Source: Candidatus Heimdallarchaeota archaeon (GTDB lineage: Archaea > Asgardarchaeota > Heimdallarchaeia > JABLTI01). From it: 64,000 nucleotides of DNA. Below, piece after piece: positions 1-64,000 of this stretch. Numbering within the stretch: the first letter of the stretch is position 1; each line of letters starts with the position of its first letter. The DNA is taken from assembly GCA_019056785.1 (NCBI GenBank), contig DXJV01000062.1:9441-73440 (forward strand). The letters run 5' to 3'. A program made the position numbers and the translations under genes. Below the pieces are notes generated by a model. The model saw nothing but the letters and a program-made list of their open reading frames with translations. It was not told the DNA's origin and made no database searches.

Positions 1-737
1 ATAAAGGCCAAATAATTCTTAAAAATTGTATCAGAAACAACCAGCGTGAAAGATGAACCGCCAACAATTTTTGTTATATTTTCACCATAAGGGACTTCAT
101 TAAAATCTGCCAGAATTTTCGAATGAAAATTAATTGTAAAATTATTCTCTGAAATGTCGCTATAACCATTGCTAAGTAGAGCACTACTTTCATTAAACAG
201 AGCAAATTTTCCGGGCGAATATTGTGCTTGGCTCTGGTCTATTATGAGAATCCCACCAGTTTCGAAACTGACACTTGCATTTTTATTGATCGAATAGTTG
301 TCAAGTTGTTGTAAGGCAAAAAGATTGGCATTAACAATTGAAATGGTGGAAGAAGTACCATTTAGAAATGAAAAGGCAAATGTTCCAAGCCTTGTGAAGA
401 TATATGAAAGTGTAGCATTTCCCAGCCTGCCGCTAAATTGATTGGCGAAGTTTGTTGCCAAAGTCTCTGCTAAAACTAGCTTATCAACCGTTTGATTGTG
501 TTCGCCGATAAAATCTTCCGGTGAGAACTCAAATGATAGAATAACGTCACTTTGTTTTCCCCGGAGATTGACCATATACTTTCGTGAGAACTGTGGTTGA
601 AACGAATCAATAAAATAGATGCTTGCTGCTATTGAAATGGCTACCAATGTTAGCGCAATGATCTTCAAGATAAGCGATCTCTTATTTTCCCTTAGAAAAG
701 AGAGCATAATTTTTCCACTAAGAGTTTTTTTAGCCAC
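1..737 (-). CDS. FtsX/MacB-like ABC permease, 5' part (runs off window)
   Basis: Hand translation: GTG at 737 overlaps the stop of the upstream permease (alternative ATG at 707). MAKKTLSGKIMLSFLRENKRSLILKIIALTLVAISIAASIYFIDSF gives an N-terminal TM followed by an extracellular domain, like its neighbour. Confidence 0.6.
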   Translation of the reverse strand, partial: MAKKTLSGKIMLSFLRENKRSLILKIIALTLVAISIAASIYFIDSFQPQFSRKYMVNLRGKQSDVILSFEFSPEDFIGEHNQTVDKLVLAETLATNFANQFSGRLGNATLSYIFTRLGTFAFSFLNGTSSTISIVNANLFALQQLDNYSINKNASVSFETGGILIIDQSQAQYSPGKFALFNESSALLSNGYSDISENNFTINFHSKILADFNEVPYGENITKIVGGSSFTLVVSDTIFKNYLAF

Positions 738-3660
738 TAACCTTCTCCTCCTCCACTTTGTAAGCGTCTTTTTTCATTAATCTTTTAATTCTCGCTCTTA
801 CGCTAATGAATGCCGTCAGAATAATGCTCCCAGTTATTGCGATGAAAACACTGCAAACTATTAGTGTGAGCATCCAACTTGTTGGAGAGTATTCCCCAAT
901 AAACGTTGGGCTAATGGCTATTTTTGTCAGGTAGTTTAGGAAGAACAAACCTACCATTAAGCCGCCAATAATTCCTGGAACGATTAGCGTGAGCATTTCA
1001 AAAATGAGTATTCGTCGCAATTGTTTTGAGGAAGCTCCCAACGATAGATAGAGATATAATTGGTTATTTTGATCCAAGAATAATTTTTGGCTGAAAAGGA
1101 AACTAGCTCCAATTGTCATTAATAGGGCTGCCAATCCGCTATATAAGGAGAAATTTACGAGCATTCTAACAGCCGGGCTTGTTAAGCTATCATGATATTC
1201 CTCGTTAAATGTGACCAATTCTTGCAGGTTTTCGTTGTTTTGCACGAGAGCAGTAATCGTGCTCAAGTCTTTCTTGTAATCGGTGAAATCAAGCAACAGG
1301 AATCTGTCAACAGAGAGTCCAGATAAAGTAGCACAAAGGTAGCTTCCGGTTTTCGCACTTACAATTATTTTTAACGGGGCGTTAATATCCTTCCCAATAA
1401 TTGTAATTTTCCGTTCGAAAATAAAGAATGGCCAAGCATCAATAAAATCAGCAATAATTAGTTGTTGATTAAATACTGTTTCACCTTCCTGGACCTTTAG
1501 AGAATATAGGTCGTCTTTTTGGAGCGATAATTCTTTTGCTCGAGTATTTTCAATTAAGCAGCTATTTGTTTGAGTGAGGTAGGTCATTGCTTTTTGCAAG
1601 CTTAAACCAACTTTGCTTGATGGGTGATAAGCAATATTGCCATAGGTACTGGTGTTAATGAAATAGAATGAAAGAACCTGCTGACCCAAGGCATTTAAAA
1701 TTCCTTCCAGTTTGACCACTTCTGTGCTATGAATCGTTGAGGGAAGACTCGAGACAATCTGCGTTATGTTTGCCTTAGGTTCTAGTGAAACCCTGGCATC
1801 TGCGCCTACTGAATACCTTGCTTCATTTGCTTTTGTCGCAATTAAACCAAAAGCCATGCTTAGAAATAGCACTATCACTAACGAGCCTGTGGCTAATGTC
1901 AGAAAGCCTTGTTTTAACCAGCTCTTGTTGATCTTAATATTCTGTAAAGAGAAGCTAAATAGATTGTGATTTCTTCGCCATAGCCTTTTTGCCAGTCGAT
2001 CAATAAAGAGCTGATAGAGGAGATATATTGCCAGTATTGTTATACTGCTGGCAAGAACAATCAGTAGGAAATATGTTGAGCTAGAGAATTGAAATAGCGG
2101 TGAAATTGACTCGAACGGGACAAGAATTACTGTTAGTATTAACCCAAGAGAAACAATGCTGCTTAGAATTACAAAGAGTATTTGTTTTTTCTGTGCGTCT
2201 TTTTTCTTCTCAGTAACTTGTCTTTTTTGACTAATGCTTGCTGTTTGAAAGATAAGGTAAGGGATGCTAAATAATCCAATTATCGCACAATAAACACCAA
2301 CAGTTTGAAGAACAGCAGTGCCGGAAAAGACTATCGGAGTAATGGTCAGAGAAATCAACCGACCTGCTGCTGCATAGCCAAATGGAACTGTCACTGTTGC
2401 AACACCAATTCCCAACCCAAGGCCCAAGAATGCTATGGAGAGAAATAGCACTAATTCTGAGATCAACCACTGTCCTCGTGTAACACCATGGTTTTTAAAA
2501 AACGCCAGCAACCCCTTTTTCCCCGGGAGAAGCTGACTTTGGATATAAAGCAAGAAACAAAGAAACAATACCATGGGAATTGCTAAAAAGGAGAGCCGGA
2601 GCTGCTCTATTCGTAAAGTTATATAAAAGCTCTCAAAGCCATCGCTAGAAATTCCCATCATTTTTATTGAGGTTATTAAAGGACATTCTGCAATCAAATT
2701 ATTGCCTATTTGCTCTTTGAGCTCCAGCAGTTGTTGGAATTCTTCAACAGTATAATCGAGCTTTGCTGTGTCATGAATCACATGAGCATTAACAAAAATT
2801 CTTTTGCTTAGAAAGTTTTCCGGATGTTCAATCGTTTGAAGTGTGCCATTAAAAGAGGACAGTAATTGTCTGAATAGTTTTTCGGTAATGACTAAGCCTG
2901 AGGCGTCCCAACTGAACAGATAGGTATTTAGTGCTTTACAAATTTCAGTATTATCTAAGCCTTCGTAGATTATTTTATGGCTGAAATCCAATGTTACCGG
3001 TGTTGAATACATTTCTCCATTATCTATAACTGCTAAAGTGACATTCTCGCGCTCCAGCAGAATTTTATACGGGAAATTGCCTACCTGGCTAGAGCCCAGA
3101 TCAGTTGTTGAGACCAATAAGATAACTGCCCTGTCAGATGAGATGTTGCTATTCTCCCATGTGGCAAAAGGCGTGAGATATTGAAAGATGTTTTCCGGAA
3201 TAACATTAATTTCGATGCTCCCTAAAATGGTGCTTGCTCCATTGTCCCCCTCTACTAACACTTTGTAGGTATATAACCGCAGGTCAGTAGAACTGAGTGG
3301 GAGTTTGTCCTGCAACGGGCTTTTACTAATCGTTTTCATAATGATGTTGTTAAAGTCTGTTGGAACAGGGTAGCCAACAAACGAATTGTTATTATCAAAA
3401 TAGTAGTTATAAAATGCTAATTCCGCTGAACAAGAAATAGAACTTTCGGTCCAGCCTTCTTCATAAACAAACTTTCTAAGAGCTGCTTCATTTGATTCAG
3501 AGACGATAAAAATCTGTGATAGGAACAAGCTAGCCAAAGATAGCCCAACGAATAGCAAGAAATAGTTTTTTTTATTGCTTCTTACCAAAACCTTGAACAA
3601 ATCTTTAACTAAGAACATTCTTCCCAACAGCTTGAATTTACTTTTCCCACTAAATATCAA
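730..3660 (-). CDS. FtsX-like ABC transporter permease (duplicated architecture)
   Basis: 976 aa; two TM clusters with large extracellular loops; motifs 'EARYSVGADARV' and 'YLSLGASSKQLRRILIFE'. Confidence 0.8.
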   Translation of the reverse strand: MIFSGKSKFKLLGRMFLVKDLFKVLVRSNKKNYFLLFVGLSLASLFLSQIFIVSESNEAALRKFVYEEGWTESSISCSAELAFYNYYFDNNNSFVGYPVPTDFNNIIMKTISKSPLQDKLPLSSTDLRLYTYKVLVEGDNGASTILGSIEINVIPENIFQYLTPFATWENSNISSDRAVILLVSTTDLGSSQVGNFPYKILLERENVTLAVIDNGEMYSTPVTLDFSHKIIYEGLDNTEICKALNTYLFSWDASGLVITEKLFRQLLSSFNGTLQTIEHPENFLSKRIFVNAHVIHDTAKLDYTVEEFQQLLELKEQIGNNLIAECPLITSIKMMGISSDGFESFYITLRIEQLRLSFLAIPMVLFLCFLLYIQSQLLPGKKGLLAFFKNHGVTRGQWLISELVLFLSIAFLGLGLGIGVATVTVPFGYAAAGRLISLTITPIVFSGTAVLQTVGVYCAIIGLFSIPYLIFQTASISQKRQVTEKKKDAQKKQILFVILSSIVSLGLILTVILVPFESISPLFQFSSSTYFLLIVLASSITILAIYLLYQLFIDRLAKRLWRRNHNLFSFSLQNIKINKSWLKQGFLTLATGSLVIVLFLSMAFGLIATKANEARYSVGADARVSLEPKANITQIVSSLPSTIHSTEVVKLEGILNALGQQVLSFYFINTSTYGNIAYHPSSKVGLSLQKAMTYLTQTNSCLIENTRAKELSLQKDDLYSLKVQEGETVFNQQLIIADFIDAWPFFIFERKITIIGKDINAPLKIIVSAKTGSYLCATLSGLSVDRFLLLDFTDYKKDLSTITALVQNNENLQELVTFNEEYHDSLTSPAVRMLVNFSLYSGLAALLMTIGASFLFSQKLFLDQNNQLYLYLSLGASSKQLRRILIFEMLTLIVPGIIGGLMVGLFFLNYLTKIAISPTFIGEYSPTSWMLTLIVCSVFIAITGSIILTAFISVRARIKRLMKKDAYKVEEEKVSG

Positions 3661-3856
3661 GGAATTACTTTAACGTATATTAAAATATTTCTTAAAAGTT
3701 AGACTTCCTTGTTGTTTATTAGTTTCTTGATTATTAACAAAAAAATCTGACAAAAATATCTTTTTTAGGAAAAATTTAAATTAGTTCATCTAATTATTAA
3801 TTTTAAACCATTTATATAGAAAAGAGAAATGGCTAAAAAAAGGAGTGAGTGAATAA

Positions 3857-4336
3857 ATGAAAAGATATTGGAATATTTTGTTTGTTTCTTTTGTCATGGG
3901 AATTTTTGTTTTTTTATAATATGCTCAAGTGAATGCTACAACTCGTTATAACGACTATGATAGTTTTGATAACGGAAAACTTGTAATGGATTGTCAAGCA
4001 TCTATTTGGGCAGGCCCAAAATCTGGTGGTGGATACTTTATGAATCATCAATACTTCAATGTTGATATTGATTCGAAAACTGGTTGTGGTATCTATTGGG
4101 TTCGCATTATCCTTACAATACAAGGTAATGTAGTTTTTAATGAATATGTGGTCGATAATGGACTTTTTCCTGATTGGGGTCCTGATAGTGTTTACTATAA
4201 TTTCTGGGATTATTATGAATATGAAACAAGTAATTATGCTGTATGGGCAAGTATTGAGGTTCAAGTTCTATGGAAACCTAGTGGAGGCGCTGCAACAATA
4301 ACAACAATTGAAGCTGAAGCATCATATGGTAGTTGA
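3857..4336 (+). pseudogene. Secreted hypothetical protein with an in-frame TAA in its signal peptide
   Basis: ATG at 3857 after GGAGTGA reads MKRYWNILFVSFVMGIFVFL*YAQVNATT. TAA at 3917-3919 is in frame with ORF 3929..4336. Confidence 0.65.
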
Positions 4337-4432
4337 TTAATTGGGAAGAATTTCAATAATCTTCCTTTTTTATTCTATTCAAATAAAATTTAATTAAGAA
4401 TAAAAATAGTGTTTAATAGGGGTTAATGTATC

Positions 4433-6481
4433 TTGTTAAAGGATATTAAATCAAAAACAGCTATTCTTTCTTTATTACTCTTGTTATCTTTAAATTTCTT
4501 TTTGGTTTTTCCATTAAGTGGAATAGATTTTGTGGTTATCAAATGTTGTGGTAATTGCCAATCCTTGAGTAATGATGGATCTAAACCCTTTGACTATAAT
4601 GTTAACTTGTTATCAACTTGGAGCCAGAATTTTGGTTTAGTGAAGGAGCTACTTCTCGTAGAGAAGGAATTGTTCCTCATTGGTGGTGATAAGGAAATTT
4701 TCATTCTTAATACCACTGATCTTACCTATCCAAAACTGTTAGGGAGTTATCATAATAATTCCGGTGCTCTTACTGCAGTGCATCATGCTGGCCGGCTCTT
4801 TCTTGGTTTACAAAATGGTCTGGAAATTCTTGATGTTCAAAACCACTCTTCTATAGAACAACTTGCTTTTTACGAGACTGCTGCTGTCCATGCTCTTTGC
4901 CTTGACAATGAAACTCTTTTTCTTTCTCGTGGGTCTTTTGGTGTTGAAATCCTCAACATTGCTAATCTCTCTGCAATCACCCCTATCTCCATGATTTCTA
5001 CAGCTGGAGAAGCCCATAAGATTGTTTTGAAAAATGATTGCCTTTTTATTGCAGATTCTGTTAATGGTTTAGAGATTTATAATGTCAGTAATTATCATTC
5101 TCCTGTAAAGATTGCCAATTATACTGATGGAAGCGCTTTTTTTGATCTTGTAGTTGATGAACAATTTGCATATATCCTTGACTCGAGTGGCAATTTTAAA
5201 ATTCTCAATATTACTGACATTCTGGCGATAAAGAAAATAAGTGAAATGTCTTTTGTGCACCCCCAGAAACTGCTTGTAGAGAATGGCACTGTTTTTCTAG
5301 CGGTAAAAGAACAGGTGGTGCTGATAAATTGCACTGATCCATTGATGCCCTCCCAGATAACTATGGTTAATGCTACCAGTGATATTATTGCTTTACGGAA
5401 AAAAAACAGCTGCCTTTTTATGAGCGAAAAAGAGGGCATTGAAATAGTTTCTCTAGAAAATTTCACCTCTCCGGAAATACTTTCAAGGTTTGGTTATAGC
5501 GACATTGAGAAGGTTCTCATTGCCGGTGGCTATCTCTATGCATTGATGGGTGAAGAAGGGGTAGCTATTATTAAAGCAACTGGTCATTCAATACTTCAAG
5601 CTGTAAGTAATTATCGAACTTCAGGAAGAATAGTTGATTTTTGCATTGCCGGTCGTTATCTCTATCTTGCGGTAAAAGATACCGGCGTTGAGATACTTGA
5701 TGTGCTTGAGCCTGAAAACCCACAAAAGGTTGGCGAATATCTCTCGAGTGGCAATGCTTCTAGCCTTGCAATTGCTGATAATTATCTTCTCTTGGCTGAT
5801 GGTGTAGCAGTAAAAGTAATTACGGTGGCGGACCCCAGCCACCCTCAAGAGGTTGCACAGTATGTTCGGTCACTTTTCATACCTGACAAAGTCCGCTTTT
5901 ACGAAGGGAAAGCCCTTGTTATTGACAGGGACAGGATGCAAGTTGCCATTTTAGAGCTAACTTTCTCAACTGCTACGGGCCCCGAATTGCTCTTTTCAGG
6001 GATGATTACCGGCAGTCAATTTATTCATTTTGTTGATGTAGCAATGCAAGAGCACTATATCTATTTAAGCACCGGAAATAGTTTGCAAGTTTATGATAGC
6101 CAGGCTGTAAGTATTAATTCACCAATACTTACTATTGAAAAGGGGAGTTATTATGCCCTTAAAATAACAAACAATTTATTATATGCTATTGGCAATCAAA
6201 ATTTCCAAATACTTACAATAACGGATCTTGAGCAGGTTAATCGAACAGAATTCCCGCTTCTTGGTAGTTTCCTGGTAGATATCGACGTTGAAAAGGAATA
6301 TATTGTCATCGGGAATTTTCTGGCTGGAGACGACCTCTATCTGTTTAATCACACCTATCCTCTAGCAGTAGAGAAGCGAGTATGGCCCTATATTGTCCTG
6401 CCAATTGGTGGCGTAGTTGGACTTGCAATTCCCATAGTTCTCATTGTGAGGTTTCGAAAGAAAAAAACTCTGCATAGCTAA
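4433..6481 (+). CDS. LVIVD-repeat beta-propeller surface protein with C-terminal TM anchor
   Basis: Signal peptide; repeated 'GLEI(L/Y)(D/N)V...P..(L/I)' LVIVD units; C-terminal TM followed by RFRKKK. Confidence 0.85.
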   Translation: MLKDIKSKTAILSLLLLLSLNFFLVFPLSGIDFVVIKCCGNCQSLSNDGSKPFDYNVNLLSTWSQNFGLVKELLLVEKELFLIGGDKEIFILNTTDLTYPKLLGSYHNNSGALTAVHHAGRLFLGLQNGLEILDVQNHSSIEQLAFYETAAVHALCLDNETLFLSRGSFGVEILNIANLSAITPISMISTAGEAHKIVLKNDCLFIADSVNGLEIYNVSNYHSPVKIANYTDGSAFFDLVVDEQFAYILDSSGNFKILNITDILAIKKISEMSFVHPQKLLVENGTVFLAVKEQVVLINCTDPLMPSQITMVNATSDIIALRKKNSCLFMSEKEGIEIVSLENFTSPEILSRFGYSDIEKVLIAGGYLYALMGEEGVAIIKATGHSILQAVSNYRTSGRIVDFCIAGRYLYLAVKDTGVEILDVLEPENPQKVGEYLSSGNASSLAIADNYLLLADGVAVKVITVADPSHPQEVAQYVRSLFIPDKVRFYEGKALVIDRDRMQVAILELTFSTATGPELLFSGMITGSQFIHFVDVAMQEHYIYLSTGNSLQVYDSQAVSINSPILTIEKGSYYALKITNNLLYAIGNQNFQILTITDLEQVNRTEFPLLGSFLVDIDVEKEYIVIGNFLAGDDLYLFNHTYPLAVEKRVWPYIVLPIGGVVGLAIPIVLIVRFRKKKTLHS

Positions 6482-6777
6482 GAATTAAGGGAGAAAAAAG
6501 GAAAAGGCTTGTTGGCTATCGTCATGAAAATGAAAAATCTTCGTACGAAATTGGTTAAAGTGCCAATTACAGAACCCTTTATAACCAATTAAAAGCCGAA
6601 TGAACCATTTCTCAACCTTGCTAGCAGAGAAAGTCAACAGAGCTCGTAGGTAGCTCAATAGATTTTGGTTAATAATTTTGCTACTCTCAGGTAAAATTTT
6701 CAAATCTCTTGGCTAAAAAATAAATGCCTTTATAAATATTTAAATATTTAATTAATCTTTTTGCTTAGAGTTGGGAT

Positions 6778-7509
6778 TTGACAATTATGGTCGAAGAAAA
6801 TTGGCAAGAGAAAGTGAAAGGACTTATTGAACAAATAAAGAATGAGGATGTTGAAACCCGGCAAGATGCTGCTTGGACTTTACATAAATCAGCAGAAAAA
6901 GGCATTAAAGAAGTTGCTGAAGCTATTCCTGCACTCATTACTGCTATGCATGATGATGATTGGGTTGTCCGGAAAATGTCGATTTTGGCTTTAGGCGTGT
7001 TAAAAGTTGAGAAGGTGATCCCCTCAATAATTGATGTTTTAAAAAACGATTCTAATAATGAAGTTCGTGTTGGTGCTGCAGAAGCATTAGGTGACATGCA
7101 AGCAGAACAGGCTGTTCCTGAATTAATAAACGCTTTGGATGCCAGTTATGAAATGCTTTGCTATGTGGCAATTTATTCATTAAGCAAAATCGGTGAAAAG
7201 GCAATTGCGGCTGTTCCAAAATTACTCGAGTTGTTGGCTACTCCTGAAGAAGTTGGTATTATTCAAACCAATATTTTAACCGCAATGGCTTTAGGTGAAA
7301 TTGGCGATGCATCAGCAATCGAACCTTTAAAAGTCGCTTTAAATAGTGCCGCTACTCATGAGTTTCAATTCACAATAGCCTATTCCTTAGCGCTTCTCGA
7401 AGGTGCTGAAGGTACAGGAATGACTGAGTTAAAAAGAATGAAAGACAACTACGAATTTATTCATGATGACGCCACATTATTTGAAAAATTACTCGAGAAG
7501 CTTAACTGA
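6778..7509 (+). CDS. HEAT repeat (PBS-lyase-like) protein
   Basis: Repeated 'VR..AA.ALG.....A(I/V)P.LI.AL' units. Confidence 0.85.
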   Translation: MTIMVEENWQEKVKGLIEQIKNEDVETRQDAAWTLHKSAEKGIKEVAEAIPALITAMHDDDWVVRKMSILALGVLKVEKVIPSIIDVLKNDSNNEVRVGAAEALGDMQAEQAVPELINALDASYEMLCYVAIYSLSKIGEKAIAAVPKLLELLATPEEVGIIQTNILTAMALGEIGDASAIEPLKVALNSAATHEFQFTIAYSLALLEGAEGTGMTELKRMKDNYEFIHDDATLFEKLLEKLN

Positions 7510-7519
7510 AAAGTTCTTT

Positions 7520-7906
7520 CTATGAATCTAAGCCGTCTCCCAATGCCATTTTTTGTCGGTACCGGAATTCGGCTATTCGTTTTCTGTAAGGGTAAAAATA
7601 TTCGAATAGTTCCGGTAAGTCTTTACAATAAACCACCTTATGTGTATCTATTATCTCTGCTTGAATGTATAGTGGCAGTTCTTCGAATAACCACAAGTCG
7701 TATTTTCCTCCTACTTCTCGCCATGCTTTTCGTAGCAACTCCACTTGATCTTTTGTTTTTGGTGCGACAATACAAATATCAATATCACTTCTACTACTGG
7801 CTTCTCCTCGAGCATGAGAACCATACAACAGAATGGCGAGAACTTCTGGGTCCTTTGCTAATTTGGAAAAATCTTTCTTTAATCTTTCAAGTAATTTCCG
7901 CTCCAT
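7520..7906 (-). CDS. Minimal nucleotidyltransferase (MNT antitoxin)
   Basis: 'LYGSHARGEASSRSDIDICIV' = GSx10DxD motif; 128 aa. Confidence 0.9.
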   Translation of the reverse strand: MERKLLERLKKDFSKLAKDPEVLAILLYGSHARGEASSRSDIDICIVAPKTKDQVELLRKAWREVGGKYDLWLFEELPLYIQAEIIDTHKVVYCKDLPELFEYFYPYRKRIAEFRYRQKMALGDGLDS

Positions 7907-7990
7907 TCTTTAACCCTTGCTAATATTTGTTTGCTACCTGGGAATAGTTTTTTTTAAGTGATTCTAGGGCGAGTTCATCATTTATTCCCC
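7879..7990 (-). pseudogene. C-terminal remnant of a HEPN/DUF86 toxin
   Basis: Reads GINDELALESLKK / LFPGSKQILARVKEWSGNYLKD* (frameshift in an A8 tract) and overlaps the MNT ATG; resembles DUF86 C-terminal helices; no N-terminal part seen. Confidence 0.55.
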
Positions 7991-8176
7991 TAGGGCTTGA
8001 CTAATTTATTTCTAAGCCCATTTGTTTTTTATAGCTTTTTCATCATAATTAGGAGTAGGCAGCATTTTTGTCGTGGCTGTAAATTCCTTGATAGCCTTTT
8101 TTCGTTCTCTTTTTGTTTCTCTTTTTTCTCTTTCTCCAAATAACCTTTTTATAAGACAGCTCTTATTCTAATTGCT

Positions 8177-8998
8177 ATGAATGTTGCCATTCTTTATTTC
8201 TCCGGGACAGGTGGCACTGCGAAGGTTGCTTCTGATCTTGCTGCAGGTTTTCATGCTGAGGGCTGTCAGGTCGAGCTTTTCCGGCTTAAACGTGGTCTTC
8301 AGTTTGACCTTTCAAATTTTGATCTCTTTGCTGTTGGCTCTCCCGCCTATTCTTTTCGTATTCCTCGTCTTGTTTCTCGCCTTCTTCGCCGTCTCAACTT
8401 CCATCAAAAACCTTTCTTCGTTTTTTGCACTAGTGGTGGTATGCCTGGTAATGCTCTCTGGAATCTCTACTGGGTAGTTAAGCGCACTGCTGGTGTTTGT
8501 TTGGGTGGACTTTCTATCTTTGCGATGACTAATCTCCGTTCCTGGATGCCGAAAGAGGGTGATTCTGCTGCTTCTCTCTGGCGTATTACTGACCATGACA
8601 CTCGCATTGCGCGTGCTACAGGGAAGGTCATCTTAGAGCGCTTGCAGCAGTGGCAGACTGCTCCTTCGAAAAAGCTCCGTAACAATTGGAAGCCTACCCC
8701 GAGTTTGTGGACAATTCTTTGGTCTGCTCTTTTCACCTGGCGTTGGATGATGGCTGCTACAGCAGGTATTAAGCGTATTGATAAGAACCGGTGCAATAAA
8801 TGCTCTCTTTGTGCTACTACCATTTGTCCTAGTGGTGCCATTTCAATCTCCGATGATGGTTGGCCAAAGTTCAATGAATGTAAATGCGTTGGTTGTAATG
8901 GTTGTCTCAATCTTTGTCCGCAAGATGCTATCTGGAGTTTTATTTCACGACACCACCAGCAATACGACCTTTACAAACAGTTTATTTTGAAAAAATAA
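8177..8998 (+). CDS. EFR1-family flavodoxin/4Fe-4S dicluster protein
   Basis: 'YFSGTGGT' flavodoxin loop; CxxCxxCxxxxCP and CxxCxxCxxxCP motifs. Confidence 0.85.
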   Translation: MNVAILYFSGTGGTAKVASDLAAGFHAEGCQVELFRLKRGLQFDLSNFDLFAVGSPAYSFRIPRLVSRLLRRLNFHQKPFFVFCTSGGMPGNALWNLYWVVKRTAGVCLGGLSIFAMTNLRSWMPKEGDSAASLWRITDHDTRIARATGKVILERLQQWQTAPSKKLRNNWKPTPSLWTILWSALFTWRWMMAATAGIKRIDKNRCNKCSLCATTICPSGAISISDDGWPKFNECKCVGCNGCLNLCPQDAIWSFISRHHQQYDLYKQFILKK

Positions 8999-9076
8999 CT
9001 CTTCTTTTTATAAAAGGTGGAGGACTCTCTAGCGTTTTTTCCTCGAGTGAGTTTGCTCCTTTTTCTATTGTTTTAC

Positions 9077-9211
9077 TTATTTTTGGGGGATTGCTGCTAT
9101 TATTATTCTTGTTTGGTCTTTTTTTTGTGGTTCTTTTTCACTTTCTGGTGCTTCTTTTTGTTCTTTTTCTTTCTGTAATTTTGTTTTTGCCGTTACTTCT
9201 ATCTTTTCCAT
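9077..9211 (-). CDS. Possible 44-aa Lys/Glu-rich small protein
   Basis: Hand translation MEKIEVTAKTKLQKEKEQKEAPESEKEPQKKDQTRIIIAAIPQK*; divergent from ArsR. Confidence 0.3.
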   Translation of the reverse strand: MEKIEVTAKTKLQKEKEQKEAPESEKEPQKKDQTRIIIAAIPQK

Positions 9212-9237
9212 ATTCAATTCCAGTTTTATCACATTCA

Positions 9238-9287
9238 ATGAAAAACCTCTTCATAAAAAGATTTTCATATGAAAAAAAACTCATATG
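9238..9287. promoter_or_regulatory. ArsR/SmtB-type operator array
   Basis: CATATGA-N8-TCATATG at 9266-9287 plus upstream ATGAA/TTCAT half-sites; resembles the SmtB/CzrA ATATGAA-N6-TTCATAT core; lies upstream of the ArsR gene. Confidence 0.6.
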
Positions 9288-9351
9288 TTCTTTCTTGCAA
9301 ACCAAAATATTCATTTGATTTCAAGCAATAATATACGTTATGTGAAAGAGA

Positions 9352-9780
9352 ATGTCTGGCAAAGAAAAGACAAAAAAATCAAAGAAGCGTGTAGAAAAGC
9401 TCTTGGTGCAAACGGATTTAAGTAAAACATGTATGACATTTTCAGAATGGCAGCGCTTTATGAAGACAGTTCCTTTGTTTTCTCAAGCAGAGGTTGTTAG
9501 TGAGTTTCTAAAGCTTATAGACAATCCCATTCGTCTCAAGATTATTTTGATTCTTCTGGAACGGGACTGGGCATGCAATTGTGAATTTGAATATGCTTTT
9601 AATGCGCATCAAACATTGATCTCCCACAATCTTAAACTCTTGCGAATAAAGGGGGTTATTCAGTTCACAAAATCCGGGCAGTGGAATTTTTACAAGCTCA
9701 CGGACCAAGCGAAAGAATTTTTCCTCGCTTTCAGGTCGCTTTTCCTTCAAACAACTTTTCTTCCGCCGAGTAAAAAATGA
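9352..9780 (+). CDS. ArsR/SmtB family transcriptional regulator
   Basis: 'DNPIRLKIILILLERDWACNCEF...LISHNLKLLR..G' winged HTH with CxC in helix 3. Confidence 0.85.
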   Translation: MSGKEKTKKSKKRVEKLLVQTDLSKTCMTFSEWQRFMKTVPLFSQAEVVSEFLKLIDNPIRLKIILILLERDWACNCEFEYAFNAHQTLISHNLKLLRIKGVIQFTKSGQWNFYKLTDQAKEFFLAFRSLFLQTTFLPPSKK

Positions 9781-9932
9781 GTTTTTTTCGCCATGTTCTG
9801 ATGAACATTTCTTTAGTCGTAAATCCCGACAGAATTAACTCTTCGTGATTTAAAATCATTTTATGTTAAAGAGTTCTTTTTTTGGGAAAATAGTTAATAA
9901 TGTTGTTAATCTCTATGTTTTCTGATGAAAAC

Positions 9933-10902
9933 ATGAATCAACTAAAACGTTTCTGGCTTCTCTTACAAACAATTGGAATTATTGCGATTTTCCTACAGAG
10001 CTCCTTTGCCACTGCTTCCTCCTACGATTGGAATTTAACTTATCCCTACTTTTTCACTCAAAGTGTTGAAATGAAAACACATATTTTTGACACTTCGAAC
10101 AACCTCGTTCAAGATAGTTCAATGAATACTATTGAAGAACATGTCGTCAATATTACTTCCATCGATCTTAACTCCGGCAAGCTTACTTATTTTCTAACAA
10201 TCGCCGGCATTACTCAACAATATATCACTGACTTTTTGATGGATGATTATCTTGCAGTATCTACGCTAACAAGCCTTTTCTTTATCTCTTATGTGTGGGA
10301 CTACGATCGAAACACTACTATTTTAACATCTTTTGACTTTAGCTTCTTTCTTTGGTACTTTCTGGAGCCAAATTGGCCTGTATTTAATGACCATTTAAGA
10401 GATTTTGAATGCTTCTGAGGTTATTTATCAAGTTCCTGATCCTTATGAACCCATTATTCATAATATTACCTTTGGCGATTTTTTGGCTTCTCTTCCGGCC
10501 TATTCTTTTAATGGGAAAAGTTTGGAGGGCTTTAAAACCCTGCTTAAAAGTTCCACTCGTCAGTGGACTTTCTCCTTTGATCTCTCTAACGTTCTCTATG
10601 ACAGCTATTATAATCTTACTTTAGGTCGATTTGTCTATTTCCCCCTTACAAAGTATGTAACCTCTTTTTCGCTGGAATATTCAAAAGATGGCATCATGCA
10701 AAAAAACGTTTATTCTCTTAATTTTGGGTTAACCAGCCCTGAAGGTAGACAAATAACCGGTGAACACACTGAAAATTATGTCTTTGGTCCCAAAGAGTCG
10801 CTTTCTGCCGGACTGGCAATTCTCTTTGTCTTCCCGGCTCTCCTGGTAAGTGCTCTTCCCATACTTCTAAAAAAATCAAAAGGAGTTGACCGATCAAAAT
10901 GA
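9933..10902 (+). pseudogene. Anchored surface protein, paralog 1 (frameshifted near 10402)
   Basis: ORFs 9900..10418 and 10405..10902 join into one protein collinear with paralogs 2 and 3 (WDY.RN.T.L, FLEPNW..FN, LN.SE.I, EYSK.G); shift at GATTTTGAAT. Confidence 0.75.
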
Positions 10903-11876
10903 AAAAGAAAGCCCTCATTACCTTTACCGCTTTGACTTGTATTATGGCAATTCTCTTGTCGACAACTGGTGCTTCTGCTTTAGAAGTCTCTTGGTCCATT
11001 GGTGTTCCTTATGAATATGGCTTCAAAGAATCCTTTTATAACGAATTATTCTATACTCTGAAAGATGGGAGCGTTGAAACGAAAATTAATGAGATGTCCT
11101 CACAATTCACCTTTATTGTTAATATTACAGCGATCGATAATGTTACACAGCGACTGGATTATGATCTCATTAGCATTCCTTCAATTAATTATAACACTGG
11201 TATAGCATATAGCATGGCTTCCTATCTGTCGGCTGTTCCTTCTCCTGCTGCTTTTCTCTCTACGTTTCTACAATGGGATTTCCTTCACAATGAAACTGTT
11301 CTTGCTGGTTTTGATGTAATGCTCTATAGCCGCTTCTTTCTCGAACCCAATTGGACGGTTTTTAACGACCATTATAAGTCGCTGCTTAATACCTCTAGCA
11401 TTCTTGACTCATTTGTCAACCCATACAATGGCTCTAAAATTGAAGCTATTACACTGGGGGAGCTCTTAGCTGCAAGTAATTCGTATTCAATTATGGGCGT
11501 TGAAAATGACCTTGAAGCTGCAAAAGCAAAGCTTACGCCCACCAACCGAGGTTTTAGCTTTTCCATCGATCTTGCTGGGACACTGAAATACAATTACTTT
11601 AACGGCACTGATATTCTCTTCATTCCTGCGTTCAAAGCACTTTTTAGCTCAAGTTTTCAATATAGCGCTGAAGGTGTTCTGGAGTTCTTCCGGTATTCCT
11701 TTGAATTTGGCATTAACTATCCCGAAGTTTCCCAACTTTCCAGTCAAGATTATCACTATCAGTTAGGGGGGATTCCTTCTGAAAGTTCTTCCTTACCCTC
11801 TCTTTTTGTTGTACCCGCTGCCCTTGCTACTATTCTTTTAATTGTTGTTGTTCGCAAAGAGAAGAAAAAAGTTTAA
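10899..11876 (+). CDS. Anchored surface protein, paralog 2
   Basis: Signal peptide, shared family motifs, C-terminal TM + RKEKKK; ATG overlaps the upstream stop. Confidence 0.8.
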   Translation: MKKKALITFTALTCIMAILLSTTGASALEVSWSIGVPYEYGFKESFYNELFYTLKDGSVETKINEMSSQFTFIVNITAIDNVTQRLDYDLISIPSINYNTGIAYSMASYLSAVPSPAAFLSTFLQWDFLHNETVLAGFDVMLYSRFFLEPNWTVFNDHYKSLLNTSSILDSFVNPYNGSKIEAITLGELLAASNSYSIMGVENDLEAAKAKLTPTNRGFSFSIDLAGTLKYNYFNGTDILFIPAFKALFSSSFQYSAEGVLEFFRYSFEFGINYPEVSQLSSQDYHYQLGGIPSESSSLPSLFVVPAALATILLIVVVRKEKKKV

Positions 11877-11973
11877 TTCTTTTAATCTTCTTTTTTTTTC
11901 ACTTCTTTTTTCTAATAAATGCTTAAATGCCTACTTTTGATAGTTTATCAATAAAAACTATTTGGTGGAAGAA

Positions 11974-12491
11974 TTGAATCGCAAAACCAAAATTCTTCTT
12001 GTTACTGTCGGATTGTTTTCTTTCTTAGCAACAAATATTCCGTTGGGTATTTATTTTGTCTTCGAACAAACAATTCAATCTGCTTGTTCCAAATATCACT
12101 CTCTCTAAAGGAAGTTCTTTCCATAGTGCTTAGTGCCACAATACTGGCTTTCCATTTTGTCCTTTCTTCCTTTTCAAAAAGATTCTTATACCCTTATGAA
12201 GGACTAGCCTACTTATAGGTGATTAAATGAATTTAATTAAAAAAACTTTGTTATTCCAAACACTTTTCTTGGTGTTCTTAGCATAATGATGGCATTCTTA
12301 GCCACTTCAGCTTGTCAGAAGACTTCTCCTTTGAGAATCCTTTAATTTCCAAGACTTTTCATCAAATTTATGACTATTGGTTAGGTGGTAACCCAAGTAA
12401 AAGTACTTCTCTCCCGTATAACTTGTTTATCCCTATTGCTTTGAGTGTTTTGGTCGTAATAAAAGTTTTTAAGAAGAAAACGATTCACTAA
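11974..12491 (+). pseudogene. Internally deleted remnant(s) of further paralog(s)
   Basis: TTG-NRKTKILLVTVGLFSFLA (cf. paralog 3 KSKFLLLVTVALLS); second SD+ATG at 12227; ends YDYWLGGNPSKSTSLPYNLFIPIALSVLVVIKVFKKKTIH* (cf. paralog 2 YHYQLGGIPSESSSLPSLFVVPAAL). Confidence 0.65.
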
Positions 12492-12585
12492 TTCTATCGT
12501 TTTTCTTCCATCTCTTTCTTTTTCTTAAGAAAATCTTAAATGGTCTAAAAATTATTATCTCATAAAAAGTTCTTATGGGTGAATT

Positions 12586-13527
12586 TTGAAGATGAAGAAA
12601 AGCAAATTTCTCCTCCTAGTTACTGTTGCCCTTCTTAGTGTTTTAGTTATGGGTTCCTCTTTTACCCGGGCTGTTTCTCCTGAATGGAATGTTGGTGACA
12701 TCTATCTTTGGGGCACACTAGCACGATCGTATGCTGTTGAGAATGGGGTGAAGACAGAAATCCTAATCACCTCTGAAGTTGAATATAATATCACTGGGAT
12801 TAATACTCTAGACCTCGAGTTTGATGCTTATCGGACAACAACTTCTGGAAGGCAATTCTTGAATGACCGGAGTTATGGTGCGGATGATTTCATTAGTTCT
12901 GCCTTTCATCTAGGCTCCTTTGTAGGTGTTGATTATGAGTGGGATTATGAGCACAATCGAACCGTATTAACCGAGTTTGTTGTTAGTTTAGACCCCTATT
13001 ATCTCCTTGAACCTGATTGGGCAAAGATTAACAAAGCCTTTCGAGACATGCTTAATGGTTCTGAGATTATTGAGACGGTAAATGATCCCTATAGCTCTAC
13101 GGTCTATAACTTTACCCTTCAAGAAGTAATGGACTACTTGAATGTCAAAATCAATGGGAAGAACTCCTTCGCCAGTGGTTGGAACAGTTTCACTGATAGC
13201 CGGACAAAGTGGAGTTTTGAGTTCGATTTGAGTGGTAAAGTAAATATGGGACAGAATAACGGTACCATGATTCTTTATACTCCCTTTGAGAAAGCTACTA
13301 TAAAGCTGGAAATCGAATATACCAAGGGTGGTGTTTTAGAAAAATCCTTGGCTTATCAATATGGAAAAATAACAATCGATGGTGAAACCTCAGAAGGTAC
13401 CGAAGAAGCTAAAATTGCCCTTGGTGGGTTAAAGTCCGTCCAGGCTAATTTTGCCACTTTTGCCGCCTTGGGTGGTCTTGTCTTTGTAGCGGCAATCGTC
13501 CTCATACGAAAACGTCGCCAAAAATAA
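12586..13527 (+). CDS. Anchored surface protein, paralog 3
   Basis: Signal peptide; WDYEHNRTVL and LLEPDW motifs; C-terminal ANFATFAALGGLVFVAAIVLIRKRRQK. Confidence 0.8.
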   Translation: MKMKKSKFLLLVTVALLSVLVMGSSFTRAVSPEWNVGDIYLWGTLARSYAVENGVKTEILITSEVEYNITGINTLDLEFDAYRTTTSGRQFLNDRSYGADDFISSAFHLGSFVGVDYEWDYEHNRTVLTEFVVSLDPYYLLEPDWAKINKAFRDMLNGSEIIETVNDPYSSTVYNFTLQEVMDYLNVKINGKNSFASGWNSFTDSRTKWSFEFDLSGKVNMGQNNGTMILYTPFEKATIKLEIEYTKGGVLEKSLAYQYGKITIDGETSEGTEEAKIALGGLKSVQANFATFAALGGLVFVAAIVLIRKRRQK

Positions 13528-13539
13528 GCCAGCCATCAA

Positions 13540-13575
13540 CTTCTTTTTTCCTTTTCTTTTTTTTATTTTTTTTAG
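13540..13575 (+). terminator. U-rich archaeal terminator
   Basis: Long T tracts directly after the stop codon (similar tracts at about 11878-11912 and 33920-33957). Confidence 0.5.
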
Positions 13576-13693
13576 GCTAATTTTCTCTTTAGCTTTTTGC
13601 CTTAACCTTAAATGATTTAAAAAGTGGAGTGTATTTATAGTGTGCATTTAAGAGAAATAATCTTTTTTACAGCACTCGTTAGAGGAATTTGCC

Positions 13694-16600
13694 ATGGTGG
13701 GATCGCTGAAAAAACTCTTGCTTATACTCTTACTATTCATTACTCCCTTTTCTTCCTTACTCCCAAGAATTATTGGAACTGTTACTGTTTCTCCACCGGC
13801 TATTGCTCGAAAGGCTCAGCCCTTTTCCCCATTTGAGCAATCTCTTCCTTCCACTGAGGGTGGTGTTCTTTGGGAATCTATTCATGAGCTTTCAGGAGAT
13901 ATTACTACTCCTCCGGTGGTTGCTTATCTTACAAGCGCTGAAGACGAGCAAGTTGTTTTTTTGGGTACTGAAGTTGGTCTTGCTTTGATTGCCGTTTCTA
14001 CTGGTGAAATTTCTTGGTTCCATAATACTCCTGGGGCGGTTCTCAGTATTACTGTTGTTTCTGATCTTACTGGTGATAGTGTTAATGAGGTTTTTCTTAC
14101 TCATGATAGTCAATTATTTAATAACACTGAATTGCTGAGTGGTTTGGATGGCTCTCTTCTCTGGTCCTTCCGTCCCACACAAAATTGCTGGGTGGATGGT
14201 CTTGGGTATACTTCCCAAGAGACAAAAAGCTGGTCCAGTTTGGTTCTTGATGATATTTCTTCTGATGGTCAGCCTGACTTTCTGATCACTTCTTACAATG
14301 CGGCTTTTGCTCTTGAAGGTTCGACTGGCAAACTTTTATGGTCCTATTTTGCTTCTGACGATCTCTGGTCCTCTGCTTTACTTGATGATATTGATAATGA
14401 TGGCTTTTCTGATGTTGCCTTGGGCTCTCAGGATGGTTACTTATTTGCTCTTAGTGCTCGTGATGGTTCTCTTCTCTGGCAAGTTCTTGCCACTCAACCT
14501 GAATCGACGGTTATTGACCTTGTTGGCACCATGTGGTTTGATCGGAGTGTTTTTAATGTTCTAACTATTCCAGATGTTTCTAGCGATGGTAAACAAGACC
14601 TTTTAATCACAAATGAGAATGGCTATTGCATTATTTATGACGCAATGAATGGCGAATCTTTGAGTCGGGTGAAAGTCTACTCCCGGACTGGTGAGGTTCC
14701 CCCAGAGTCTTATTATGGCAGCCAGGACTTTTATAATGTAGTTGCTTATCCTCTTTCCTCGAGTAGTTATCCGGGTGCCATTTTAACTGTTGGTCGTTCT
14801 TCTGTCACTTTTGGTAATAGTAGTTTTACGTTGTTAACCCTTGATGGAGATGAATTGTCTATTGAATGGACTAGCACTTCTCTTCCTTCTGCAGACATTC
14901 GAGGGTATGCTGCTTTTGAAGCTGAAGATTTGACTGGCAATTACACCAAGCTTATTACTCCAACAGGGACCGAGAATGAAAACAATATCCGTGAGATTGA
15001 GGTGCGTTCCCTGGAAAACAATTCCATTGTTGCTATTTGGGAGATACCCGTCTTCTGTAGTTCTTTCTCAGAGAATTTTAATTTTATGGAGAACTCCTTT
15101 ACCTACCCGTTTCGTGGCAATTATGCTCTTCTTGTTGATGATTTCAATGGCACTTCCAGCCCTGAAGTGTTAATCTATCTGACAAATGCTGGTCTTTTCG
15201 CTTTGGATGGTGACACAGGCGAGGAGCTTTGGCGTCAAACTTTAGTCCAAAAAGTCTCGATGGAAGCTTTTACTGATGTAAACAAGGATGGGACAATTGA
15301 TTTACTCCGAAAGAAGCTCTTTTACCCTGAGAGCTTTCAACAAGACTATTATTTATATTCAGAGCTGGCTGTTCTTTCAGGTACTACTGGTGAGCTTCTC
15401 TGGAATTTCTCTCTACCTATTAAAGAGCTGGCTCAGATTGGCGGTGGCTTTTCTGATTACATTTTCACTGAAGACCTGACTGGTGATAATGTTAGTGATT
15501 TATGGGTTGTGGCTCAAGAGGGTGACGAGATCGAAGGCTTATTAGATAATGCTTCCAAGATTTACCTTTTGGATGGTACTACGGGCGCTGTTGTTTGGGA
15601 AAAGTTTGCCACTGACCCTTCTTTTGTGTATTCGAAAGAGCAGCTCCGCATTACTTCTGTGGCCACGATTCACGACCAGAATGGCGATAATGTTACTGAC
15701 TTATTAGTTGCTTGTGAACGAAGTATTGTTTATTGTATGAGTGGTCTTACTGGAGAACCGCTCTGGAACCTTTCTCGAGAGGTCCCAAGCTTCTTCCCAA
15801 ATTATCGTAGTTTCATTCCATGGGCGAGTACGATTATTAATGCCGGCAATATTCTTGGCAATGAAACAGAGGATTTTATTTTCATTGGTGATGATAGCAA
15901 GGTTAGAATGGTGGATTCCGATAATTTTTCAACAGTCTTTTGGGAATGGTCCCTTAGTGATTATTGGGTTAATTATCGTAGTTATCTTTTTCAAAGGGAT
16001 ATTACTGAGAATGTTAGTTGTCTGGTGTTCACTGCAAATAGGCCTGAGTCTTCCCATTCTATTATTCTTAATCTCACTTCTGGCGAACCTCTTCTCATTG
16101 CAGAAGGCGACTTAACTCAACAGATTTACAAGCTTTTTGTGGTAGATTTTAACTACGATGGTTTTAAGGACCATATCTTATTCAAGCCCTATAAAACTGC
16201 AGGACTTGATGCGGGAATATATATTATTGATAGTGTTACAGGGTCCTTGTTAAGCTATTACTCTTTACATAAGCCCCAGTATGATACTAACACCTGGATT
16301 TTCGAGCAATTTTTCAGAGCAGGTGTGACTGACTTTTTCGATGTTATAGATGATATGGATGACGATGCAATCCCTGAACTGATTTTAGGTTATTCCATTG
16401 GGCGGTATAATGAAGATGAAGAAAATCAGGGTATGGTCATTGAAATTATTAGTCCTGGAACATTCAAAGCAGAAATGATTAAACGCTTTGAAATTGTGAA
16501 GGAAGAAATAGACCAATTCTCTCGCCCACCACTTTATATTGCTCCCTTTGTCAAAAACCTTGGTGATATTTCTGGCGATGGTCTGTCAGATATTCTTGTT

Positions 16601-17188
16601 ACTTTAATGGATTATAACTATGATTTTGTCAGTTCTATTGTTAGTTTGGACCCTAATTTGGAGAAGGACGAAGAAGACTTCTCACTCCTCTGGAAACAAC
16701 TCGAGTTGCCTATTTTCGATGCTCTAGATCCCACTAAATTAACTGGTTTGCTGAATAGTAAATTGGTTTGTACGGATTATTTTGGTCGTGTGATTCCTGT
16801 TGATAATGCCTTTGAAGTTGTTATTAATTCCTTTGAAGTTATTAAGAAAGCAACAGGAAATTACTTGATTAGCTGGGAAACTACTGCTGACTCGGTTATT
16901 TCTGAGGTCTTTCTGAATGGTTTATTAGTTGCTATTACAACAGAGTCAGAGTATCAGCTATTCTTGGGAAATGAGGCTTATAATATTAGCATTGTTGTCA
17001 TTGATCCTTATGGTATCAAAGCTTACACTCAATTGTTCTATAAAGTTGACCACTTTAATAGTCTGTTTGTTGTCTGGATTATTATTGGAGTGGTATTAGT
17101 TTCCTATTTTGGCTTGAAAATTATCTTCAAAGTAAAGAAGAAGGAAGACTTGACTCAATTCGGCCCTGAGATCAATTTACCGAGGTAA
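13694..17188 (+). CDS. Large PQQ-like/FG-GAP beta-propeller surface protein
   Basis: Repeated 'LDG.TG..LW' and 'D...DG..D(L/V)' motifs; signal peptide; C-terminal TM. Confidence 0.85.
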   Translation: MVGSLKKLLLILLLFITPFSSLLPRIIGTVTVSPPAIARKAQPFSPFEQSLPSTEGGVLWESIHELSGDITTPPVVAYLTSAEDEQVVFLGTEVGLALIAVSTGEISWFHNTPGAVLSITVVSDLTGDSVNEVFLTHDSQLFNNTELLSGLDGSLLWSFRPTQNCWVDGLGYTSQETKSWSSLVLDDISSDGQPDFLITSYNAAFALEGSTGKLLWSYFASDDLWSSALLDDIDNDGFSDVALGSQDGYLFALSARDGSLLWQVLATQPESTVIDLVGTMWFDRSVFNVLTIPDVSSDGKQDLLITNENGYCIIYDAMNGESLSRVKVYSRTGEVPPESYYGSQDFYNVVAYPLSSSSYPGAILTVGRSSVTFGNSSFTLLTLDGDELSIEWTSTSLPSADIRGYAAFEAEDLTGNYTKLITPTGTENENNIREIEVRSLENNSIVAIWEIPVFCSSFSENFNFMENSFTYPFRGNYALLVDDFNGTSSPEVLIYLTNAGLFALDGDTGEELWRQTLVQKVSMEAFTDVNKDGTIDLLRKKLFYPESFQQDYYLYSELAVLSGTTGELLWNFSLPIKELAQIGGGFSDYIFTEDLTGDNVSDLWVVAQEGDEIEGLLDNASKIYLLDGTTGAVVWEKFATDPSFVYSKEQLRITSVATIHDQNGDNVTDLLVACERSIVYCMSGLTGEPLWNLSREVPSFFPNYRSFIPWASTIINAGNILGNETEDFIFIGDDSKVRMVDSDNFSTVFWEWSLSDYWVNYRSYLFQRDITENVSCLVFTANRPESSHSIILNLTSGEPLLIAEGDLTQQIYKLFVVDFNYDGFKDHILFKPYKTAGLDAGIYIIDSVTGSLLSYYSLHKPQYDTNTWIFEQFFRAGVTDFFDVIDDMDDDAIPELILGYSIGRYNEDEENQGMVIEIISPGTFKAEMIKRFEIVKEEIDQFSRPPLYIAPFVKNLGDISGDGLSDILVTLMDYNYDFVSSIVSLDPNLEKDEEDFSLLWKQLELPIFDALDPTKLTGLLNSKLVCTDYFGRVIPVDNAFEVVINSFEVIKKATGNYLISWETTADSVISEVFLNGLLVAITTESEYQLFLGNEAYNISIVVIDPYGIKAYTQLFYKVDHFNSLFVVWIIIGVVLVSYFGLKIIFKVKKKEDLTQFGPEINLPR

Positions 17189-17193
17189 AGAAA

Positions 17194-18300
17194 ATGACCT
17201 ATCAAGAGAATTTCCCGGAAAAACAGCAACAATTTGCTGCGCCCCCCACAATTGCTGAAGAAGAGATTGAGGTTGATGAAAGCATAGCTATCCAGACATT
17301 CGGTTTGAAGAAATATTTTGGTCGGGGTTACAATCTCGTCAAAGCAGTCGATGGTATTAACCTCGAGGTGAAAGCCGGCGAAATTCATGGCTTTCTTGGA
17401 CCAAATGGCGCTGGGAAAACAACTACAATGCTTATGCTTGCTGGGACCTTACGCCCCACTGCTGGGAAGGGGTTTATCTTTGGTAAGCCTATTGGCACTC
17501 CTGCAGCGAACAAGTTGTTAGGCGTAGCTATTGCCAACCCTCAGTTCTGGAAGACTATGAGTGCTTACAAATATTTGGTCTATATGGGGCAACTTGCCGG
17601 CTTGCGAAAGAGCTTGGCAAAAGAACGCGCTAAAGAGTTTATGCACATTCTTGAGATGACAAAGCACGGCCATCGTTTACCTGTTGCCTTCTCGACAGGC
17701 ATGAAAGCAAAGTTGGCTGTGGCTCAAGCCCTAATGGCTCATCCCAAGATAGCCATTCTCGATGAAAGCACTGCAGGACTAGACCCTGAGTCGCGCTTTA
17801 AGTTAGTCAACACTATTAAAGAATTGGCTCAAATTCTTAATGTTAGCATTTTTGTTTCAGGCCATATTCTCACTGAGATTGAGAAGCTCGTCTCTCGGGT
17901 GACGATTATTGTCAAAGGAAAGATTGGCTTGACCACGACGATTCGCGAGATGCGCAAAGAGTTTTCGACAGGGCAATTTGCTCTCGAGTGCACTAACCCC
18001 CAGCAAGTGATGCAAGACCTCTTTAACCTGGGTGTTACCAGTCAGATCTTTATGGACCACAATGATGTAATCATCTTCCAAAGTGAGTTCATCGATTATG
18101 TTTATGCTCAATTACCTGAGATTCTCCGTCGAAACGGCTCGAGTTTGATGCGGTTTGCCCCCCTTGAAGTGACGCTCGAGGAAGTGTTCATTAATGTAAT
18201 TTCCAAGAGATACGGTGCTGACTTTTTATTCGAAGAAGAGCGATTATTTGAAGAACGACTCTCTCGTAAAGCGCGTAGAGGTTTGAAGAAATGGAGGTGA
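17194..18300 (+). CDS. ABC-2 type exporter ATP-binding protein
   Basis: Walker A GPNGAGKT, signature FSTGM, Walker B ILDES, H-loop SGH. Confidence 0.9.
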   Translation: MTYQENFPEKQQQFAAPPTIAEEEIEVDESIAIQTFGLKKYFGRGYNLVKAVDGINLEVKAGEIHGFLGPNGAGKTTTMLMLAGTLRPTAGKGFIFGKPIGTPAANKLLGVAIANPQFWKTMSAYKYLVYMGQLAGLRKSLAKERAKEFMHILEMTKHGHRLPVAFSTGMKAKLAVAQALMAHPKIAILDESTAGLDPESRFKLVNTIKELAQILNVSIFVSGHILTEIEKLVSRVTIIVKGKIGLTTTIREMRKEFSTGQFALECTNPQQVMQDLFNLGVTSQIFMDHNDVIIFQSEFIDYVYAQLPEILRRNGSSLMRFAPLEVTLEEVFINVISKRYGADFLFEEERLFEERLSRKARRGLKKWR

Positions 18301-19349
18301 AAGACATGAGTGAAATATCCCCCCCAATAGAAAAAATCGAGTTCATTCCAGTCGAACTTTTGGAGAAGAAAAAGAAAAAGCCAAAGAAAGAGCGTCGTTA
18401 TAATGGCTTGGGGATTATCTTCCAAAAGACTTTCCTCGAGTTATTTAGCTTAAAACGAGTGATTCCTTATATTCTTCTCTCAGTTATCTTTCCCTTCATT
18501 TTTTCTGCTATTCTCACTGGCACACTTGGCAATATTGGTGTTATGAATCTAGATTATCAAATTGATATTGTTGTGAATTATTTTACTTTTTATGCCTTCT
18601 TCTGGAATGCTGGGATTCTCCTTTGGCTGTTCTGTGGGCTCTCAGCCACCACTTTTATCTCGAGTGAAATTAATCAAGGAACGATGATTTTTCTCTTAAC
18701 AAAACCCATCCGCCGGAGCACCATCTACATTGGCAAATATCTTGGCTATTTGGTTAATATGATTATCATGCAATTTTTCTCCCTTCTCATAGCATTAACA
18801 ACAACTTGCACGATTTTCCGCGTCTCTAGAAAGGTTTTTGCCACAGGAATGTATTATTTCATCCCCATTTTCCTGTTCTCAATTCTCATAATTGCTTGTG
18901 TTGGGTTAATTTTAGGCTTCCTCTCCATTATTAACAAACGCGTTGTGGTTGGCGTTCTCGTGAATATGTTGCTTATTATTACTATTTATTTCTTAGGAAT
19001 CATTCTCCGTTTAGCCATACCCCAGTTCTATACAACCTATCATCTCTATTTATTGGACTTGGGCTACAACTTGAGCTTAATCTTTCTCTTTTTCTTAAGT
19101 GGTTTTGGTTTCCAACCGATACCAACTTTTCAGAAAAATATGGGGTTGTTTTTTGGCACCTACCCAACAATGTTAGGTGATACCTCTAAATATCTTGATA
19201 GTCTTGATCCTGAAAATGGCATTACCATTATTTCATCGGTTAATAGCTACATCAGTCCCATCGTGAGTTTAATAGTATTAGTTTCAATAACCGTCTTCCT
19301 ACTCATCTTGGGATTGATAATCCTCGAAAGAAAAGATATCAGCCCTTAA
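18291..19349 (+). CDS. ABC-2 type permease
   Basis: 'ISSEINQGTMIFLLTKPIRRSTIYIGKYLG' motif; about 6 TMs. Confidence 0.9.
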   Translation: MEVKDMSEISPPIEKIEFIPVELLEKKKKKPKKERRYNGLGIIFQKTFLELFSLKRVIPYILLSVIFPFIFSAILTGTLGNIGVMNLDYQIDIVVNYFTFYAFFWNAGILLWLFCGLSATTFISSEINQGTMIFLLTKPIRRSTIYIGKYLGYLVNMIIMQFFSLLIALTTTCTIFRVSRKVFATGMYYFIPIFLFSILIIACVGLILGFLSIINKRVVVGVLVNMLLIITIYFLGIILRLAIPQFYTTYHLYLLDLGYNLSLIFLFFLSGFGFQPIPTFQKNMGLFFGTYPTMLGDTSKYLDSLDPENGITIISSVNSYISPIVSLIVLVSITVFLLILGLIILERKDISP

Positions 19350-19399
19350 CTTATTGTTTGCTGTATAAATCCCCCTTCAAACTGGCGTTCTATGTCGTT

Positions 19400-19765
19400 T
19401 CATCTATCATCAACAACTGCAGGTTTTTCTATCACTACTCTCTTTCCTTCCAGTAATGTTCTTAGAAGTTTTATTCTCCCAGACTTGAAGAGCCGCCAAC
19501 TAGTTCCTCGCGAGACACTCATTAATTGCCCAGCTTCATCTTGATTCAACCCTTCAAAGTCTACCAAACGCATTGCTTCATACTCGGCAATGGTCAACAT
19601 AATTTTCTCTTTGCTTTTCAATGGTTTTGGTACTAGTTCTTTTATTTCCGGGAGAGCTTCTATTACTATTTCCTTTAATGGCCTTCCTCTCCCTCGTTCT
19701 CTTTGTCTATCTTGAAACCCTCTTGCACCTCCCCTGCGTCCCCTTCGATGATAATAGTCTCTCAT
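19400..19765 (-). CDS. DUF134 (UPF0251) HTH protein, copy 1
   Basis: 'RGRP...LTIAEYEAMRLVDFEGLNQDEAGQLMSVSRGT.WRL..SGR.K'. Confidence 0.9.
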   Translation of the reverse strand: MRDYYHRRGRRGGARGFQDRQRERGRGRPLKEIVIEALPEIKELVPKPLKSKEKIMLTIAEYEAMRLVDFEGLNQDEAGQLMSVSRGTSWRLFKSGRIKLLRTLLEGKRVVIEKPAVVDDR

Positions 19766-19822
19766 TTTTCTTGTCTCTTTCTTCTTCTATTGCTTTAGTC
19801 TGCCTTCTTGCACCTATTAATT

Positions 19823-19844
19823 TTTTTGTTCGTATGAACAAAAA
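19823..19844. promoter_or_regulatory. Palindromic operator upstream of DUF134 copy 1
   Basis: TTTTTGTTCGTATGAACAAAAA, one mismatched pair. Confidence 0.7.
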
Positions 19845-20073
19845 TAGCCTTTAATTGAACATTCTCATTTTTTATGAATGCTGTAATATAGAGTAGAAAA
19901 TTTTTGATGGTAACGAAAATAAATAGTAGAGAACAAAAATAATAGCATAAAAAAAAAGGTCTATACCCTAGAATTGGCAATTACTTTTAGATGATTTATT
20001 GGTGCTATTAAAACTATGAAAACATTTACTTAAAACATAAAAAAAGAAAAAAATCATTCAGAATTTGAATGAT

Positions 20074-23000
20074 TTACTTTTGACAATGTTTTTTAATTTT
20101 TGCTAATGGAACCGTTGCAAGTGAAAAGAGAGCGATAATTGTTATAAATAGTGGCAAGCTCGTTGGGACAGTTAGGCTATTCGATGATCCAATAATGGCA
20201 AATGTAGATTCCGAAATATCGGTAATCGGGTCAAGCTCAACACCAAGATATGTGGCAGTTAAAGTTATTCGAACTCGGTAATTTGGTCCTGTTGGTAATC
20301 CGGTTGTGTTCCATTCATAAGAAGTTCCTGTTAAGCCTGAATCAATTGTTATCCATTCAGAATTATTAACTGAATATTCAAGTTTAATCTGATAAATAAT
20401 CGCTGGGTCGCCTAGATGCAAATTCCAACTTATTAAACAGCTTGTAGTGATAATTTCTCCACCATTTGGATTTATAAGGTTTAGAGTCATTGAAGGGCGG
20501 TTATCTATCGTAAAAATGCCTGATATTGCTTCAACAGTTTCTGCAAGAGCATTCTGGGCAACTATTTTCAAACTAGTATTCGCTGAATAAACTATGCTAT
20601 TATTAGTTATCCAATCGAAGGTTAATTCATCTGGGCCTATTGTTTCATCAATCAGTATCCAAGTCGGTGTATCAGTAGTCGTGGAATAGTAAATACTGAA
20701 ACCGGTTATATAGTTATCAGGATCTTCGATTGACCAACTAATTGAGACAATTCCTTGGTAGGTGAAACTCGCCTGTGGGGCTAAAAGTGTCACTTCTGGG
20801 ATGTCGATATTATCGATTTTGAAGTTAAAGTTTGATTCGTCGCTAACAGTAGAACCATAACCATCATCTGCATAAATTATAACTCTAACTGTGTCTGAAT
20901 CTGCAATTTGACTTATGTCCCAAAGATAGGATGTATTGGTCAATCCAGAAACAATTTCGGTCCAACTACCTCCACTAGTTTGATACCCTATACTATATGT
21001 TAGTAAATCATCATCAGGATCAGCGCCAGACCATTCAATAAGGATCGATTCGTTATACGTTTCACCCCCGTTTGGTGAGAGGAGCGTCACTTCACAAGGA
21101 CGATTAATGACGGTATATCTGAAATAATTATTATCCATGTCTAATACTGTTTTCGAATTACCATTTGAATCTTGAGTGAAGATGTACCAAAGAATTTCTG
21201 TCCCGTGTTCGTGGCTGAAGATGTTTGCATACCAAACGTTGGGGTTGTTTATCCGTTCTTGCATTATAATTGTATTCCAATAATTGCCCCCATCTGCTGA
21301 ATAAATCAGTAAAGCTGTATCTATGTCCGCCTCATCTGTAATAGTTAATTCAACAAGAGGTGTATCGCCTTCAGAAGGACTGTAACTGTCTCCATCGGTA
21401 TTGTATGTTATTACCGGATACGATGTTTCAGGTGAGATAACATCCCTTGTATTGTGTTCCCAAGGATTCGAGCTTTTCGATTGTAAAAGCGGGTTCTCAG
21501 TAGGGGTGTTTCTAAAGATGGGTACCCCAAAGCGTTTGTCAACTCCAACATCATAGTGGAAGTAATCCTCTTCATCATCATCCTGAATGTGAAAGAGCGT
21601 TTTAATGGAATTTGTCTCTTCATGATCATAATCATATTTAAAGGTAAAATGTCCCGTTACTTTTGTACCGGTTCCACCTATTTTTACTGCCGTTGAATGG
21701 CTGATAGTGAACTCAAAGTTGATTCCCCATTCATAGCTGTTTGACTCTTCGTGAGTTACTTCTCGGTAACCCGTCCCACCTTCTAGAATGGAATTGCTTT
21801 CTTGCCAAGAAATAATATCTGGATCGTTATACAAGTCAGTGTTGATGTTGGGATTTTGATTCAGCCAAGATGGAGGTGCGTTTTCGCGTGAAACAAGCGC
21901 ATGATCTGAGTAGTCAATCCCATATCGAATATATGGGTTGGTATATTCTGTCACACCATTAGCATAGGTTGTCTTTGTAGCACAAACCTCCCAAAGAAGA
22001 ATTTGGAATTCCCCATAATAGATGTCACCATAGCCTGGACCAACGAGTTCTCGATTTTCATCGTTTATCGAAGAAGTTAATTCTTCTATATCGGTAAAAA
22101 CATTTTCCCAGGCAAAGTCCGGACCGCCATTAAGATCAATTGTTGTTTTTGTTGTTGACTCGGAATTAAAAAGTTCAACACCTATTTGTCCTTCAATTTG
22201 AACTCCAATATTAAATTCGATAGAGTTTTTAATTCGCACTTTGGTTTCTGATGTCCACGAACTAAAGCTTTGATCCCCTGGTGGGTCATATAGTATGAGC
22301 ATGAGTTTACTTCCTAACTCTTTTTGTCCTTCTTCTAAAAGTTCTGATTCAATAGTAATTATTTTTGAGAAATTGAAAGTACGAGTGACAGTCTTGACAA
22401 CAGACCCTCCAACATAGCCACGTAAATCTGCTCTGACTAGTCCTTGTAACTCGTTCATATGTTCACCTATATCAACTGTTTTGCTGATGGAAGTTCCTTC
22501 ATCTGTGTAGTCACCGCCAAACTGAGTGGTGGGTATTGAACCTGTAGGACCAATATACAATCGTACATAATCAAAATTTGAAGCAGAATAAGTAAAACTA
22601 AATGAATTGCTTGAAGGTTGGAAAGTAATCAAAGCATTATTTTCTGGTGAAATCCATCCAAGTTCCGGAGGTGCCGTATATTTTGTGAAAACTGGTACAA
22701 ATGAATAGCTAACAGTTCCAAGTCCATCACAGCTTACTCGAATATAATACCACCCGTCCTCTGTACAGGATACTGAGCCACTTACAAGTCCCATACCTCC
22801 AAAACTGTCAATTTTATCATAATTGGGATCATAGATCTCTAGACAGAAAGTCTCCATTTCAGTTCCACCAGAACCGGTTACACTTATAGTTGTTCCGCCT
22901 TTGCAGCTTAGCTTATAATAATCCCATATGTCTGCACCATATTGCCAGCGAACATGTCCTGAAATAGTTATTCCTGAGTCAGAAATTTCATTTGCTTGTT

Positions 23001-23145
23001 CAAAGCTATTATTTGGTTCTGTATCCGCAAGAACTAATGCTATTTCAATATTCATTGCCAAAATAATTATTGAACTCATAAAAAGTCCAACAACTAATAA
23101 TGGATAATTCATTTTTTTAGTTTTTTTTGACATAAAATCCCTCAA
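20074..23145 (-). CDS. Large surface protein: PPC-like N-domain, unknown beta-rich core, Ig-like repeats, C-terminal TM
   Basis: 'DTEPNNSFEQA...D.WDYYK' PPC-like start; 'YDPPGDQSFSS' core; three '(S/N)PNGGE'-type Ig repeats; TM + KIKK. Confidence 0.75.
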   Translation of the reverse strand: MRDFMSKKTKKMNYPLLVVGLFMSSIIILAMNIEIALVLADTEPNNSFEQANEISDSGITISGHVRWQYGADIWDYYKLSCKGGTTISVTGSGGTEMETFCLEIYDPNYDKIDSFGGMGLVSGSVSCTEDGWYYIRVSCDGLGTVSYSFVPVFTKYTAPPELGWISPENNALITFQPSSNSFSFTYSASNFDYVRLYIGPTGSIPTTQFGGDYTDEGTSISKTVDIGEHMNELQGLVRADLRGYVGGSVVKTVTRTFNFSKIITIESELLEEGQKELGSKLMLILYDPPGDQSFSSWTSETKVRIKNSIEFNIGVQIEGQIGVELFNSESTTKTTIDLNGGPDFAWENVFTDIEELTSSINDENRELVGPGYGDIYYGEFQILLWEVCATKTTYANGVTEYTNPYIRYGIDYSDHALVSRENAPPSWLNQNPNINTDLYNDPDIISWQESNSILEGGTGYREVTHEESNSYEWGINFEFTISHSTAVKIGGTGTKVTGHFTFKYDYDHEETNSIKTLFHIQDDDEEDYFHYDVGVDKRFGVPIFRNTPTENPLLQSKSSNPWEHNTRDVISPETSYPVITYNTDGDSYSPSEGDTPLVELTITDEADIDTALLIYSADGGNYWNTIIMQERINNPNVWYANIFSHEHGTEILWYIFTQDSNGNSKTVLDMDNNYFRYTVINRPCEVTLLSPNGGETYNESILIEWSGADPDDDLLTYSIGYQTSGGSWTEIVSGLTNTSYLWDISQIADSDTVRVIIYADDGYGSTVSDESNFNFKIDNIDIPEVTLLAPQASFTYQGIVSISWSIEDPDNYITGFSIYYSTTTDTPTWILIDETIGPDELTFDWITNNSIVYSANTSLKIVAQNALAETVEAISGIFTIDNRPSMTLNLINPNGGEIITTSCLISWNLHLGDPAIIYQIKLEYSVNNSEWITIDSGLTGTSYEWNTTGLPTGPNYRVRITLTATYLGVELDPITDISESTFAIIGSSNSLTVPTSLPLFITIIALFSLATVPLAKIKKHCQK

Positions 23146-23511
23146 AATTACTGATAAGGAAATTGGTTAAATAGCTATATAAAATCTTTTATTTTTTTTT
23201 AATCTTGATTGATAATAAAATTAGAGTTGTTTATTTTAATATACTCATAATTGGATTTTTTTAAAGTAGAATAGTTACATTAATGCCCCTATAGCATATA
23301 CCTCCATCGATTTTTTCGCGTTTTATAAAATCAGCGACGTTGTTCTTGTTTCTACTTAAAATAATAACATAAATACTTTGCAACTTTTGATTCTTTTGTT
23401 TGTCGTTCTTTTATCATAATATCCGTTTGTACTTTTCTTGACAAAATAGATATTGTGGCAAATAAATTGAAGCTTTTCCCTTGTCCCCCACTTTTTAAGC
23501 TCCCTTTTCCC

Positions 23512-23868
23512 TTATTCAGAACGTTGTTCCATGATTAATCTTTTCCCTTCTGTTAATACTGAGAGCATTTTTGCCCGTCCTGAATCTAGGAGCCGCCAGA
23601 TGGTTCCTCTCGAGACATTCATTAGCTCTCCGGCTTCAGCTTGATTTAACCCTTCTTGGTCTACTAATCTCATTGCTTCATATTCTGCGATTGTTAATAC
23701 CACCGTTTCCTCGCTCAACAATGGTTCTGGCGTGATTTCTTTTACCTCTGGAAAATCTTCCACCAAGACTTCTTTTGGTGGTCTTCCTCTTTGCCGGCAC
23801 TCCTCATCAATCTCTTCATACCTCCTCCAGCCTATTTTTCTCCCCATCCGTCGTCGATAATTTCTCAT
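23512..23868 (-). CDS. DUF134 (UPF0251) HTH protein, copy 2
   Basis: Same motif as copy 1; start placed at MRNY (23868) by comparison with copy 1 MRDY. Confidence 0.9.
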   Translation of the reverse strand: MRNYRRRMGRKIGWRRYEEIDEECRQRGRPPKEVLVEDFPEVKEITPEPLLSEETVVLTIAEYEAMRLVDQEGLNQAEAGELMNVSRGTIWRLLDSGRAKMLSVLTEGKRLIMEQRSE

Positions 23869-23922
23869 TGTCTTCTCCTCTACTGTTTTTCTATCTTCTT
23901 CTTTCCTTTTTTCCTTTTTATT

Positions 23923-23946
23923 ATTTTTGTTCATATGCACAAAAAT
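23923..23946. promoter_or_regulatory. Palindromic operator between DUF134 copy 2 and the divergent NifX operon
   Basis: ATTTTTGTTCATATGCACAAAAAT, one mismatch; abuts TTTATAAG (23948-23955). Confidence 0.7.
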
Positions 23947-24009
23947 GTTTATAAGTTAGGAATACCTAACTTGGTACTTGAGTATAAAAAAATTAAAGGT
24001 GATAAAAAA

Positions 24010-24360
24010 ATGCGATATGGTCAAAATCGGAATAATAATTCCAATAATCGTGGACGGCATCGCCGAATCTATGAGTTAACTGGCGTTCCTGGTTGGGTGC
24101 GTTTTGGCTCTTCCCCGGGTTTTGCGGGTGGAGGGGCTGGAAGAGGGCCTTGCGCTGACTATTTAGAACGGACAGGGCAATTAGATGATTTTCTTAGAGA
24201 CATTTCCAAAAACAATCCGAATTATGATGTTTGGACGAATGCAATAGAAAACACTTCAAAAAGCAATTCTGCTGTTGGAAAAGATCAACTCTTGCGAAGG
24301 ATCAAAGATCTTGAAGAGGAACTGAAATACTTGAAGAAGGAATTGAAAAACAATTATTGA
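24010..24360 (+). CDS. DUF5320-like protein
   Basis: 'RGRHRRIYELTGVPGWVRFG' plus C-terminal coiled coil; ATG at 24010 after AGGTGA. Confidence 0.65.
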   Translation: MRYGQNRNNNSNNRGRHRRIYELTGVPGWVRFGSSPGFAGGGAGRGPCADYLERTGQLDDFLRDISKNNPNYDVWTNAIENTSKSNSAVGKDQLLRRIKDLEEELKYLKKELKNNY

Positions 24361-24397
24361 AATGAAGATTAGAATTGAATAAATGAGAGGAATTACA

Positions 24398-24865
24398 ATG
24401 AAAGTAGCAGTTACGTCTGTTAGCGATTCACTGGATAGTGCTGTTGACGCTCGTTTTGGTCGCTGCAATCGTTTTCTTATTATTAATTTAAATGATATGT
24501 CGTTTGATGTCCTACAAAATCAAGCACAATATGAAGGGCATGGTGCAGGTATTAGTGCTGCTCAAGCAATTATTAATCAAGGTGTTGGTGCTGTTATTGC
24601 CGGAAGTTTCGGACCGAACGCTTTCCGAATCTTTGACTCGGCAAATATTCCGATGTATACATTTAGTGGTAGAGTTTCGGATGCGATTTATAAATTAAAG
24701 AACAATCAGTTACGACCCATTAACAGTCCCACTGATGGTAGTCATTCTGGACTAACCAGTAGCTATGGTGTTGGCCGAGGGGCTGGTAGAGGTGCGGGTC
24801 GCGGTGCTGGTCGCGGCGGCCGTGGAGCTGGGCAAGGAATGGGTGGCGGAAGAAGGCGTTTCTAA
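24398..24865 (+). CDS. NifB/NifX family (COG1433) protein with Gly/Arg-rich tail
   Basis: 'MKVAV...VDARFGRC...GAGISAAQ...G.FGPNA'. Confidence 0.9.
   Translation: MKVAVTSVSDSLDSAVDARFGRCNRFLIINLNDMSFDVLQNQAQYEGHGAGISAAQAIINQGVGAVIAGSFGPNAFRIFDSANIPMYTFSGRVSDAIYKLKNNQLRPINSPTDGSHSGLTSSYGVGRGAGRGAGRGAGRGGRGAGQGMGGGRRRF
24773..24832 (+). repeat. Degenerate 12-bp tandem repeat encoding (GRGA)n
   Basis: ggccgaggggct ggtagaggtgcg ggtcgcggtgct ggtcgcggcggc. Confidence 0.7.
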
Positions 24866-24875
24866 GGTGACTACC

Positions 24876-25259
24876 ATGAAAATCGCTTTTCCTGTACTTG
24901 CAAAAAATGATTTAGATAGTCCTTTGGGCGATCACTTTGGTCGTTCTCCTTTTTTCACAATCTATGACACTGAAACAAAAACCGTAGTTACTATTGACAA
25001 CGCAGCGGAGCATTTTGGTGGCGTTCAATCAACACCGGCCTTTTTGAAAGAACATGGTGTTAATGTCCTAGTTTGCAAAGCTCTTGGTACTAAAGCAATT
25101 GTCTTATTTGATCAATTTGGTATTGGTGTTTTTCTCACACGAAGTCTTGTCGTTCGAGAAGCACTTGAGGGCTACAGTAAAAACGAATTGAAGCAAGCCA
25201 CTCGAACTGATGGCTGTTCAGGCAATGATGAACATCACCATCACGATCATTTCCAGTAG
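24876..25259 (+). CDS. NifB/NifX family protein with His-rich tail
   Basis: 'MKIAFP...HFGRSPFF'; ends CSGNDEHHHHDHFQ. Confidence 0.9.
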   Translation: MKIAFPVLAKNDLDSPLGDHFGRSPFFTIYDTETKTVVTIDNAAEHFGGVQSTPAFLKEHGVNVLVCKALGTKAIVLFDQFGIGVFLTRSLVVREALEGYSKNELKQATRTDGCSGNDEHHHHDHFQ

Positions 25260-25322
25260 CGTGAACTGGAAATGAAGAGTACTATGACGATTATCAGGGA
25301 CGATTAGCGAAGGCCATGAACA

Positions 25323-26174
25323 ATGAGAATAGCAGTTGCGAGCGGGAAAGGTGGTACAGGTAAAACCACCATTGCAGTTAATTTGGCTTTATCAATTCCC
25401 AATAGTCAATACATTGATTGCGATGTGGAAGAACCAAATGGTCATCTCTTTCTCAAACCGAAGATTGATGCCACTAAAAAAATTAAGGTGTTCTTACCAG
25501 AGATAGATGAACGACGTTGCCGGTTATGTGGTATTTGCGTTAATGCCTGCCAATTTAATGCCCTTGCAATTGCTGGAAATAAGTTACTTGTGTTTCCAGA
25601 ATTATGCCTGAGCTGTGAAGCCTGCAAAGAGGTGTGCCCTATGAGAGCGATTAGTCGCAAGGATAGTGAAATTGGTAAAGTGAATGTTGGCGCAACAATG
25701 GAGGGTAAAATTGCCTTTGCTGATGGTGAACTTTACATTGGAAAGACTCGTGCTGTGCCGGTTATTGAAGCTGTAAAGGAAGAAATCCTCGAGGAAAAAG
25801 TTGCCATTCTTGATGCTCCCCCTGGAAATTCTTGCCCTGTAATTGAAACAGTTGCAGAGAGTGATTATTGTATATTAGTTACCGAGCCAACTCCTTTTGG
25901 CTTTTGGGACCTAAAAATCGCCGTACAGGTGGTGCAAGATTTGGGGCTACCTTTTGGCATTATCATTAATCGTTCTGGCTTGGGCGATTTCGAGCCAGAG
26001 ATTGTAGACTTTTGTAAGAAGGAGAAGATCCCTATTTTACTGAAAATCCCCTTCGATAAGAGCATTGCTGAAGCTTACTCTCGAGGGCAAAATTTGGTCG
26101 AGTTTCGACCTGAATGGCGGACCGAGTTTAAACAATTATTCGAGACTATAAAGGAGCAGGTGAAAAATGGTTAA
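25323..26174 (+). CDS. MinD-superfamily P-loop ATPase with inserted 4Fe-4S dicluster (COG1149)
   Basis: SGKGGTGKT, DCDVEEPN, two CxxCxxCxxxC motifs, DAPPG..CP. Confidence 0.9.
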   Translation: MRIAVASGKGGTGKTTIAVNLALSIPNSQYIDCDVEEPNGHLFLKPKIDATKKIKVFLPEIDERRCRLCGICVNACQFNALAIAGNKLLVFPELCLSCEACKEVCPMRAISRKDSEIGKVNVGATMEGKIAFADGELYIGKTRAVPVIEAVKEEILEEKVAILDAPPGNSCPVIETVAESDYCILVTEPTPFGFWDLKIAVQVVQDLGLPFGIIINRSGLGDFEPEIVDFCKKEKIPILLKIPFDKSIAEAYSRGQNLVEFRPEWRTEFKQLFETIKEQVKNG

Positions 26175-27075
26175 ACAATTAACAATTATAAGTGGTAAAG
26201 GTGGGACCGGTAAAACGACTATTTCGGCGGCTTTTGCCTATCTTGCTAAAGGACGGGCCGTATTAGCAGATGCAGATGTTGATGCACCGGATTTGCACCT
26301 GATCATGCAACCTACAGTTGAAAAAGAAGAGGAATTATATATTTCGCAAAAAGCTGTCCGAAATGAAGACCTCTGTACTCGTTGTAATATTTGCCAACAG
26401 GTCTGCCGCTTTGATGCGATTAGTGCGTATGACTTTAGTTATTACAAATGTGAAGGGTGTGGTTTGTGTGTATATGCTTGCCCGGAGCGAGCTCTCACAC
26501 TTGAAAAAGTTCTATCGGCAAAAGCTTTCCAATCAACCACTCGCTTCGGCCCCTTTGTCCATGCAGAAATGACTATTGGTGAAGGAAGTTCAGGTCGCAT
26601 TGTCGATGAAATTCGTAAACAAGCACGTGAGGTGGCTGAAAAAGAGGAGAAGGAGCTTATAGTAATTGATGGCTCTCCTGGCATTGGCTGCCCAGTGATC
26701 GCCTCTCTTACAGGCGTTGATTTGGCACTTATTGTTGTTGAACCCACTCTAAGTGGGATTCATGATTTGGAACGAGTTTTGGCTGTTGCTCAGCATTTCA
26801 ACACCAAGGCAATGGTTTGTATAAATAAATATGATTTGAACCTTGAAAACAGCAATCAAATAGAACAATTTTGCAAGGAGAATAATATTCCTCTTGCAGG
26901 TAAAATCCCGTTCAATGAGATTGTACCAAATAGTATTATTGCTGGTAAAAGCATTTTCGAAATGCCGCCGAATCCCATCGCTGATGAGCTTGTAACCATA
27001 TGGGGAAAAATCGTTGCGCTTCTCGAACTCGAGAAAGAAACCACTGCCACAAAAACTCAATATTCCGTACGTTGA
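26167..27075 (+). CDS. MinD-superfamily P-loop ATPase with inserted 4Fe-4S dicluster (COG1149), second subunit
   Basis: SGKGGTGKT, DADVDAPDLHL, ferredoxin insert, DGSPGIGCPV. Confidence 0.9.
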   Translation: MVKQLTIISGKGGTGKTTISAAFAYLAKGRAVLADADVDAPDLHLIMQPTVEKEEELYISQKAVRNEDLCTRCNICQQVCRFDAISAYDFSYYKCEGCGLCVYACPERALTLEKVLSAKAFQSTTRFGPFVHAEMTIGEGSSGRIVDEIRKQAREVAEKEEKELIVIDGSPGIGCPVIASLTGVDLALIVVEPTLSGIHDLERVLAVAQHFNTKAMVCINKYDLNLENSNQIEQFCKENNIPLAGKIPFNEIVPNSIIAGKSIFEMPPNPIADELVTIWGKIVALLELEKETTATKTQYSVR

Positions 27076-27118
27076 GGGGGTTTGTTATTAGTTTACTATT
27101 TTCTAATAGCAACCCCCC
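27076..27118 (+). terminator. Stem-loop at the 3' end of the NifX/ATPase operon
   Basis: GGGGGTTTGTTATTAG-N11-CTAATAGCAACCCCCC; 16-bp stem with one mismatch and one GU pair. Confidence 0.55.
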
Positions 27119-27287
27119 TATATTTCTCCAACCAACTCTTTTTAGCCCTTTTTTTGGGCTTTTTTATAAAGACACGGTATTTGTTTTTTTATAAAATAGT
27201 TAATTGTGAGAGAATGTTTGTTTGGTAAGCAACAAGAAACTACGATTAATAGAAAGTTAAAAAAGTATTTGTGCTTATTTACATTTC

Positions 27288-28457
27288 ATGAAATTATCTC
27301 AACGGCAACCAATCTTTACTATTATTATTCTAACAGCCATTCTCTTCTTTAGTATATATGCTACTCTCCCGGAAACAGTAATTGTTAATGGCTCACCTGA
27401 TTATTGGCCAACTAACGGCTGGATGACAAAACCGCCGGCGGAAGTAAATATCTCCTCGAGTAAATTGGCTGATATGGATGCCTATATTAATGAGAGTTCC
27501 ATTCTTTTAAAGTCGCTTTTAATTATCCGTCACGATTATCTGGTGTATGAACGTTATTTTCTTGACAATAATGAAAGTTCTCTTCAGGAAATTTACTCGA
27601 TAACTAAAAGTTTTACCTCTGCCCTTATTGGTATTGCTGTTGGTGAGGGGTACCTAAATGTCAGCCAAAAAATGCTCGATTTCTTTCCAAATCGAACTAT
27701 TGCCAATCTGGACGCCCGGAAAGAAAATATAACGATTGAGCACCTTTTAACCATGACTTCAGGCTTGAAGTGGAATGAAGTGTTTAATGATATTCCATTT
27801 GCCCAAAGTGATGACCCTCTTCAATACGTTCTCGATCTTCCGATGGCACATGAACCTGGAACCGTTTTCAATTATAATAGTGGTGCAGTACATATTCTTA
27901 CGGCTATTCTTCAGAATGTTACCGGAAAAACCGCTCTCGAATATGCAGAAGAGAAGATCTTTCAGCCTTTAGGTTTTCAAGACTATAATTGGATGATGGA
28001 CCCACAAGGAATTTATTTTGGCGGTTTTGGTTTAAAGCTTCTCCCTCGTGACTTGGCGAAATTTGGCTTTCTCTATCTTAATAATGGCACGTGGGAAGAA
28101 CAACAGATTATTCCTGCAGCTTGGGTGGCAAATTCTACCACTAAAAAAGTCACTGTAAGTTGCTCTATTAATTACGGCTATCTCTGGTGGCTCTATCCGA
28201 AGCTCAACTATTATGTTGCCTCCGGTTTAAACGGACAAGAGATTTTTGTCTACCCAAAATATAATTTGATTGTCGTTACTACTGCTTGGCAACTCGAGGG
28301 AGCAATTTTTAATTTATATGAGAATTATATTCTTCCAAGTTTGTATGACTTTCCATATACTCCAACGTCTTCGGCTGTCCTTTTTATCGCGGCACTTACT
28401 TTTCCTCTTCTCTTTGTTTCTCTAGGAAAGAAATACTTTTTTCGAAAGAAAAAATAA
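27288..28457 (+). CDS. Serine hydrolase, class C beta-lactamase family, membrane anchored
   Basis: SITK (SxxK), FNYNS, LLTMTSGL, YGYLWW; signal peptide; C-terminal TM. Confidence 0.9.
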   Translation: MKLSQRQPIFTIIILTAILFFSIYATLPETVIVNGSPDYWPTNGWMTKPPAEVNISSSKLADMDAYINESSILLKSLLIIRHDYLVYERYFLDNNESSLQEIYSITKSFTSALIGIAVGEGYLNVSQKMLDFFPNRTIANLDARKENITIEHLLTMTSGLKWNEVFNDIPFAQSDDPLQYVLDLPMAHEPGTVFNYNSGAVHILTAILQNVTGKTALEYAEEKIFQPLGFQDYNWMMDPQGIYFGGFGLKLLPRDLAKFGFLYLNNGTWEEQQIIPAAWVANSTTKKVTVSCSINYGYLWWLYPKLNYYVASGLNGQEIFVYPKYNLIVVTTAWQLEGAIFNLYENYILPSLYDFPYTPTSSAVLFIAALTFPLLFVSLGKKYFFRKKK

Positions 28458-28606
28458 GTGCTAATTTCCTTTCCTTTTCTTTTTTTATAATTTCCCTAAA
28501 GTTTCTTAGAAATGATTAATTTAGAACCGTTTAAATAGCTAATAGCGATAAGATATTTTCAGAAACCAAATTAGTTATTAATTTAAAATTTGGAGAGTAG
28601 AGTTGA

Positions 28607-38549: not shown

Positions 38550-40272
38550 TTTCTTTCCCTCTGTTTTCTAAGTAAAAAGTCGATGAGTATTGTTGTTCCT
38601 GTTGTTGTTATTCCCAGGCCGAAGCCGATAAGGGCGTTTCTTGCTACTATTCCTAAGATTGTTGGCTTTTCAAAAATAACGACCAGCACATCATCTGTCA
38701 CTTCTCCCCAGCCATCTCTGGCTTCGAAATGATAGGAGTAGTTTCCTAATTCAGGATGTTCTAAAGTGAATATTATGGGCTCATCTGTTACCCAATTCCC
38801 GCTTTGAAGCATTTCTCCGTTGTGATAGGTGACGTATTTTGGTTTTGTTACATTTCGGTCAGATACGGTCCATGATAAAATCTTTTGAGGGTCATTTAGA
38901 TAGAAATACGTAATATCTGTTGGTTTGTTAACAAATTGTAGAAATGGTGCAGGAGTTTTTCATGACCAATTGTATAGAAGATATCAATGTCGCTTTCTGA
39001 TCCTCCCAGATTAATTGTTCTATATCTTAATAGATGAGGTGGATTTTATCTTCTGAATCAATGGCCACTTCCGGGCGCTAAGGGTCATTAGAGCTGCTTG
39101 AGAGCACTTGATAGTTGCTCCATTCTTGTGCTGTACTATTATAGCTTCGATAAAAAATATCCTGGTTGGTTCCCGCATTTAAAATATCGGTTGTGTCGAA
39201 CCAGAAGGCATGAAGAATCTCTTTTGAGTCGAGGATTATTGTTGGGACATTTGAATTTCCATCACTTTGATCTGAAAACAAAGCTACACTCCCCCAGCTT
39301 TTTATTGTAGCATTCCAAATGCGATAGAAAATGTCGTCATCCAGTCTTGCCCCCAAAATATTCGAGCTATCAGTCCACACGATGAATTTATTGTTGGAAC
39401 TATCAATTGCGATTTTTCCTCATTCAGAGTCACTATTACTACTCGAGATAACTTCTGTTGTCCCCCACAACCCCGTTGTTAAACCGATAAAAGGTATCCA
39501 TATCTATTCCCGCACCTGCATAATCACCTGCATCTCCCTAGCAAATGTGGATATTATTATCCGCATCTATAGCCAAATCTGCAAACCTCTAGGTTTCATC
39601 GCTAATCGTTGAAATTGTTTCTGCTTCTGTCCATGTACCATTTACATACCTTACAGCAAAAAGGATGTCCTCATCTGGGCCATTTCCAAGATAATTGGTT
39701 ATATCTTGCCAGGCAACATAGACCTTCCCCTCTTTTGTTATCAAGTCACAGTCATACACCTCAGCAGTACTGTTAAAGGAAACTAATTCAATTGCTCCCC
39801 ATGTTTTTGTTGTTCCATTCCATAACCGATAAAAAATATCCGAATCGCTTCCCAAGCCGAGAATATTTATTTTGTCTTTCCAGATTATATGAACATTCCC
39901 CAACTCATCTGCAGCAATTCTAGGGTCAGTTGAGCCAAAGGTCCCTGAAGGCGAGAGCACAACTGTTTCTGACTATTTTGCTGAGGTGGCGTTCCAGTAT
40001 TTATAAAAAATGTCATTATCTGTTCCAGCCCCACCGAGATTCGTTATATCTTGCCAAACTATATGAATGCTGTTATTTGTATTAATTGCAATGTTAGGTC
40101 GTAAGGAACGTTCGGTGCTTTCATTTGAAATTACAATTGCGGTTGTCCAGATGAAAAGTTTTGGTTGCATCGACTCAAGAAGTTTCACCGTTCTTTCTTG
40201 AGCTGAAATTCCTATTGTCATTCCACTCCCAATTAAAACAACAATCAAAGTTGTCAGGAGAATTTTTCTCAT
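38546..40272 (-). pseudogene. Degraded BNR/sialidase-like beta-propeller surface protein
   Basis: Repeats 'P.IA.D...IHI.W.D......G.D.DIFYR.WN.T...W' interrupted by several in-frame stops and frameshifts; signal peptide at 40272; TM at the 3' end. Confidence 0.85.
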
Positions 40273-40544
40273 TTGACTCTTTTTTTGGGGGACATAACTG
40301 TTAACCCTTTCTAAAGTTAATAAATTTTCCAATTTAATTATCAAGTATGAAGTCGTTTTTTATGTTTGATTTTCTTGCCAATTCTATATGGCAGTTCACA
40401 TTTGACCTCTATCAGTGTCTGGAGAAAAGCATACTCTGATTATGTGGGAAATATTTATTAAAAAAAGAACTGTTTTCTTCAAAAGAATTTGGGAAAAAGT
40501 CATATTCTCCAAAATAATTATTTTGTGTAGAGGAGATCACTCAT

Positions 40545-42011
40545 TTGTTGCGGCCAAGCAGTTTGATTGAACCAACGAAAATAACTCCCAAACCGGAACG
40601 TATTGCTTCCCTTGACTTCCAGAGAGGGCTTGCTATTTGGATTATGACTTTCTTACATACTTTTGAGCATGTCTATAATTATAATTGGGTCAAAGAAAAC
40701 CCTGAACAAATTTTCTCACTTCCTAAAATTGTCATTTTCATTGGGTTATTTGTTGGCTTTTTTGCCAGTTGGAATGCCTATTTTTTGCTTATTTCTTCCG
40801 TGGTCAATTCTCTGTCGATGACTAAAAAAGCTGCAAATGGTGTCCCCCCAAAACGCATTTTAAGAAAACAATTAGTTACGGGTTTTAGCATCCTTCTCAT
40901 TGGTTACCTGGACAACTGTTTTGGTTATGCCGGTTATTTTGGTCTTTCTATTCGTACCGGTGATTGGTCTAATTTCTATCCCATGTGGAGTGGTTTTTTT
41001 GCCATGTATACTTTGCAAATAATCGGCTTTTCGATGATTATTAATGGGATCATTCATTATTTTCTCATACGTAATGGCGGTCATAAGAAATTTAGAAGGA
41101 ATATGCTTACTTACTTTTTCCTTGCTCTTTTTATCATTATTCTCAGTCCATTTGTTCATCACTGGGTAGATAACATGCCCTGGGAGCCCCTAAAATACCT
41201 CCCCCCAGAAATAGGCTTGGGAGACCACCAAAACTGGCCCAGTATTCATTTCCAAGCGAGTAATGCTTCTTTTAAAGGCTGGCTCATGACTTTGTTTGCA
41301 GGCGATTATGAACCTCTTTTTCCCTTTCTTGCAACCTCTTTTGCCGGTTCAATGGTAGGACTTGCTCTAGCTCAACCAAAGCCGTATCGCCGGTTACCTT
41401 TAATGGGTGGTGTCATTTCTTTTGGGTTGATGACGCTGGGAGTGATTTTCATTACAGCTGGTTTTATCACACTCGGGAACAATCGTCCTGCTTTGGGAAA
41501 CTTTTTACTCATGCTTGGAGGACAGCTTGGGGTGATTTTTTTGTTACTTGGACTAGTTGAATACCGTGGCAGAGGAGAGAAATTTGCAAACCGCCGCATT
41601 GTGAAACATTTACGCCTTTGGGGGATGATCTCTCTTTCAATTTATGTTCTTGCAATTTTTGATCTCTTTCCCCGGTGGTGTTTAAGTGCTATATACAATC
41701 TTATCTATTCCTCTAACATAAACCTCATGCAATCATCTCTCTTCGGTTATGGAAAGGAATTACAAGCTCTTGGAGTGGCTGTTTTCGTAATTTTTACTTA
41801 TGAGCTTCTTGTCTATCTCTGGTCAAAAAATGATTTCAAATATAGTTTCGAATGGTTTGTGATCCAGTTACAAACTCTTGGTTCAGCAATTGTTTCTTCA
41901 CGGTTAAATGTTGATCTAATTATCAATCAAACTCATTGGATTAATTATAAACTAAAGGTTAGTTCTCCTTCTGAGTTGCCTACTGATAAATTGTTAATTA
42001 ATGATAGCTGA
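40545..42011 (+). CDS. HGSNAT/DUF1624-like membrane acyltransferase
   Basis: 'RIASLDFQRGLAIWIM..H', 'PLFPFL', 'G..SLSIYV'; about 10 TMs. Confidence 0.7.
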   Translation: MLRPSSLIEPTKITPKPERIASLDFQRGLAIWIMTFLHTFEHVYNYNWVKENPEQIFSLPKIVIFIGLFVGFFASWNAYFLLISSVVNSLSMTKKAANGVPPKRILRKQLVTGFSILLIGYLDNCFGYAGYFGLSIRTGDWSNFYPMWSGFFAMYTLQIIGFSMIINGIIHYFLIRNGGHKKFRRNMLTYFFLALFIIILSPFVHHWVDNMPWEPLKYLPPEIGLGDHQNWPSIHFQASNASFKGWLMTLFAGDYEPLFPFLATSFAGSMVGLALAQPKPYRRLPLMGGVISFGLMTLGVIFITAGFITLGNNRPALGNFLLMLGGQLGVIFLLLGLVEYRGRGEKFANRRIVKHLRLWGMISLSIYVLAIFDLFPRWCLSAIYNLIYSSNINLMQSSLFGYGKELQALGVAVFVIFTYELLVYLWSKNDFKYSFEWFVIQLQTLGSAIVSSRLNVDLIINQTHWINYKLKVSSPSELPTDKLLINDS

Positions 42012-42194
42012 TGGGACTTGCGAGTTTTTTTAATGCTCGGCAGTTTTGCTATAATCTCAGCTTTTTTTCGCTAGTGGTTTTTTAGTATTTAAATTTAAGT
42101 GAAAATAAAGCGAAATCTCTCGTATCAAAATAGCTTCTATAAAAGCCAAATGCTTAAAATTTTGAACATCTACCTTTTATTGTAGGTAAGAAAA

Positions 42195-43295
42195 ATGCCA
42201 TCTCAACAACGCCCTTGTTTACGCTCTCTCGGTTTTTCTGTTGGTTTGTTGCCACCTGGAACTTTGAATGCCATTACTGATGTTCCTGGAGTTTTAGTTG
42301 GGCATTCAACCATAATCGAAGGTGAGGGGAAGCTTGTTCCTGGTAAGGGGCCTATACGCACCGGTGTTACTGTAATCCTCCCGCATTCAGAAAACATTTA
42401 CCGGCAAAAGGTTCCGGCAAGTTCATTCGTTTTAAATGGCTACGGTAAAACTATTGGGTTAGTGCAAATTGAGGAGCTTGGATATCTCGAGTCAATCATT
42501 GCATTAACAAACACTCTTAATGTCCCATTGGTGGCTAATGCTCTCATCGATTATCATCTCGAAACCAATCCGGACATTGGTATTAACACTTCTTCTATTA
42601 ATGTTGTTGTGGCAGAATGTAATGATGGTTATCTAAATGACATTCAAGGCAGGCATGTGAAAAAAGCGCATGTTTTTGAAGCCATTAAAAATGCTTCTCA
42701 AATTGTTACTGAGGGTGCTGTGGGGGCAGGCACTGGCATGAGTGCTTTTGGTTTTAAAGGAGGGATAGGCACGGCATCAAGAATTGTTTCTACTCATGAG
42801 GATCAATTCATTCTGGGCGTTCTTGTTCTCACAAACTTTGGTCGGAAAAAGGATTTACTGTTTCTTGGGCATCGGTTCCTTGAACTTTTATCACCACCGG
42901 TTACTGATGATAATTTTAATGCTCCTGCTGGTTCTATCATCGTCGTACTTGCTACTAATGCTCCCTTAACCTCGAGACAATTAAAACGACTTGCCAAACG
43001 CATTCCCTTAGGGATAGCCCGAACCGGTGGGATGGCTGCCCATTACTCGGGTGATATAATAATTGCTTTTTCAACAGCAAATAAACTACTTCATGATTCT
43101 GATGAGATCTTTAAAACTTTAACAATCGTTCGTGACTCGAGTAAATTGTTTGGTGAGCTACTGCAGGCAGCTGTGGAAGCTACAGAAGAAGCCATTCTTA
43201 ATTCGCTCTTAAAGGCACAAACTATTGTCGGAAGGGATGGACACCAAAAAACTGCTCTCCCACTTAATGTTCTTCAGCAGTTAAAAGAAAAATAA
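42195..43295 (+). CDS. dmpA: P1 family (S58) L-aminopeptidase/D-amidase
   Basis: 'NAITDVPGVLVGHST', 'GAVGAGTGM..FGFKGGIGTASR', autocleavage GS in 'GSII'. Confidence 0.9.
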   Translation: MPSQQRPCLRSLGFSVGLLPPGTLNAITDVPGVLVGHSTIIEGEGKLVPGKGPIRTGVTVILPHSENIYRQKVPASSFVLNGYGKTIGLVQIEELGYLESIIALTNTLNVPLVANALIDYHLETNPDIGINTSSINVVVAECNDGYLNDIQGRHVKKAHVFEAIKNASQIVTEGAVGAGTGMSAFGFKGGIGTASRIVSTHEDQFILGVLVLTNFGRKKDLLFLGHRFLELLSPPVTDDNFNAPAGSIIVVLATNAPLTSRQLKRLAKRIPLGIARTGGMAAHYSGDIIIAFSTANKLLHDSDEIFKTLTIVRDSSKLFGELLQAAVEATEEAILNSLLKAQTIVGRDGHQKTALPLNVLQQLKEK

Positions 43296-43339
43296 TCATT
43301 CGTTAAAAGACTTATAAAATGGATCGCTCTGAGAAAGCA

Positions 43340-43570
43340 TTATACTTCTACGACAAGAATAATCTCTACTGGGCATTCTTCTTCTGCTTGTTTTGCTAAG
43401 TCAATTTTGTCGTCGTCAAAAGTTCCTTTCGATATTTCTGCGGTTGTTTCGCCATTAATTACTTGTGAAATGCCATTATTGTCGGATTCGAAATGACTTG
43501 GGTCAACATTCCAGCAGTTGCCGCATTGAATACACTCTGCTCTTTTAATTACGATCTGGTATTTGGTCAT
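43340..43570 (-). CDS. Single-cluster ferredoxin
   Basis: CIQCGNC...CPV. Confidence 0.9.
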   Translation of the reverse strand: MTKYQIVIKRAECIQCGNCWNVDPSHFESDNNGISQVINGETTAEISKGTFDDDKIDLAKQAEEECPVEIILVVEV

Positions 43571-43648
43571 TACTTCTCCTCAGTTGTTTATATTCGCCCA
43601 ATCAGCCATTTTTTCTTTATCAGGAGGAATGTTCGTAAATGGATGCGG

Positions 43649-44308
43649 TTAATTATTCAAAAATTTCACAATGACCTTTTTCACATCTTTTCGATGCTCA
43701 ATTTTCTCTTGTATCTCTTTTTTGACATTATTAGCAAATTGATGATCTTCAGGCAAGTCGACCGTTATTTCGATAATTTTCCCATCACTGCCATTTTTAA
43801 TTGAGATATTCGAGATAAGGTTTGTTCGAATAACATCAAGACCTGTTAAGGGATTCATTACATGCCGTAATCGCCGTTTTACGACTTCTTCCGTTGTCGG
43901 TTCGACCTCGTGAATGATGCCGTGGCGTTCTTCATAGTTTCGTATTGCTTCTCGTAATGAGGAGACCGCTAAAACAGAACAATGTGCTTTCACTGCTGGA
44001 AGACCGCCTAATTCTTCTGAGGCAGATTTCCAGGAAATTTTCTTGGCTTCATCTATTGTTTTGCCTTTTGCCATTTCTGTAATTATCGAACCGGTAGCGA
44101 TATTAGACGCGCAGCCATAGCTTTTGAATTTAATGTCCGTGATTCGTTTTGTTTTCTCATCGACTTTTAAAGTCAGTTGGACCATATCACCACATGCAGG
44201 GCTTCCTTCTATGGCCTTTCCATCGGGGTTCTCAATTTCCCCAACGTTTCTAGGGTTTTTGAAATGCTCTAAAACTTTTTTGGTGTAAGGTAGTTTTATC
44301 TTACTCAT
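43649..44308 (-). CDS. iscU: IscU/NifU-N scaffold fused to a C-terminal DUF59-like domain
   Basis: 'HFKNPRNVG', 'GSPACGD', 'YGCAS', 'LPAVKAHCS'; then 'VKRRLRHVMNPLTGLDVIRTNLI' DUF59-like segment. Confidence 0.85.
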   Translation of the reverse strand: MSKIKLPYTKKVLEHFKNPRNVGEIENPDGKAIEGSPACGDMVQLTLKVDEKTKRITDIKFKSYGCASNIATGSIITEMAKGKTIDEAKKISWKSASEELGGLPAVKAHCSVLAVSSLREAIRNYEERHGIIHEVEPTTEEVVKRRLRHVMNPLTGLDVIRTNLISNISIKNGSDGKIIEITVDLPEDHQFANNVKKEIQEKIEHRKDVKKVIVKFLNN

Positions 44309-44313
44309 TCCTC

Positions 44314-45477
44314 CTATTTGTTGCTAAGCGGACTTATTTCTCTTAAATTTTTTACTATTTCTGATATAATTTCTACTACTTTATCTACTTCTTTTTGCTT
44401 ATTAAATCGTCCGAAAGTGAATCTAATTGACCCATGGGCTCGTTCATGGTCGCCACCAATGCCCATAATCACATGACTTGCCTCTAGGGATTTACTGAAG
44501 CAAGCTGAGCCGGTGCTTACAGCAATGCCATGCATATCAAGGTGTAAAGTTATTGATTCTCCTTCTACGAAATGGAATGTAATATTGGCATTTTGTGGCG
44601 TTCGCTTCGTTCGGTGGCCATTGAGTGTGACATCCGGCACTTGTTTAAAGACTTTGTCAATCAATCTATCTCGAAGTTGTTTTAACCGTTCATTTTCTTC
44701 TGCAGTTATCAATTCTACTGCTTTTGCGAAGCCAACTGCACCTGGTATATTCTCAACACCTGGACGAAGGTTGAATTCTTGAAAGCCACCATCTAAGTGT
44801 TTTTTAATGGGAGTGTTTTTCCGCACAAAGAGGGCTCCAATTCCCCGGGGTCCGTGGATGGTATGAGCCGAGAGAGTTAAAAGATCGACGGGGAGTTTTT
44901 CAATATTAATCGCCACTCGGCCAAAAGTGTGTGTGGCATCTGAATGGAACAAGACTTTTTTCTCTTGACTAATCTCTGCGATAGCTTGTATATTTTGCAG
45001 GGTTCCAATTTCTTGATTAGCGTGTTGGATAGAAATTAGCACCGTTTCAGGAGTGATCGCATTTTGTAATGCTTCCAGATCAATGAACCCCTCACCATCA
45101 ACAGGCAGATAGGTCGCCTTATATCCCTCGCGTTCTAATGCCTTCGCAGAATTAAGGACCGGAAAGTCTTCAATAGTTGAAACAATAATATGTTTGCCTT
45201 TTTTCTTATTTGCCCGGAGCACGCCTTTTATTGCCAGATTACTGGACTCCGTGCTCCCTGAGGTGAAGACAATTTCTTCTGCTGTTGCTTCGAGTTTTTT
45301 TGCAATTTTTTCTCTTGAATCATCTAACGCTTCTCGTGCTTCTATGCCTAAGGTATAAGCGAATTCCGAGGTAGCCACAGCATAGGTATCAAAATAATAC
45401 TGTTTCATTGCTTCTAATACTCGTTCATCAAGGCGTGTGCTTGCTGAATTGTCTAAATAAATTAATTCATTTGCCAT
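44314..45477 (-). CDS. iscS: IscS-like cysteine desulfurase homolog lacking the PLP lysine
   Basis: IYLDNSAST, FTSGSTES and STGSAC are present, but SAHTIHGPRG replaces SxHKxxGPKG. Confidence 0.85.
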   Translation of the reverse strand: MANELIYLDNSASTRLDERVLEAMKQYYFDTYAVATSEFAYTLGIEAREALDDSREKIAKKLEATAEEIVFTSGSTESSNLAIKGVLRANKKKGKHIIVSTIEDFPVLNSAKALEREGYKATYLPVDGEGFIDLEALQNAITPETVLISIQHANQEIGTLQNIQAIAEISQEKKVLFHSDATHTFGRVAINIEKLPVDLLTLSAHTIHGPRGIGALFVRKNTPIKKHLDGGFQEFNLRPGVENIPGAVGFAKAVELITAEENERLKQLRDRLIDKVFKQVPDVTLNGHRTKRTPQNANITFHFVEGESITLHLDMHGIAVSTGSACFSKSLEASHVIMGIGGDHERAHGSIRFTFGRFNKQKEVDKVVEIISEIVKNLREISPLSNK

Positions 45478-45533
45478 TTTTTCATCATCTCATTCATTAT
45501 CTTTGAACAGTATGCAGGGTGATTCCTTCGATC

Positions 45534-45908
45534 TTAGGCATAGACCCCTACAGAACAGCATTCAGTTATTACCTTTTCGCTTAAATCTTCTTTTTTTAGC
45601 ATTATAATTTCCAAAATCATGTCTTTAGTGAATGTTTTTTCCTGAAGTCCCTTAAAGTCAACTAATTGGTGTCCAACAAGTGGATTATTTGCTTTAATTG
45701 TCTCCAAGCTAATTGTCAATTCTCCAACTCCTGCCAACTTCTGAAAGTCTAATTTTTGGCTAAGGGGGGCTTTTAATGTAATAACTTCGTCAAGAGAAAC
45801 GTTTCGCATGGCTTTATTTGCTTCCGGAAGTAGTGGCAGACAAGTTGCTCCTAAACGATTGTCTCTTACTGTTTTTTTGGCTCCGATATTAACCATGATT
45901 GGTTTCAC
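45534..45908 (-). CDS. Divergent TusA-like sulfur-carrier protein (putative)
   Basis: 'DNRLGATCLPLLPEANKAMRNVSLDEVITL' resembles the TusA N-terminus; C-terminal ECCSVGVYA. Confidence 0.45.
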   Translation of the reverse strand: MKPIMVNIGAKKTVRDNRLGATCLPLLPEANKAMRNVSLDEVITLKAPLSQKLDFQKLAGVGELTISLETIKANNPLVGHQLVDFKGLQEKTFTKDMILEIIMLKKEDLSEKVITECCSVGVYA

Positions 45909-46108
45909 ACATTATAACATCTGCCTTTTTAAGATATGAATAAATCCCATTAAAAACTAATCTTTTGAAGAAATGAAACTTCAGAGTCTTAAATTTGAAT
46001 TAGAATAAATGAGAGTGGAGTTTCTGTGGAAGACTCGATCTTTTGAAGTTGGTTTTCAGCATTTATATAGATTTAAATAAATCTTTGTTGTTTTACTAAT
46101 TAACCGGA

Positions 46109-47311
46109 GTGTTTGAGAGTGATGTTGACATGCTAAAGCTTAGGAAAAAAGTTTTGAATATTCTTGTTCTTTTCATTATTATTTACAATTTTAGTTTATA
46201 TGATGCTTTGGGGAAGAATAGTGCCTTACTTTTAGAAGAGGAACCATTGGAAGTTCCAATCGGTAATTTCACAAATTTTAATTTAATTTTTGATAATGAT
46301 AAAATTACCAGTATAAATTCCATTTCACAAATTTATTTCCAAGGTGGAGATATCCCTTCGTTCTATGCCGGCCCTCCTGTTAATTGGTTTTCTCCGGAGA
46401 AATACTTGCTCAGTCTCGAGTCGCTTGTGGGTAACTGCAGCACCTTCACGGTCCAATTTAAAATTGATTATTATTTTCCAAATGAAACGGGAATTACTAG
46501 ATTCATTATTTCCTTAGAGTCAAAGTATAATAATAAAGGGGAAAACATCCCGACCGAATTTTTATCAATTGATCAAACTTATAATAGCATCCGTATGCAA
46601 ACTGTCAAAGTTTTGGAACGTGTGAAATATTTTCACTTGTCTTCTCCCATAAACGGTTCTTTTATTTTCAAAATTCAGAAAACAGCCAAGACGCTTAGCT
46701 GCTCTTTTTGGGACAGTGATATACAGGTCACAAAAACAAGGAAATGGTCTTCTGGTAATTATTATCTTCCACTCCATAATTTTACTTTTGCTTTCTATTC
46801 CAAGACTGTGGATAATTCCTTGGTTATTTCTGAGATAAATGGAACTGTTGTTTCAGAGAATCTTGATTGGCAATTTTTACGAAAGATGGCGCTGATGTAT
46901 ACTACACTGGAAGCAGTAGCGGTTGCAATTATTATTCTTTTAATATTCTCGTTTTGGATCAGTAAAATCATTATGAAAAATCGCGCAGAAGCTCGAGCAA
47001 GGAGAGAGAACAAAATCGATTTTCAGAAATATATTCAACGAATAAAAACTGCTACACAAAGAGCCAAACAACGCAAAGCTGAGTTATCTGCTGAAGAACT
47101 CGCTTCTTTAACCCCCACTGTTTTTGAAGGTGTGCTAGAAGAGGGCGAAATTTGCATGATTTGTAAAATCCGGCTAAGAAAAGATAAAGAAATCCTGCAA
47201 TGTCCACTTTGTGGTTCACTCTTCCATAAAGAGCATTTGTTAGAATGGTTAACCGAAAAGGATTCGTGTCCTGTCTGTAAGGAACTTTTGAAACAAAAAA
47301 ATGATCACTGA
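46109..47311 (+). CDS. Single-pass membrane protein with cytoplasmic RING finger (putative E3 ligase)
   Basis: Signal peptide, ectodomain, TM, basic coiled coil, CMIC-x12-CPLC-x4-HxxH-xxEW-x6-CPVC. Confidence 0.8.
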   Translation: MFESDVDMLKLRKKVLNILVLFIIIYNFSLYDALGKNSALLLEEEPLEVPIGNFTNFNLIFDNDKITSINSISQIYFQGGDIPSFYAGPPVNWFSPEKYLLSLESLVGNCSTFTVQFKIDYYFPNETGITRFIISLESKYNNKGENIPTEFLSIDQTYNSIRMQTVKVLERVKYFHLSSPINGSFIFKIQKTAKTLSCSFWDSDIQVTKTRKWSSGNYYLPLHNFTFAFYSKTVDNSLVISEINGTVVSENLDWQFLRKMALMYTTLEAVAVAIIILLIFSFWISKIIMKNRAEARARRENKIDFQKYIQRIKTATQRAKQRKAELSAEELASLTPTVFEGVLEEGEICMICKIRLRKDKEILQCPLCGSLFHKEHLLEWLTEKDSCPVCKELLKQKNDH

Positions 47312-47362
47312 AAAATTGCGATGAGCTAATAAGAGGTGGATAGCTCAGGAAGGGTTTAAATC

Positions 47363-47614
47363 TCACCCCTCTTTTTTAAGAGGGATTCGAATGCGAATGA
47401 TCCATTCATTCCCTTTCTCTTCTACACTCAACAATTCGAGTTTTAAGGCTTTGACGGCCATAGGGATTTCTTTTTTAGAGGGAGGATGGTCACCATGAAC
47501 TTCGATGATGTCTCCTGGCGAAGCTTTCCGGATTGCATTGCGTGTTGCTACCAATGGAATGGGGCATGGTTGGCCTTTGCTATTAACAATGTATGTTTTA
47601 CTGTTAGCAGTCAT
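47363..47614 (-). CDS. tusA: TusA/SirA family sulfurtransferase
   Basis: 'NSKGQPCPIPLVATRNAIRKASPGDIIEV'. Confidence 0.85.
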   Translation of the reverse strand: MTANSKTYIVNSKGQPCPIPLVATRNAIRKASPGDIIEVHGDHPPSKKEIPMAVKALKLELLSVEEKGNEWIIRIRIPLKKEG

Positions 47615-47770
47615 CTTCGTTCTCCATGTGCTACTTTAGTCAGTTCTCGTTTTTTAATTGCTTTCCTTATAAAGTAAACTTTGATTTTGTTTTTACTTTA
47701 TCTTTATTCTTATAAGTGATTATCAGGCAATCTGATTTCGTATTTTTTATTTTGTTTGGTTAATAACCTT

Positions 47771-48905
47771 TTATGTTGCACAGTAGGAAAGTTTCGCAAG
47801 ATCTTTAGAGAAGGTGAGCAACGCAAGTTTTAATCCTTCCATTTGTGTTAAATAAGGGAAGAACTCTTCTGCAATTTCTTCTGTGGGGATGGACTTTTTT
47901 TTACTGTGAGCAATGAGGATTGTTGCCAGGCTAATTAATTCTCCGGCATTTTCCGCGAGAATATGAGCTCCAACCAATTTTCCCGAGTCTTTCTCCCGCA
48001 AGAGTTTGATGAACCCTTTTGTATTATGTGCTGCTAATGCTTGTGGAACATATTCCATTGGTAAGGTTGTTGTTTCAATACTCATACCTTGTTCTAGTGC
48101 TTTCTATTCTGTTACTCCTATTGTTGCTACTTGTGGTTCTGTAAAAATTACTTGGGGAAGGACAGTGAGGTCTAACACTTTGTTGCTGTTTGTTAAAGCA
48201 TTTTCTGCTGTGATTTTTCTCCCGGCAACAGCGATTGTTTGTTTGTCAATGAAGTTTGCTGTGCCGCGAAGGAGTATGATATTTTCGTTTGAGGTAATCA
48301 CTTCTTTATATTTGCTCTTTCGTAATTTATTCACTAAGTTATCTTTTTGTTGGAGTACTTTTGGCCATGAAAACGAGATACTCTTTGCAGTAATAGCCGA
48401 GAAAGGTTGCTTTTCAAAAATGCATTTAGTTTTTGCCATTTTAATAAGAGTTTTTGAAGGAATGCAACCTATATTGACACACGTTCCTCCGATAATTCCT
48501 TTTTCAATTATAGCAACGCGAAAACCCAGCTCTGCACCTTTTATTGCCGCAAGCCATACCGGTTCCACTTGTGCCAATAACCACAAGTTCATAGTCAAAA
48601 AATTTCAGGGATGCAAATTGTTTTTTTTGTGGAGTAATTTTTTCCCGTGCGGTAATTTTGGCTTGGTATCCCACTTTGGCAATTGCCTTTTTAATGTCCC
48701 CATTATTTACTTCTCGAGTTGTTTGGATAATGCCTGTGCCTTTTTGCCAACCCGGAATATTAATTGCAAGTACTCCTTCCATAGCTTCTAAAGCGTTTTT
48801 AATATGTGTAACACAAGAAGAGCAAGTTATACCTTGAATTTCTAGGGTTATTGTTTCTATTTCTTGTATTCGTTCATTCTTCTTTTGATTTTCTCTGGAT
48901 TTCAA
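47771..48905 (-). pseudogene. merA: Mercuric reductase pseudogene
   Basis: HMA domain GITCSSC; [13 protein letters not shown]; C-terminal LSYCA (canonical LSCCA); frameshift near 48570; central NADPH domain deleted; in-frame TAG at 48104-48106. Confidence 0.85.
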
Positions 48906-49084
48906 GTTGCATCCTATAAGTACCTTCTCTTTAATAATTCTTCAAAATACTCATTTAGTTATTAAGGAGCAATAGCAATAAAAAGACATAAAATGAAAGC
49001 CAGTGAAAAGTTAGTTAATTTAATTTTTCTTTTTAAACAGATTTAAGTAGGATGGTTGTTATTAGATTTACAAGTTGAATCTTT

Positions 49085-50053
49085 ATGAGTTCTTTTGGTC
49101 TTTTTGGAGCAATTATAGCTAACGCTAAGCTCCGTAAGTTACACAAAAAAGCTGTGGCTTTTGCTGAAAAAGGTGAATATGACAAAGCTATTGCAAATTT
49201 TAGTAAAATTCTTGAGACGGTTCCAGATGATGCGAATACTTGGCGGAATCGAGGATTAGTTTATGCCTTGCAAGGGAATTATTCTTCTGCTTTGAGTAAT
49301 TTTGAAAATGCTCTTAGGCTCAAGCCTGACTATATTGAAGCCGAAGTCAATCTTGGGGAGCTCCATATGCGTAAAGGAAATCTTGAGAAAGCCATATACC
49401 ATTTGGAGCATGTTCGCTTGCAAAAGCCAAAAAATGACATTGTTTTAACCAAACTAGCGAAGATTTACATGTCCATGAAAGATTTAGAAAAAACGCAAGA
49501 ACTCTTGGAACAAATCCTGAAAATTAATAAAAAGAATATTGATGCTCTGAGCTTACTTGGAGATATTGCTCTTGCAAAACAGGATATCTCAAAAGCAAAA
49601 GATTACTATGAACAAGTTCTTGCTCAAATGCCTCAGCATATTCATAGCCTAACTAGTTTAGCACAGATATTTGTTAATGAGGGGAAAATCGATGAGGGTA
49701 TTGCTCTTCTCGAACGGACTGTCACCCAAGCACCTGAATTTCAAGATGCACTTTATACTTTAAGTAAGCTTTATATCCAAAATAACCAAAACATTAAGGC
49801 TGTACAAATATTAGAAAAATTGCTACAACAACATCCCGAGAATTTAGAAATAATGTTCTTTTTAGGAATGAGTTATGGCAACACCGGAAAGCTGAATGAA
49901 GCCATTGAGCTTTTTGAAAAAATTGTTCAAAAGAACGAAAGTGTAAGTAAGGCCTGGGAATTTTTAGCGATCTGTTATCAAACACTAGGGAAGAAAGAAG
50001 AAGCAAAGCGTTGTCTTTCAAAGCTAAAAGCGCTTCAAGACAATGTTAATTAA
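49085..50053 (+). CDS. TPR repeat protein
   Basis: About 9 consecutive 34-aa TPR units. Confidence 0.9.
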   Translation: MSSFGLFGAIIANAKLRKLHKKAVAFAEKGEYDKAIANFSKILETVPDDANTWRNRGLVYALQGNYSSALSNFENALRLKPDYIEAEVNLGELHMRKGNLEKAIYHLEHVRLQKPKNDIVLTKLAKIYMSMKDLEKTQELLEQILKINKKNIDALSLLGDIALAKQDISKAKDYYEQVLAQMPQHIHSLTSLAQIFVNEGKIDEGIALLERTVTQAPEFQDALYTLSKLYIQNNQNIKAVQILEKLLQQHPENLEIMFFLGMSYGNTGKLNEAIELFEKIVQKNESVSKAWEFLAICYQTLGKKEEAKRCLSKLKALQDNVN

Positions 50054-50162
50054 ATAATTTTTATTTTTAGTTTAGTTAATCTGATAGCTAAAAAATCTCC
50101 TAACATATTTTTTAAACTATTTTTTTAAAAAAAGTATAAATAGTAAAATAAATTTAGTTTTT

Positions 50163-50633
50163 TTGAGAATAATGTATAATATTGATTACATAATGAGTAA
50201 GATTCCATTTGATCACGACCTCTTAAAAATAATGGCTGTAATTTACCCTTTTTTTCCAAATTATCATTCGCTAGAATCAATTCAAAAAAAAGTTAATGAG
50301 AGATTTTCAGAAAATTTCGCCAAGGAAGAAATTTTCCAATTGCTTAAATTTGGGATTTCCAATGGCTTGATTGAAAAACAATCAAATAAAGGAAAAACCT
50401 CCCAAGCAACAAGCGTTTTTAAACAAGCAGCAATAAAATATAGACTCACTTCCGGGGCGTGGGAATATTATAAGAATATAGATGTAATTGATCCAGAAGA
50501 ATTAGCCAATGAATTAGAAGAAATAGATAATATGGAACAAAGAAAAACGCTAAAAGTAAAATTACGCCACATAATAATTTGGACAATAATAGGTTTAGTA
50601 ATTTTAATGATAATTGTTTTTATCTCATTATAA
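50163..50633 (+). CDS. Putative winged-helix protein with C-terminal tail anchor
   Basis: 'IFQLLK.G..NGLIEK...YRLT..A' wHTH-like pattern; terminal 20-aa hydrophobic helix. Confidence 0.5.
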   Translation: MRIMYNIDYIMSKIPFDHDLLKIMAVIYPFFPNYHSLESIQKKVNERFSENFAKEEIFQLLKFGISNGLIEKQSNKGKTSQATSVFKQAAIKYRLTSGAWEYYKNIDVIDPEELANELEEIDNMEQRKTLKVKLRHIIIWTIIGLVILMIIVFISL

Positions 50634-50664
50634 TAAACCAGTGTAATAATTCGCTTTTGATTAA

Positions 50665-52248
50665 TCAGTGATAGATGTTTTCATTGTTGTAGTAGTGGCT
50701 TTTCTTGCACAGTCGTTTAGCGACGGTTATAAAAGGCAGTGCTCCTAATAATAATGGAGCTATAACCCCAAAAATACTGAAAAAGAAGTTCTTCACTGGG
50801 TACCATGTTATTATTCCCAAAAAATCTATTACAGAAATTATTGTTAGTCCTAAAAAGATTAATCCAATAACTGTAATTATAAACGCTATAGTAAATAAGG
50901 GGATTTTCTTATTCCAAGCAATTTTTCCTTTCTTCAGTTTATTCTGCCCTAATAATCCTAGACTAGTCGGCAGTAAAAGAAAAGGAGTTGTTAACCCTCC
51001 AATTACCATATAAAAAATAACATGCCAGAATGTGAGTTTGAACTTGCAAATTTTTTTCGTGTAATATGTAGTTATGGTGAAGATTATTCCATAGATTACC
51101 CATATAATTAATGTTAAAGTTAATGCTGCAAACTGATCAAGGTTTACAGCTCGAATGACAGGCACTTTACATAAATAGAGAAGGGCATAAAAGAACGCTG
51201 TAATGTACATTGTTGCTACCACGAAAACGAGGGTCGAAGTAATTAAAAAGTCAAAAGTTTTTCTAACAGATTTTCCACGACCAAATAATTTTCTGGGATT
51301 ATAAATAGCCGCTGCTGTTTGTCCCTTCGTCCAACGGAACATTTGTGACATCATGTGATCAAAAGACTCGGGAAGGAGAGAATGAGCCCCAAATTCATTT
51401 AACCAATAGCCTTTCAAACCTTTTCCAGCGAGAGTAATTGTATGTTCAAAATCCTCGAGCAATTTTCCTTCTGGTAATGGATAACTGAATTCCCTCCTAA
51501 AACAAGCCGTTGTTCCACAGAAGAGTACTGTCCCGAGCCGTCTTTTTCCTGCTTCTGCTAGGAAGAATTGATATTGTGACATTGCTTGCCATACTTGTAC
51601 GGGGTTTTGTACATTTCTAAAGGAATACATTGCTTGAACAAAAGCAAATTCAGAATGGTGTTCGAGAATAGACACAAATTTAGTTAGAATTTCAGCTGTT
51701 GGAAGATGATCGACATCGAACAGTGCAACATATTTTCCTTTTAATGTTGGTAAGATGAGATTTAACATTCCTGCTTTGAAGTTCTGGTTTTGTTGAAAGA
51801 AATATTGATAGTTGTATTTTTCTGTGATTGCTTGACATTTTTTTGCCAATGATTTTTCTGTGCTATCATCTGCTACCCAGAGCTTGAAGTTTGGATAAGT
51901 GACTGCTTGAAAGCCCTGTAAAGTTTCTTCTAAAATGACCGGATTAACATTGTGAATTGGTATTACTACATCAACTTGTGGATAGGTTTTGAGTGGCTCA
52001 AGTTGATATTCTACTTTTCCAATATCCAACAATCCATCTAACAATTGGACCATAAAATAAATCGCATAAAAAGGACCAAAAACCTCGAAAAAGAGTGCGA
52101 AAATATTCAAAATAAATCCTTTAATGCCAAGAAGGTTGTAATTTTGAATTAACAAAGCTAATGACCAGTTAAAATAGGTTAAAAAAAGGAGAAATAACCC
52201 CCAACCAAAGCAATGATTTATGTTTGAAAGTAGTTTTTTTCTGGTCAT
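50665..52248 (-). CDS. Processive GT2 glycosyltransferase (cellulose-synthase-like)
   Basis: ADD, KAG, DVD, FCGT, (L)ED and QMFRW (QxxRW) motifs; 2 N-terminal and several C-terminal TMs. Confidence 0.85.
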   Translation of the reverse strand: MTRKKLLSNINHCFGWGLFLLFLTYFNWSLALLIQNYNLLGIKGFILNIFALFFEVFGPFYAIYFMVQLLDGLLDIGKVEYQLEPLKTYPQVDVVIPIHNVNPVILEETLQGFQAVTYPNFKLWVADDSTEKSLAKKCQAITEKYNYQYFFQQNQNFKAGMLNLILPTLKGKYVALFDVDHLPTAEILTKFVSILEHHSEFAFVQAMYSFRNVQNPVQVWQAMSQYQFFLAEAGKRRLGTVLFCGTTACFRREFSYPLPEGKLLEDFEHTITLAGKGLKGYWLNEFGAHSLLPESFDHMMSQMFRWTKGQTAAAIYNPRKLFGRGKSVRKTFDFLITSTLVFVVATMYITAFFYALLYLCKVPVIRAVNLDQFAALTLTLIIWVIYGIIFTITTYYTKKICKFKLTFWHVIFYMVIGGLTTPFLLLPTSLGLLGQNKLKKGKIAWNKKIPLFTIAFIITVIGLIFLGLTIISVIDFLGIITWYPVKNFFFSIFGVIAPLLLGALPFITVAKRLCKKSHYYNNENIYH

Positions 52249-52388
52249 TTGAGCATTGTTCTAAGAATGCTCTTATAAATTTTTTTTACTTACAAGAAAA
52301 ATGATTAATGAAAAGAATCATAGCTGAGTTTATTCTGTTGTAATTACAAGTAACTTCTTTAGTAAAAAAGATAGGAATGTGGTTTTTT

Positions 52389-52785
52389 ATGAGTAAAAAG
52401 ACCGAGATGGAATGGAAAAGGCAGCTCTCAAAAATTGAATATCATATATTACGGGAAAAAGGCACAGAACCACCTTTTTAGTGGTGAATTTTGGAATCAT
52501 AAAGAAAAAGGAGTTTACAAGTGCAAAGGTTGTGGCGTAGTTTTATTTTCCTTTGAAACAAAATTTGCTTCGGGTTGTGGTTGGCCAAGCTTTTTTGACG
52601 CTCTCTCTCGTGAAAACATCGAAGAAAGGATCGACCGCTCGCATGGCATGGTTCAGATAGAAGTTCTTTGTAAATGTTGTGGTAGCCATCTTGGCCATGT
52701 TTTTAATGATGGCCCTCCGGAGAAAACAGGTCTAAGATATTGTATCAATTCTCTTGTATTAACATTCGAGAAAGCAGATGACTAA
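52389..52785 (+). pseudogene. msrB: Methionine-R-sulfoxide reductase, frameshifted
   Basis: MSKKTEMEWKRQLSKIEYHILREKGTEPPF, then one extra T in a T5 run (near 52475-52479), then SGEFW...GCGWPSF...HLGHVF.DGP...RYCINS. Confidence 0.85.
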
Positions 52786-52837
52786 TTTTTTTTAAAAAAA
52801 AGAAAAGAAGATTTTGACGGGTTTTTGTCTATTCTTT

Positions 52838-54454
52838 TCATTTTGTTTTTTTGCTTATTATTCGTTCAGGAAAGATTCCTTGATCTGCTTTTCGCATATG
52901 GTAGATAGCGCTTGAGCTATAAACCAGTGCAGTGAGAAGAGCATGAGCAAAGAAGGTTACAGTCAAAAAGTACTTGGCTTGTAGTATAAACAGCACTAGA
53001 ATGTGGAGGGTGTAGATGTTTCTTCTACCATCAAATCTTCGAAACAGCCGGTCAAATTTGCTGCTATCTGCTAAGGAGAGCCCCACAACTAAATGATATT
53101 GCATTGAAACGTGACGATTAAAGGAGTCTAGAATGAGAAAGGCGATGAGGAAAATTATCCAGGGAAGCAGTGGTTGGTTTGTGATTGCAATTGTATACCA
53201 TCCTGCTGCGAAATAAATAGTTTGTTCATACAGCTGATCAAAACTGTGTTCGATGTTTCCGCTAATTGTTAATCTTCCCCTTACTCGAGCCAATTTGCCA
53301 TCGACTCCGTCCAAGACATTTACTGCGATTAGCAAGACAAAGGCAATCCATGGGAGGGCTGTGGTGATAGTCGGATGCTTATTTCGTATATATGGTGCAG
53401 TTAACAGGCAAGCTGCCAGACCAAAAGCTAAGAGATTAACAAGCATTGTAATATGGTTTGGCGTCAAAGGGCTATTGGCAATTGTAAAGGTTACCATGTG
53501 CTCCAAAGGGCGGTTAAAATACCAAGCAATAAGGTCTAATGTGCCTTTTTGGGTCAATTTCACTAAATTCCATTTTACCCGTAATAAATCTCTCTTAGTC
53601 TCGAGTTTGAAATAATGGACAGGTAAATTTCGTCGCATAGAGGGAACATAGACAGGAATGGTCGAGAGTTTGATGCTCGCGGTATTTGTTTCAGCGAGAG
53701 TTTTAATAATGTTCCAAACTGGTTCCTGCTCTTCTTTCATCTCGCCAGAATTTTTCTCAGTTTCATTTTGGAAACTTTTTCTCAAGAAAAGCTTTGTAAC
53801 TCTACAAAGCGGAAGATAAGAATTAACCTTAAGTTTACTCGAGTCTTCTGGTCGTTTAGTTTGCCGGTCTTCCTCTACAAGTAAAGATAAAGCCGTTTTC
53901 TTTTCTTCAGTCTTATTAACATGTTCCAGGGAGTGTTCTTCTAAAATTGATTGAATAATTCGTTTATCAAATAACCATTGCCCATCCATAAGGAGTACTG
54001 TGGTACCATCATTACTTTCTATCTCCTTGTTAAAAAGGCTTGGAGTATTAAGTAGCCTTTTAGTCGAGGAAAAGTGAAATGTGATTTTCTGTTTAAATGG
54101 TATATTCCTCGATTTTAAGATGCTTTCTTCCACAAGGGCTAAAAGTGATTCATTCTTTGATGTGAGGAAAATTTCTTTAACACCAACTTCTTGAAGGAGA
54201 TTGACCTGGCGTTCAATTAACGATTGTTTTGCCAGCTTTCTTTCCAAATAGAGACTTCGCACTTTTTTATTGGAGGTATTCTTTGTTCTTACTGACTCTT
54301 CATTTGACATTTCAGGTAAATAAATTATCACTTGGAGGGTATTTTTTACGTATAGGTTGTTTTCTTCTGCCAATCTTTTCACCTCGAGGCTTTTTGCTGC
54401 GTTTTTGAAGAAAGACGAACGGGGAGAGGGGTGAAGAATTACCATAAAAAGCAA
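52838..54454 (-). CDS. CDP-alcohol phosphotransferase (DIPPS-like) with degenerate N-terminal NTP-transferase domain
   Basis: 'FNRP', 'TPNHIT', 'LDGVDGKLARVR...G.IEHSFD'; exact start uncertain. Confidence 0.75.
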   Translation of the reverse strand: MLFMVILHPSPRSSFFKNAAKSLEVKRLAEENNLYVKNTLQVIIYLPEMSNEESVRTKNTSNKKVRSLYLERKLAKQSLIERQVNLLQEVGVKEIFLTSKNESLLALVEESILKSRNIPFKQKITFHFSSTKRLLNTPSLFNKEIESNDGTTVLLMDGQWLFDKRIIQSILEEHSLEHVNKTEEKKTALSLLVEEDRQTKRPEDSSKLKVNSYLPLCRVTKLFLRKSFQNETEKNSGEMKEEQEPVWNIIKTLAETNTASIKLSTIPVYVPSMRRNLPVHYFKLETKRDLLRVKWNLVKLTQKGTLDLIAWYFNRPLEHMVTFTIANSPLTPNHITMLVNLLAFGLAACLLTAPYIRNKHPTITTALPWIAFVLLIAVNVLDGVDGKLARVRGRLTISGNIEHSFDQLYEQTIYFAAGWYTIAITNQPLLPWIIFLIAFLILDSFNRHVSMQYHLVVGLSLADSSKFDRLFRRFDGRRNIYTLHILVLFILQAKYFLTVTFFAHALLTALVYSSSAIYHMRKADQGIFPERIISKKTK

Positions 54455-54458
54455 TTCT

Positions 54459-55286
54459 TCATGGAAAGTCTAAATCGTATTTAGTTCCATGTAAAAGAAC
54501 ATCCATCTCACCGGAGATCTGGTCAAATAATTCTACTGCATACGAATAATCATGGTAGTTATCTACATCAATCCAAGTTGGCATTGGTATATCCACATAT
54601 TTGACAGATTTTCGAAGTTCGATTGCTCTCTTCACAACATTTGTCCAGCCAAAGGTTTCTCTTGTGTCTGCAAGTTCTTGGGCTAAGCGATGAATGCTAT
54701 GATTCACATGAAAAACTCCCATATCGATTCGATTATATTTTGTTAATTCTTTCCCAATATTCACCACTACACCATCTTTTGTGCCTAGTATTTTTGTTGC
54801 TTCATCAACATCAAGATAGAGTTGGTCTATTTTACTATCTGTTGCTATAGAGAGGTCGCTATAATTTAATCGATTTGTGTTCCAGAAATATTCGATTAGT
54901 TTATAGGAATACAGATGGTCGCCCATTGTAAGCATGAGATTATTCGAAAATCCAACTTCTCGTGCTTTTTCAAGTCCTAAGAAACAGCTGAAGCCATTTC
55001 CTCTTTGAACCTCATGATTAATGGCATAATGAAAATTAAACTTCCGGTCGATGTACTTCTTCTGTAAACGTTTCTGTAGCGAGATCAAATGCCGGTGAAT
55101 AACTTTCCATTTATAACCCAGAACGATGATAAAATTTTCAAAATCATTCCAAAGATAATTTTCTACAATAAAATCTATGATTGGTTTATCCCGAATCTTC
55201 ACCAGTGGCTTAGGATATCCCATAGACCACTCACGAAGCCTTGTCCCAAAACCTGCACAAAGGATTATCACAGTTTTAGGAACCAT
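54459..55286 (-). CDS. CTP:inositol-1-phosphate cytidylyltransferase-like NTP transferase (IPCT)
   Basis: 'ILCAGFGTRL...PKPL', 'GNGFS', 'MGDHLY', 'DEATK', 'IGKEL...IDMGVF', 'WIDVD'. Confidence 0.75.
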   Translation of the reverse strand: MVPKTVIILCAGFGTRLREWSMGYPKPLVKIRDKPIIDFIVENYLWNDFENFIIVLGYKWKVIHRHLISLQKRLQKKYIDRKFNFHYAINHEVQRGNGFSCFLGLEKAREVGFSNNLMLTMGDHLYSYKLIEYFWNTNRLNYSDLSIATDSKIDQLYLDVDEATKILGTKDGVVVNIGKELTKYNRIDMGVFHVNHSIHRLAQELADTRETFGWTNVVKRAIELRKSVKYVDIPMPTWIDVDNYHDYSYAVELFDQISGEMDVLLHGTKYDLDFP

Positions 55287-55426
55287 TGTAACTCACCATC
55301 CACAATCAATTCTGTCTCAATTGTTTCCGGTTTCATATAGACGAGATTAGCTCTAAAATAAAAATCTTTCTCTAATCATTTAAAAAGGGGTATGCTTTTT
55401 CACATTAAAGAATAATTAAATAGATA

Positions 55427-55449
55427 TTTTAATGAATTATTCATTAAAA
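55427..55449. promoter_or_regulatory. Perfect 11-1-11 inverted repeat in a divergent intergenic region
   Basis: TTTTAATGAAT-T-ATTCATTAAAA. Confidence 0.45.
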
Positions 55450-55548
55450 CATTAATTCATCACTTTTTAGTGTAATTTTTTTCCATGAAAAATGCGGGGA
55501 AAAAACATTTATTGGTTCTATAACATTACTGTTTAGGAGTGACGCTTA

Positions 55549-55989
55549 TTGGAAAGAACTGTCAGGAAGGAAGTTAATAAGCTCTTTATTACTAAATACA
55601 ATTGTGCACAAACAGTTCTAACACTAATTACAAAGCATATGCAACTTTTTAGTTCTTCCTTGCCATACCTCGCTGCCGGTCTCGGAGGTGGCGTGGGAGG
55701 ACAGGGAGAAGTTTGTGGAGCTATCACCGGTGCTACCTTGGCGATTGGTTTATTACTCTCCCAAAGAATCAAAGATGTTTCTGAACATAAAGATCTAACA
55801 AAAACGTTTACTAGAGAATTTCTGAAACGGATGAAAAGAACATTCAATACAATTAAATGTAACAAATTGCTAAATTTCGACATTCGTGATGAAGCATTAC
55901 ATAAAAAGAATATACATGTCTTCACTGAGATTTGTCCTAAAGTAATTTCAAAAGCTGTTGTGATTGTTTTAGAGTTATTTTCAGAATAG
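55549..55989 (+). CDS. C_GCAxxG_C_C family putative redox protein
   Basis: 'YNCAQ', 'GGG...GEVCGAITGA', distal Cys...Cys. Confidence 0.85.
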   Translation: MERTVRKEVNKLFITKYNCAQTVLTLITKHMQLFSSSLPYLAAGLGGGVGGQGEVCGAITGATLAIGLLLSQRIKDVSEHKDLTKTFTREFLKRMKRTFNTIKCNKLLNFDIRDEALHKKNIHVFTEICPKVISKAVVIVLELFSE

Positions 55990-56019
55990 AAAAAAAAGAA
56001 GAGAGACTGTGATAAAGCT

Positions 56020-56705
56020 TTATGCTTGTTTCTTCCTCTTTTGGATAGTGTACGTTATTGCTGCTAAGGTTGCAATTGCTGCCACTGCCATAATTCCTCC
56101 AAAACCAGGGAGGTGGAGTTCTTTGCTTACTTTTTCTCCGACAACAACGGTAATTTCTGTCATATCTTCTTCGGTGTAGGCTGAGTTCGTTGTCATACCA
56201 TCACCCTTTGGCTGGAGGCTGTTAAGATCCACTTCAGCAATAATAACATAAACTCCTGTTTTTTCACCAAAGTATGCAATGGCTGTATAGAAGCCCTGGT
56301 ATGGGGGCATAAAGTAATGCTAACCCTGCTCTTGGAACTTCATCGGTTATGTCCTTGATGTTAGGATCTATAAGCGATATATAAGAGCGCACAGTATCGT
56401 AAAAGTCTTTATCGTACTGATCTTTATCACTGTCTGCATTATATGAGACACCAAATCCGCCGGTGGGAGGAGGCGTATTTGGTCCTGGAGGATAACTCGC
56501 AGAGGGTTTAACCCATACTTGAGTAAAAAACTTCAATTGTGCCATCTGTTGAGCTTTCTTCAGAAACTAGAGTATAATCGTTTTCCACAATAAAGTCATC
56601 TGTTTGAGTCAAGGCATATGCCGGACGAGAGATGCCCTTTACAGGAAAAACGCTTATCAGCAACAAACCAAAAAGAGCAACTGAAAATAATTATATCTTT
56701 GTCAT
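56020..56705 (-). pseudogene. Broken secreted protein with PGF-CTERM-like sorting signal
   Basis: MTKI*LFSVALFGLLLISVFPVKG..., then two frameshifts link ORFs 56264..56545 and 56020..56310; ends LPGFGGIMAVAAIATLAAITYTIQKRKKQA. Confidence 0.7.
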
Positions 56706-56846
56706 TTTCTTCGCCAGTTATAAAGATGTATTCTAAATCCTTGGGATTTTTTAACAAGTAAAAATTGTCTAATTTTTCTTTTAAATATTCTGAATTTCTG
56801 AAATTCAACTAAAAAAGTGGATTGAAAGCTATTTAATCTTCTTTAC

Positions 56847-57206
56847 TCATTCTTTTTCACTCAGTTCAGCAATTAAATTGCTTTTTGTATAATATGCAAT
56901 ATATAGGCCTTTTTTTGAACCAATAATTAAACCAGCATTCTCTAAGATCCTCAAATGATGAGAGATGGAGCTCTCGCTCATGCCAAAAGTTTCAGCTAAA
57001 ACACATGTACAGAGTGATTCAGATTCCAAGAGTTTCAAGATTACCAATCGGAGTTCATTTCCTAAAGCAGTAAAATATGTTAAATCCTTTTTAAATTCCT
57101 CTTCTTTCTTAATTGCTTGAACTTTTTCTTTCAATTCTTTGATGTACTCTTTTTTTGACTTTTTCTTATTTATTAACTCTAACCAGTTATTGATTTTTGA
57201 TGACAT
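56847..57206 (-). CDS. arsR: ArsR family regulator
   Basis: 'ALGNELRLVILKLL..ESLCTCVL....MSESSISHHLRILENAGLI', with ELCVCDL-like metal site. Confidence 0.85.
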   Translation of the reverse strand: MSSKINNWLELINKKKSKKEYIKELKEKVQAIKKEEEFKKDLTYFTALGNELRLVILKLLESESLCTCVLAETFGMSESSISHHLRILENAGLIIGSKKGLYIAYYTKSNLIAELSEKE

Positions 57207-57341
57207 AAGTTAGATATTACTCCAGCCTTTATAAAAAATTTGGAGTAATTCGAAAAAAATTTAAATAGAATGATTTTTTTAAAAGCCATTCAAACTTTTA
57301 TTGATTAAAAAATAGCGATTTAAAAAAAGGATAGATGAAAT

Positions 57342-57614
57342 ATGACTAAACTAAATGTAATAATTGCTAGTGGTTCGGATACCTTTTGTACTAATTGCAA
57401 ATTAACTGAAACACGATTGAAGAAAGTTATTAGTGAGAAGTTCAACGAAGTGGAATATACTATTGAGCATATCAATGTAACAACTCCTGAATCAATACAA
57501 AAGTTTGGAGCGTTGTTATCACCCACATTAATTCTAAATAATGTAATTGTACATGAGGGTGGTGTGCCAACAGAGGCAATGATAGAACGTGCATTAAAGC
57601 AGCTTTTAAGATGA
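57342..57614 (+). CDS. Small thioredoxin-family protein (MTH895/Thioredoxin_3 type)
   Basis: CTNC; 'SPTLILNN.IVHEGGVPT'. Confidence 0.85.
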   Translation: MTKLNVIIASGSDTFCTNCKLTETRLKKVISEKFNEVEYTIEHINVTTPESIQKFGALLSPTLILNNVIVHEGGVPTEAMIERALKQLLR

Positions 57615-57645
57615 TAAAAGGAGCAGTAATTTCGAGGAATCCTTC

Positions 57646-58833
57646 ATGAACGAGGTAGCAATAACTCCCCAACTCCAAGATAAAAAAGATCTTGAAAATA
57701 ACGCTTTTGAAACTATTAAAGAGGAGAAGGAACAAGAACATATACGCTTGAAGGAACGTTTCCAACGATTTTTCAATCAAGAGCGTAAAAAGAAAATTTA
57801 CACTGTTTTTTACTTTGTATTTCTAGCTGCAGTTGTAGCGTATTTTATTTATAGCAAGGTTCAGATGTTCCGTACTCCACCACCAGAGGAGGTTACAGAT
57901 TACAGCCAGTATGCCTGGTATTATATTCCAGCAATTTATATTGTTGATTATTTTCGCCATGCTTGGAATTCTCTTCTTATAGCTTTTCTTCTTGCCGGAA
58001 TAATTTATGAATTTATCCCGAATAAAGTGATTAAAAAACGCCTTGGTGGTGGGAAGTTTTATCATTATCTTCTTGCAGCAGTTCTTGCTCCTTTTTTCAT
58101 TACTTGCAGCTGTTCTGTTATTCCTATTTATGTTGGCATTTTAGCTTCAGGGGCTAGTCTTGGTGTTGCTATGACATTCTTTTTAATGGCTCCCGCGGCG
58201 AATTTTATCACAATAATGATGACTGGAGAATATATTGGTTGGAATCTGGGTCTTTGGCGGCTTGGTTGGTCGCTTGTTGCTGCAGTGGTTAGTGGGATTA
58301 TTTTCGATCAATTCAGATTTACAAAGGAGTTACAAAACCAATTTGAAATACGTGCTCCTGCTACAAGCGAAGAAGGTGGTACGACAATTAAACGGTTGGA
58401 AATTAAAAAAACAATTCATGATAGAACTGAAAATGCTTATACTTTCAGCTGGAAGTTAGTAAAAACCGTTCTTCCACGATTAATAATTGGGCTTGTTGCA
58501 GTGAGCTATTTAATCGCTTATGTCCCTGATAAATGGATCACTGATTATTTTACCGGCATTCGTGGGATTGTAATTGCTGCTCTCTTGGGAGGACCACTTT
58601 ACACCCCAACGCTAGTCGAAATTGCTATGACAAAATCATTACTCTTAAAAGGAATGGATGGTGCTACTGCACTCTCATTTATGATGGGCCAACCCTATGA
58701 TTTCGTATCTATGGTACCAAATTCGAAATATTTCAAATGGAAAGGAGTAATTATTTATTCTGCAGTATTCTTTATATTTAGTATCCTTTCTGCAGTAATC
58801 TATGCTTTAATTTATCATATACCATTAAAATAA
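57646..58833 (+). CDS. DUF318/ArsP-family permease
   Basis: 'TCSCSVIP', 'GASLGVAMTFFLMAP', 'GGPLY'. Confidence 0.85.
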   Translation: MNEVAITPQLQDKKDLENNAFETIKEEKEQEHIRLKERFQRFFNQERKKKIYTVFYFVFLAAVVAYFIYSKVQMFRTPPPEEVTDYSQYAWYYIPAIYIVDYFRHAWNSLLIAFLLAGIIYEFIPNKVIKKRLGGGKFYHYLLAAVLAPFFITCSCSVIPIYVGILASGASLGVAMTFFLMAPAANFITIMMTGEYIGWNLGLWRLGWSLVAAVVSGIIFDQFRFTKELQNQFEIRAPATSEEGGTTIKRLEIKKTIHDRTENAYTFSWKLVKTVLPRLIIGLVAVSYLIAYVPDKWITDYFTGIRGIVIAALLGGPLYTPTLVEIAMTKSLLLKGMDGATALSFMMGQPYDFVSMVPNSKYFKWKGVIIYSAVFFIFSILSAVIYALIYHIPLK

Positions 58834-58894
58834 GATATTTCAAGATGTATGAACATTTATCCAGGCTACAATCAAAAAAGATAGAAGAAGCTCA

Positions 58895-59578
58895 GTGATC
58901 TCCTTGAAATTTCAATGTCCCATCTGCCATGAAGAACTACAAGAAAATAATAGTAACGTAGCTTGTACCTATTGCGGGAAAGTTGAGCACGCTGAATGGC
59001 TATACCCAAATAAGCACTTTGTATGTGAGGCCTGCCGTCTTGCTGAACCTGAAGAAATAACTTTACGAGTATGCAATAATACTAAAAGCAAGGATCCTTT
59101 TGAACTGGCAAACTTGATCATGCATCATCCCACCTTTCGGGAGCATGGCAAAGAGCATCATCTAATTGTTGCACCGGTAATTATTACTGCATTAAAAAAT
59201 GCGGGCCAAATTACAATTGATACGCGAAGGAATAAAATTGCTATACGACGTGCAAAAGAAATGCCTTATGGTATTTGCGGATCGAGAGGCGATTGCGGAG
59301 CAGCTGTTGGAGTTGGAATAGCAATCTCGATAATTACTCGAGCAACATATCTATCAAATAGCGAGCGTTCTCTGACCATTGAAGCAACAGGTCGCTCACT
59401 CATTGATTTGGCAAAAAGAGGTGGACCTCGTTGTTGCAAAGAAAGTGTCTACTCGAGTATTCAATCTGCCTTGAAATTTCTGAATGAGAAAGAGATGATT
59501 CATTTTTCTGAGCCAGTCTGGAAATGTGAGTTCAAAGATATGGAAGGTTGCAAGAAGGAGGATTGTAATTATTACTAA
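58895..59578 (+). CDS. DUF5714 domain Cys-rich protein
   Basis: Zn-ribbon N-terminus; 'HGKEHH', 'CGSRGDCGAA.G', 'GGPRCCK'. Confidence 0.75.
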   Translation: MISLKFQCPICHEELQENNSNVACTYCGKVEHAEWLYPNKHFVCEACRLAEPEEITLRVCNNTKSKDPFELANLIMHHPTFREHGKEHHLIVAPVIITALKNAGQITIDTRRNKIAIRRAKEMPYGICGSRGDCGAAVGVGIAISIITRATYLSNSERSLTIEATGRSLIDLAKRGGPRCCKESVYSSIQSALKFLNEKEMIHFSEPVWKCEFKDMEGCKKEDCNYY

Positions 59579-60647
59579 TCAAAATAATTTTTTCCAGGCA
59601 CGATTATTAATTGACGATTTTCGCGATCCTTACAAACATTTTGCTGTAGAAGAGGGCATTTTGCGACAAGTAGCGGACGGTGTTAGTCCTGCCACTTTGC
59701 GAATTAGGAGATTTTATCCTTCAGTATGGATTGGTGTTAATCAATACCTAGAAGAGGATGTTGATCTTGCGTATTGTCAACGAGAACAAATTCCAATTGT
59801 TCGAAGGCCTAATCCTGGGGGAGCGGTTTATCAAGATGAGGGAAGTTTCTGTTATTCGTTTTTCTTTCGAACCAAAAGCTTTTTGCAACATTTAGGAATT
59901 AAGGACACAAAAAAACTTTACTCGCTCTTTGGGCGCGTAATAATTGAAACCATTGGAACATTTGGCCTAAAAGCAGATTATTCCGGTGTGAATGATGTTA
60001 CTATCAATAATCGGAAAGTCTATGGCTCTGCACAACTTGAATTAAATGATGCTTTTGTTCATAGTGGGACTTTTCTTGTGAAAACAAACATCGACAGACT
60101 GGCAAATACTCTAAGACCATCAAAATTAAAATTTATAGACAAAGAGTTTACGAATGTTAAAGAACGAGTAATCAATTTTTCTGACGCACTTCAGAGAGAT
60201 ATTTCAATTAAAGATGTTTATCATGTGCTTATTCAGAAAATGGCTGAAATTTTGCGGATAAATTTTAGTCCTCCGACAAAAGAGTTGTTACTCGAGGAAG
60301 AGAAATTAATGGAGATACTTTACAAAACAAAATACGCAACCGCAGAGTGGAATTATCGAGAGAAACCTAAACTTGAGAAGACAGTTTCAATGAAGACAAA
60401 AAGTGGGATTATAACCCTTTCAGTTACTTTAGATAGTGCAATCATTAAGGAAATGGTTCTTAGTGGGGATTTCTTATTTGCCAAGAAAAAGGAACAAGAT
60501 GAATTGATAGAGCAATTGATCGGACAGACAATAACAACTGCGTTGAAAAAGATCTCCGTTAGCAGCTTATCTGAGGAAATAAAAAGGGCATTAACAATTT
60601 TGTTTACTGAAGTTAAAGGTGATGAATGCTGTCAAGGAAAAAAATGA
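59526..60647 (+). CDS. lplA: Lipoate-protein ligase A (with C-terminal accessory domain)
   Basis: 'VRRPNPGGAVYQDEG', 'NDV...RKVYGSAQ', 'HSGT', 'KY...EWN', 'GDF'; start uncertain. Confidence 0.85.
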   Translation: MSSKIWKVARRRIVIITNQNNFFQARLLIDDFRDPYKHFAVEEGILRQVADGVSPATLRIRRFYPSVWIGVNQYLEEDVDLAYCQREQIPIVRRPNPGGAVYQDEGSFCYSFFFRTKSFLQHLGIKDTKKLYSLFGRVIIETIGTFGLKADYSGVNDVTINNRKVYGSAQLELNDAFVHSGTFLVKTNIDRLANTLRPSKLKFIDKEFTNVKERVINFSDALQRDISIKDVYHVLIQKMAEILRINFSPPTKELLLEEEKLMEILYKTKYATAEWNYREKPKLEKTVSMKTKSGIITLSVTLDSAIIKEMVLSGDFLFAKKKEQDELIEQLIGQTITTALKKISVSSLSEEIKRALTILFTEVKGDECCQGKK

Positions 60648-60943
60648 GATTGGAGCTCTTATTGGCTGCACCGCCAACGAGAAGATGTAAAGCCTTAGAA
60701 GAAATGTTCAAACAATTTGTTTCAGAAAATCCCAAATTAAAACTTGATATTTATTATGCCGGAACAGCTTGTTCTATACCAACTACTAGAGGATTCAAAA
60801 AAACCATTAATAAAACAATCAAAATACCAATGGCTTTTATTAATGGGAAACCGATCCCTAAGGAATTGCATAATGATATTGAAAAGATTCGTGCCATTTT
60901 AAGTGAAGAATTCTCAAAAGGCGAGAGTAATTGGGATGACTAA
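60626..60943 (+). CDS. Thioredoxin/glutaredoxin-fold protein with TxxC motif
   Basis: 'PPTRRC' at the CxxC position; 'IPMAFINGK' cis-Pro strand. Confidence 0.55.
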   Translation: MLSRKKMRLELLLAAPPTRRCKALEEMFKQFVSENPKLKLDIYYAGTACSIPTTRGFKKTINKTIKIPMAFINGKPIPKELHNDIEKIRAILSEEFSKGESNWDD

Positions 60944-60985
60944 GATTATACTTTACAGCTAAATTTGTTCCCAAAAGAAGACTGT

Positions 60986-62257
60986 TTAAAAATTTTCAAG
61001 GAGTGGTTTTTCTCTCTGCTTTTTTGGAAAGAAACTTCTCAAACAGCACCGCAGAACTAGAGTCGCTTGGCAAACTTTTCGAATAAAATGAAAGTCTAAT
61101 TTATCAATTGTATCTGCTTCAGTATGATAAAAAGGATAGCGAAAATTCGCTGTGTCGGTTACCATTATTGCTGGGATACCATATTTAAGAAAAGGAGCAT
61201 GATCAGAACGCAATGAATCCCTGACCTTCACTGCAAGAGTCTCGAAATTATACGGCAAACAATAGTTAACATAGGGAAGTTTTATATTTGCCTTTTTACA
61301 TTGCTGGCAGAAGAATTTTGCCAGGGCATGCGATTGTTTATCGCTAATTATCCCAATAAAATTCCCAATCTCTTGTCGCAGATTGGCCCGGTATTTTGGG
61401 AAAAACTTGAAAATTATTGAAGGGATAAGCTGTGAGTGTTTTCTTGAAGAGGTATAACCAATAGTCTCAAGATTAATTACTCCAAGAATGTTGCGTTTTT
61501 CTTTCATTGCCTTTTCTACATACTTTGTACTGCCAACGAGAGCTGTTCTGCCAATCCAATCAGTAGGATTCTTCAATTCCTGCAAGAGCTCCAAGAGATA
61601 GCTGAAATAGGCTTGCTCTCGCTCGTCCAAATCATCCTTGAATTTTTCAAAAGTGAGTTTAGCCCCCTCTGTATAGCTTTTTCCGGTGGAAGTCAACCGC
61701 CAAAATTGCTTTAGAAAGTTTTTAACGAGTTGTTGGGTGTGGAACCGCAAATACCTGTCTTTTTTGTCTACTAAACCCAATTCTAATCGCTTCTTGAAAA
61801 GACGGGAATAAAAGATCGGGTGGGTTTCCTCCTGTGTGAAACTAACAAATCGCAAACAAAAATTGTCCATTTTTTGTCTTGCAAGGATTCTGGCAACTTC
61901 GAGCATGGCAACCACGCCTGAACCATTATCATTTGCTCCCGGACTATTTTGGACAGTATCGTAATGGCTGGTGATGAGTAATGCCGGCTTTTTCTCATCG
62001 CCAAGGATGCCCTCTACATTTTTGAATTCGTGAGGAATGCCATCAAAAGTAAAGACTTGTTCTTGAACCTGCAGACCGTAGGCTTTTAATTCCTTCCTAA
62101 TATAGTCTGCTGTTTCCGCCAATTTCTCAGGATTGACTTGAAAATGTCTTATACCTTCTATTGCTAAGCTATGCTGATAGAGCCGCTCGAGATCAACCCG
62201 ATTAATAATTTCTTCTTGCAACAGTATTCTTACCCCAAAAAAGATAGACTCTTGCAA
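60986..62257 (-). CDS. M28 family peptidase
   Basis: 'SHYDT...PGANDNGSG', 'EE', 'NLETIG', 'RSDHAPF', 'YHT..DT'. Confidence 0.85.
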   Translation of the reverse strand: MQESIFFGVRILLQEEIINRVDLERLYQHSLAIEGIRHFQVNPEKLAETADYIRKELKAYGLQVQEQVFTFDGIPHEFKNVEGILGDEKKPALLITSHYDTVQNSPGANDNGSGVVAMLEVARILARQKMDNFCLRFVSFTQEETHPIFYSRLFKKRLELGLVDKKDRYLRFHTQQLVKNFLKQFWRLTSTGKSYTEGAKLTFEKFKDDLDEREQAYFSYLLELLQELKNPTDWIGRTALVGSTKYVEKAMKEKRNILGVINLETIGYTSSRKHSQLIPSIIFKFFPKYRANLRQEIGNFIGIISDKQSHALAKFFCQQCKKANIKLPYVNYCLPYNFETLAVKVRDSLRSDHAPFLKYGIPAIMVTDTANFRYPFYHTEADTIDKLDFHFIRKVCQATLVLRCCLRSFFPKKQREKPLLENF

Positions 62258-62489
62258 CTATAAAATTATCCTAAAAAAGAAACAAAACAACCGTTTTAAT
62301 AGAAGAGACACTTTTGGTTCTTGAACCTTTTGCCCCTCAACTGTTAATTCGTGTCATTCTTTGTTGTAGAAAGCGTTTGTTTTTGCTTTTGGAAACCTTC
62401 TGGAATCGTTTAAGCAACCATTGTCTCTAACTGTTTAAAATTCACTTTGTCTCAATAGCTACTTAAAAGAAAATTATGAGGTATTAATA

Positions 62490-63038
62490 ATGAACAAGAA
62501 ACTCGCAATAATCCTACCAATTGTTGTTATTGGCGTGGTTGCAGCTTCCATTTTCCTTGTCCCAATGATAATGTATGGAGGTGCAACTGTTCCTGTTGTC
62601 GAAGGAACGCTCACTTTTGAAACTACCAGTACATCCCCTGCAGACTTTTCCACACTATTAGTAGGTCCTAATATTGGCAATGTGAACTTAGAATTACACA
62701 ATAAAACAATGAGTGCTATTAACTATGGCTTTGATGGTATTAACGGGAGAAATGAAGCCGGTGAAAATAATCCTAGTGGCGATATCTCACTTGAATTATC
62801 AATTATTTTTACCATTAGTAAAAATGATACTATCCTCAAGGAGATAGACATTGGCGTATTACATGGCGAAGGAATTCACAATGTATCAATTCTCTTAGGA
62901 CCAGCCGAAGGGCTAACAACAGAAGGAACATTCGAGCTTACTATCAGTATTTCTTTGAAATTGCATACGCCACTTAATGATCTCACCTTGGACGTTGATC
63001 TTGGCCCCTTTAGTTTCTATTTCAATCCCCAAGCTTAG
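62490..63038 (+). CDS. N-terminally anchored beta-rich hypothetical protein
   Basis: N-terminal TM followed by a beta-strand pattern. Confidence 0.6.
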   Translation: MNKKLAIILPIVVIGVVAASIFLVPMIMYGGATVPVVEGTLTFETTSTSPADFSTLLVGPNIGNVNLELHNKTMSAINYGFDGINGRNEAGENNPSGDISLELSIIFTISKNDTILKEIDIGVLHGEGIHNVSILLGPAEGLTTEGTFELTISISLKLHTPLNDLTLDVDLGPFSFYFNPQA

Positions 63039-63238
63039 CTTATTGGGCAGGGTTTTTACCCTCCCTCTTTCTTTTTCTAATTTTTAACATTCGATGGGTT
63101 AAAGTAATACTTTTGAAACCATTAGGAATCCTTCCGGCAACTGTTGAATAAAATTATTTAAAGAGTCTTTAAAACAATAAGTATATCAGCGCCCAAGCAA
63201 GAGGGGTTAATAACAGTTAAAGTTCCAGGTTGAAAGCC

Positions 63239-64000
63239 ATGATTAAACATAAAGTCAAAAAAATTGGTGTTGCGTTTATCATTCTATTTCTTATTCATTC
63301 CTTCCCCTTGTTATTAGATGCCCAACCTGAGGGGATAACCTTTCAAGAGGGGTTCGACAACATTACTATTATAACCAATTTTATGACGCTAAAAATCAAT
63401 AGCCTTAGCCCGTATTTTACTTGGTGGAATAGTAACTCATCCTCACCATCTGAAAAGTTTAATATCAAGTTTATTTCAATAAAGGAGTTTTTTGGCGATG
63501 ATGAAATCCTTGATAGCCCAGCCGAATTAGGTGGGATTTCTTATGATTTGGCGGCTAATGATTGGGACTATCGTATAACTTATGATGACAACTCGGTAAC
63601 AGTAGAATTACAGCTCAGTGGGTTAGCAAATGGTGCAGAAATTCTTTTTGTACTTACTATTTATAACGAAAATAAAGCCATTACCGGCACCGATCATTTT
63701 GTGGACGCACTGAGTGAGATTAAATTTGACATTATAGTAAATAATTGGCCATTTAGTATAAATGCTAGAGGGTTGGCTCTTTTCACTTATGTTTTTGAAT
63801 CACTTGAGAATTCAGCTGTTAAAATTAGAGATGGTACACTAAAAGAAGATGGTAATGCAACCCAAAGTCTGCAATTTGAGTGTTCAGAAGATAAAACAGC
63901 CTTTTTTGAATGGACAACTTTTGCTAATGTCTATAATGGCGCAAACTTTGTCAAGAATATTACCGTTCGGAAAGCTTCTCTAGCAGATCCTTTCTCTCTC
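63239..64000 (+). CDS. Secreted hypothetical protein, 5' part (runs off window)
   Basis: Hand translation MIKHKVKKIGVAFIILFLIHSFPLLLDAQ...EIKFDIIVNNWPFSINARGLAL...; frame appears open to the window end. Confidence 0.65.
   Translation, partial: MIKHKVKKIGVAFIILFLIHSFPLLLDAQPEGITFQEGFDNITIITNFMTLKINSLSPYFTWWNSNSSSPSEKFNIKFISIKEFFGDDEILDSPAELGGISYDLAANDWDYRITYDDNSVTVELQLSGLANGAEILFVLTIYNENKAITGTDHFVDALSEIKFDIIVNNWPFSINARGLALFTYVFESLENSAVKIRDGTLKEDGNATQSLQFECSEDKTAFFEWTTFANVYNGANFVKNITVRKASLADPFSL

Follow-up and report, generated by a model that had tools for sequence, protein, structure and literature searches.

CTCGAG, an over-represented palindrome in one family of Heimdall-group Asgard archaea and a possible weak counterpart of cyanobacterial HIP1

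Introduction

The described system closest to the palindrome treated here is HIP1 (GCGATCGC), the highly iterated palindrome of cyanobacteria (Elhai 2015, PMC4390886; Xu, Lawrence & Durand 2018, PMC5861425). Elhai proposed for the cyanobacterial HIPs a drive of which the surplus would be a by-product (PMC4390886), and Xu, Lawrence & Durand argued for selection for function in the case of HIP1 (PMC5861425). In single cyanobacteria alternate HIPs of 5-6 bases replace HIP1 as the dominant word, such as GGCGCC in Calothrix PCC 7103, rCCGGy and GCsGC; they are strain-level traits with O/E of ~15-50, each accompanied by a gained methyltransferase able to methylate the word (PMC4390886). In archaea, the persistent orphan DNA methyltransferases target palindromes of 4-5 bp, which are usually avoided (survey PMC10609329).

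Here we describe CTCGAG in a window, i.e. the whole stretch of 64,000 nucleotides analysed, and in the genome of a Heimdall-group archaeon, where it seems to be a weak archaeal counterpart of HIP1. Both words are exact palindromes, present genome-wide in all frames and in intergenic DNA, both are traits of a whole lineage, and codon usage explains neither of them. However, HIP1 has 8 bases and belongs to cyanobacteria, while CTCGAG has 6 and belongs to archaea; HIP1 is enriched 15- to 300-fold and CTCGAG far less, overall ~3.5-4.6 times the expectation; and HIP1 has cognate methyltransferases, none of which was found for CTCGAG. Moreover, HIP1 sites are conserved in all frames, whereas those of CTCGAG show no conservation robustly above that of matched controls, and at long distance their turnover is complete. 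The alternate HIPs share with CTCGAG the form of a short palindrome, but CTCGAG is family-wide, weaker and without a matching methyltransferase found.

Two further systems are comparable in part. The very-short-patch (VSP) repair of E. coli (Dcm/Vsr) reportedly biases the frequencies of words related to CCWGG, as Merkl et al. and Bhagwat and McClelland are said to have described in 1992. The uptake sequences of Neisseria (DUS) and Pasteurellaceae (USS) are lineage-specific words found in genes and between them at ~0.5-1 per kb, which are thought to be built by molecular drive and turn over in position. CTCGAG resembles them in its lineage specificity, its density, its genic and intergenic location and its positional turnover. 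Uptake sequences are, however, non-palindromic words of 9-12 bases, enriched at least hundredfold and often placed as inverted pairs at terminators, none of which applies to CTCGAG, and no uptake machinery has been linked to it.

Results and Discussion

The surplus of CTCGAG

The window contains 44 CTCGAG sites (the first at 1539, the last at 62186-62191; Table 1), while its dinucleotide-preserving shuffles gave 6.9 ± 2.6 (n = 100; maximum 13) and none of the 100 reached 44. The control palindromes of the same composition, GAGCTC and GTCGAC, occur 10 and 3 times. A sequence-only reading of the window had counted at least 43 sites, expected 6-7 by chance and estimated about 10 and 3 for the controls, and the recount bears out these figures, the positions it listed being exact. 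Across the genome, a MAG 82.5% complete, CTCGAG occurs 1,731 times and ranks first of the 4,096 hexamers, both by its composition-based observed/expected ratio (o/e 4.61) and under the maximal-order Markov model (Markov-4; 1.62-fold, z 28.7).

Table 1. Positions of the CTCGAG sites in the window and their reading-frame context (hyphens within the word mark codon boundaries)
Position	Strand	Context	Gene or ORF
1539..1544	.	xCT-CGA-Gxx	gene 730-3660(-)
1748..1753	.	xxC-TCG-AGx	gene 730-3660(-)
5182..5187	.	xxC-TCG-AGx	gene 4433-6481(+)
5743..5748	.	xxC-TCG-AGx	gene 4433-6481(+)
7225..7230	.	CTC-GAG (Leu-Glu)	gene 6778-7509(+)
7492..7497	.	CTC-GAG (Leu-Glu)	gene 6778-7509(+)
7807..7812	.	xCT-CGA-Gxx	ORF 7520-7906(-)
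9042..9047	.	outside called genes	
12814..12819	.	CTC-GAG (Leu-Glu)	gene 12586-13527(+)
14758..14763	.	xxC-TCG-AGx	gene 13694-17188(+)
15774..15779	.	xCT-CGA-Gxx	gene 13694-17188(+)
16700..16705	.	CTC-GAG (Leu-Glu)	gene 13694-17188(+)
17362..17367	.	CTC-GAG (Leu-Glu)	gene 17194-18300(+)
17983..17988	.	CTC-GAG (Leu-Glu)	gene 17194-18300(+)
18138..18143	.	xxC-TCG-AGx	gene 17194-18300(+)
18175..18180	.	CTC-GAG (Leu-Glu)	gene 17194-18300(+)
18435..18440	.	CTC-GAG (Leu-Glu)	gene 18291-19349(+)
18659..18664	.	xxC-TCG-AGx	gene 18291-19349(+)
23609..23614	.	xxC-TCG-AGx	ORF 23512-23940(-)
25788..25793	.	CTC-GAG (Leu-Glu)	gene 25323-26174(+)
26080..26085	.	xCT-CGA-Gxx	gene 25323-26174(+)
27028..27033	.	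CTC-GAG (Leu-Glu)	gene 26167-27075(+)
27455..27460	.	xxC-TCG-AGx	gene 27288-28457(+)
28293..28298	.	CTC-GAG (Leu-Glu)	gene 27288-28457(+)
31271..31276	.	CTC-GAG (Leu-Glu)	gene 28607-33910(+)
31304..31309	.	CTC-GAG (Leu-Glu)	gene 28607-33910(+)
35434..35439	.	non-coding, immediately 3' of stop codon	gene 34705-35433
36277..36282	.	xCT-CGA-Gxx	gene 35528-36379(-)
39442..39447	.	outside called genes	
42486..42491	.	CTC-GAG (Leu-Glu)	gene 42195-43295(+)
42971..42976	.	xxC-TCG-AGx	gene 42195-43295(+)
43136..43141	.	xxC-TCG-AGx	gene 42195-43295(+)
46415..46420	.	CTC-GAG (Leu-Glu)	gene 46109-47311(+)
46992..46997	.	xCT-CGA-Gxx	gene 46109-47311(+)
48713..48718	.	no accepted gene call	within mechanical ORF 48006-48791
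51454..51459	.	CTC-GAG (Leu-Glu)	gene 50665-52248(-)
53284..53289	.	xCT-CGA-Gxx	gene 52838-54454(-)
53600..53605	.	CTC-GAG (Leu-Glu)	gene 52838-54454(-)
53838..53843	.	xxC-TCG-AGx	gene 52838-54454(-)
54383..54388	.	CTC-GAG (Leu-Glu)	gene 52838-54454(-)
59337..59342	.	xCT-CGA-Gxx	gene 58895-59578(+)
59452..59457	.	xxC-TCG-AGx	gene 58895-59578(+)
60291..60296	.	CTC-GAG (Leu-Glu)	gene 59526-60647(+)
62186..62191	.	CTC-GAG (Leu-Glu)	gene 60986-62257(-)

Within the window 20 sites are read as CTC-GAG, 8 as xCT-CGA-Gxx and 12 as xxC-TCG-AGx, and 4 lie outside called genes. A codon-preserving shuffle was among the tests that the sequence-only reading had set for the surplus, and the surplus survives it. 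A synonymous shuffle of the genome, which keeps each protein sequence and the codon usage of each gene, gave 533 ± 23 coding CTCGAG against 1,553 observed, and all three frames were enriched (969 observed against 327 shuffled, 344 against 172 and 240 against 34). Shuffling the codon order gave 503, so that amino-acid order contributes almost nothing to the word; the proteins have not been adapted to accommodate it. Frame-specific Markov-4 models leave CTCGAG at 1.75-, 1.31- and 1.98-fold, in two of the frames as the first of all hexamers. In non-coding DNA 176 sites stand against 43 expected, and in strict non-coding DNA 19 against 4.8 (4-fold), the highest value among words of the same composition. 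The surplus is therefore a property of the DNA and not a codon-pair effect, in agreement with the sequence-only reading, which had noticed sites in different frames and outside genes and had considered codon-pair bias an unlikely sole cause.

The signal comprises exactly six bases, since octamers extending the word have an o/e6 of ~1 and the flanks carry at most 0.05 bit of information. Palindromes of 6 bp are typical footprints of DNA-recognising proteins that act as dimers. Dedicated recognition would be superfluous if lower-order biases, namely avoidance of CTAG (forcing CT-CGA and disfavouring CTA-GAG), codon context and context-dependent mutation, added up and reinforced each other on a palindrome. 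CTAG is indeed strongly avoided (o/e 0.31), and behind xCT codons the share of AGA is 10% instead of 22% and that of CGA 36% instead of 26%. Both pentamers within the word, CTCGA and TCGAG, are themselves over-represented 1.8-fold, which is why Markov-4 lowers the surplus from 4.6- to 1.6-fold, and all YTCGAR words are somewhat elevated (TTCGAA 1.48, TTCGAG 1.63). However, a synonymous shuffle with CTAG held at or below its observed number per gene yields 578 CTCGAG where this genome has 1,553, and 44, 74 and 4.5 where relatives have 74, 233 and 37. The leading rank under both kinds of Markov-4 model and the surplus in strict non-coding DNA also speak against such a sum of biases, and the other TCGA-core palindromes reach nothing comparable under Markov-4 (TTCGAA 1.07, GTCGAC 1.00, ATCGAT 1.29). 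The frequency of TCGA, which had been named at the outset as a possible full explanation, is only 1.17 times the expected genome-wide, and that of CG 0.82. Neither TCGA, CG, codon usage, dipeptides nor CTAG avoidance explains the surplus, and an origin in summed biases is quite improbable.

Distribution in the family

Each of the 12 genomes from the window's family has a CTCGAG/GAGCTC ratio between 2.3 and 3.5, and the 71 genomes of six sister families all fall between 0.30 and 1.35. The surplus is thus a trait of a single Heimdall-group family of Asgard archaea, absent from the sampled sister families. Relatives with a GC of 33% show it in all frames. It is weak in the lineage of genomes G008 and G010, where non-coding DNA holds 7 sites against 5.1 expected and the CTC-GAG surplus is 1.3-2-fold.

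Turnover of sites, selection and drive

Between the distant congeners G000 and G010, with a median amino-acid identity of 58% and an identity of 0.34 at 4-fold sites, only 5 CTCGAG sites are shared among 183 and 97, against 4.4 expected if they were independent. Individual sites turn over at long distance, and the number in common equals that given by chance. At 85-88% DNA identity (283 kb aligned) CTCGAG has a Jaccard index (J) of 0.40 against 0.20 for hexamers with 4 GC and 0.14 for other NNCGNN words (rank 4 of 348). Where the amino-acid context is conserved, xCT-CGA-G reaches J 0.62 versus 0.36 for other NN-CGA-N (p 2e-5), and xxC-TCG-AGx 0.36 versus 0.15 (p 0.06). These values would suit selection for function, with CTCGAG binding or marking for a family-specific protein (in chromosome organisation, as an epigenetic mark, in recombination or in DNA uptake) and weak selection keeping its density; the scarcity of pairs less than 30 bp apart, 14 observed and 32 expected, fits as well. 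Nevertheless, the extra conservation at ~85% identity is limited to one frame and is smaller against the closest controls, the per-occurrence identity in frame 1 being 0.77 for CTCGAG, 0.67 for CT-CGA-A and 0.75 for AA-CGA-A. Either CpG transition in that frame would alter the protein, being non-synonymous or nonsense, and the route from CGA to AGA is closed by the avoidance of CTAG. CTC-GAG is kept no better than other CpG-spanning hexamers (J 0.17 for both) and worse than other Leu-Glu hexamers. Sharing at saturating divergence does not exceed chance, the flanks are uninformative, the proteins unaltered, and the spacing is Poisson-like across all contigs, with sites spread evenly along genes and no more deserts than expected. 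Selection for function appears, hence, somewhat unlikely.

The most likely cause, to which we tentatively assign a probability of about 0.4, would be a molecular drive by a repair or recombination process recognising CTCGAG, of the type that Elhai proposed for the cyanobacterial HIPs. We infer that a putative protein specific to the lineage may recognise CTCGAG, or mismatched forms of it, while DNA is repaired or recombined, so that sequence changes creating the word would reach fixation more often than those destroying it. Such a persistent, genome-wide directional pressure would act on positions free to vary, i.e. synonymous sites and intergenic DNA, and would re-create the surplus in every lineage of the family though single sites are lost over long times. 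The surplus would then be a by-product of the drive rather than a collection of functional sites. VSP repair is similar in that it acts on a specific sequence and, as a side effect, distorts how often a short palindrome and the words close to it occur. A drive of the VSP type, however, predicts depletion of a single-mismatch neighbour, with loss of the T-for-C form, and none of the single-mismatch neighbours of CTCGAG is clearly depleted, CTTGAG being at most slightly low (o/e2 0.85), which counts against the drive. So does the weak surplus of G008 and G010, which is not expected of a uniform drive.

Search for a cognate enzyme

The sequence-only reading was right about a lineage-specific surplus, exact to the hexamer and of DNA-level nature, but its link to methyltransferases is not supported; no cognate enzyme was found. 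In full, the model would have an orphan methyltransferase specific for CTCGAG or TCGA mark the sites, with methyl-directed or VSP-type repair building them up or protecting them; in its favour, cyanobacterial HIPs co-occur with methyltransferases recognising them (PMC4390886). VSP repair needs a C5 methylase and Vsr; Vsr was not found, and C5 enzymes occur in only 1 of the 12 family genomes, a clade-wide one being absent. No XhoI-family nuclease was found in these 12 genomes by a search whose positive control gave no signal. The lack of any identified recognising enzyme counts against a drive too.

The recognisable DNA methyltransferases of the genome were traced, in relatives as well for all except the GATC-island pair (Dam-like, MT4). 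Several are of the N6/N4 and gamma classes, and two, MT1 and MT3, resemble the persistent orphans of archaea in being vertically kept, well conserved (72-73% identity versus a median of 58%, better than three quarters of genes) and without a nuclease neighbour. These orphans, together with the incompleteness of the genome, would favour the methylation model, but the targets of such orphans are usually avoided while CTCGAG is enriched, and neither family tracks CTCGAG richness. MT1, of the m4C type by its motif IV TSPPY, is probably specific for GTAC because a 63% identical homolog is paired with a nuclease of the MjaV family. MjaV cuts GTAC, and in this genome GTAC has an o/e of 0.38. MT3 is widespread in non-enriched genomes, including the sister families, and in other phyla the loci where homologs of MT1 or MT3 lie have a CTCGAG o/e of 0.63 over 744 kb. 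Neither is a likely cognate enzyme.

In favour of the same model, MT6 has a catalytic core closest to those of M.BseCI (ATCGAT) and M.TaqI (TCGA), and synteny at its locus extends across the genus; yet its best matches are type IIG restriction-modification enzymes, its identity within the genus is only 34-39%, and no copy was found in the family's second genus, so that it was set aside as a fast-evolving, type IIG-like defence enzyme. MT2, MT5 and the C24 and C71 fragments were discarded as confined to this genome. In addition, CpG transitions per occurrence are not higher at CTCGAG (0.137) than at other NNCGNN words (0.185). Altogether, an origin through methylation is distinctly unlikely.

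The NucS paralog specific to the family has been lost by deletion from this genome, the densest in CTCGAG, an observation that counts against the drive. The Dam-like methylase and MT4 belong to a probable GATC restriction-modification island, which holds no CTCGAG in 5 kb.

Size and exactness of the CTCGAG surplus

The window holds 44 copies of CTCGAG against 6.9 ± 2.6 in 100 dinucleotide-preserving shuffles, none of which reached 44. The over-representation noticed in the sequence-only reading was thus borne out site by site, and its control counts (GAGCTC 10, GTCGAC 3) were correct. The window lies on contig C51 of a genome assembled from metagenomic data, which totals 2.87 Mb over 102 contigs, with a GC content of 38.6%, a completeness of 82.5% and a contamination of 4%. 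This genome contains 1,731 copies, and CTCGAG ranks first among the 4,096 hexamers both by base composition (observed/expected, o/e, 4.61) and under the maximal-order Markov model (Markov-4; 1.62, z 28.7). The over-represented word is exactly six bases long, the octamers having an o/e6 of about 1 and the flanks an information of at most 0.05 bit. A subword explanation is ruled out by the core words, TCGA at 1.17 and CG at 0.82, together with the lack of gain from octamers; hence TCGA frequency, proposed beforehand as a possible refutation, does not remove the signal.

The sites occur on all contigs with Poisson-like spacing and are distributed evenly along the length of genes, with no deserts beyond expectation; the only deficit in spacing concerns close pairs (<30 bp), of which there are 14 against 32 expected. 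This spacing and the uninformative flanks rule out an origin in repeats or mobile elements.

Reading frames, codons and non-coding DNA

A crude gene caller returned 2,339 genes covering 83% of the genome. The called coding DNA contains 1,553 CTCGAG sites and the remainder 176, where 43 were expected. When codons were shuffled synonymously, with every protein and the codon usage of each gene kept, 533 ± 23 sites were obtained. With hyphens marking codon boundaries, the observed and shuffled counts were 969 and 327 for CTC-GAG (Leu-Glu), 344 and 172 for xCT-CGA-G, and 240 and 34 for xxC-TCG-AGx, that is, enrichments of 3.0, 2.0 and 7.1 times. Shuffling codon order, which destroys the order of amino acids, left 503 sites; therefore the proteins are not bent to fit CTCGAG. 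A frame-specific Markov-4 model still left surpluses of 1.75, 1.31 and 1.98 times, CTCGAG ranking first in two frames, and in the Leu-Glu codon-pair table CTC-GAG scored 1.64 and CTC-GAA 0.62. In strict non-coding DNA (92.5 kb outside every open reading frame of at least 50 codons, GC 28%) CTCGAG occurs 19 times against 4.8 expected and is the top word among those of the same composition. The two shuffles, the codon-pair table and the frame-specific model rule out a codon or dipeptide artefact. The enrichment survived the codon- and dipeptide-preserving shuffle, and the earlier view that codon-pair bias is an unlikely sole cause agrees with the enrichment of all three frames and of strict non-coding DNA.

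The most avoided 4-base palindromes of the genome are CTAG (o/e 0.31), ACGT (0.33) and GTAC (0.38), and the most over-represented is CCGG (o/e 1.67; maximal-order 1.56). Avoidance of CTAG could itself generate CTCGAG, as after xCT codons AGA falls and CGA rises. A synonymous shuffle in which CTAG could not exceed its observed count, with the ceiling set per gene, gave 578 sites against the 1,553 observed, which rules out this compensation as the main cause. Its share is about 10% in this genome and larger in frame xCT-CGA-G of low-GC relatives, and in the relatives every frame lay above the CTAG-constrained nulls (44/74/4.5 against 74/233/37 observed in four of them). Since the constrained shuffles fall short, CTAG avoidance contributes to the surplus and does not explain it. 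A sum of lower-order biases, to which such a contribution would belong, is improbable as the whole cause and ranks after the weak selection discussed below.

Distribution among relatives

CTCGAG was counted in genomes of the class against the reversed word GAGCTC, a control of the same composition. The window belongs to a family of Heimdall-group Asgard archaea (f1, two genera), whose 12 genomes all had a ratio of 2.3-3.5; in the 71 genomes of the class's six other families it was 0.30-1.35 throughout. In a 400-kb piece of the relative G010 (GC 33%) CTCGAG is also the top hexamer, and the surplus amounts to 4.6-fold in the genome of the window, 3.6-fold in G010 and 4.0-fold in seven f1 loci. 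In low-GC relatives it lies mainly in frames xCT-CGA-G and xxC-TCG-AGx; in G008 and G010 the CTC-GAG surplus is weak, and that of non-coding DNA is weak or has counts too small to judge. The CTCGAG surplus is a trait of the whole family.

Despite the weakness of the surplus the boundary is clean, with every f1 genome on one side and every sister on the other. With so sharp a boundary, comparative genomics should be able to find the responsible factor. Binning and contamination checks of metagenome-assembled genomes in the family can also be aided by the signature, as can the flagging of recently acquired DNA.

Turnover of individual sites

Conservation of the sites was analyzed along the lines set out by Xu et al. 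(PMC5861425). For the distant pair, the genome of the window and G010, 234 orthologs were used, with a median amino-acid identity of 58% and a saturated identity of 0.34 at 4-fold sites. Their aligned blocks contain 183 and 97 sites, of which 5 are shared against 4.4 expected if sites were independent given the amino-acid context; the Jaccard index of site sharing (J) is 0.018 for CTCGAG and 0.026 for control palindromes. Therefore, the positions turn over completely between these genomes while the surplus persists. The surplus is real, exact to the hexamer, exerted at the level of DNA, family-wide and continually renewed.

Two closer pairs (G008-G010 and G006-G007; 283 kb aligned, 85-88% identity) gave a J of 0.40 for CTCGAG; that of hexamers with four G or C was 0.20, and that of the remaining NNCGNN words 0.14. 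Once the amino-acid context was controlled for, the excess was significant only in xCT-CGA-G (0.62 against 0.36, p 2e-5); it was borderline in xxC-TCG-AGx and absent from CTC-GAG, whose 0.17 equals that of other CpG-spanning hexamers. Per occurrence, identity in frame xCT-CGA-G was 0.77 for CTCGAG and 0.67 and 0.75 for the closest controls, CT-CGA-A and AA-CGA-A. The apparent conservation in this frame may arise because either CpG transition there would change the amino acid or create a stop codon, and CTAG avoidance blocks the route from CGA to AGA. Given an excess in one frame and controls that nearly match it, support for selection on individual CTCGAG sites is weak, unlike in the cyanobacterial palindrome HIP1, where sites are conserved in every frame. 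Weak selection for some function of the sites, which the excess in xCT-CGA-G would favour and the complete turnover in the distant pair would not, is ranked second among the readings and appears rather unlikely.

CpG transitions occurred at 0.137 per occurrence of CTCGAG against 0.185 at other NNCGNN words, and the CTTGAG/CTCAAG partners of lost sites showed ordinary CpG behaviour, which rules out a C-to-T hotspot at the inner cytosine. In these pairs about 40% of the single differences within NNCGNN hexamers are C-to-T or G-to-A changes at CpG, although the search for C5 methyltransferases was negative for 11 of the 12 f1 genomes; either hypermutability of CpG exists here with no obvious source of m5C, or the transitions are part of a general AT-biased pattern. 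Contigs 99.92% identical to part of the window occur in three other public assemblies (ENA ERZ23491060, JGI 3300005265 and ENA ERZ27227317), so that the same species has been sampled repeatedly; they were set aside as too close to inform on conservation.

Candidate enzymes

A HIP-type model proper would link the surplus to a methyltransferase, as the sequence-only reading had done. The candidates of the genome (MT1 to MT6 and fragments) were examined with this model in view, and those with recorded coordinates are listed in the table.

Coordinates of the features discussed (C, contigs of the genome; L, fetched loci; P, proteins)
Feature	Location	Strand	Locus and protein	Description
MT1	C36:4598-5389	-	L001:1480-2271, P0001	263 aa, motif IV TSPPY, predicted m4C type
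MT2	C42:12261-13175	+	L002:1423-2337	Predicted N6/N4 methyltransferase
MT3	C57:25335-26048	-	L003:1462-2175, P0002	237 aa, predicted N6/N4 type, DPPF, CcrM-like
Methylase island	C32:9857-12476			Dam-like methylase, 206-aa ORF and MT4 (N6/N4) side by side
NucS2 deletion	C15:1042-3307			Flanking genes only about 280 bp apart
Region matched in public assemblies	window 24705-45433			
Multidomain protein	window 28607-33910	+		1,767 aa
Repeat protein	window 13694-17188			Very large, secreted-looking
Repeat protein	window 20074-23145			Very large, secreted-looking
Repeat protein	window 4433-6481			Very large, secreted-looking
RING-finger protein	window 46109-47311	+		400 aa, terminal domain (Pfam zf-RING_2, Prok-RING_1)

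MT1, which among solved structures comes nearest to an N4-cytosine methylase, is an orphan found in synteny between a bactofilin-domain gene and a 175-aa gene; eight of ten congeners have it, at 70-75% identity. Its probable target is GTAC, because a homolog 63% identical, on a Micrarchaeota contig, has as its tail-to-tail neighbour a nuclease of the family of MjaV, an enzyme that cuts GTAC. Persistent m4C orphans of GTAC are listed in a survey of archaea (PMC10609329), and GTAC is under-represented in the genome. With this probable specificity, and with loci of MT1 homologs in other phyla not enriched in CTCGAG, MT1 was rejected as the CTCGAG enzyme. MT3, an orphan adjoining a steroid-5-alpha-reductase-like gene, is 72-77% identical within f1 and recurs at 51-67% identity in Asgard archaea (non-enriched sister families included), Methanomicrobiales, Nitrososphaerota and several bacterial phyla. 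Around some 80 named MT3-type loci the o/e of CTCGAG was 4.0 in seven f1 members, 1.4 in other Asgard-labelled loci and 0.63 in the rest; MT3 was rejected for its wide occurrence in non-enriched genomes. MT6 has 891 aa, with an Eco57I domain and a TaqI-like specificity domain. Within the genus it keeps its synteny at only 34-39% identity; its best matches are type IIG restriction-modification enzymes, and the second f1 genus yielded no copy, on which grounds it was also rejected. MT2 is distributed in the opposite way to the CTCGAG trait: of nine sister-family genomes sampled, eight contain its family (45-53% identity), whereas the 11 other f1 genomes all lack it. MT2, MT5 (contig C91) and the C24 and C71 fragments (tiny contigs) were rejected, being confined within f1 to the genome of the window. 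The gamma-class candidates for a putative CTCGAG methyltransferase are MT5, the C24 fragment (in none of 5 f1 genomes) and the type IIG-like MT6. The island on C32 probably encodes a GATC restriction-modification system of the DpnII/MboI kind; CTCGAG does not occur in the 5 kb around it, as would fit DNA acquired recently.

No match to the XhoI-family endonuclease (PF04555) was obtained in the genome or in 12 f1 genomes, and control genomes gave none either. Vsr (PF03852) was not found in the genome, the positive control being found in 3 genomes, and C5 methyltransferase (PF00145) was absent from it and present in 1 of 12 f1 genomes, with the positive control in 9. The deamination product CTTGAG/CTCAAG showed no depletion of the very-short-patch type in the word counts of the genome (o/e0 1.28, o/e2 0.85, o/e4 1.11). 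None of the methyltransferases followed into relatives (MT1, MT2, MT3, MT5, MT6 and the C24 and C71 fragments) parallels the CTCGAG trait; their specificities are predicted, and the genome is 82.5% complete. The link with methyltransferases proposed from the sequence is not supported, and the HIP-type model proper, ranked after weak selection, is improbable.

As for repair proteins, MutS occurs in all families of the class and does not discriminate between them, and was rejected as the cause. A second, divergent NucS/EndoMS-like gene (NucS2; 259-269 aa, about 20% identical to canonical NucS) is full-length and syntenic in all 11 other f1 genomes (L184-L194), and 9 sister-family genomes contained no second copy. 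NucS2 is cleanly deleted in the genome of the window, the one with the densest CTCGAG, and therefore is not required.

Relation to known systems and possible origin

HIP1 was reportedly described in 1995. Iterated palindromes have been regarded as a by-product of repair, as elements of chromosome organisation or as an aid to gene transfer, and a quasi-periodic long-range distribution (10-90 kb) is a feature of the HIP type. DNA uptake sequences are of 9-12 bases, at least hundredfold enriched and often arranged as inverted pairs at terminators; CTCGAG differs from them in its six bases, its 4.6-fold surplus and its deficit of close pairs. It also lacks the features of very-short-patch repair (Dcm/Vsr), namely Vsr, a C5 methylase shared by the lineage and depletion of CTTGAG/CTCAAG. 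Like HIP1, it is an exact palindrome, the most over-represented word of its length, present in all frames and in non-coding DNA beyond what codon usage can account for, and common to a whole lineage. The surplus of HIP1 is, however, 15- to 300-fold, and that of hexameric HIPs about 15-50 (PMC4390886), so that CTCGAG is far weaker; moreover, the methyltransferase for the word or its core that accompanies HIPs was not found with it. CTCGAG is a weak variant of iterated palindromes in another domain of life. No paper was found on CTCGAG enrichment in Heimdall archaea, nor on a link between CTCGAG and HIP.

The reading ranked first, with a probability of roughly 40%, is that a putative CTCGAG-recognising protein would act through a repair or recombination drive and so produce the surplus. 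More tentatively, CTCGAG may be the footprint of a putative DNA system specific to f1, either such a drive or a protein with an organising or marking role, and hence an archaeal iterated palindrome independent of HIP1. If this were true, phyletic profiling of the one family against the 71 non-enriched sister genomes could name the responsible gene, and a second, tractable entry would be gained to the 30-year-old question of HIP.

Other features of the window

The predicted multidomain protein of the window combines subtilase S8, CARDB, clostripain C11, an FG-GAP beta-propeller and TSP3 repeats, and is one of several very large, secreted-looking repeat proteins encoded there, three others being listed in the table. 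Family f1 belongs to the archaeal group closest to eukaryotes. The predicted RING-finger domain encoded in the window of this Asgard genome is a signature domain of eukaryote-like type.

What the first reader, a model, noticed from the sequence alone, without database searches (positions are those of the whole stretch)
43340..45908. Fe-S assembly operon built on a PLP-less IscS homolog: candidate non-canonical sulfur-delivery system
Seen: the IscS homolog has Thr (ACC, 44860-44862, residue 206) where the Schiff-base Lys belongs (SAHTIHGPRG). It also has D104 for the PLP-stacking His (IEDFPV), Q155 for N, H183 for Q, and RPGV for RSGT. The mobile-loop Cys (STGSAC, C326) and the ORF are intact. 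ACC is two substitutions from a Lys codon and the losses are concerted, so a sequencing error is unlikely. It lies in a same-strand run: TusA-like gene, iscS*, iscU-DUF59, ferredoxin. Established: E. coli IscS K206/H104 are needed for PLP chemistry; Archaeoglobus fulgidus IscS has Asp instead of this Lys and was reported to lack desulfurase activity while supplying a Cys ligand to the IscU cluster. Inference: a separately derived pseudo-desulfurase that acts as cluster ligand or persulfide relay, taking sulfur from sulfide or the TusA-like partner rather than cysteine.
Basis: partly seen in the sequence, partly recalled or inferred. Interest (0 to 1): 0.85.

Follow-up and report, generated by a model that had tools for sequence, protein, structure and literature searches.

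The report
Lysine-less IscS in eroded sulfur-relay cassette
This Heimdall-group archaeon has an iron-sulfur assembly operon built around an IscS look-alike that has lost its cofactor lysine; it belongs to a widespread cassette (TusA, DsrE2, lysine-less IscS, IscU-DUF59) that has been drawn once in a paper but never studied, and here the cassette is partly eroded.

Summary
The 387-aa IscS homologue (44314-45477, minus strand) has Thr206 (ACC), Asp104, Gln155, His183 and RPGV, and keeps the loop Cys326. Contigs from four other metagenomes carry the same codon.

It is not strain decay and not a lineage novelty. All 120 closest database homologues (68-100% identity) carry D104 and Q155, and 116 carry T206. 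They come from Asgard archaea, Methanosarcinales, other methanogens, Dehalococcoidia, Syntrophales and other anaerobes. The protein is the orthologue of Methanosarcina acetivorans IscS1 (MA0808), which Deere et al. 2020 noted as lysine-less and left uncharacterised.

In 71 of 80 species genomes the gene sits in the cassette TusA-DsrE2-IscS(T)-IscU::DUF59. This scan has already reported that cassette on other DNA in at least 10 genomes.

What is specific here:
- The real tusA (47363-47614) is displaced by an inserted RING gene.
- IscS(T), IscU-DUF59, ferredoxin and TusA remain intact.
- The assembly (82.5% complete) has a canonical SufS-like desulfurase, but no SufB and no lysine-bearing IscS were found.

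Most likely function: a non-catalytic persulfide relay and cluster-assembly partner fed through TusA. This is inferred, not shown.

The parts
47363..47614 (-). tusA: 83-aa TusA sulfur carrier with the conserved CPxP cysteine (C17). First gene of the ancestral cassette, displaced here.
   Evidence: PF01206, 67 bits. 64-68% identical to the TusA that directly precedes DsrE2-IscS(T) in congeners. C17/P18/P20 are invariant in 73 of 73 cassettes.
46109..47311 (+). Opposite-strand gene for a membrane protein with a C-terminal RING finger, inserted between tusA and the rest of the cassette. Not part of the system.
   Evidence: zf-RING_2 and Prok-RING_1 matches. The same insertion is in the sister-species contig L029. 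It is absent from congeners L013-L016, where TusA-DsrE2-IscS are contiguous.
45534..45908 (-). Remnant of the cassette's DsrE2 (PF13686) gene; probably a pseudogene.
   Evidence: No Pfam match at E<=10, while orthologous slots score 112-130 bits. Only the C-terminal 78 aa align (35-45% identity). The N-terminal half, the ACDMTM Cys and the C-terminal 12 aa are lost. The gene is entirely gone in L029. Population variants: 4 nonsynonymous, 1 stop-loss, 3 synonymous.
44314..45477 (-). IscS(T): class I cysteine-desulfurase homologue without the PLP Schiff-base lysine. Orthologue of M. acetivorans IscS1.
   Evidence: Best solved relative is A. fulgidus IscS 4eb5 (364 bits).
44860..44862 (-). Codon 206, ACC = Thr, at the Schiff-base Lys position.
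   Evidence: Unchanged in contigs of four other metagenomes. T in 116 of 120 homologues.
43649..44308 (-). IscU scaffold fused to a Cys-less DUF59 domain. Cluster ligands C39, D41, C66, H109 and C110 are present. Starts 5 bases after iscS(T).
   Evidence: NifU_N 155 bits plus FeS_assembly_P 36 bits. Ligands CDCHC are present in all 73 T-type cassettes where the alignment covers them. It is the only NifU_N match in the genome.
43340..43570 (-). 76-aa single-cluster ferredoxin (CxxCxxC...CP); likely electron donor.
   Evidence: Fer4_15 and Fer4_13 matches. Follows IscU-DUF59 in the Asgard-type cassettes L014, L015, L027, L028 and L029, but in only 2 of 80 species loci overall.

Best explanation
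IscS(T) is a non-catalytic paralogue of the class I cysteine desulfurase. It cannot form the PLP internal aldimine and has lost the catalytic base, so it does not make persulfide from cysteine.

Proposed mechanism:
- It keeps the fold, the IscU partnership and the mobile-loop Cys326.
- It works with the IscU-DUF59 scaffold as the loop-cysteine partner. That cysteine receives sulfane sulfur by trans-persulfuration from TusA. In intact cassettes the route goes through the DsrE2-like protein, which is lost here.
- It hands the sulfur to IscU and may supply the fourth cluster ligand, as seen in A. fulgidus IscS-IscU.
- The adjacent ferredoxin would reduce S(0) to sulfide.
- TusA itself could be loaded by the genome's canonical SufS-like desulfurase or by environmental polysulfide or sulfide.

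Shown: the residue losses, conservation under purifying selection, cassette membership, erosion of DsrE2 in this lineage, and presence of a canonical desulfurase elsewhere in the genome.

Inferred: lack of activity, direction of sulfur flow, and the roles of TusA, ferredoxin and DUF59.
For: 1. T206, D104, Q155 and H183 are invariant or nearly so in 120 homologues, and C326 is invariant.
2. 48 clade-specific fixed differences from lysine-bearing paralogues include a two-residue insertion (S37-E38-F39) in the active-site-lining N-terminal segment, so the pocket is remodelled rather than merely decayed.
3. Against the 84%-identical orthologue, dN is 0.099 and dS is saturated, a nominal dN/dS of about 0.03. 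Population variants in IscS, IscU and Fdx are 7 synonymous to 1 nonsynonymous.
4. 71 of 80 species genomes carry TusA-DsrE2-IscS(T)-IscU::DUF59 in that order on one strand. The TusA Cys, the DsrE2 Cys and the IscU ligands are invariant.
5. Every lysine-less variant group sampled (T, L, Y, S, D/E) has tusA next to iscS-iscU in most loci: 21 of 29 and 77 of 79. None of 50 lysine-bearing loci has tusA within 3 kb.
6. The closest solved structure is the inactive A. fulgidus IscS, whose Cys ligates the IscU cluster (PMC8918507).
7. A canonical type II desulfurase (SMHK, RAGAHC) is encoded at contig 11.
Against: - No biochemical data exist for any T-type member. M. acetivorans IscS1 was insoluble when expressed alone, and only IscS2/IscU2 were consistently detected in the proteome.
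- T-type keeps the phosphate-binding T76, S203 and H205, the pyridine-N partner D180 and the substrate-carboxylate Arg (R352). Some ligand may therefore still bind in the pocket.
- A. fulgidus IscS binds PMP or PLP non-covalently.
- In this lineage DsrE2 is lost and tusA is uncoupled from the operon, so the relay is either dispensable or supplied in trans. A second DsrE2-TusA locus exists on contig 80.
- The TusA association rests on only two or three well-supported clades, so it is not statistically independent.
Confidence: 0.55

Rival explanations
1. Pure scaffold or ligand role with free sulfide as the sulfur source, as in the A. fulgidus model. IscS(T) only stabilises IscU and supplies a Cys ligand. 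Sulfide from the sulfidic habitat enters the cluster directly. TusA and DsrE2 serve another purpose, such as protection or regulation.
For: - Proposed for A. fulgidus IscS.
- SMS systems and E. coli lacking IscS can use sulfide.
- This lineage lost DsrE2 and uncoupled tusA, yet keeps IscS(T)-IscU under purifying selection.
- The DNA occurs in sediment and hydrothermal-vent metagenomes.
Against: - tusA linkage is near-universal in all lysine-less groups and absent from 50 lysine-bearing loci.
- The carrier cysteines are invariant.
- A ferredoxin for reduction would be unnecessary if sulfide were used directly.
Confidence: 0.2
2. Still an enzyme. The remodelled pocket binds PLP or PMP non-covalently, or another phosphorylated ligand, and catalyses a different or slower sulfur-mobilising reaction.
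For: - T76, S203, H205, D180 and R352 are retained and invariant or nearly so.
- The replacements are fixed, specific residues (D104, Q155, H183, T206, E38) rather than random ones.
- A. fulgidus IscS retains PMP.
Against: - The lysine is both the Schiff-base anchor and the general base in desulfurases (established knowledge).
- The ring-stacking His and both O3' partners are replaced.
- The A. fulgidus D199K revertant still lacked normal PLP chemistry.
Confidence: 0.1
3. The former PLP pocket has become a metal (Fe2+) site formed by D104, D180, H183 and H205, making IscS(T) the iron donor for IscU.
For: Four potential ligands (two Asp, two His) are invariant or nearly invariant at positions that surround the cofactor in canonical IscS. 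No frataxin- or IscA-type gene was found in the genome.
Against: Purely geometric speculation. The AlphaFold model was low-confidence in exactly these loops, and coordinates could not be inspected. D180 and H205 are also conserved in ordinary IscS.
Confidence: 0.07
4. A non-functional relic: a decaying paralogue on its way to loss, like its neighbours (the DsrE2 remnant and the MerA-like pseudogene).
For: There is local gene decay around it. The cassette is patchy in the genus: found in 4 of 11 genomes. In G011 the IscS(T) frame carries two stop codons.
Against: - The ORF is intact. The nominal dN/dS is about 0.03 (dS saturated), and population variants are 7 synonymous to 1 nonsynonymous.
- It is 68-75% identical across domains.
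Confidence: 0.03

Closest known systems
Methanosarcina acetivorans isc1 cluster: MA0810 (SirA/TusA-like), MA0809 (DrsE superfamily), MA0808 (IscS1), MA0807 (IscU1, 24.2 kDa). Deere et al. 2020, PMC7585200.
   Same: - About 70% identity to Methanosarcina IscS1-type proteins, with the same D104/Q155/H183/T206/C326 signature.
- The same IscU-DUF59 fusion.
- The same ancestral gene order, seen in M. barkeri locus L024.
- IscS1 was noted to lack the lysine and to 'function as A. fulgidus IscS'.
   Different: - Here DsrE2 is a remnant and tusA is displaced by an inserted RING gene.
- A ferredoxin gene follows IscU, which is absent in Methanosarcina.
- The host is a Heimdall-group Asgard archaeon in which no SufBC and no lysine-bearing IscS2/3 equivalent was found.
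- The Methanosarcina cluster is itself uncharacterised.
Archaeoglobus fulgidus IscS-IscU (PDB 4EB5, 4EB7, 4HVK, 4R5F).
   Same: - Best solved relative (364 bits, full length).
- The lysine is replaced and the loop Cys is kept.
- Paired with IscU.
- Reported inactive, with the Cys ligating the [2Fe-2S] cluster.
- Asp-type homologues in Asgard also have tusA upstream: 77 of 79 loci.
   Different: - A. fulgidus-type proteins keep H104 and N155 and lose the substrate Arg (signature HNDAND..L). T-type loses H104, N155 and Q183 and keeps the Arg (DQDHHT..R).
- The two types fall in different clades.
- The A. fulgidus-type partner IscU usually lacks DUF59, and DsrE2 is present in only 12 of 79 loci.
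E. coli IscS-TusA-TusBCD sulfur relay and the Rhd-TusA-DsrE2 relay of sulfur oxidisers.
   Same: The same protein families (IscS fold, TusA, DsrE-fold carriers), with conserved carrier cysteines.
   Different: In E. coli sulfur flows from an active IscS to TusA for tRNA thiolation. Here IscS cannot generate persulfide, so the flow must be reversed or start elsewhere, and the end point is an IscU scaffold. This comparison rests on established knowledge and was not tested here.
MIS (minimal iron-sulfur system, MisS-MisU; Garcia et al. 2022, as summarised in PMC13066941).
   Same: A two-gene S-U core without chaperones or A-type carriers. No PF01521 match was found in the genome.
   Different: MIS is defined with a functional cysteine desulfurase. 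This one lacks the catalytic lysine and comes with carrier genes.

Membership tests
Catalytically competent class I cysteine desulfurase (IscS/NifS) | Aminotransferase class V fold | tested here: met
   PF00266, 242 bits over 6-367. E = 5.7e-108 to 4eb5 and 6e-89 to E. coli IscS 1p3w.
Catalytically competent class I cysteine desulfurase (IscS/NifS) | Schiff-base and general-base lysine (SxHK) | tested here: not met
   Thr206, codon ACC. Lysine-bearing paralogues have SSHK.
Catalytically competent class I cysteine desulfurase (IscS/NifS) | PLP ring and O3' contacts (His104, Asn155, Gln183) and the Thr of RSGT | tested here: not met
   D104, Q155, H183 and V241.
Catalytically competent class I cysteine desulfurase (IscS/NifS) | Mobile-loop persulfide cysteine (SxGSAC) | tested here: met
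   STGSAC, with C326 in 120 of 120 homologues.
Catalytically competent class I cysteine desulfurase (IscS/NifS) | PLP binding and cysteine desulfurase activity | not testable with these tools
   Needs purified protein.
T-type lysine-less IscS (M. acetivorans IscS1 orthologues) | Signature D104/Q155/D180/H183/H205/T206/C326/R352 and at least 65% identity to other members | tested here: met
   In the 50%-identity library the best match is 65% identical and the next full-length match 51%. The clade has SH-like support of 99.
T-type lysine-less IscS (M. acetivorans IscS1 orthologues) | Immediately followed by IscU fused to DUF59 | tested here: met
   5-base gap. NifU_N + FeS_assembly_P. 74 of 76 cassettes have the fusion.
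T-type lysine-less IscS (M. acetivorans IscS1 orthologues) | Immediately preceded by tusA and an intact DsrE_2 gene | tested here: not met
   The DsrE2 slot is a remnant. tusA is about 1.9 kb away, behind an inserted gene. The ancestral state is seen in congeners.
A. fulgidus-type (Asp) inactive IscS | Asp/Glu at the lysine position, with His104 and Asn155 retained and the substrate Arg lost | tested here: not met
   Signature DQDHHT..R versus HNDAND..L/V. Separate clades.
A. fulgidus-type (Asp) inactive IscS | Loop Cys ligates the [2Fe-2S] cluster on IscU | not testable with these tools
   Needs a structure of the complex.
MIS (MisS-MisU minimal system) | Adjacent S-U gene pair without HscAB, IscA or Fdx-type accessories, and a functional desulfurase | tested here: inconclusive
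   The pair is present and no A-type carrier was found. However, the desulfurase residues are lost, and carrier and ferredoxin genes are attached.

The most novel reading that the evidence does not exclude
Lysine-less IscS homologues together with TusA (and often DsrE2) form a cysteine-independent, carrier-fed route of sulfur into IscU-type Fe-S assembly. This route is widespread in anaerobes, including most Asgard lineages. In this Heimdall genus no SufB was found in 11 genomes, and in this genome no lysine-bearing IscS-IscU was found either. The T-type module with its DUF59-fused scaffold could therefore be the cell's only Fe-S scaffold system. It would work even without DsrE2, drawing sulfur from a stand-alone SufS-like enzyme or from environmental sulfane sulfur.
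Probability: 0.3. Interest if true: 0.75.

Novelty: new member of a known kind. Interest (0 to 1): 0.5.

Why it matters
Where sulfur comes from in Fe-S assembly systems whose 'desulfurase' is dead has been open since the A. fulgidus IscS structures. The answer offered so far is free sulfide.

The gene neighbourhoods suggest a concrete alternative that can be tested: TusA and DsrE2 carriers hand sulfane sulfur to the retained loop cysteine.

This window adds two things. First, a natural variant that has shed DsrE2 but keeps IscS(T), IscU-DUF59 and TusA under purifying selection, which indicates which parts are dispensable. Second, an Asgard host in which this module may be the main scaffold system.

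The IscU::DUF59 fusion also links a scaffold to a domain that eukaryotes use in cytosolic Fe-S protein targeting (CIA2/MIP18). The family itself is already noted in the literature, and this scan has reported it repeatedly, so the finding is not new as a kind.

Tried and rejected
- **Complex prediction, IscS(T) + TusA:** score 0.14, below the mark, so no verdict either way.
- **AlphaFold2 model from a 27-row alignment:** mean pLDDT 65.5, and below 50 in the active-site loops (28-49, 205-212, 228-256, 313-350). It was not used for any claim and no fold search was run on it.
- **RNA evidence:** no RNA holder was listed, so nothing can be said about expression.
- **Independent-contrast test of 'lysine-less goes with tusA':** only 2 independent pairs were available, so the test has no power. 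The association is reported descriptively only.
- **Conserved extra components in the 3-kb flanks of 85 loci:** only lineage-specific neighbours turned up (HIT, nitroreductase, DUF2284, P-type ATPase and others). The idea of consistent oxidative-stress neighbours, seen in loci L025, L026 and L028, did not generalise.
- **Literature searches:** no paper contained TusA + DsrE2 + IscU together. A search on MA0808/MA0807/IscS1 found no relevant paper beyond Deere 2020. Searches on IscU + DUF59 and on DsrE + TusA + methanogen found nothing describing this cassette.
- **Sequencing error or strain-specific decay:** rejected.
- **'TusA-like' reading of ORF 45534-45908:** rejected.
Full report
**1. The observation**

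The minus-strand run at 43340-45908 holds four ORFs:
- a 124-aa ORF (45534-45908);
- a 387-aa Aminotran_5 protein (44314-45477; PF00266, 242 bits);
- a 219-aa IscU fused to a DUF59 domain (43649-44308; NifU_N 155 bits, FeS_assembly_P 36 bits);
- a 76-aa single-cluster ferredoxin (43340-43570).

The IscS homologue reads SAHTIHGPRG, with ACC at 44860-44862. It also has IEDFPV, HANQEIG, DATHTF, RPGV and STGSAC. Lysine-bearing paralogues from the same genus show EIEH, HANNEIG, DAVQT, SSHKLYGPKG and RSGT at the aligned positions. The E. coli numbering is from my own knowledge of IscS.

Logan contigs from four further metagenomes cover codon 206 without any difference. Five near-identical proteins occur on several contigs. 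A sequencing error is excluded.

**2. Not strain decay and not a local invention**

All 120 best database homologues (68-100% identity) carry D104 and Q155. 116 carry T206, 117 carry H183, and all carry C326. 91 of 387 positions are invariant, and 48 positions are fixed differently from lysine-bearing paralogues. These include a two-residue insertion (S37-E38-F39) in the active-site-lining N-terminal segment.

Source labels include Heimdall- and Thorarchaeota, Methanosarcina, Methanolobus, Methermicoccus and Thermoplasmata, as well as bacteria. A scan of one genome per species found 504 genomes with relatives. The best 80 (67-75% identity) span these groups:
- Heimdallarchaeota;
- Methanosarcinales;
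- Methanobacteriaceae;
- Methanofastidiosum;
- Methanomassiliicoccales;
- Dehalococcoidia and Anaerolineae;
- Syntrophales;
- Spirochaetia;
- Thermotogae.

In a library clustered at 50% identity, the best match is 65% identical and the next full-length match only 51%. The group is therefore tight and isolated.

Against an 84%-identical orthologue from a sister species (L029), dN is 0.099 with dS saturated, a nominal dN/dS of about 0.03.

**3. What is already known**

Deere et al. [quoted passage not shown] They state that IscS1 (MA0808, motif STGSACFS) lacks PLP-binding residues and the catalytic lysine 'like A. fulgidus IscS'. IscU1 (MA0807) is 24.2 kDa. IscS1 formed inclusion bodies when expressed, and only IscS2/IscU2 were consistently seen in proteomes. 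Their Fig. S1 legend lists MA0811 (HIT), MA0810 (SirA-like) and MA0809 (DrsE superfamily) next to it.

The M. barkeri locus shows exactly TusA, DsrE_2, IscS(T) and IscU-DUF59. The window's protein is thus an orthologue of IscS1. I found no paper that studies this cluster.

This scan has already reported the same cassette on other DNA in at least 10 genomes, with the same reading.

**4. The cassette and its erosion here**

In 71 of 80 species genomes the order is TusA-DsrE2-IscS(T)-IscU::DUF59 on one strand. The TusA CPxP cysteine (73 of 73), the DsrE2 AC(D/E)MTM cysteine (75 of 75) and the IscU ligands C/D/C/H/C (73 of 73) are invariant wherever the alignment covers them. Congeners of the window's genome (L013-L016) have the contiguous cassette plus the ferredoxin.

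- It has no Pfam match even at E<=10, whereas orthologous slots score 112-130 bits for PF13686.
- Only its last 78 residues align.
- The N-terminal half is gone, the conserved Cys is replaced (TKDMIL for ACDMTM), and the C-terminus is cut.
- In the sister species the gene has vanished, leaving a 282-base spacer.
- Population variants in the remnant are 4 nonsynonymous, 1 stop-loss and 3 synonymous. In IscS, IscU and Fdx they are 1 nonsynonymous and 7 synonymous.

The true tusA (47363-47614) is intact, but an opposite-strand RING gene is inserted between it and the rest. Upstream of tusA, a MerA-like gene is also broken.

This lineage has therefore kept IscS(T), IscU-DUF59, Fdx and TusA while shedding DsrE2.

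**5. Genome context**

The assembly has 2.87 Mb in 102 contigs and is 82.5% complete. It encodes a canonical type II desulfurase (422 aa; SMHK, RAGAHC) on contig 11. The fused gene is its only IscU. No SufB/D core and no A-type carrier were found.

None of 10 congeners has SufB. Seven congeners have a lysine-bearing IscS-IscU pair (about 47% identity to IscS(T)), and three have both types. In this genome the lysine-bearing pair was not found. Because the assembly is incomplete, that is not proof of absence.

A second, paralogous DsrE2-TusA locus lies on contig 80.

Of five other cassette-bearing genomes tested, four also have a lysine-bearing IscS. A Methanofastidiosum MAG had only the T-type.

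**6. The wider family of lysine-less IscS**

Among 155 aligned sequences (the nearest cluster representatives plus T-type and congener references), 33 lack the lysine. Replacements include T, L, D, M, Q, P, S and A, and all 33 keep the loop Cys.

The named groups are:
- an Asgard-only L-type (HVEYHL);
- an Aquificota Y-type;
- a Desulfobacterales S-type;
- the A. fulgidus-like D/E-type, which is the common form across Loki-, Hod-, Thor-, Odin- and Helarchaeota.

tusA lies beside iscS-iscU in 21 of 29 and in 77 of 79 lysine-less loci. It was not found within 3 kb of any of 50 lysine-bearing loci, even at relaxed thresholds.

The trees place T-type with L-type (SH-like support 91-97), apart from the D-type clade (96-99). 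The minimum number of lysine gains or losses ranges from 2 to 8 depending on the sample. 'Separately derived from A. fulgidus' is therefore plausible but unresolved. The tusA association rests on too few independent contrasts for statistics.

**7. Mechanism**

The loss of the Schiff-base and general-base lysine, of the stacking His and of both O3' partners argues strongly against PLP-dependent desulfuration. This follows from established enzymology, and the A. fulgidus protein is experimentally inactive.

Three features point to trans-persulfuration onto Cys326 and delivery to IscU, with IscS(T) perhaps also supplying a cluster ligand as in 4EB5:
- the invariant loop Cys;
- the obligatory IscU partner;
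- the linkage to cysteine-bearing carriers, plus, in the Asgard-type cassettes, a ferredoxin.

Retention of T76, S203, H205, D180 and R352 leaves room for a bound ligand or metal, so two minority readings are kept. Loss of DsrE2 here shows that it is not essential for keeping the rest.

I put 0.55 on the relay reading, 0.2 on sulfide-fed scaffolding, 0.1 on residual or new catalysis, 0.07 on a metal site and 0.03 on a non-functional relic.

**8. Verdict**

Its particular value is the eroded cassette and the Asgard host, which may have no other scaffold. Interest 0.5; new member of a known kind.

Noticed in passing
window 47771-48905 (-): A MerA-like gene (HMA domain plus pyridine-nucleotide disulfide oxidoreductase) upstream of tusA is a pseudogene. 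Against the intact 572-aa orthologue in L029 it matches residues 1-127 in one frame and 118-230 and 419-572 in another, with about 190 codons deleted.
   Followed up: partly
window 46109-47311 (+): A 400-aa protein with an N-terminal hydrophobic segment, a beta-rich region, a transmembrane helix and a C-terminal RING finger is inserted inside the ancestral sulfur-relay cassette. The same insertion is present in the sister species, at 43% protein identity, so the gene is fast-evolving.
   Followed up: partly
L130 (own genome, contig 80: 81655-84612): A second sulfur-relay locus: an intact DsrE_2 protein (139 aa, 127 bits), a TusA-like protein (92 aa, CPLP) and a divergent pair of DsrE/DsrF-like genes. 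Its DsrE_2 is only 38% identical to the cassette-type DsrE2.
   Followed up: partly
L131-L140 (Asgard); L146-L161 (Aquificota); L175, L181 (Desulfobacterales): Further lysine-less IscS variant groups with Leu, Tyr or Ser at the Schiff-base position. In most loci each is next to iscU and tusA. The L-type order is IscS-IscU-TusA, and that group appears confined to Asgard archaea.
   Followed up: partly
L016 (congener G011, contig 146): The T-type IscS frame in this related genome contains two stop codons (TAG and TAA) and is split into 303-aa and 104-aa pieces. This may be a second, independent decay of the cassette or an assembly error.
   Followed up: no
L027 versus L015: A JGI contig whose protein is labelled 'Bathyarchaeia' by one source encodes a TusA identical to that of the Heimdall congener G009. 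Some taxon labels on the homologues (Bathyarchaeia, Zixibacteria) may therefore be binning errors.
   Followed up: no
window 42195-43295 (+): A peptidase S58 (DmpA-type) gene lies convergent to the ferredoxin. The same neighbour is present in the sister species (73% identity, nominal dN/dS about 0.08 with dS near saturation), so this boundary of the cassette is stable.
   Followed up: no
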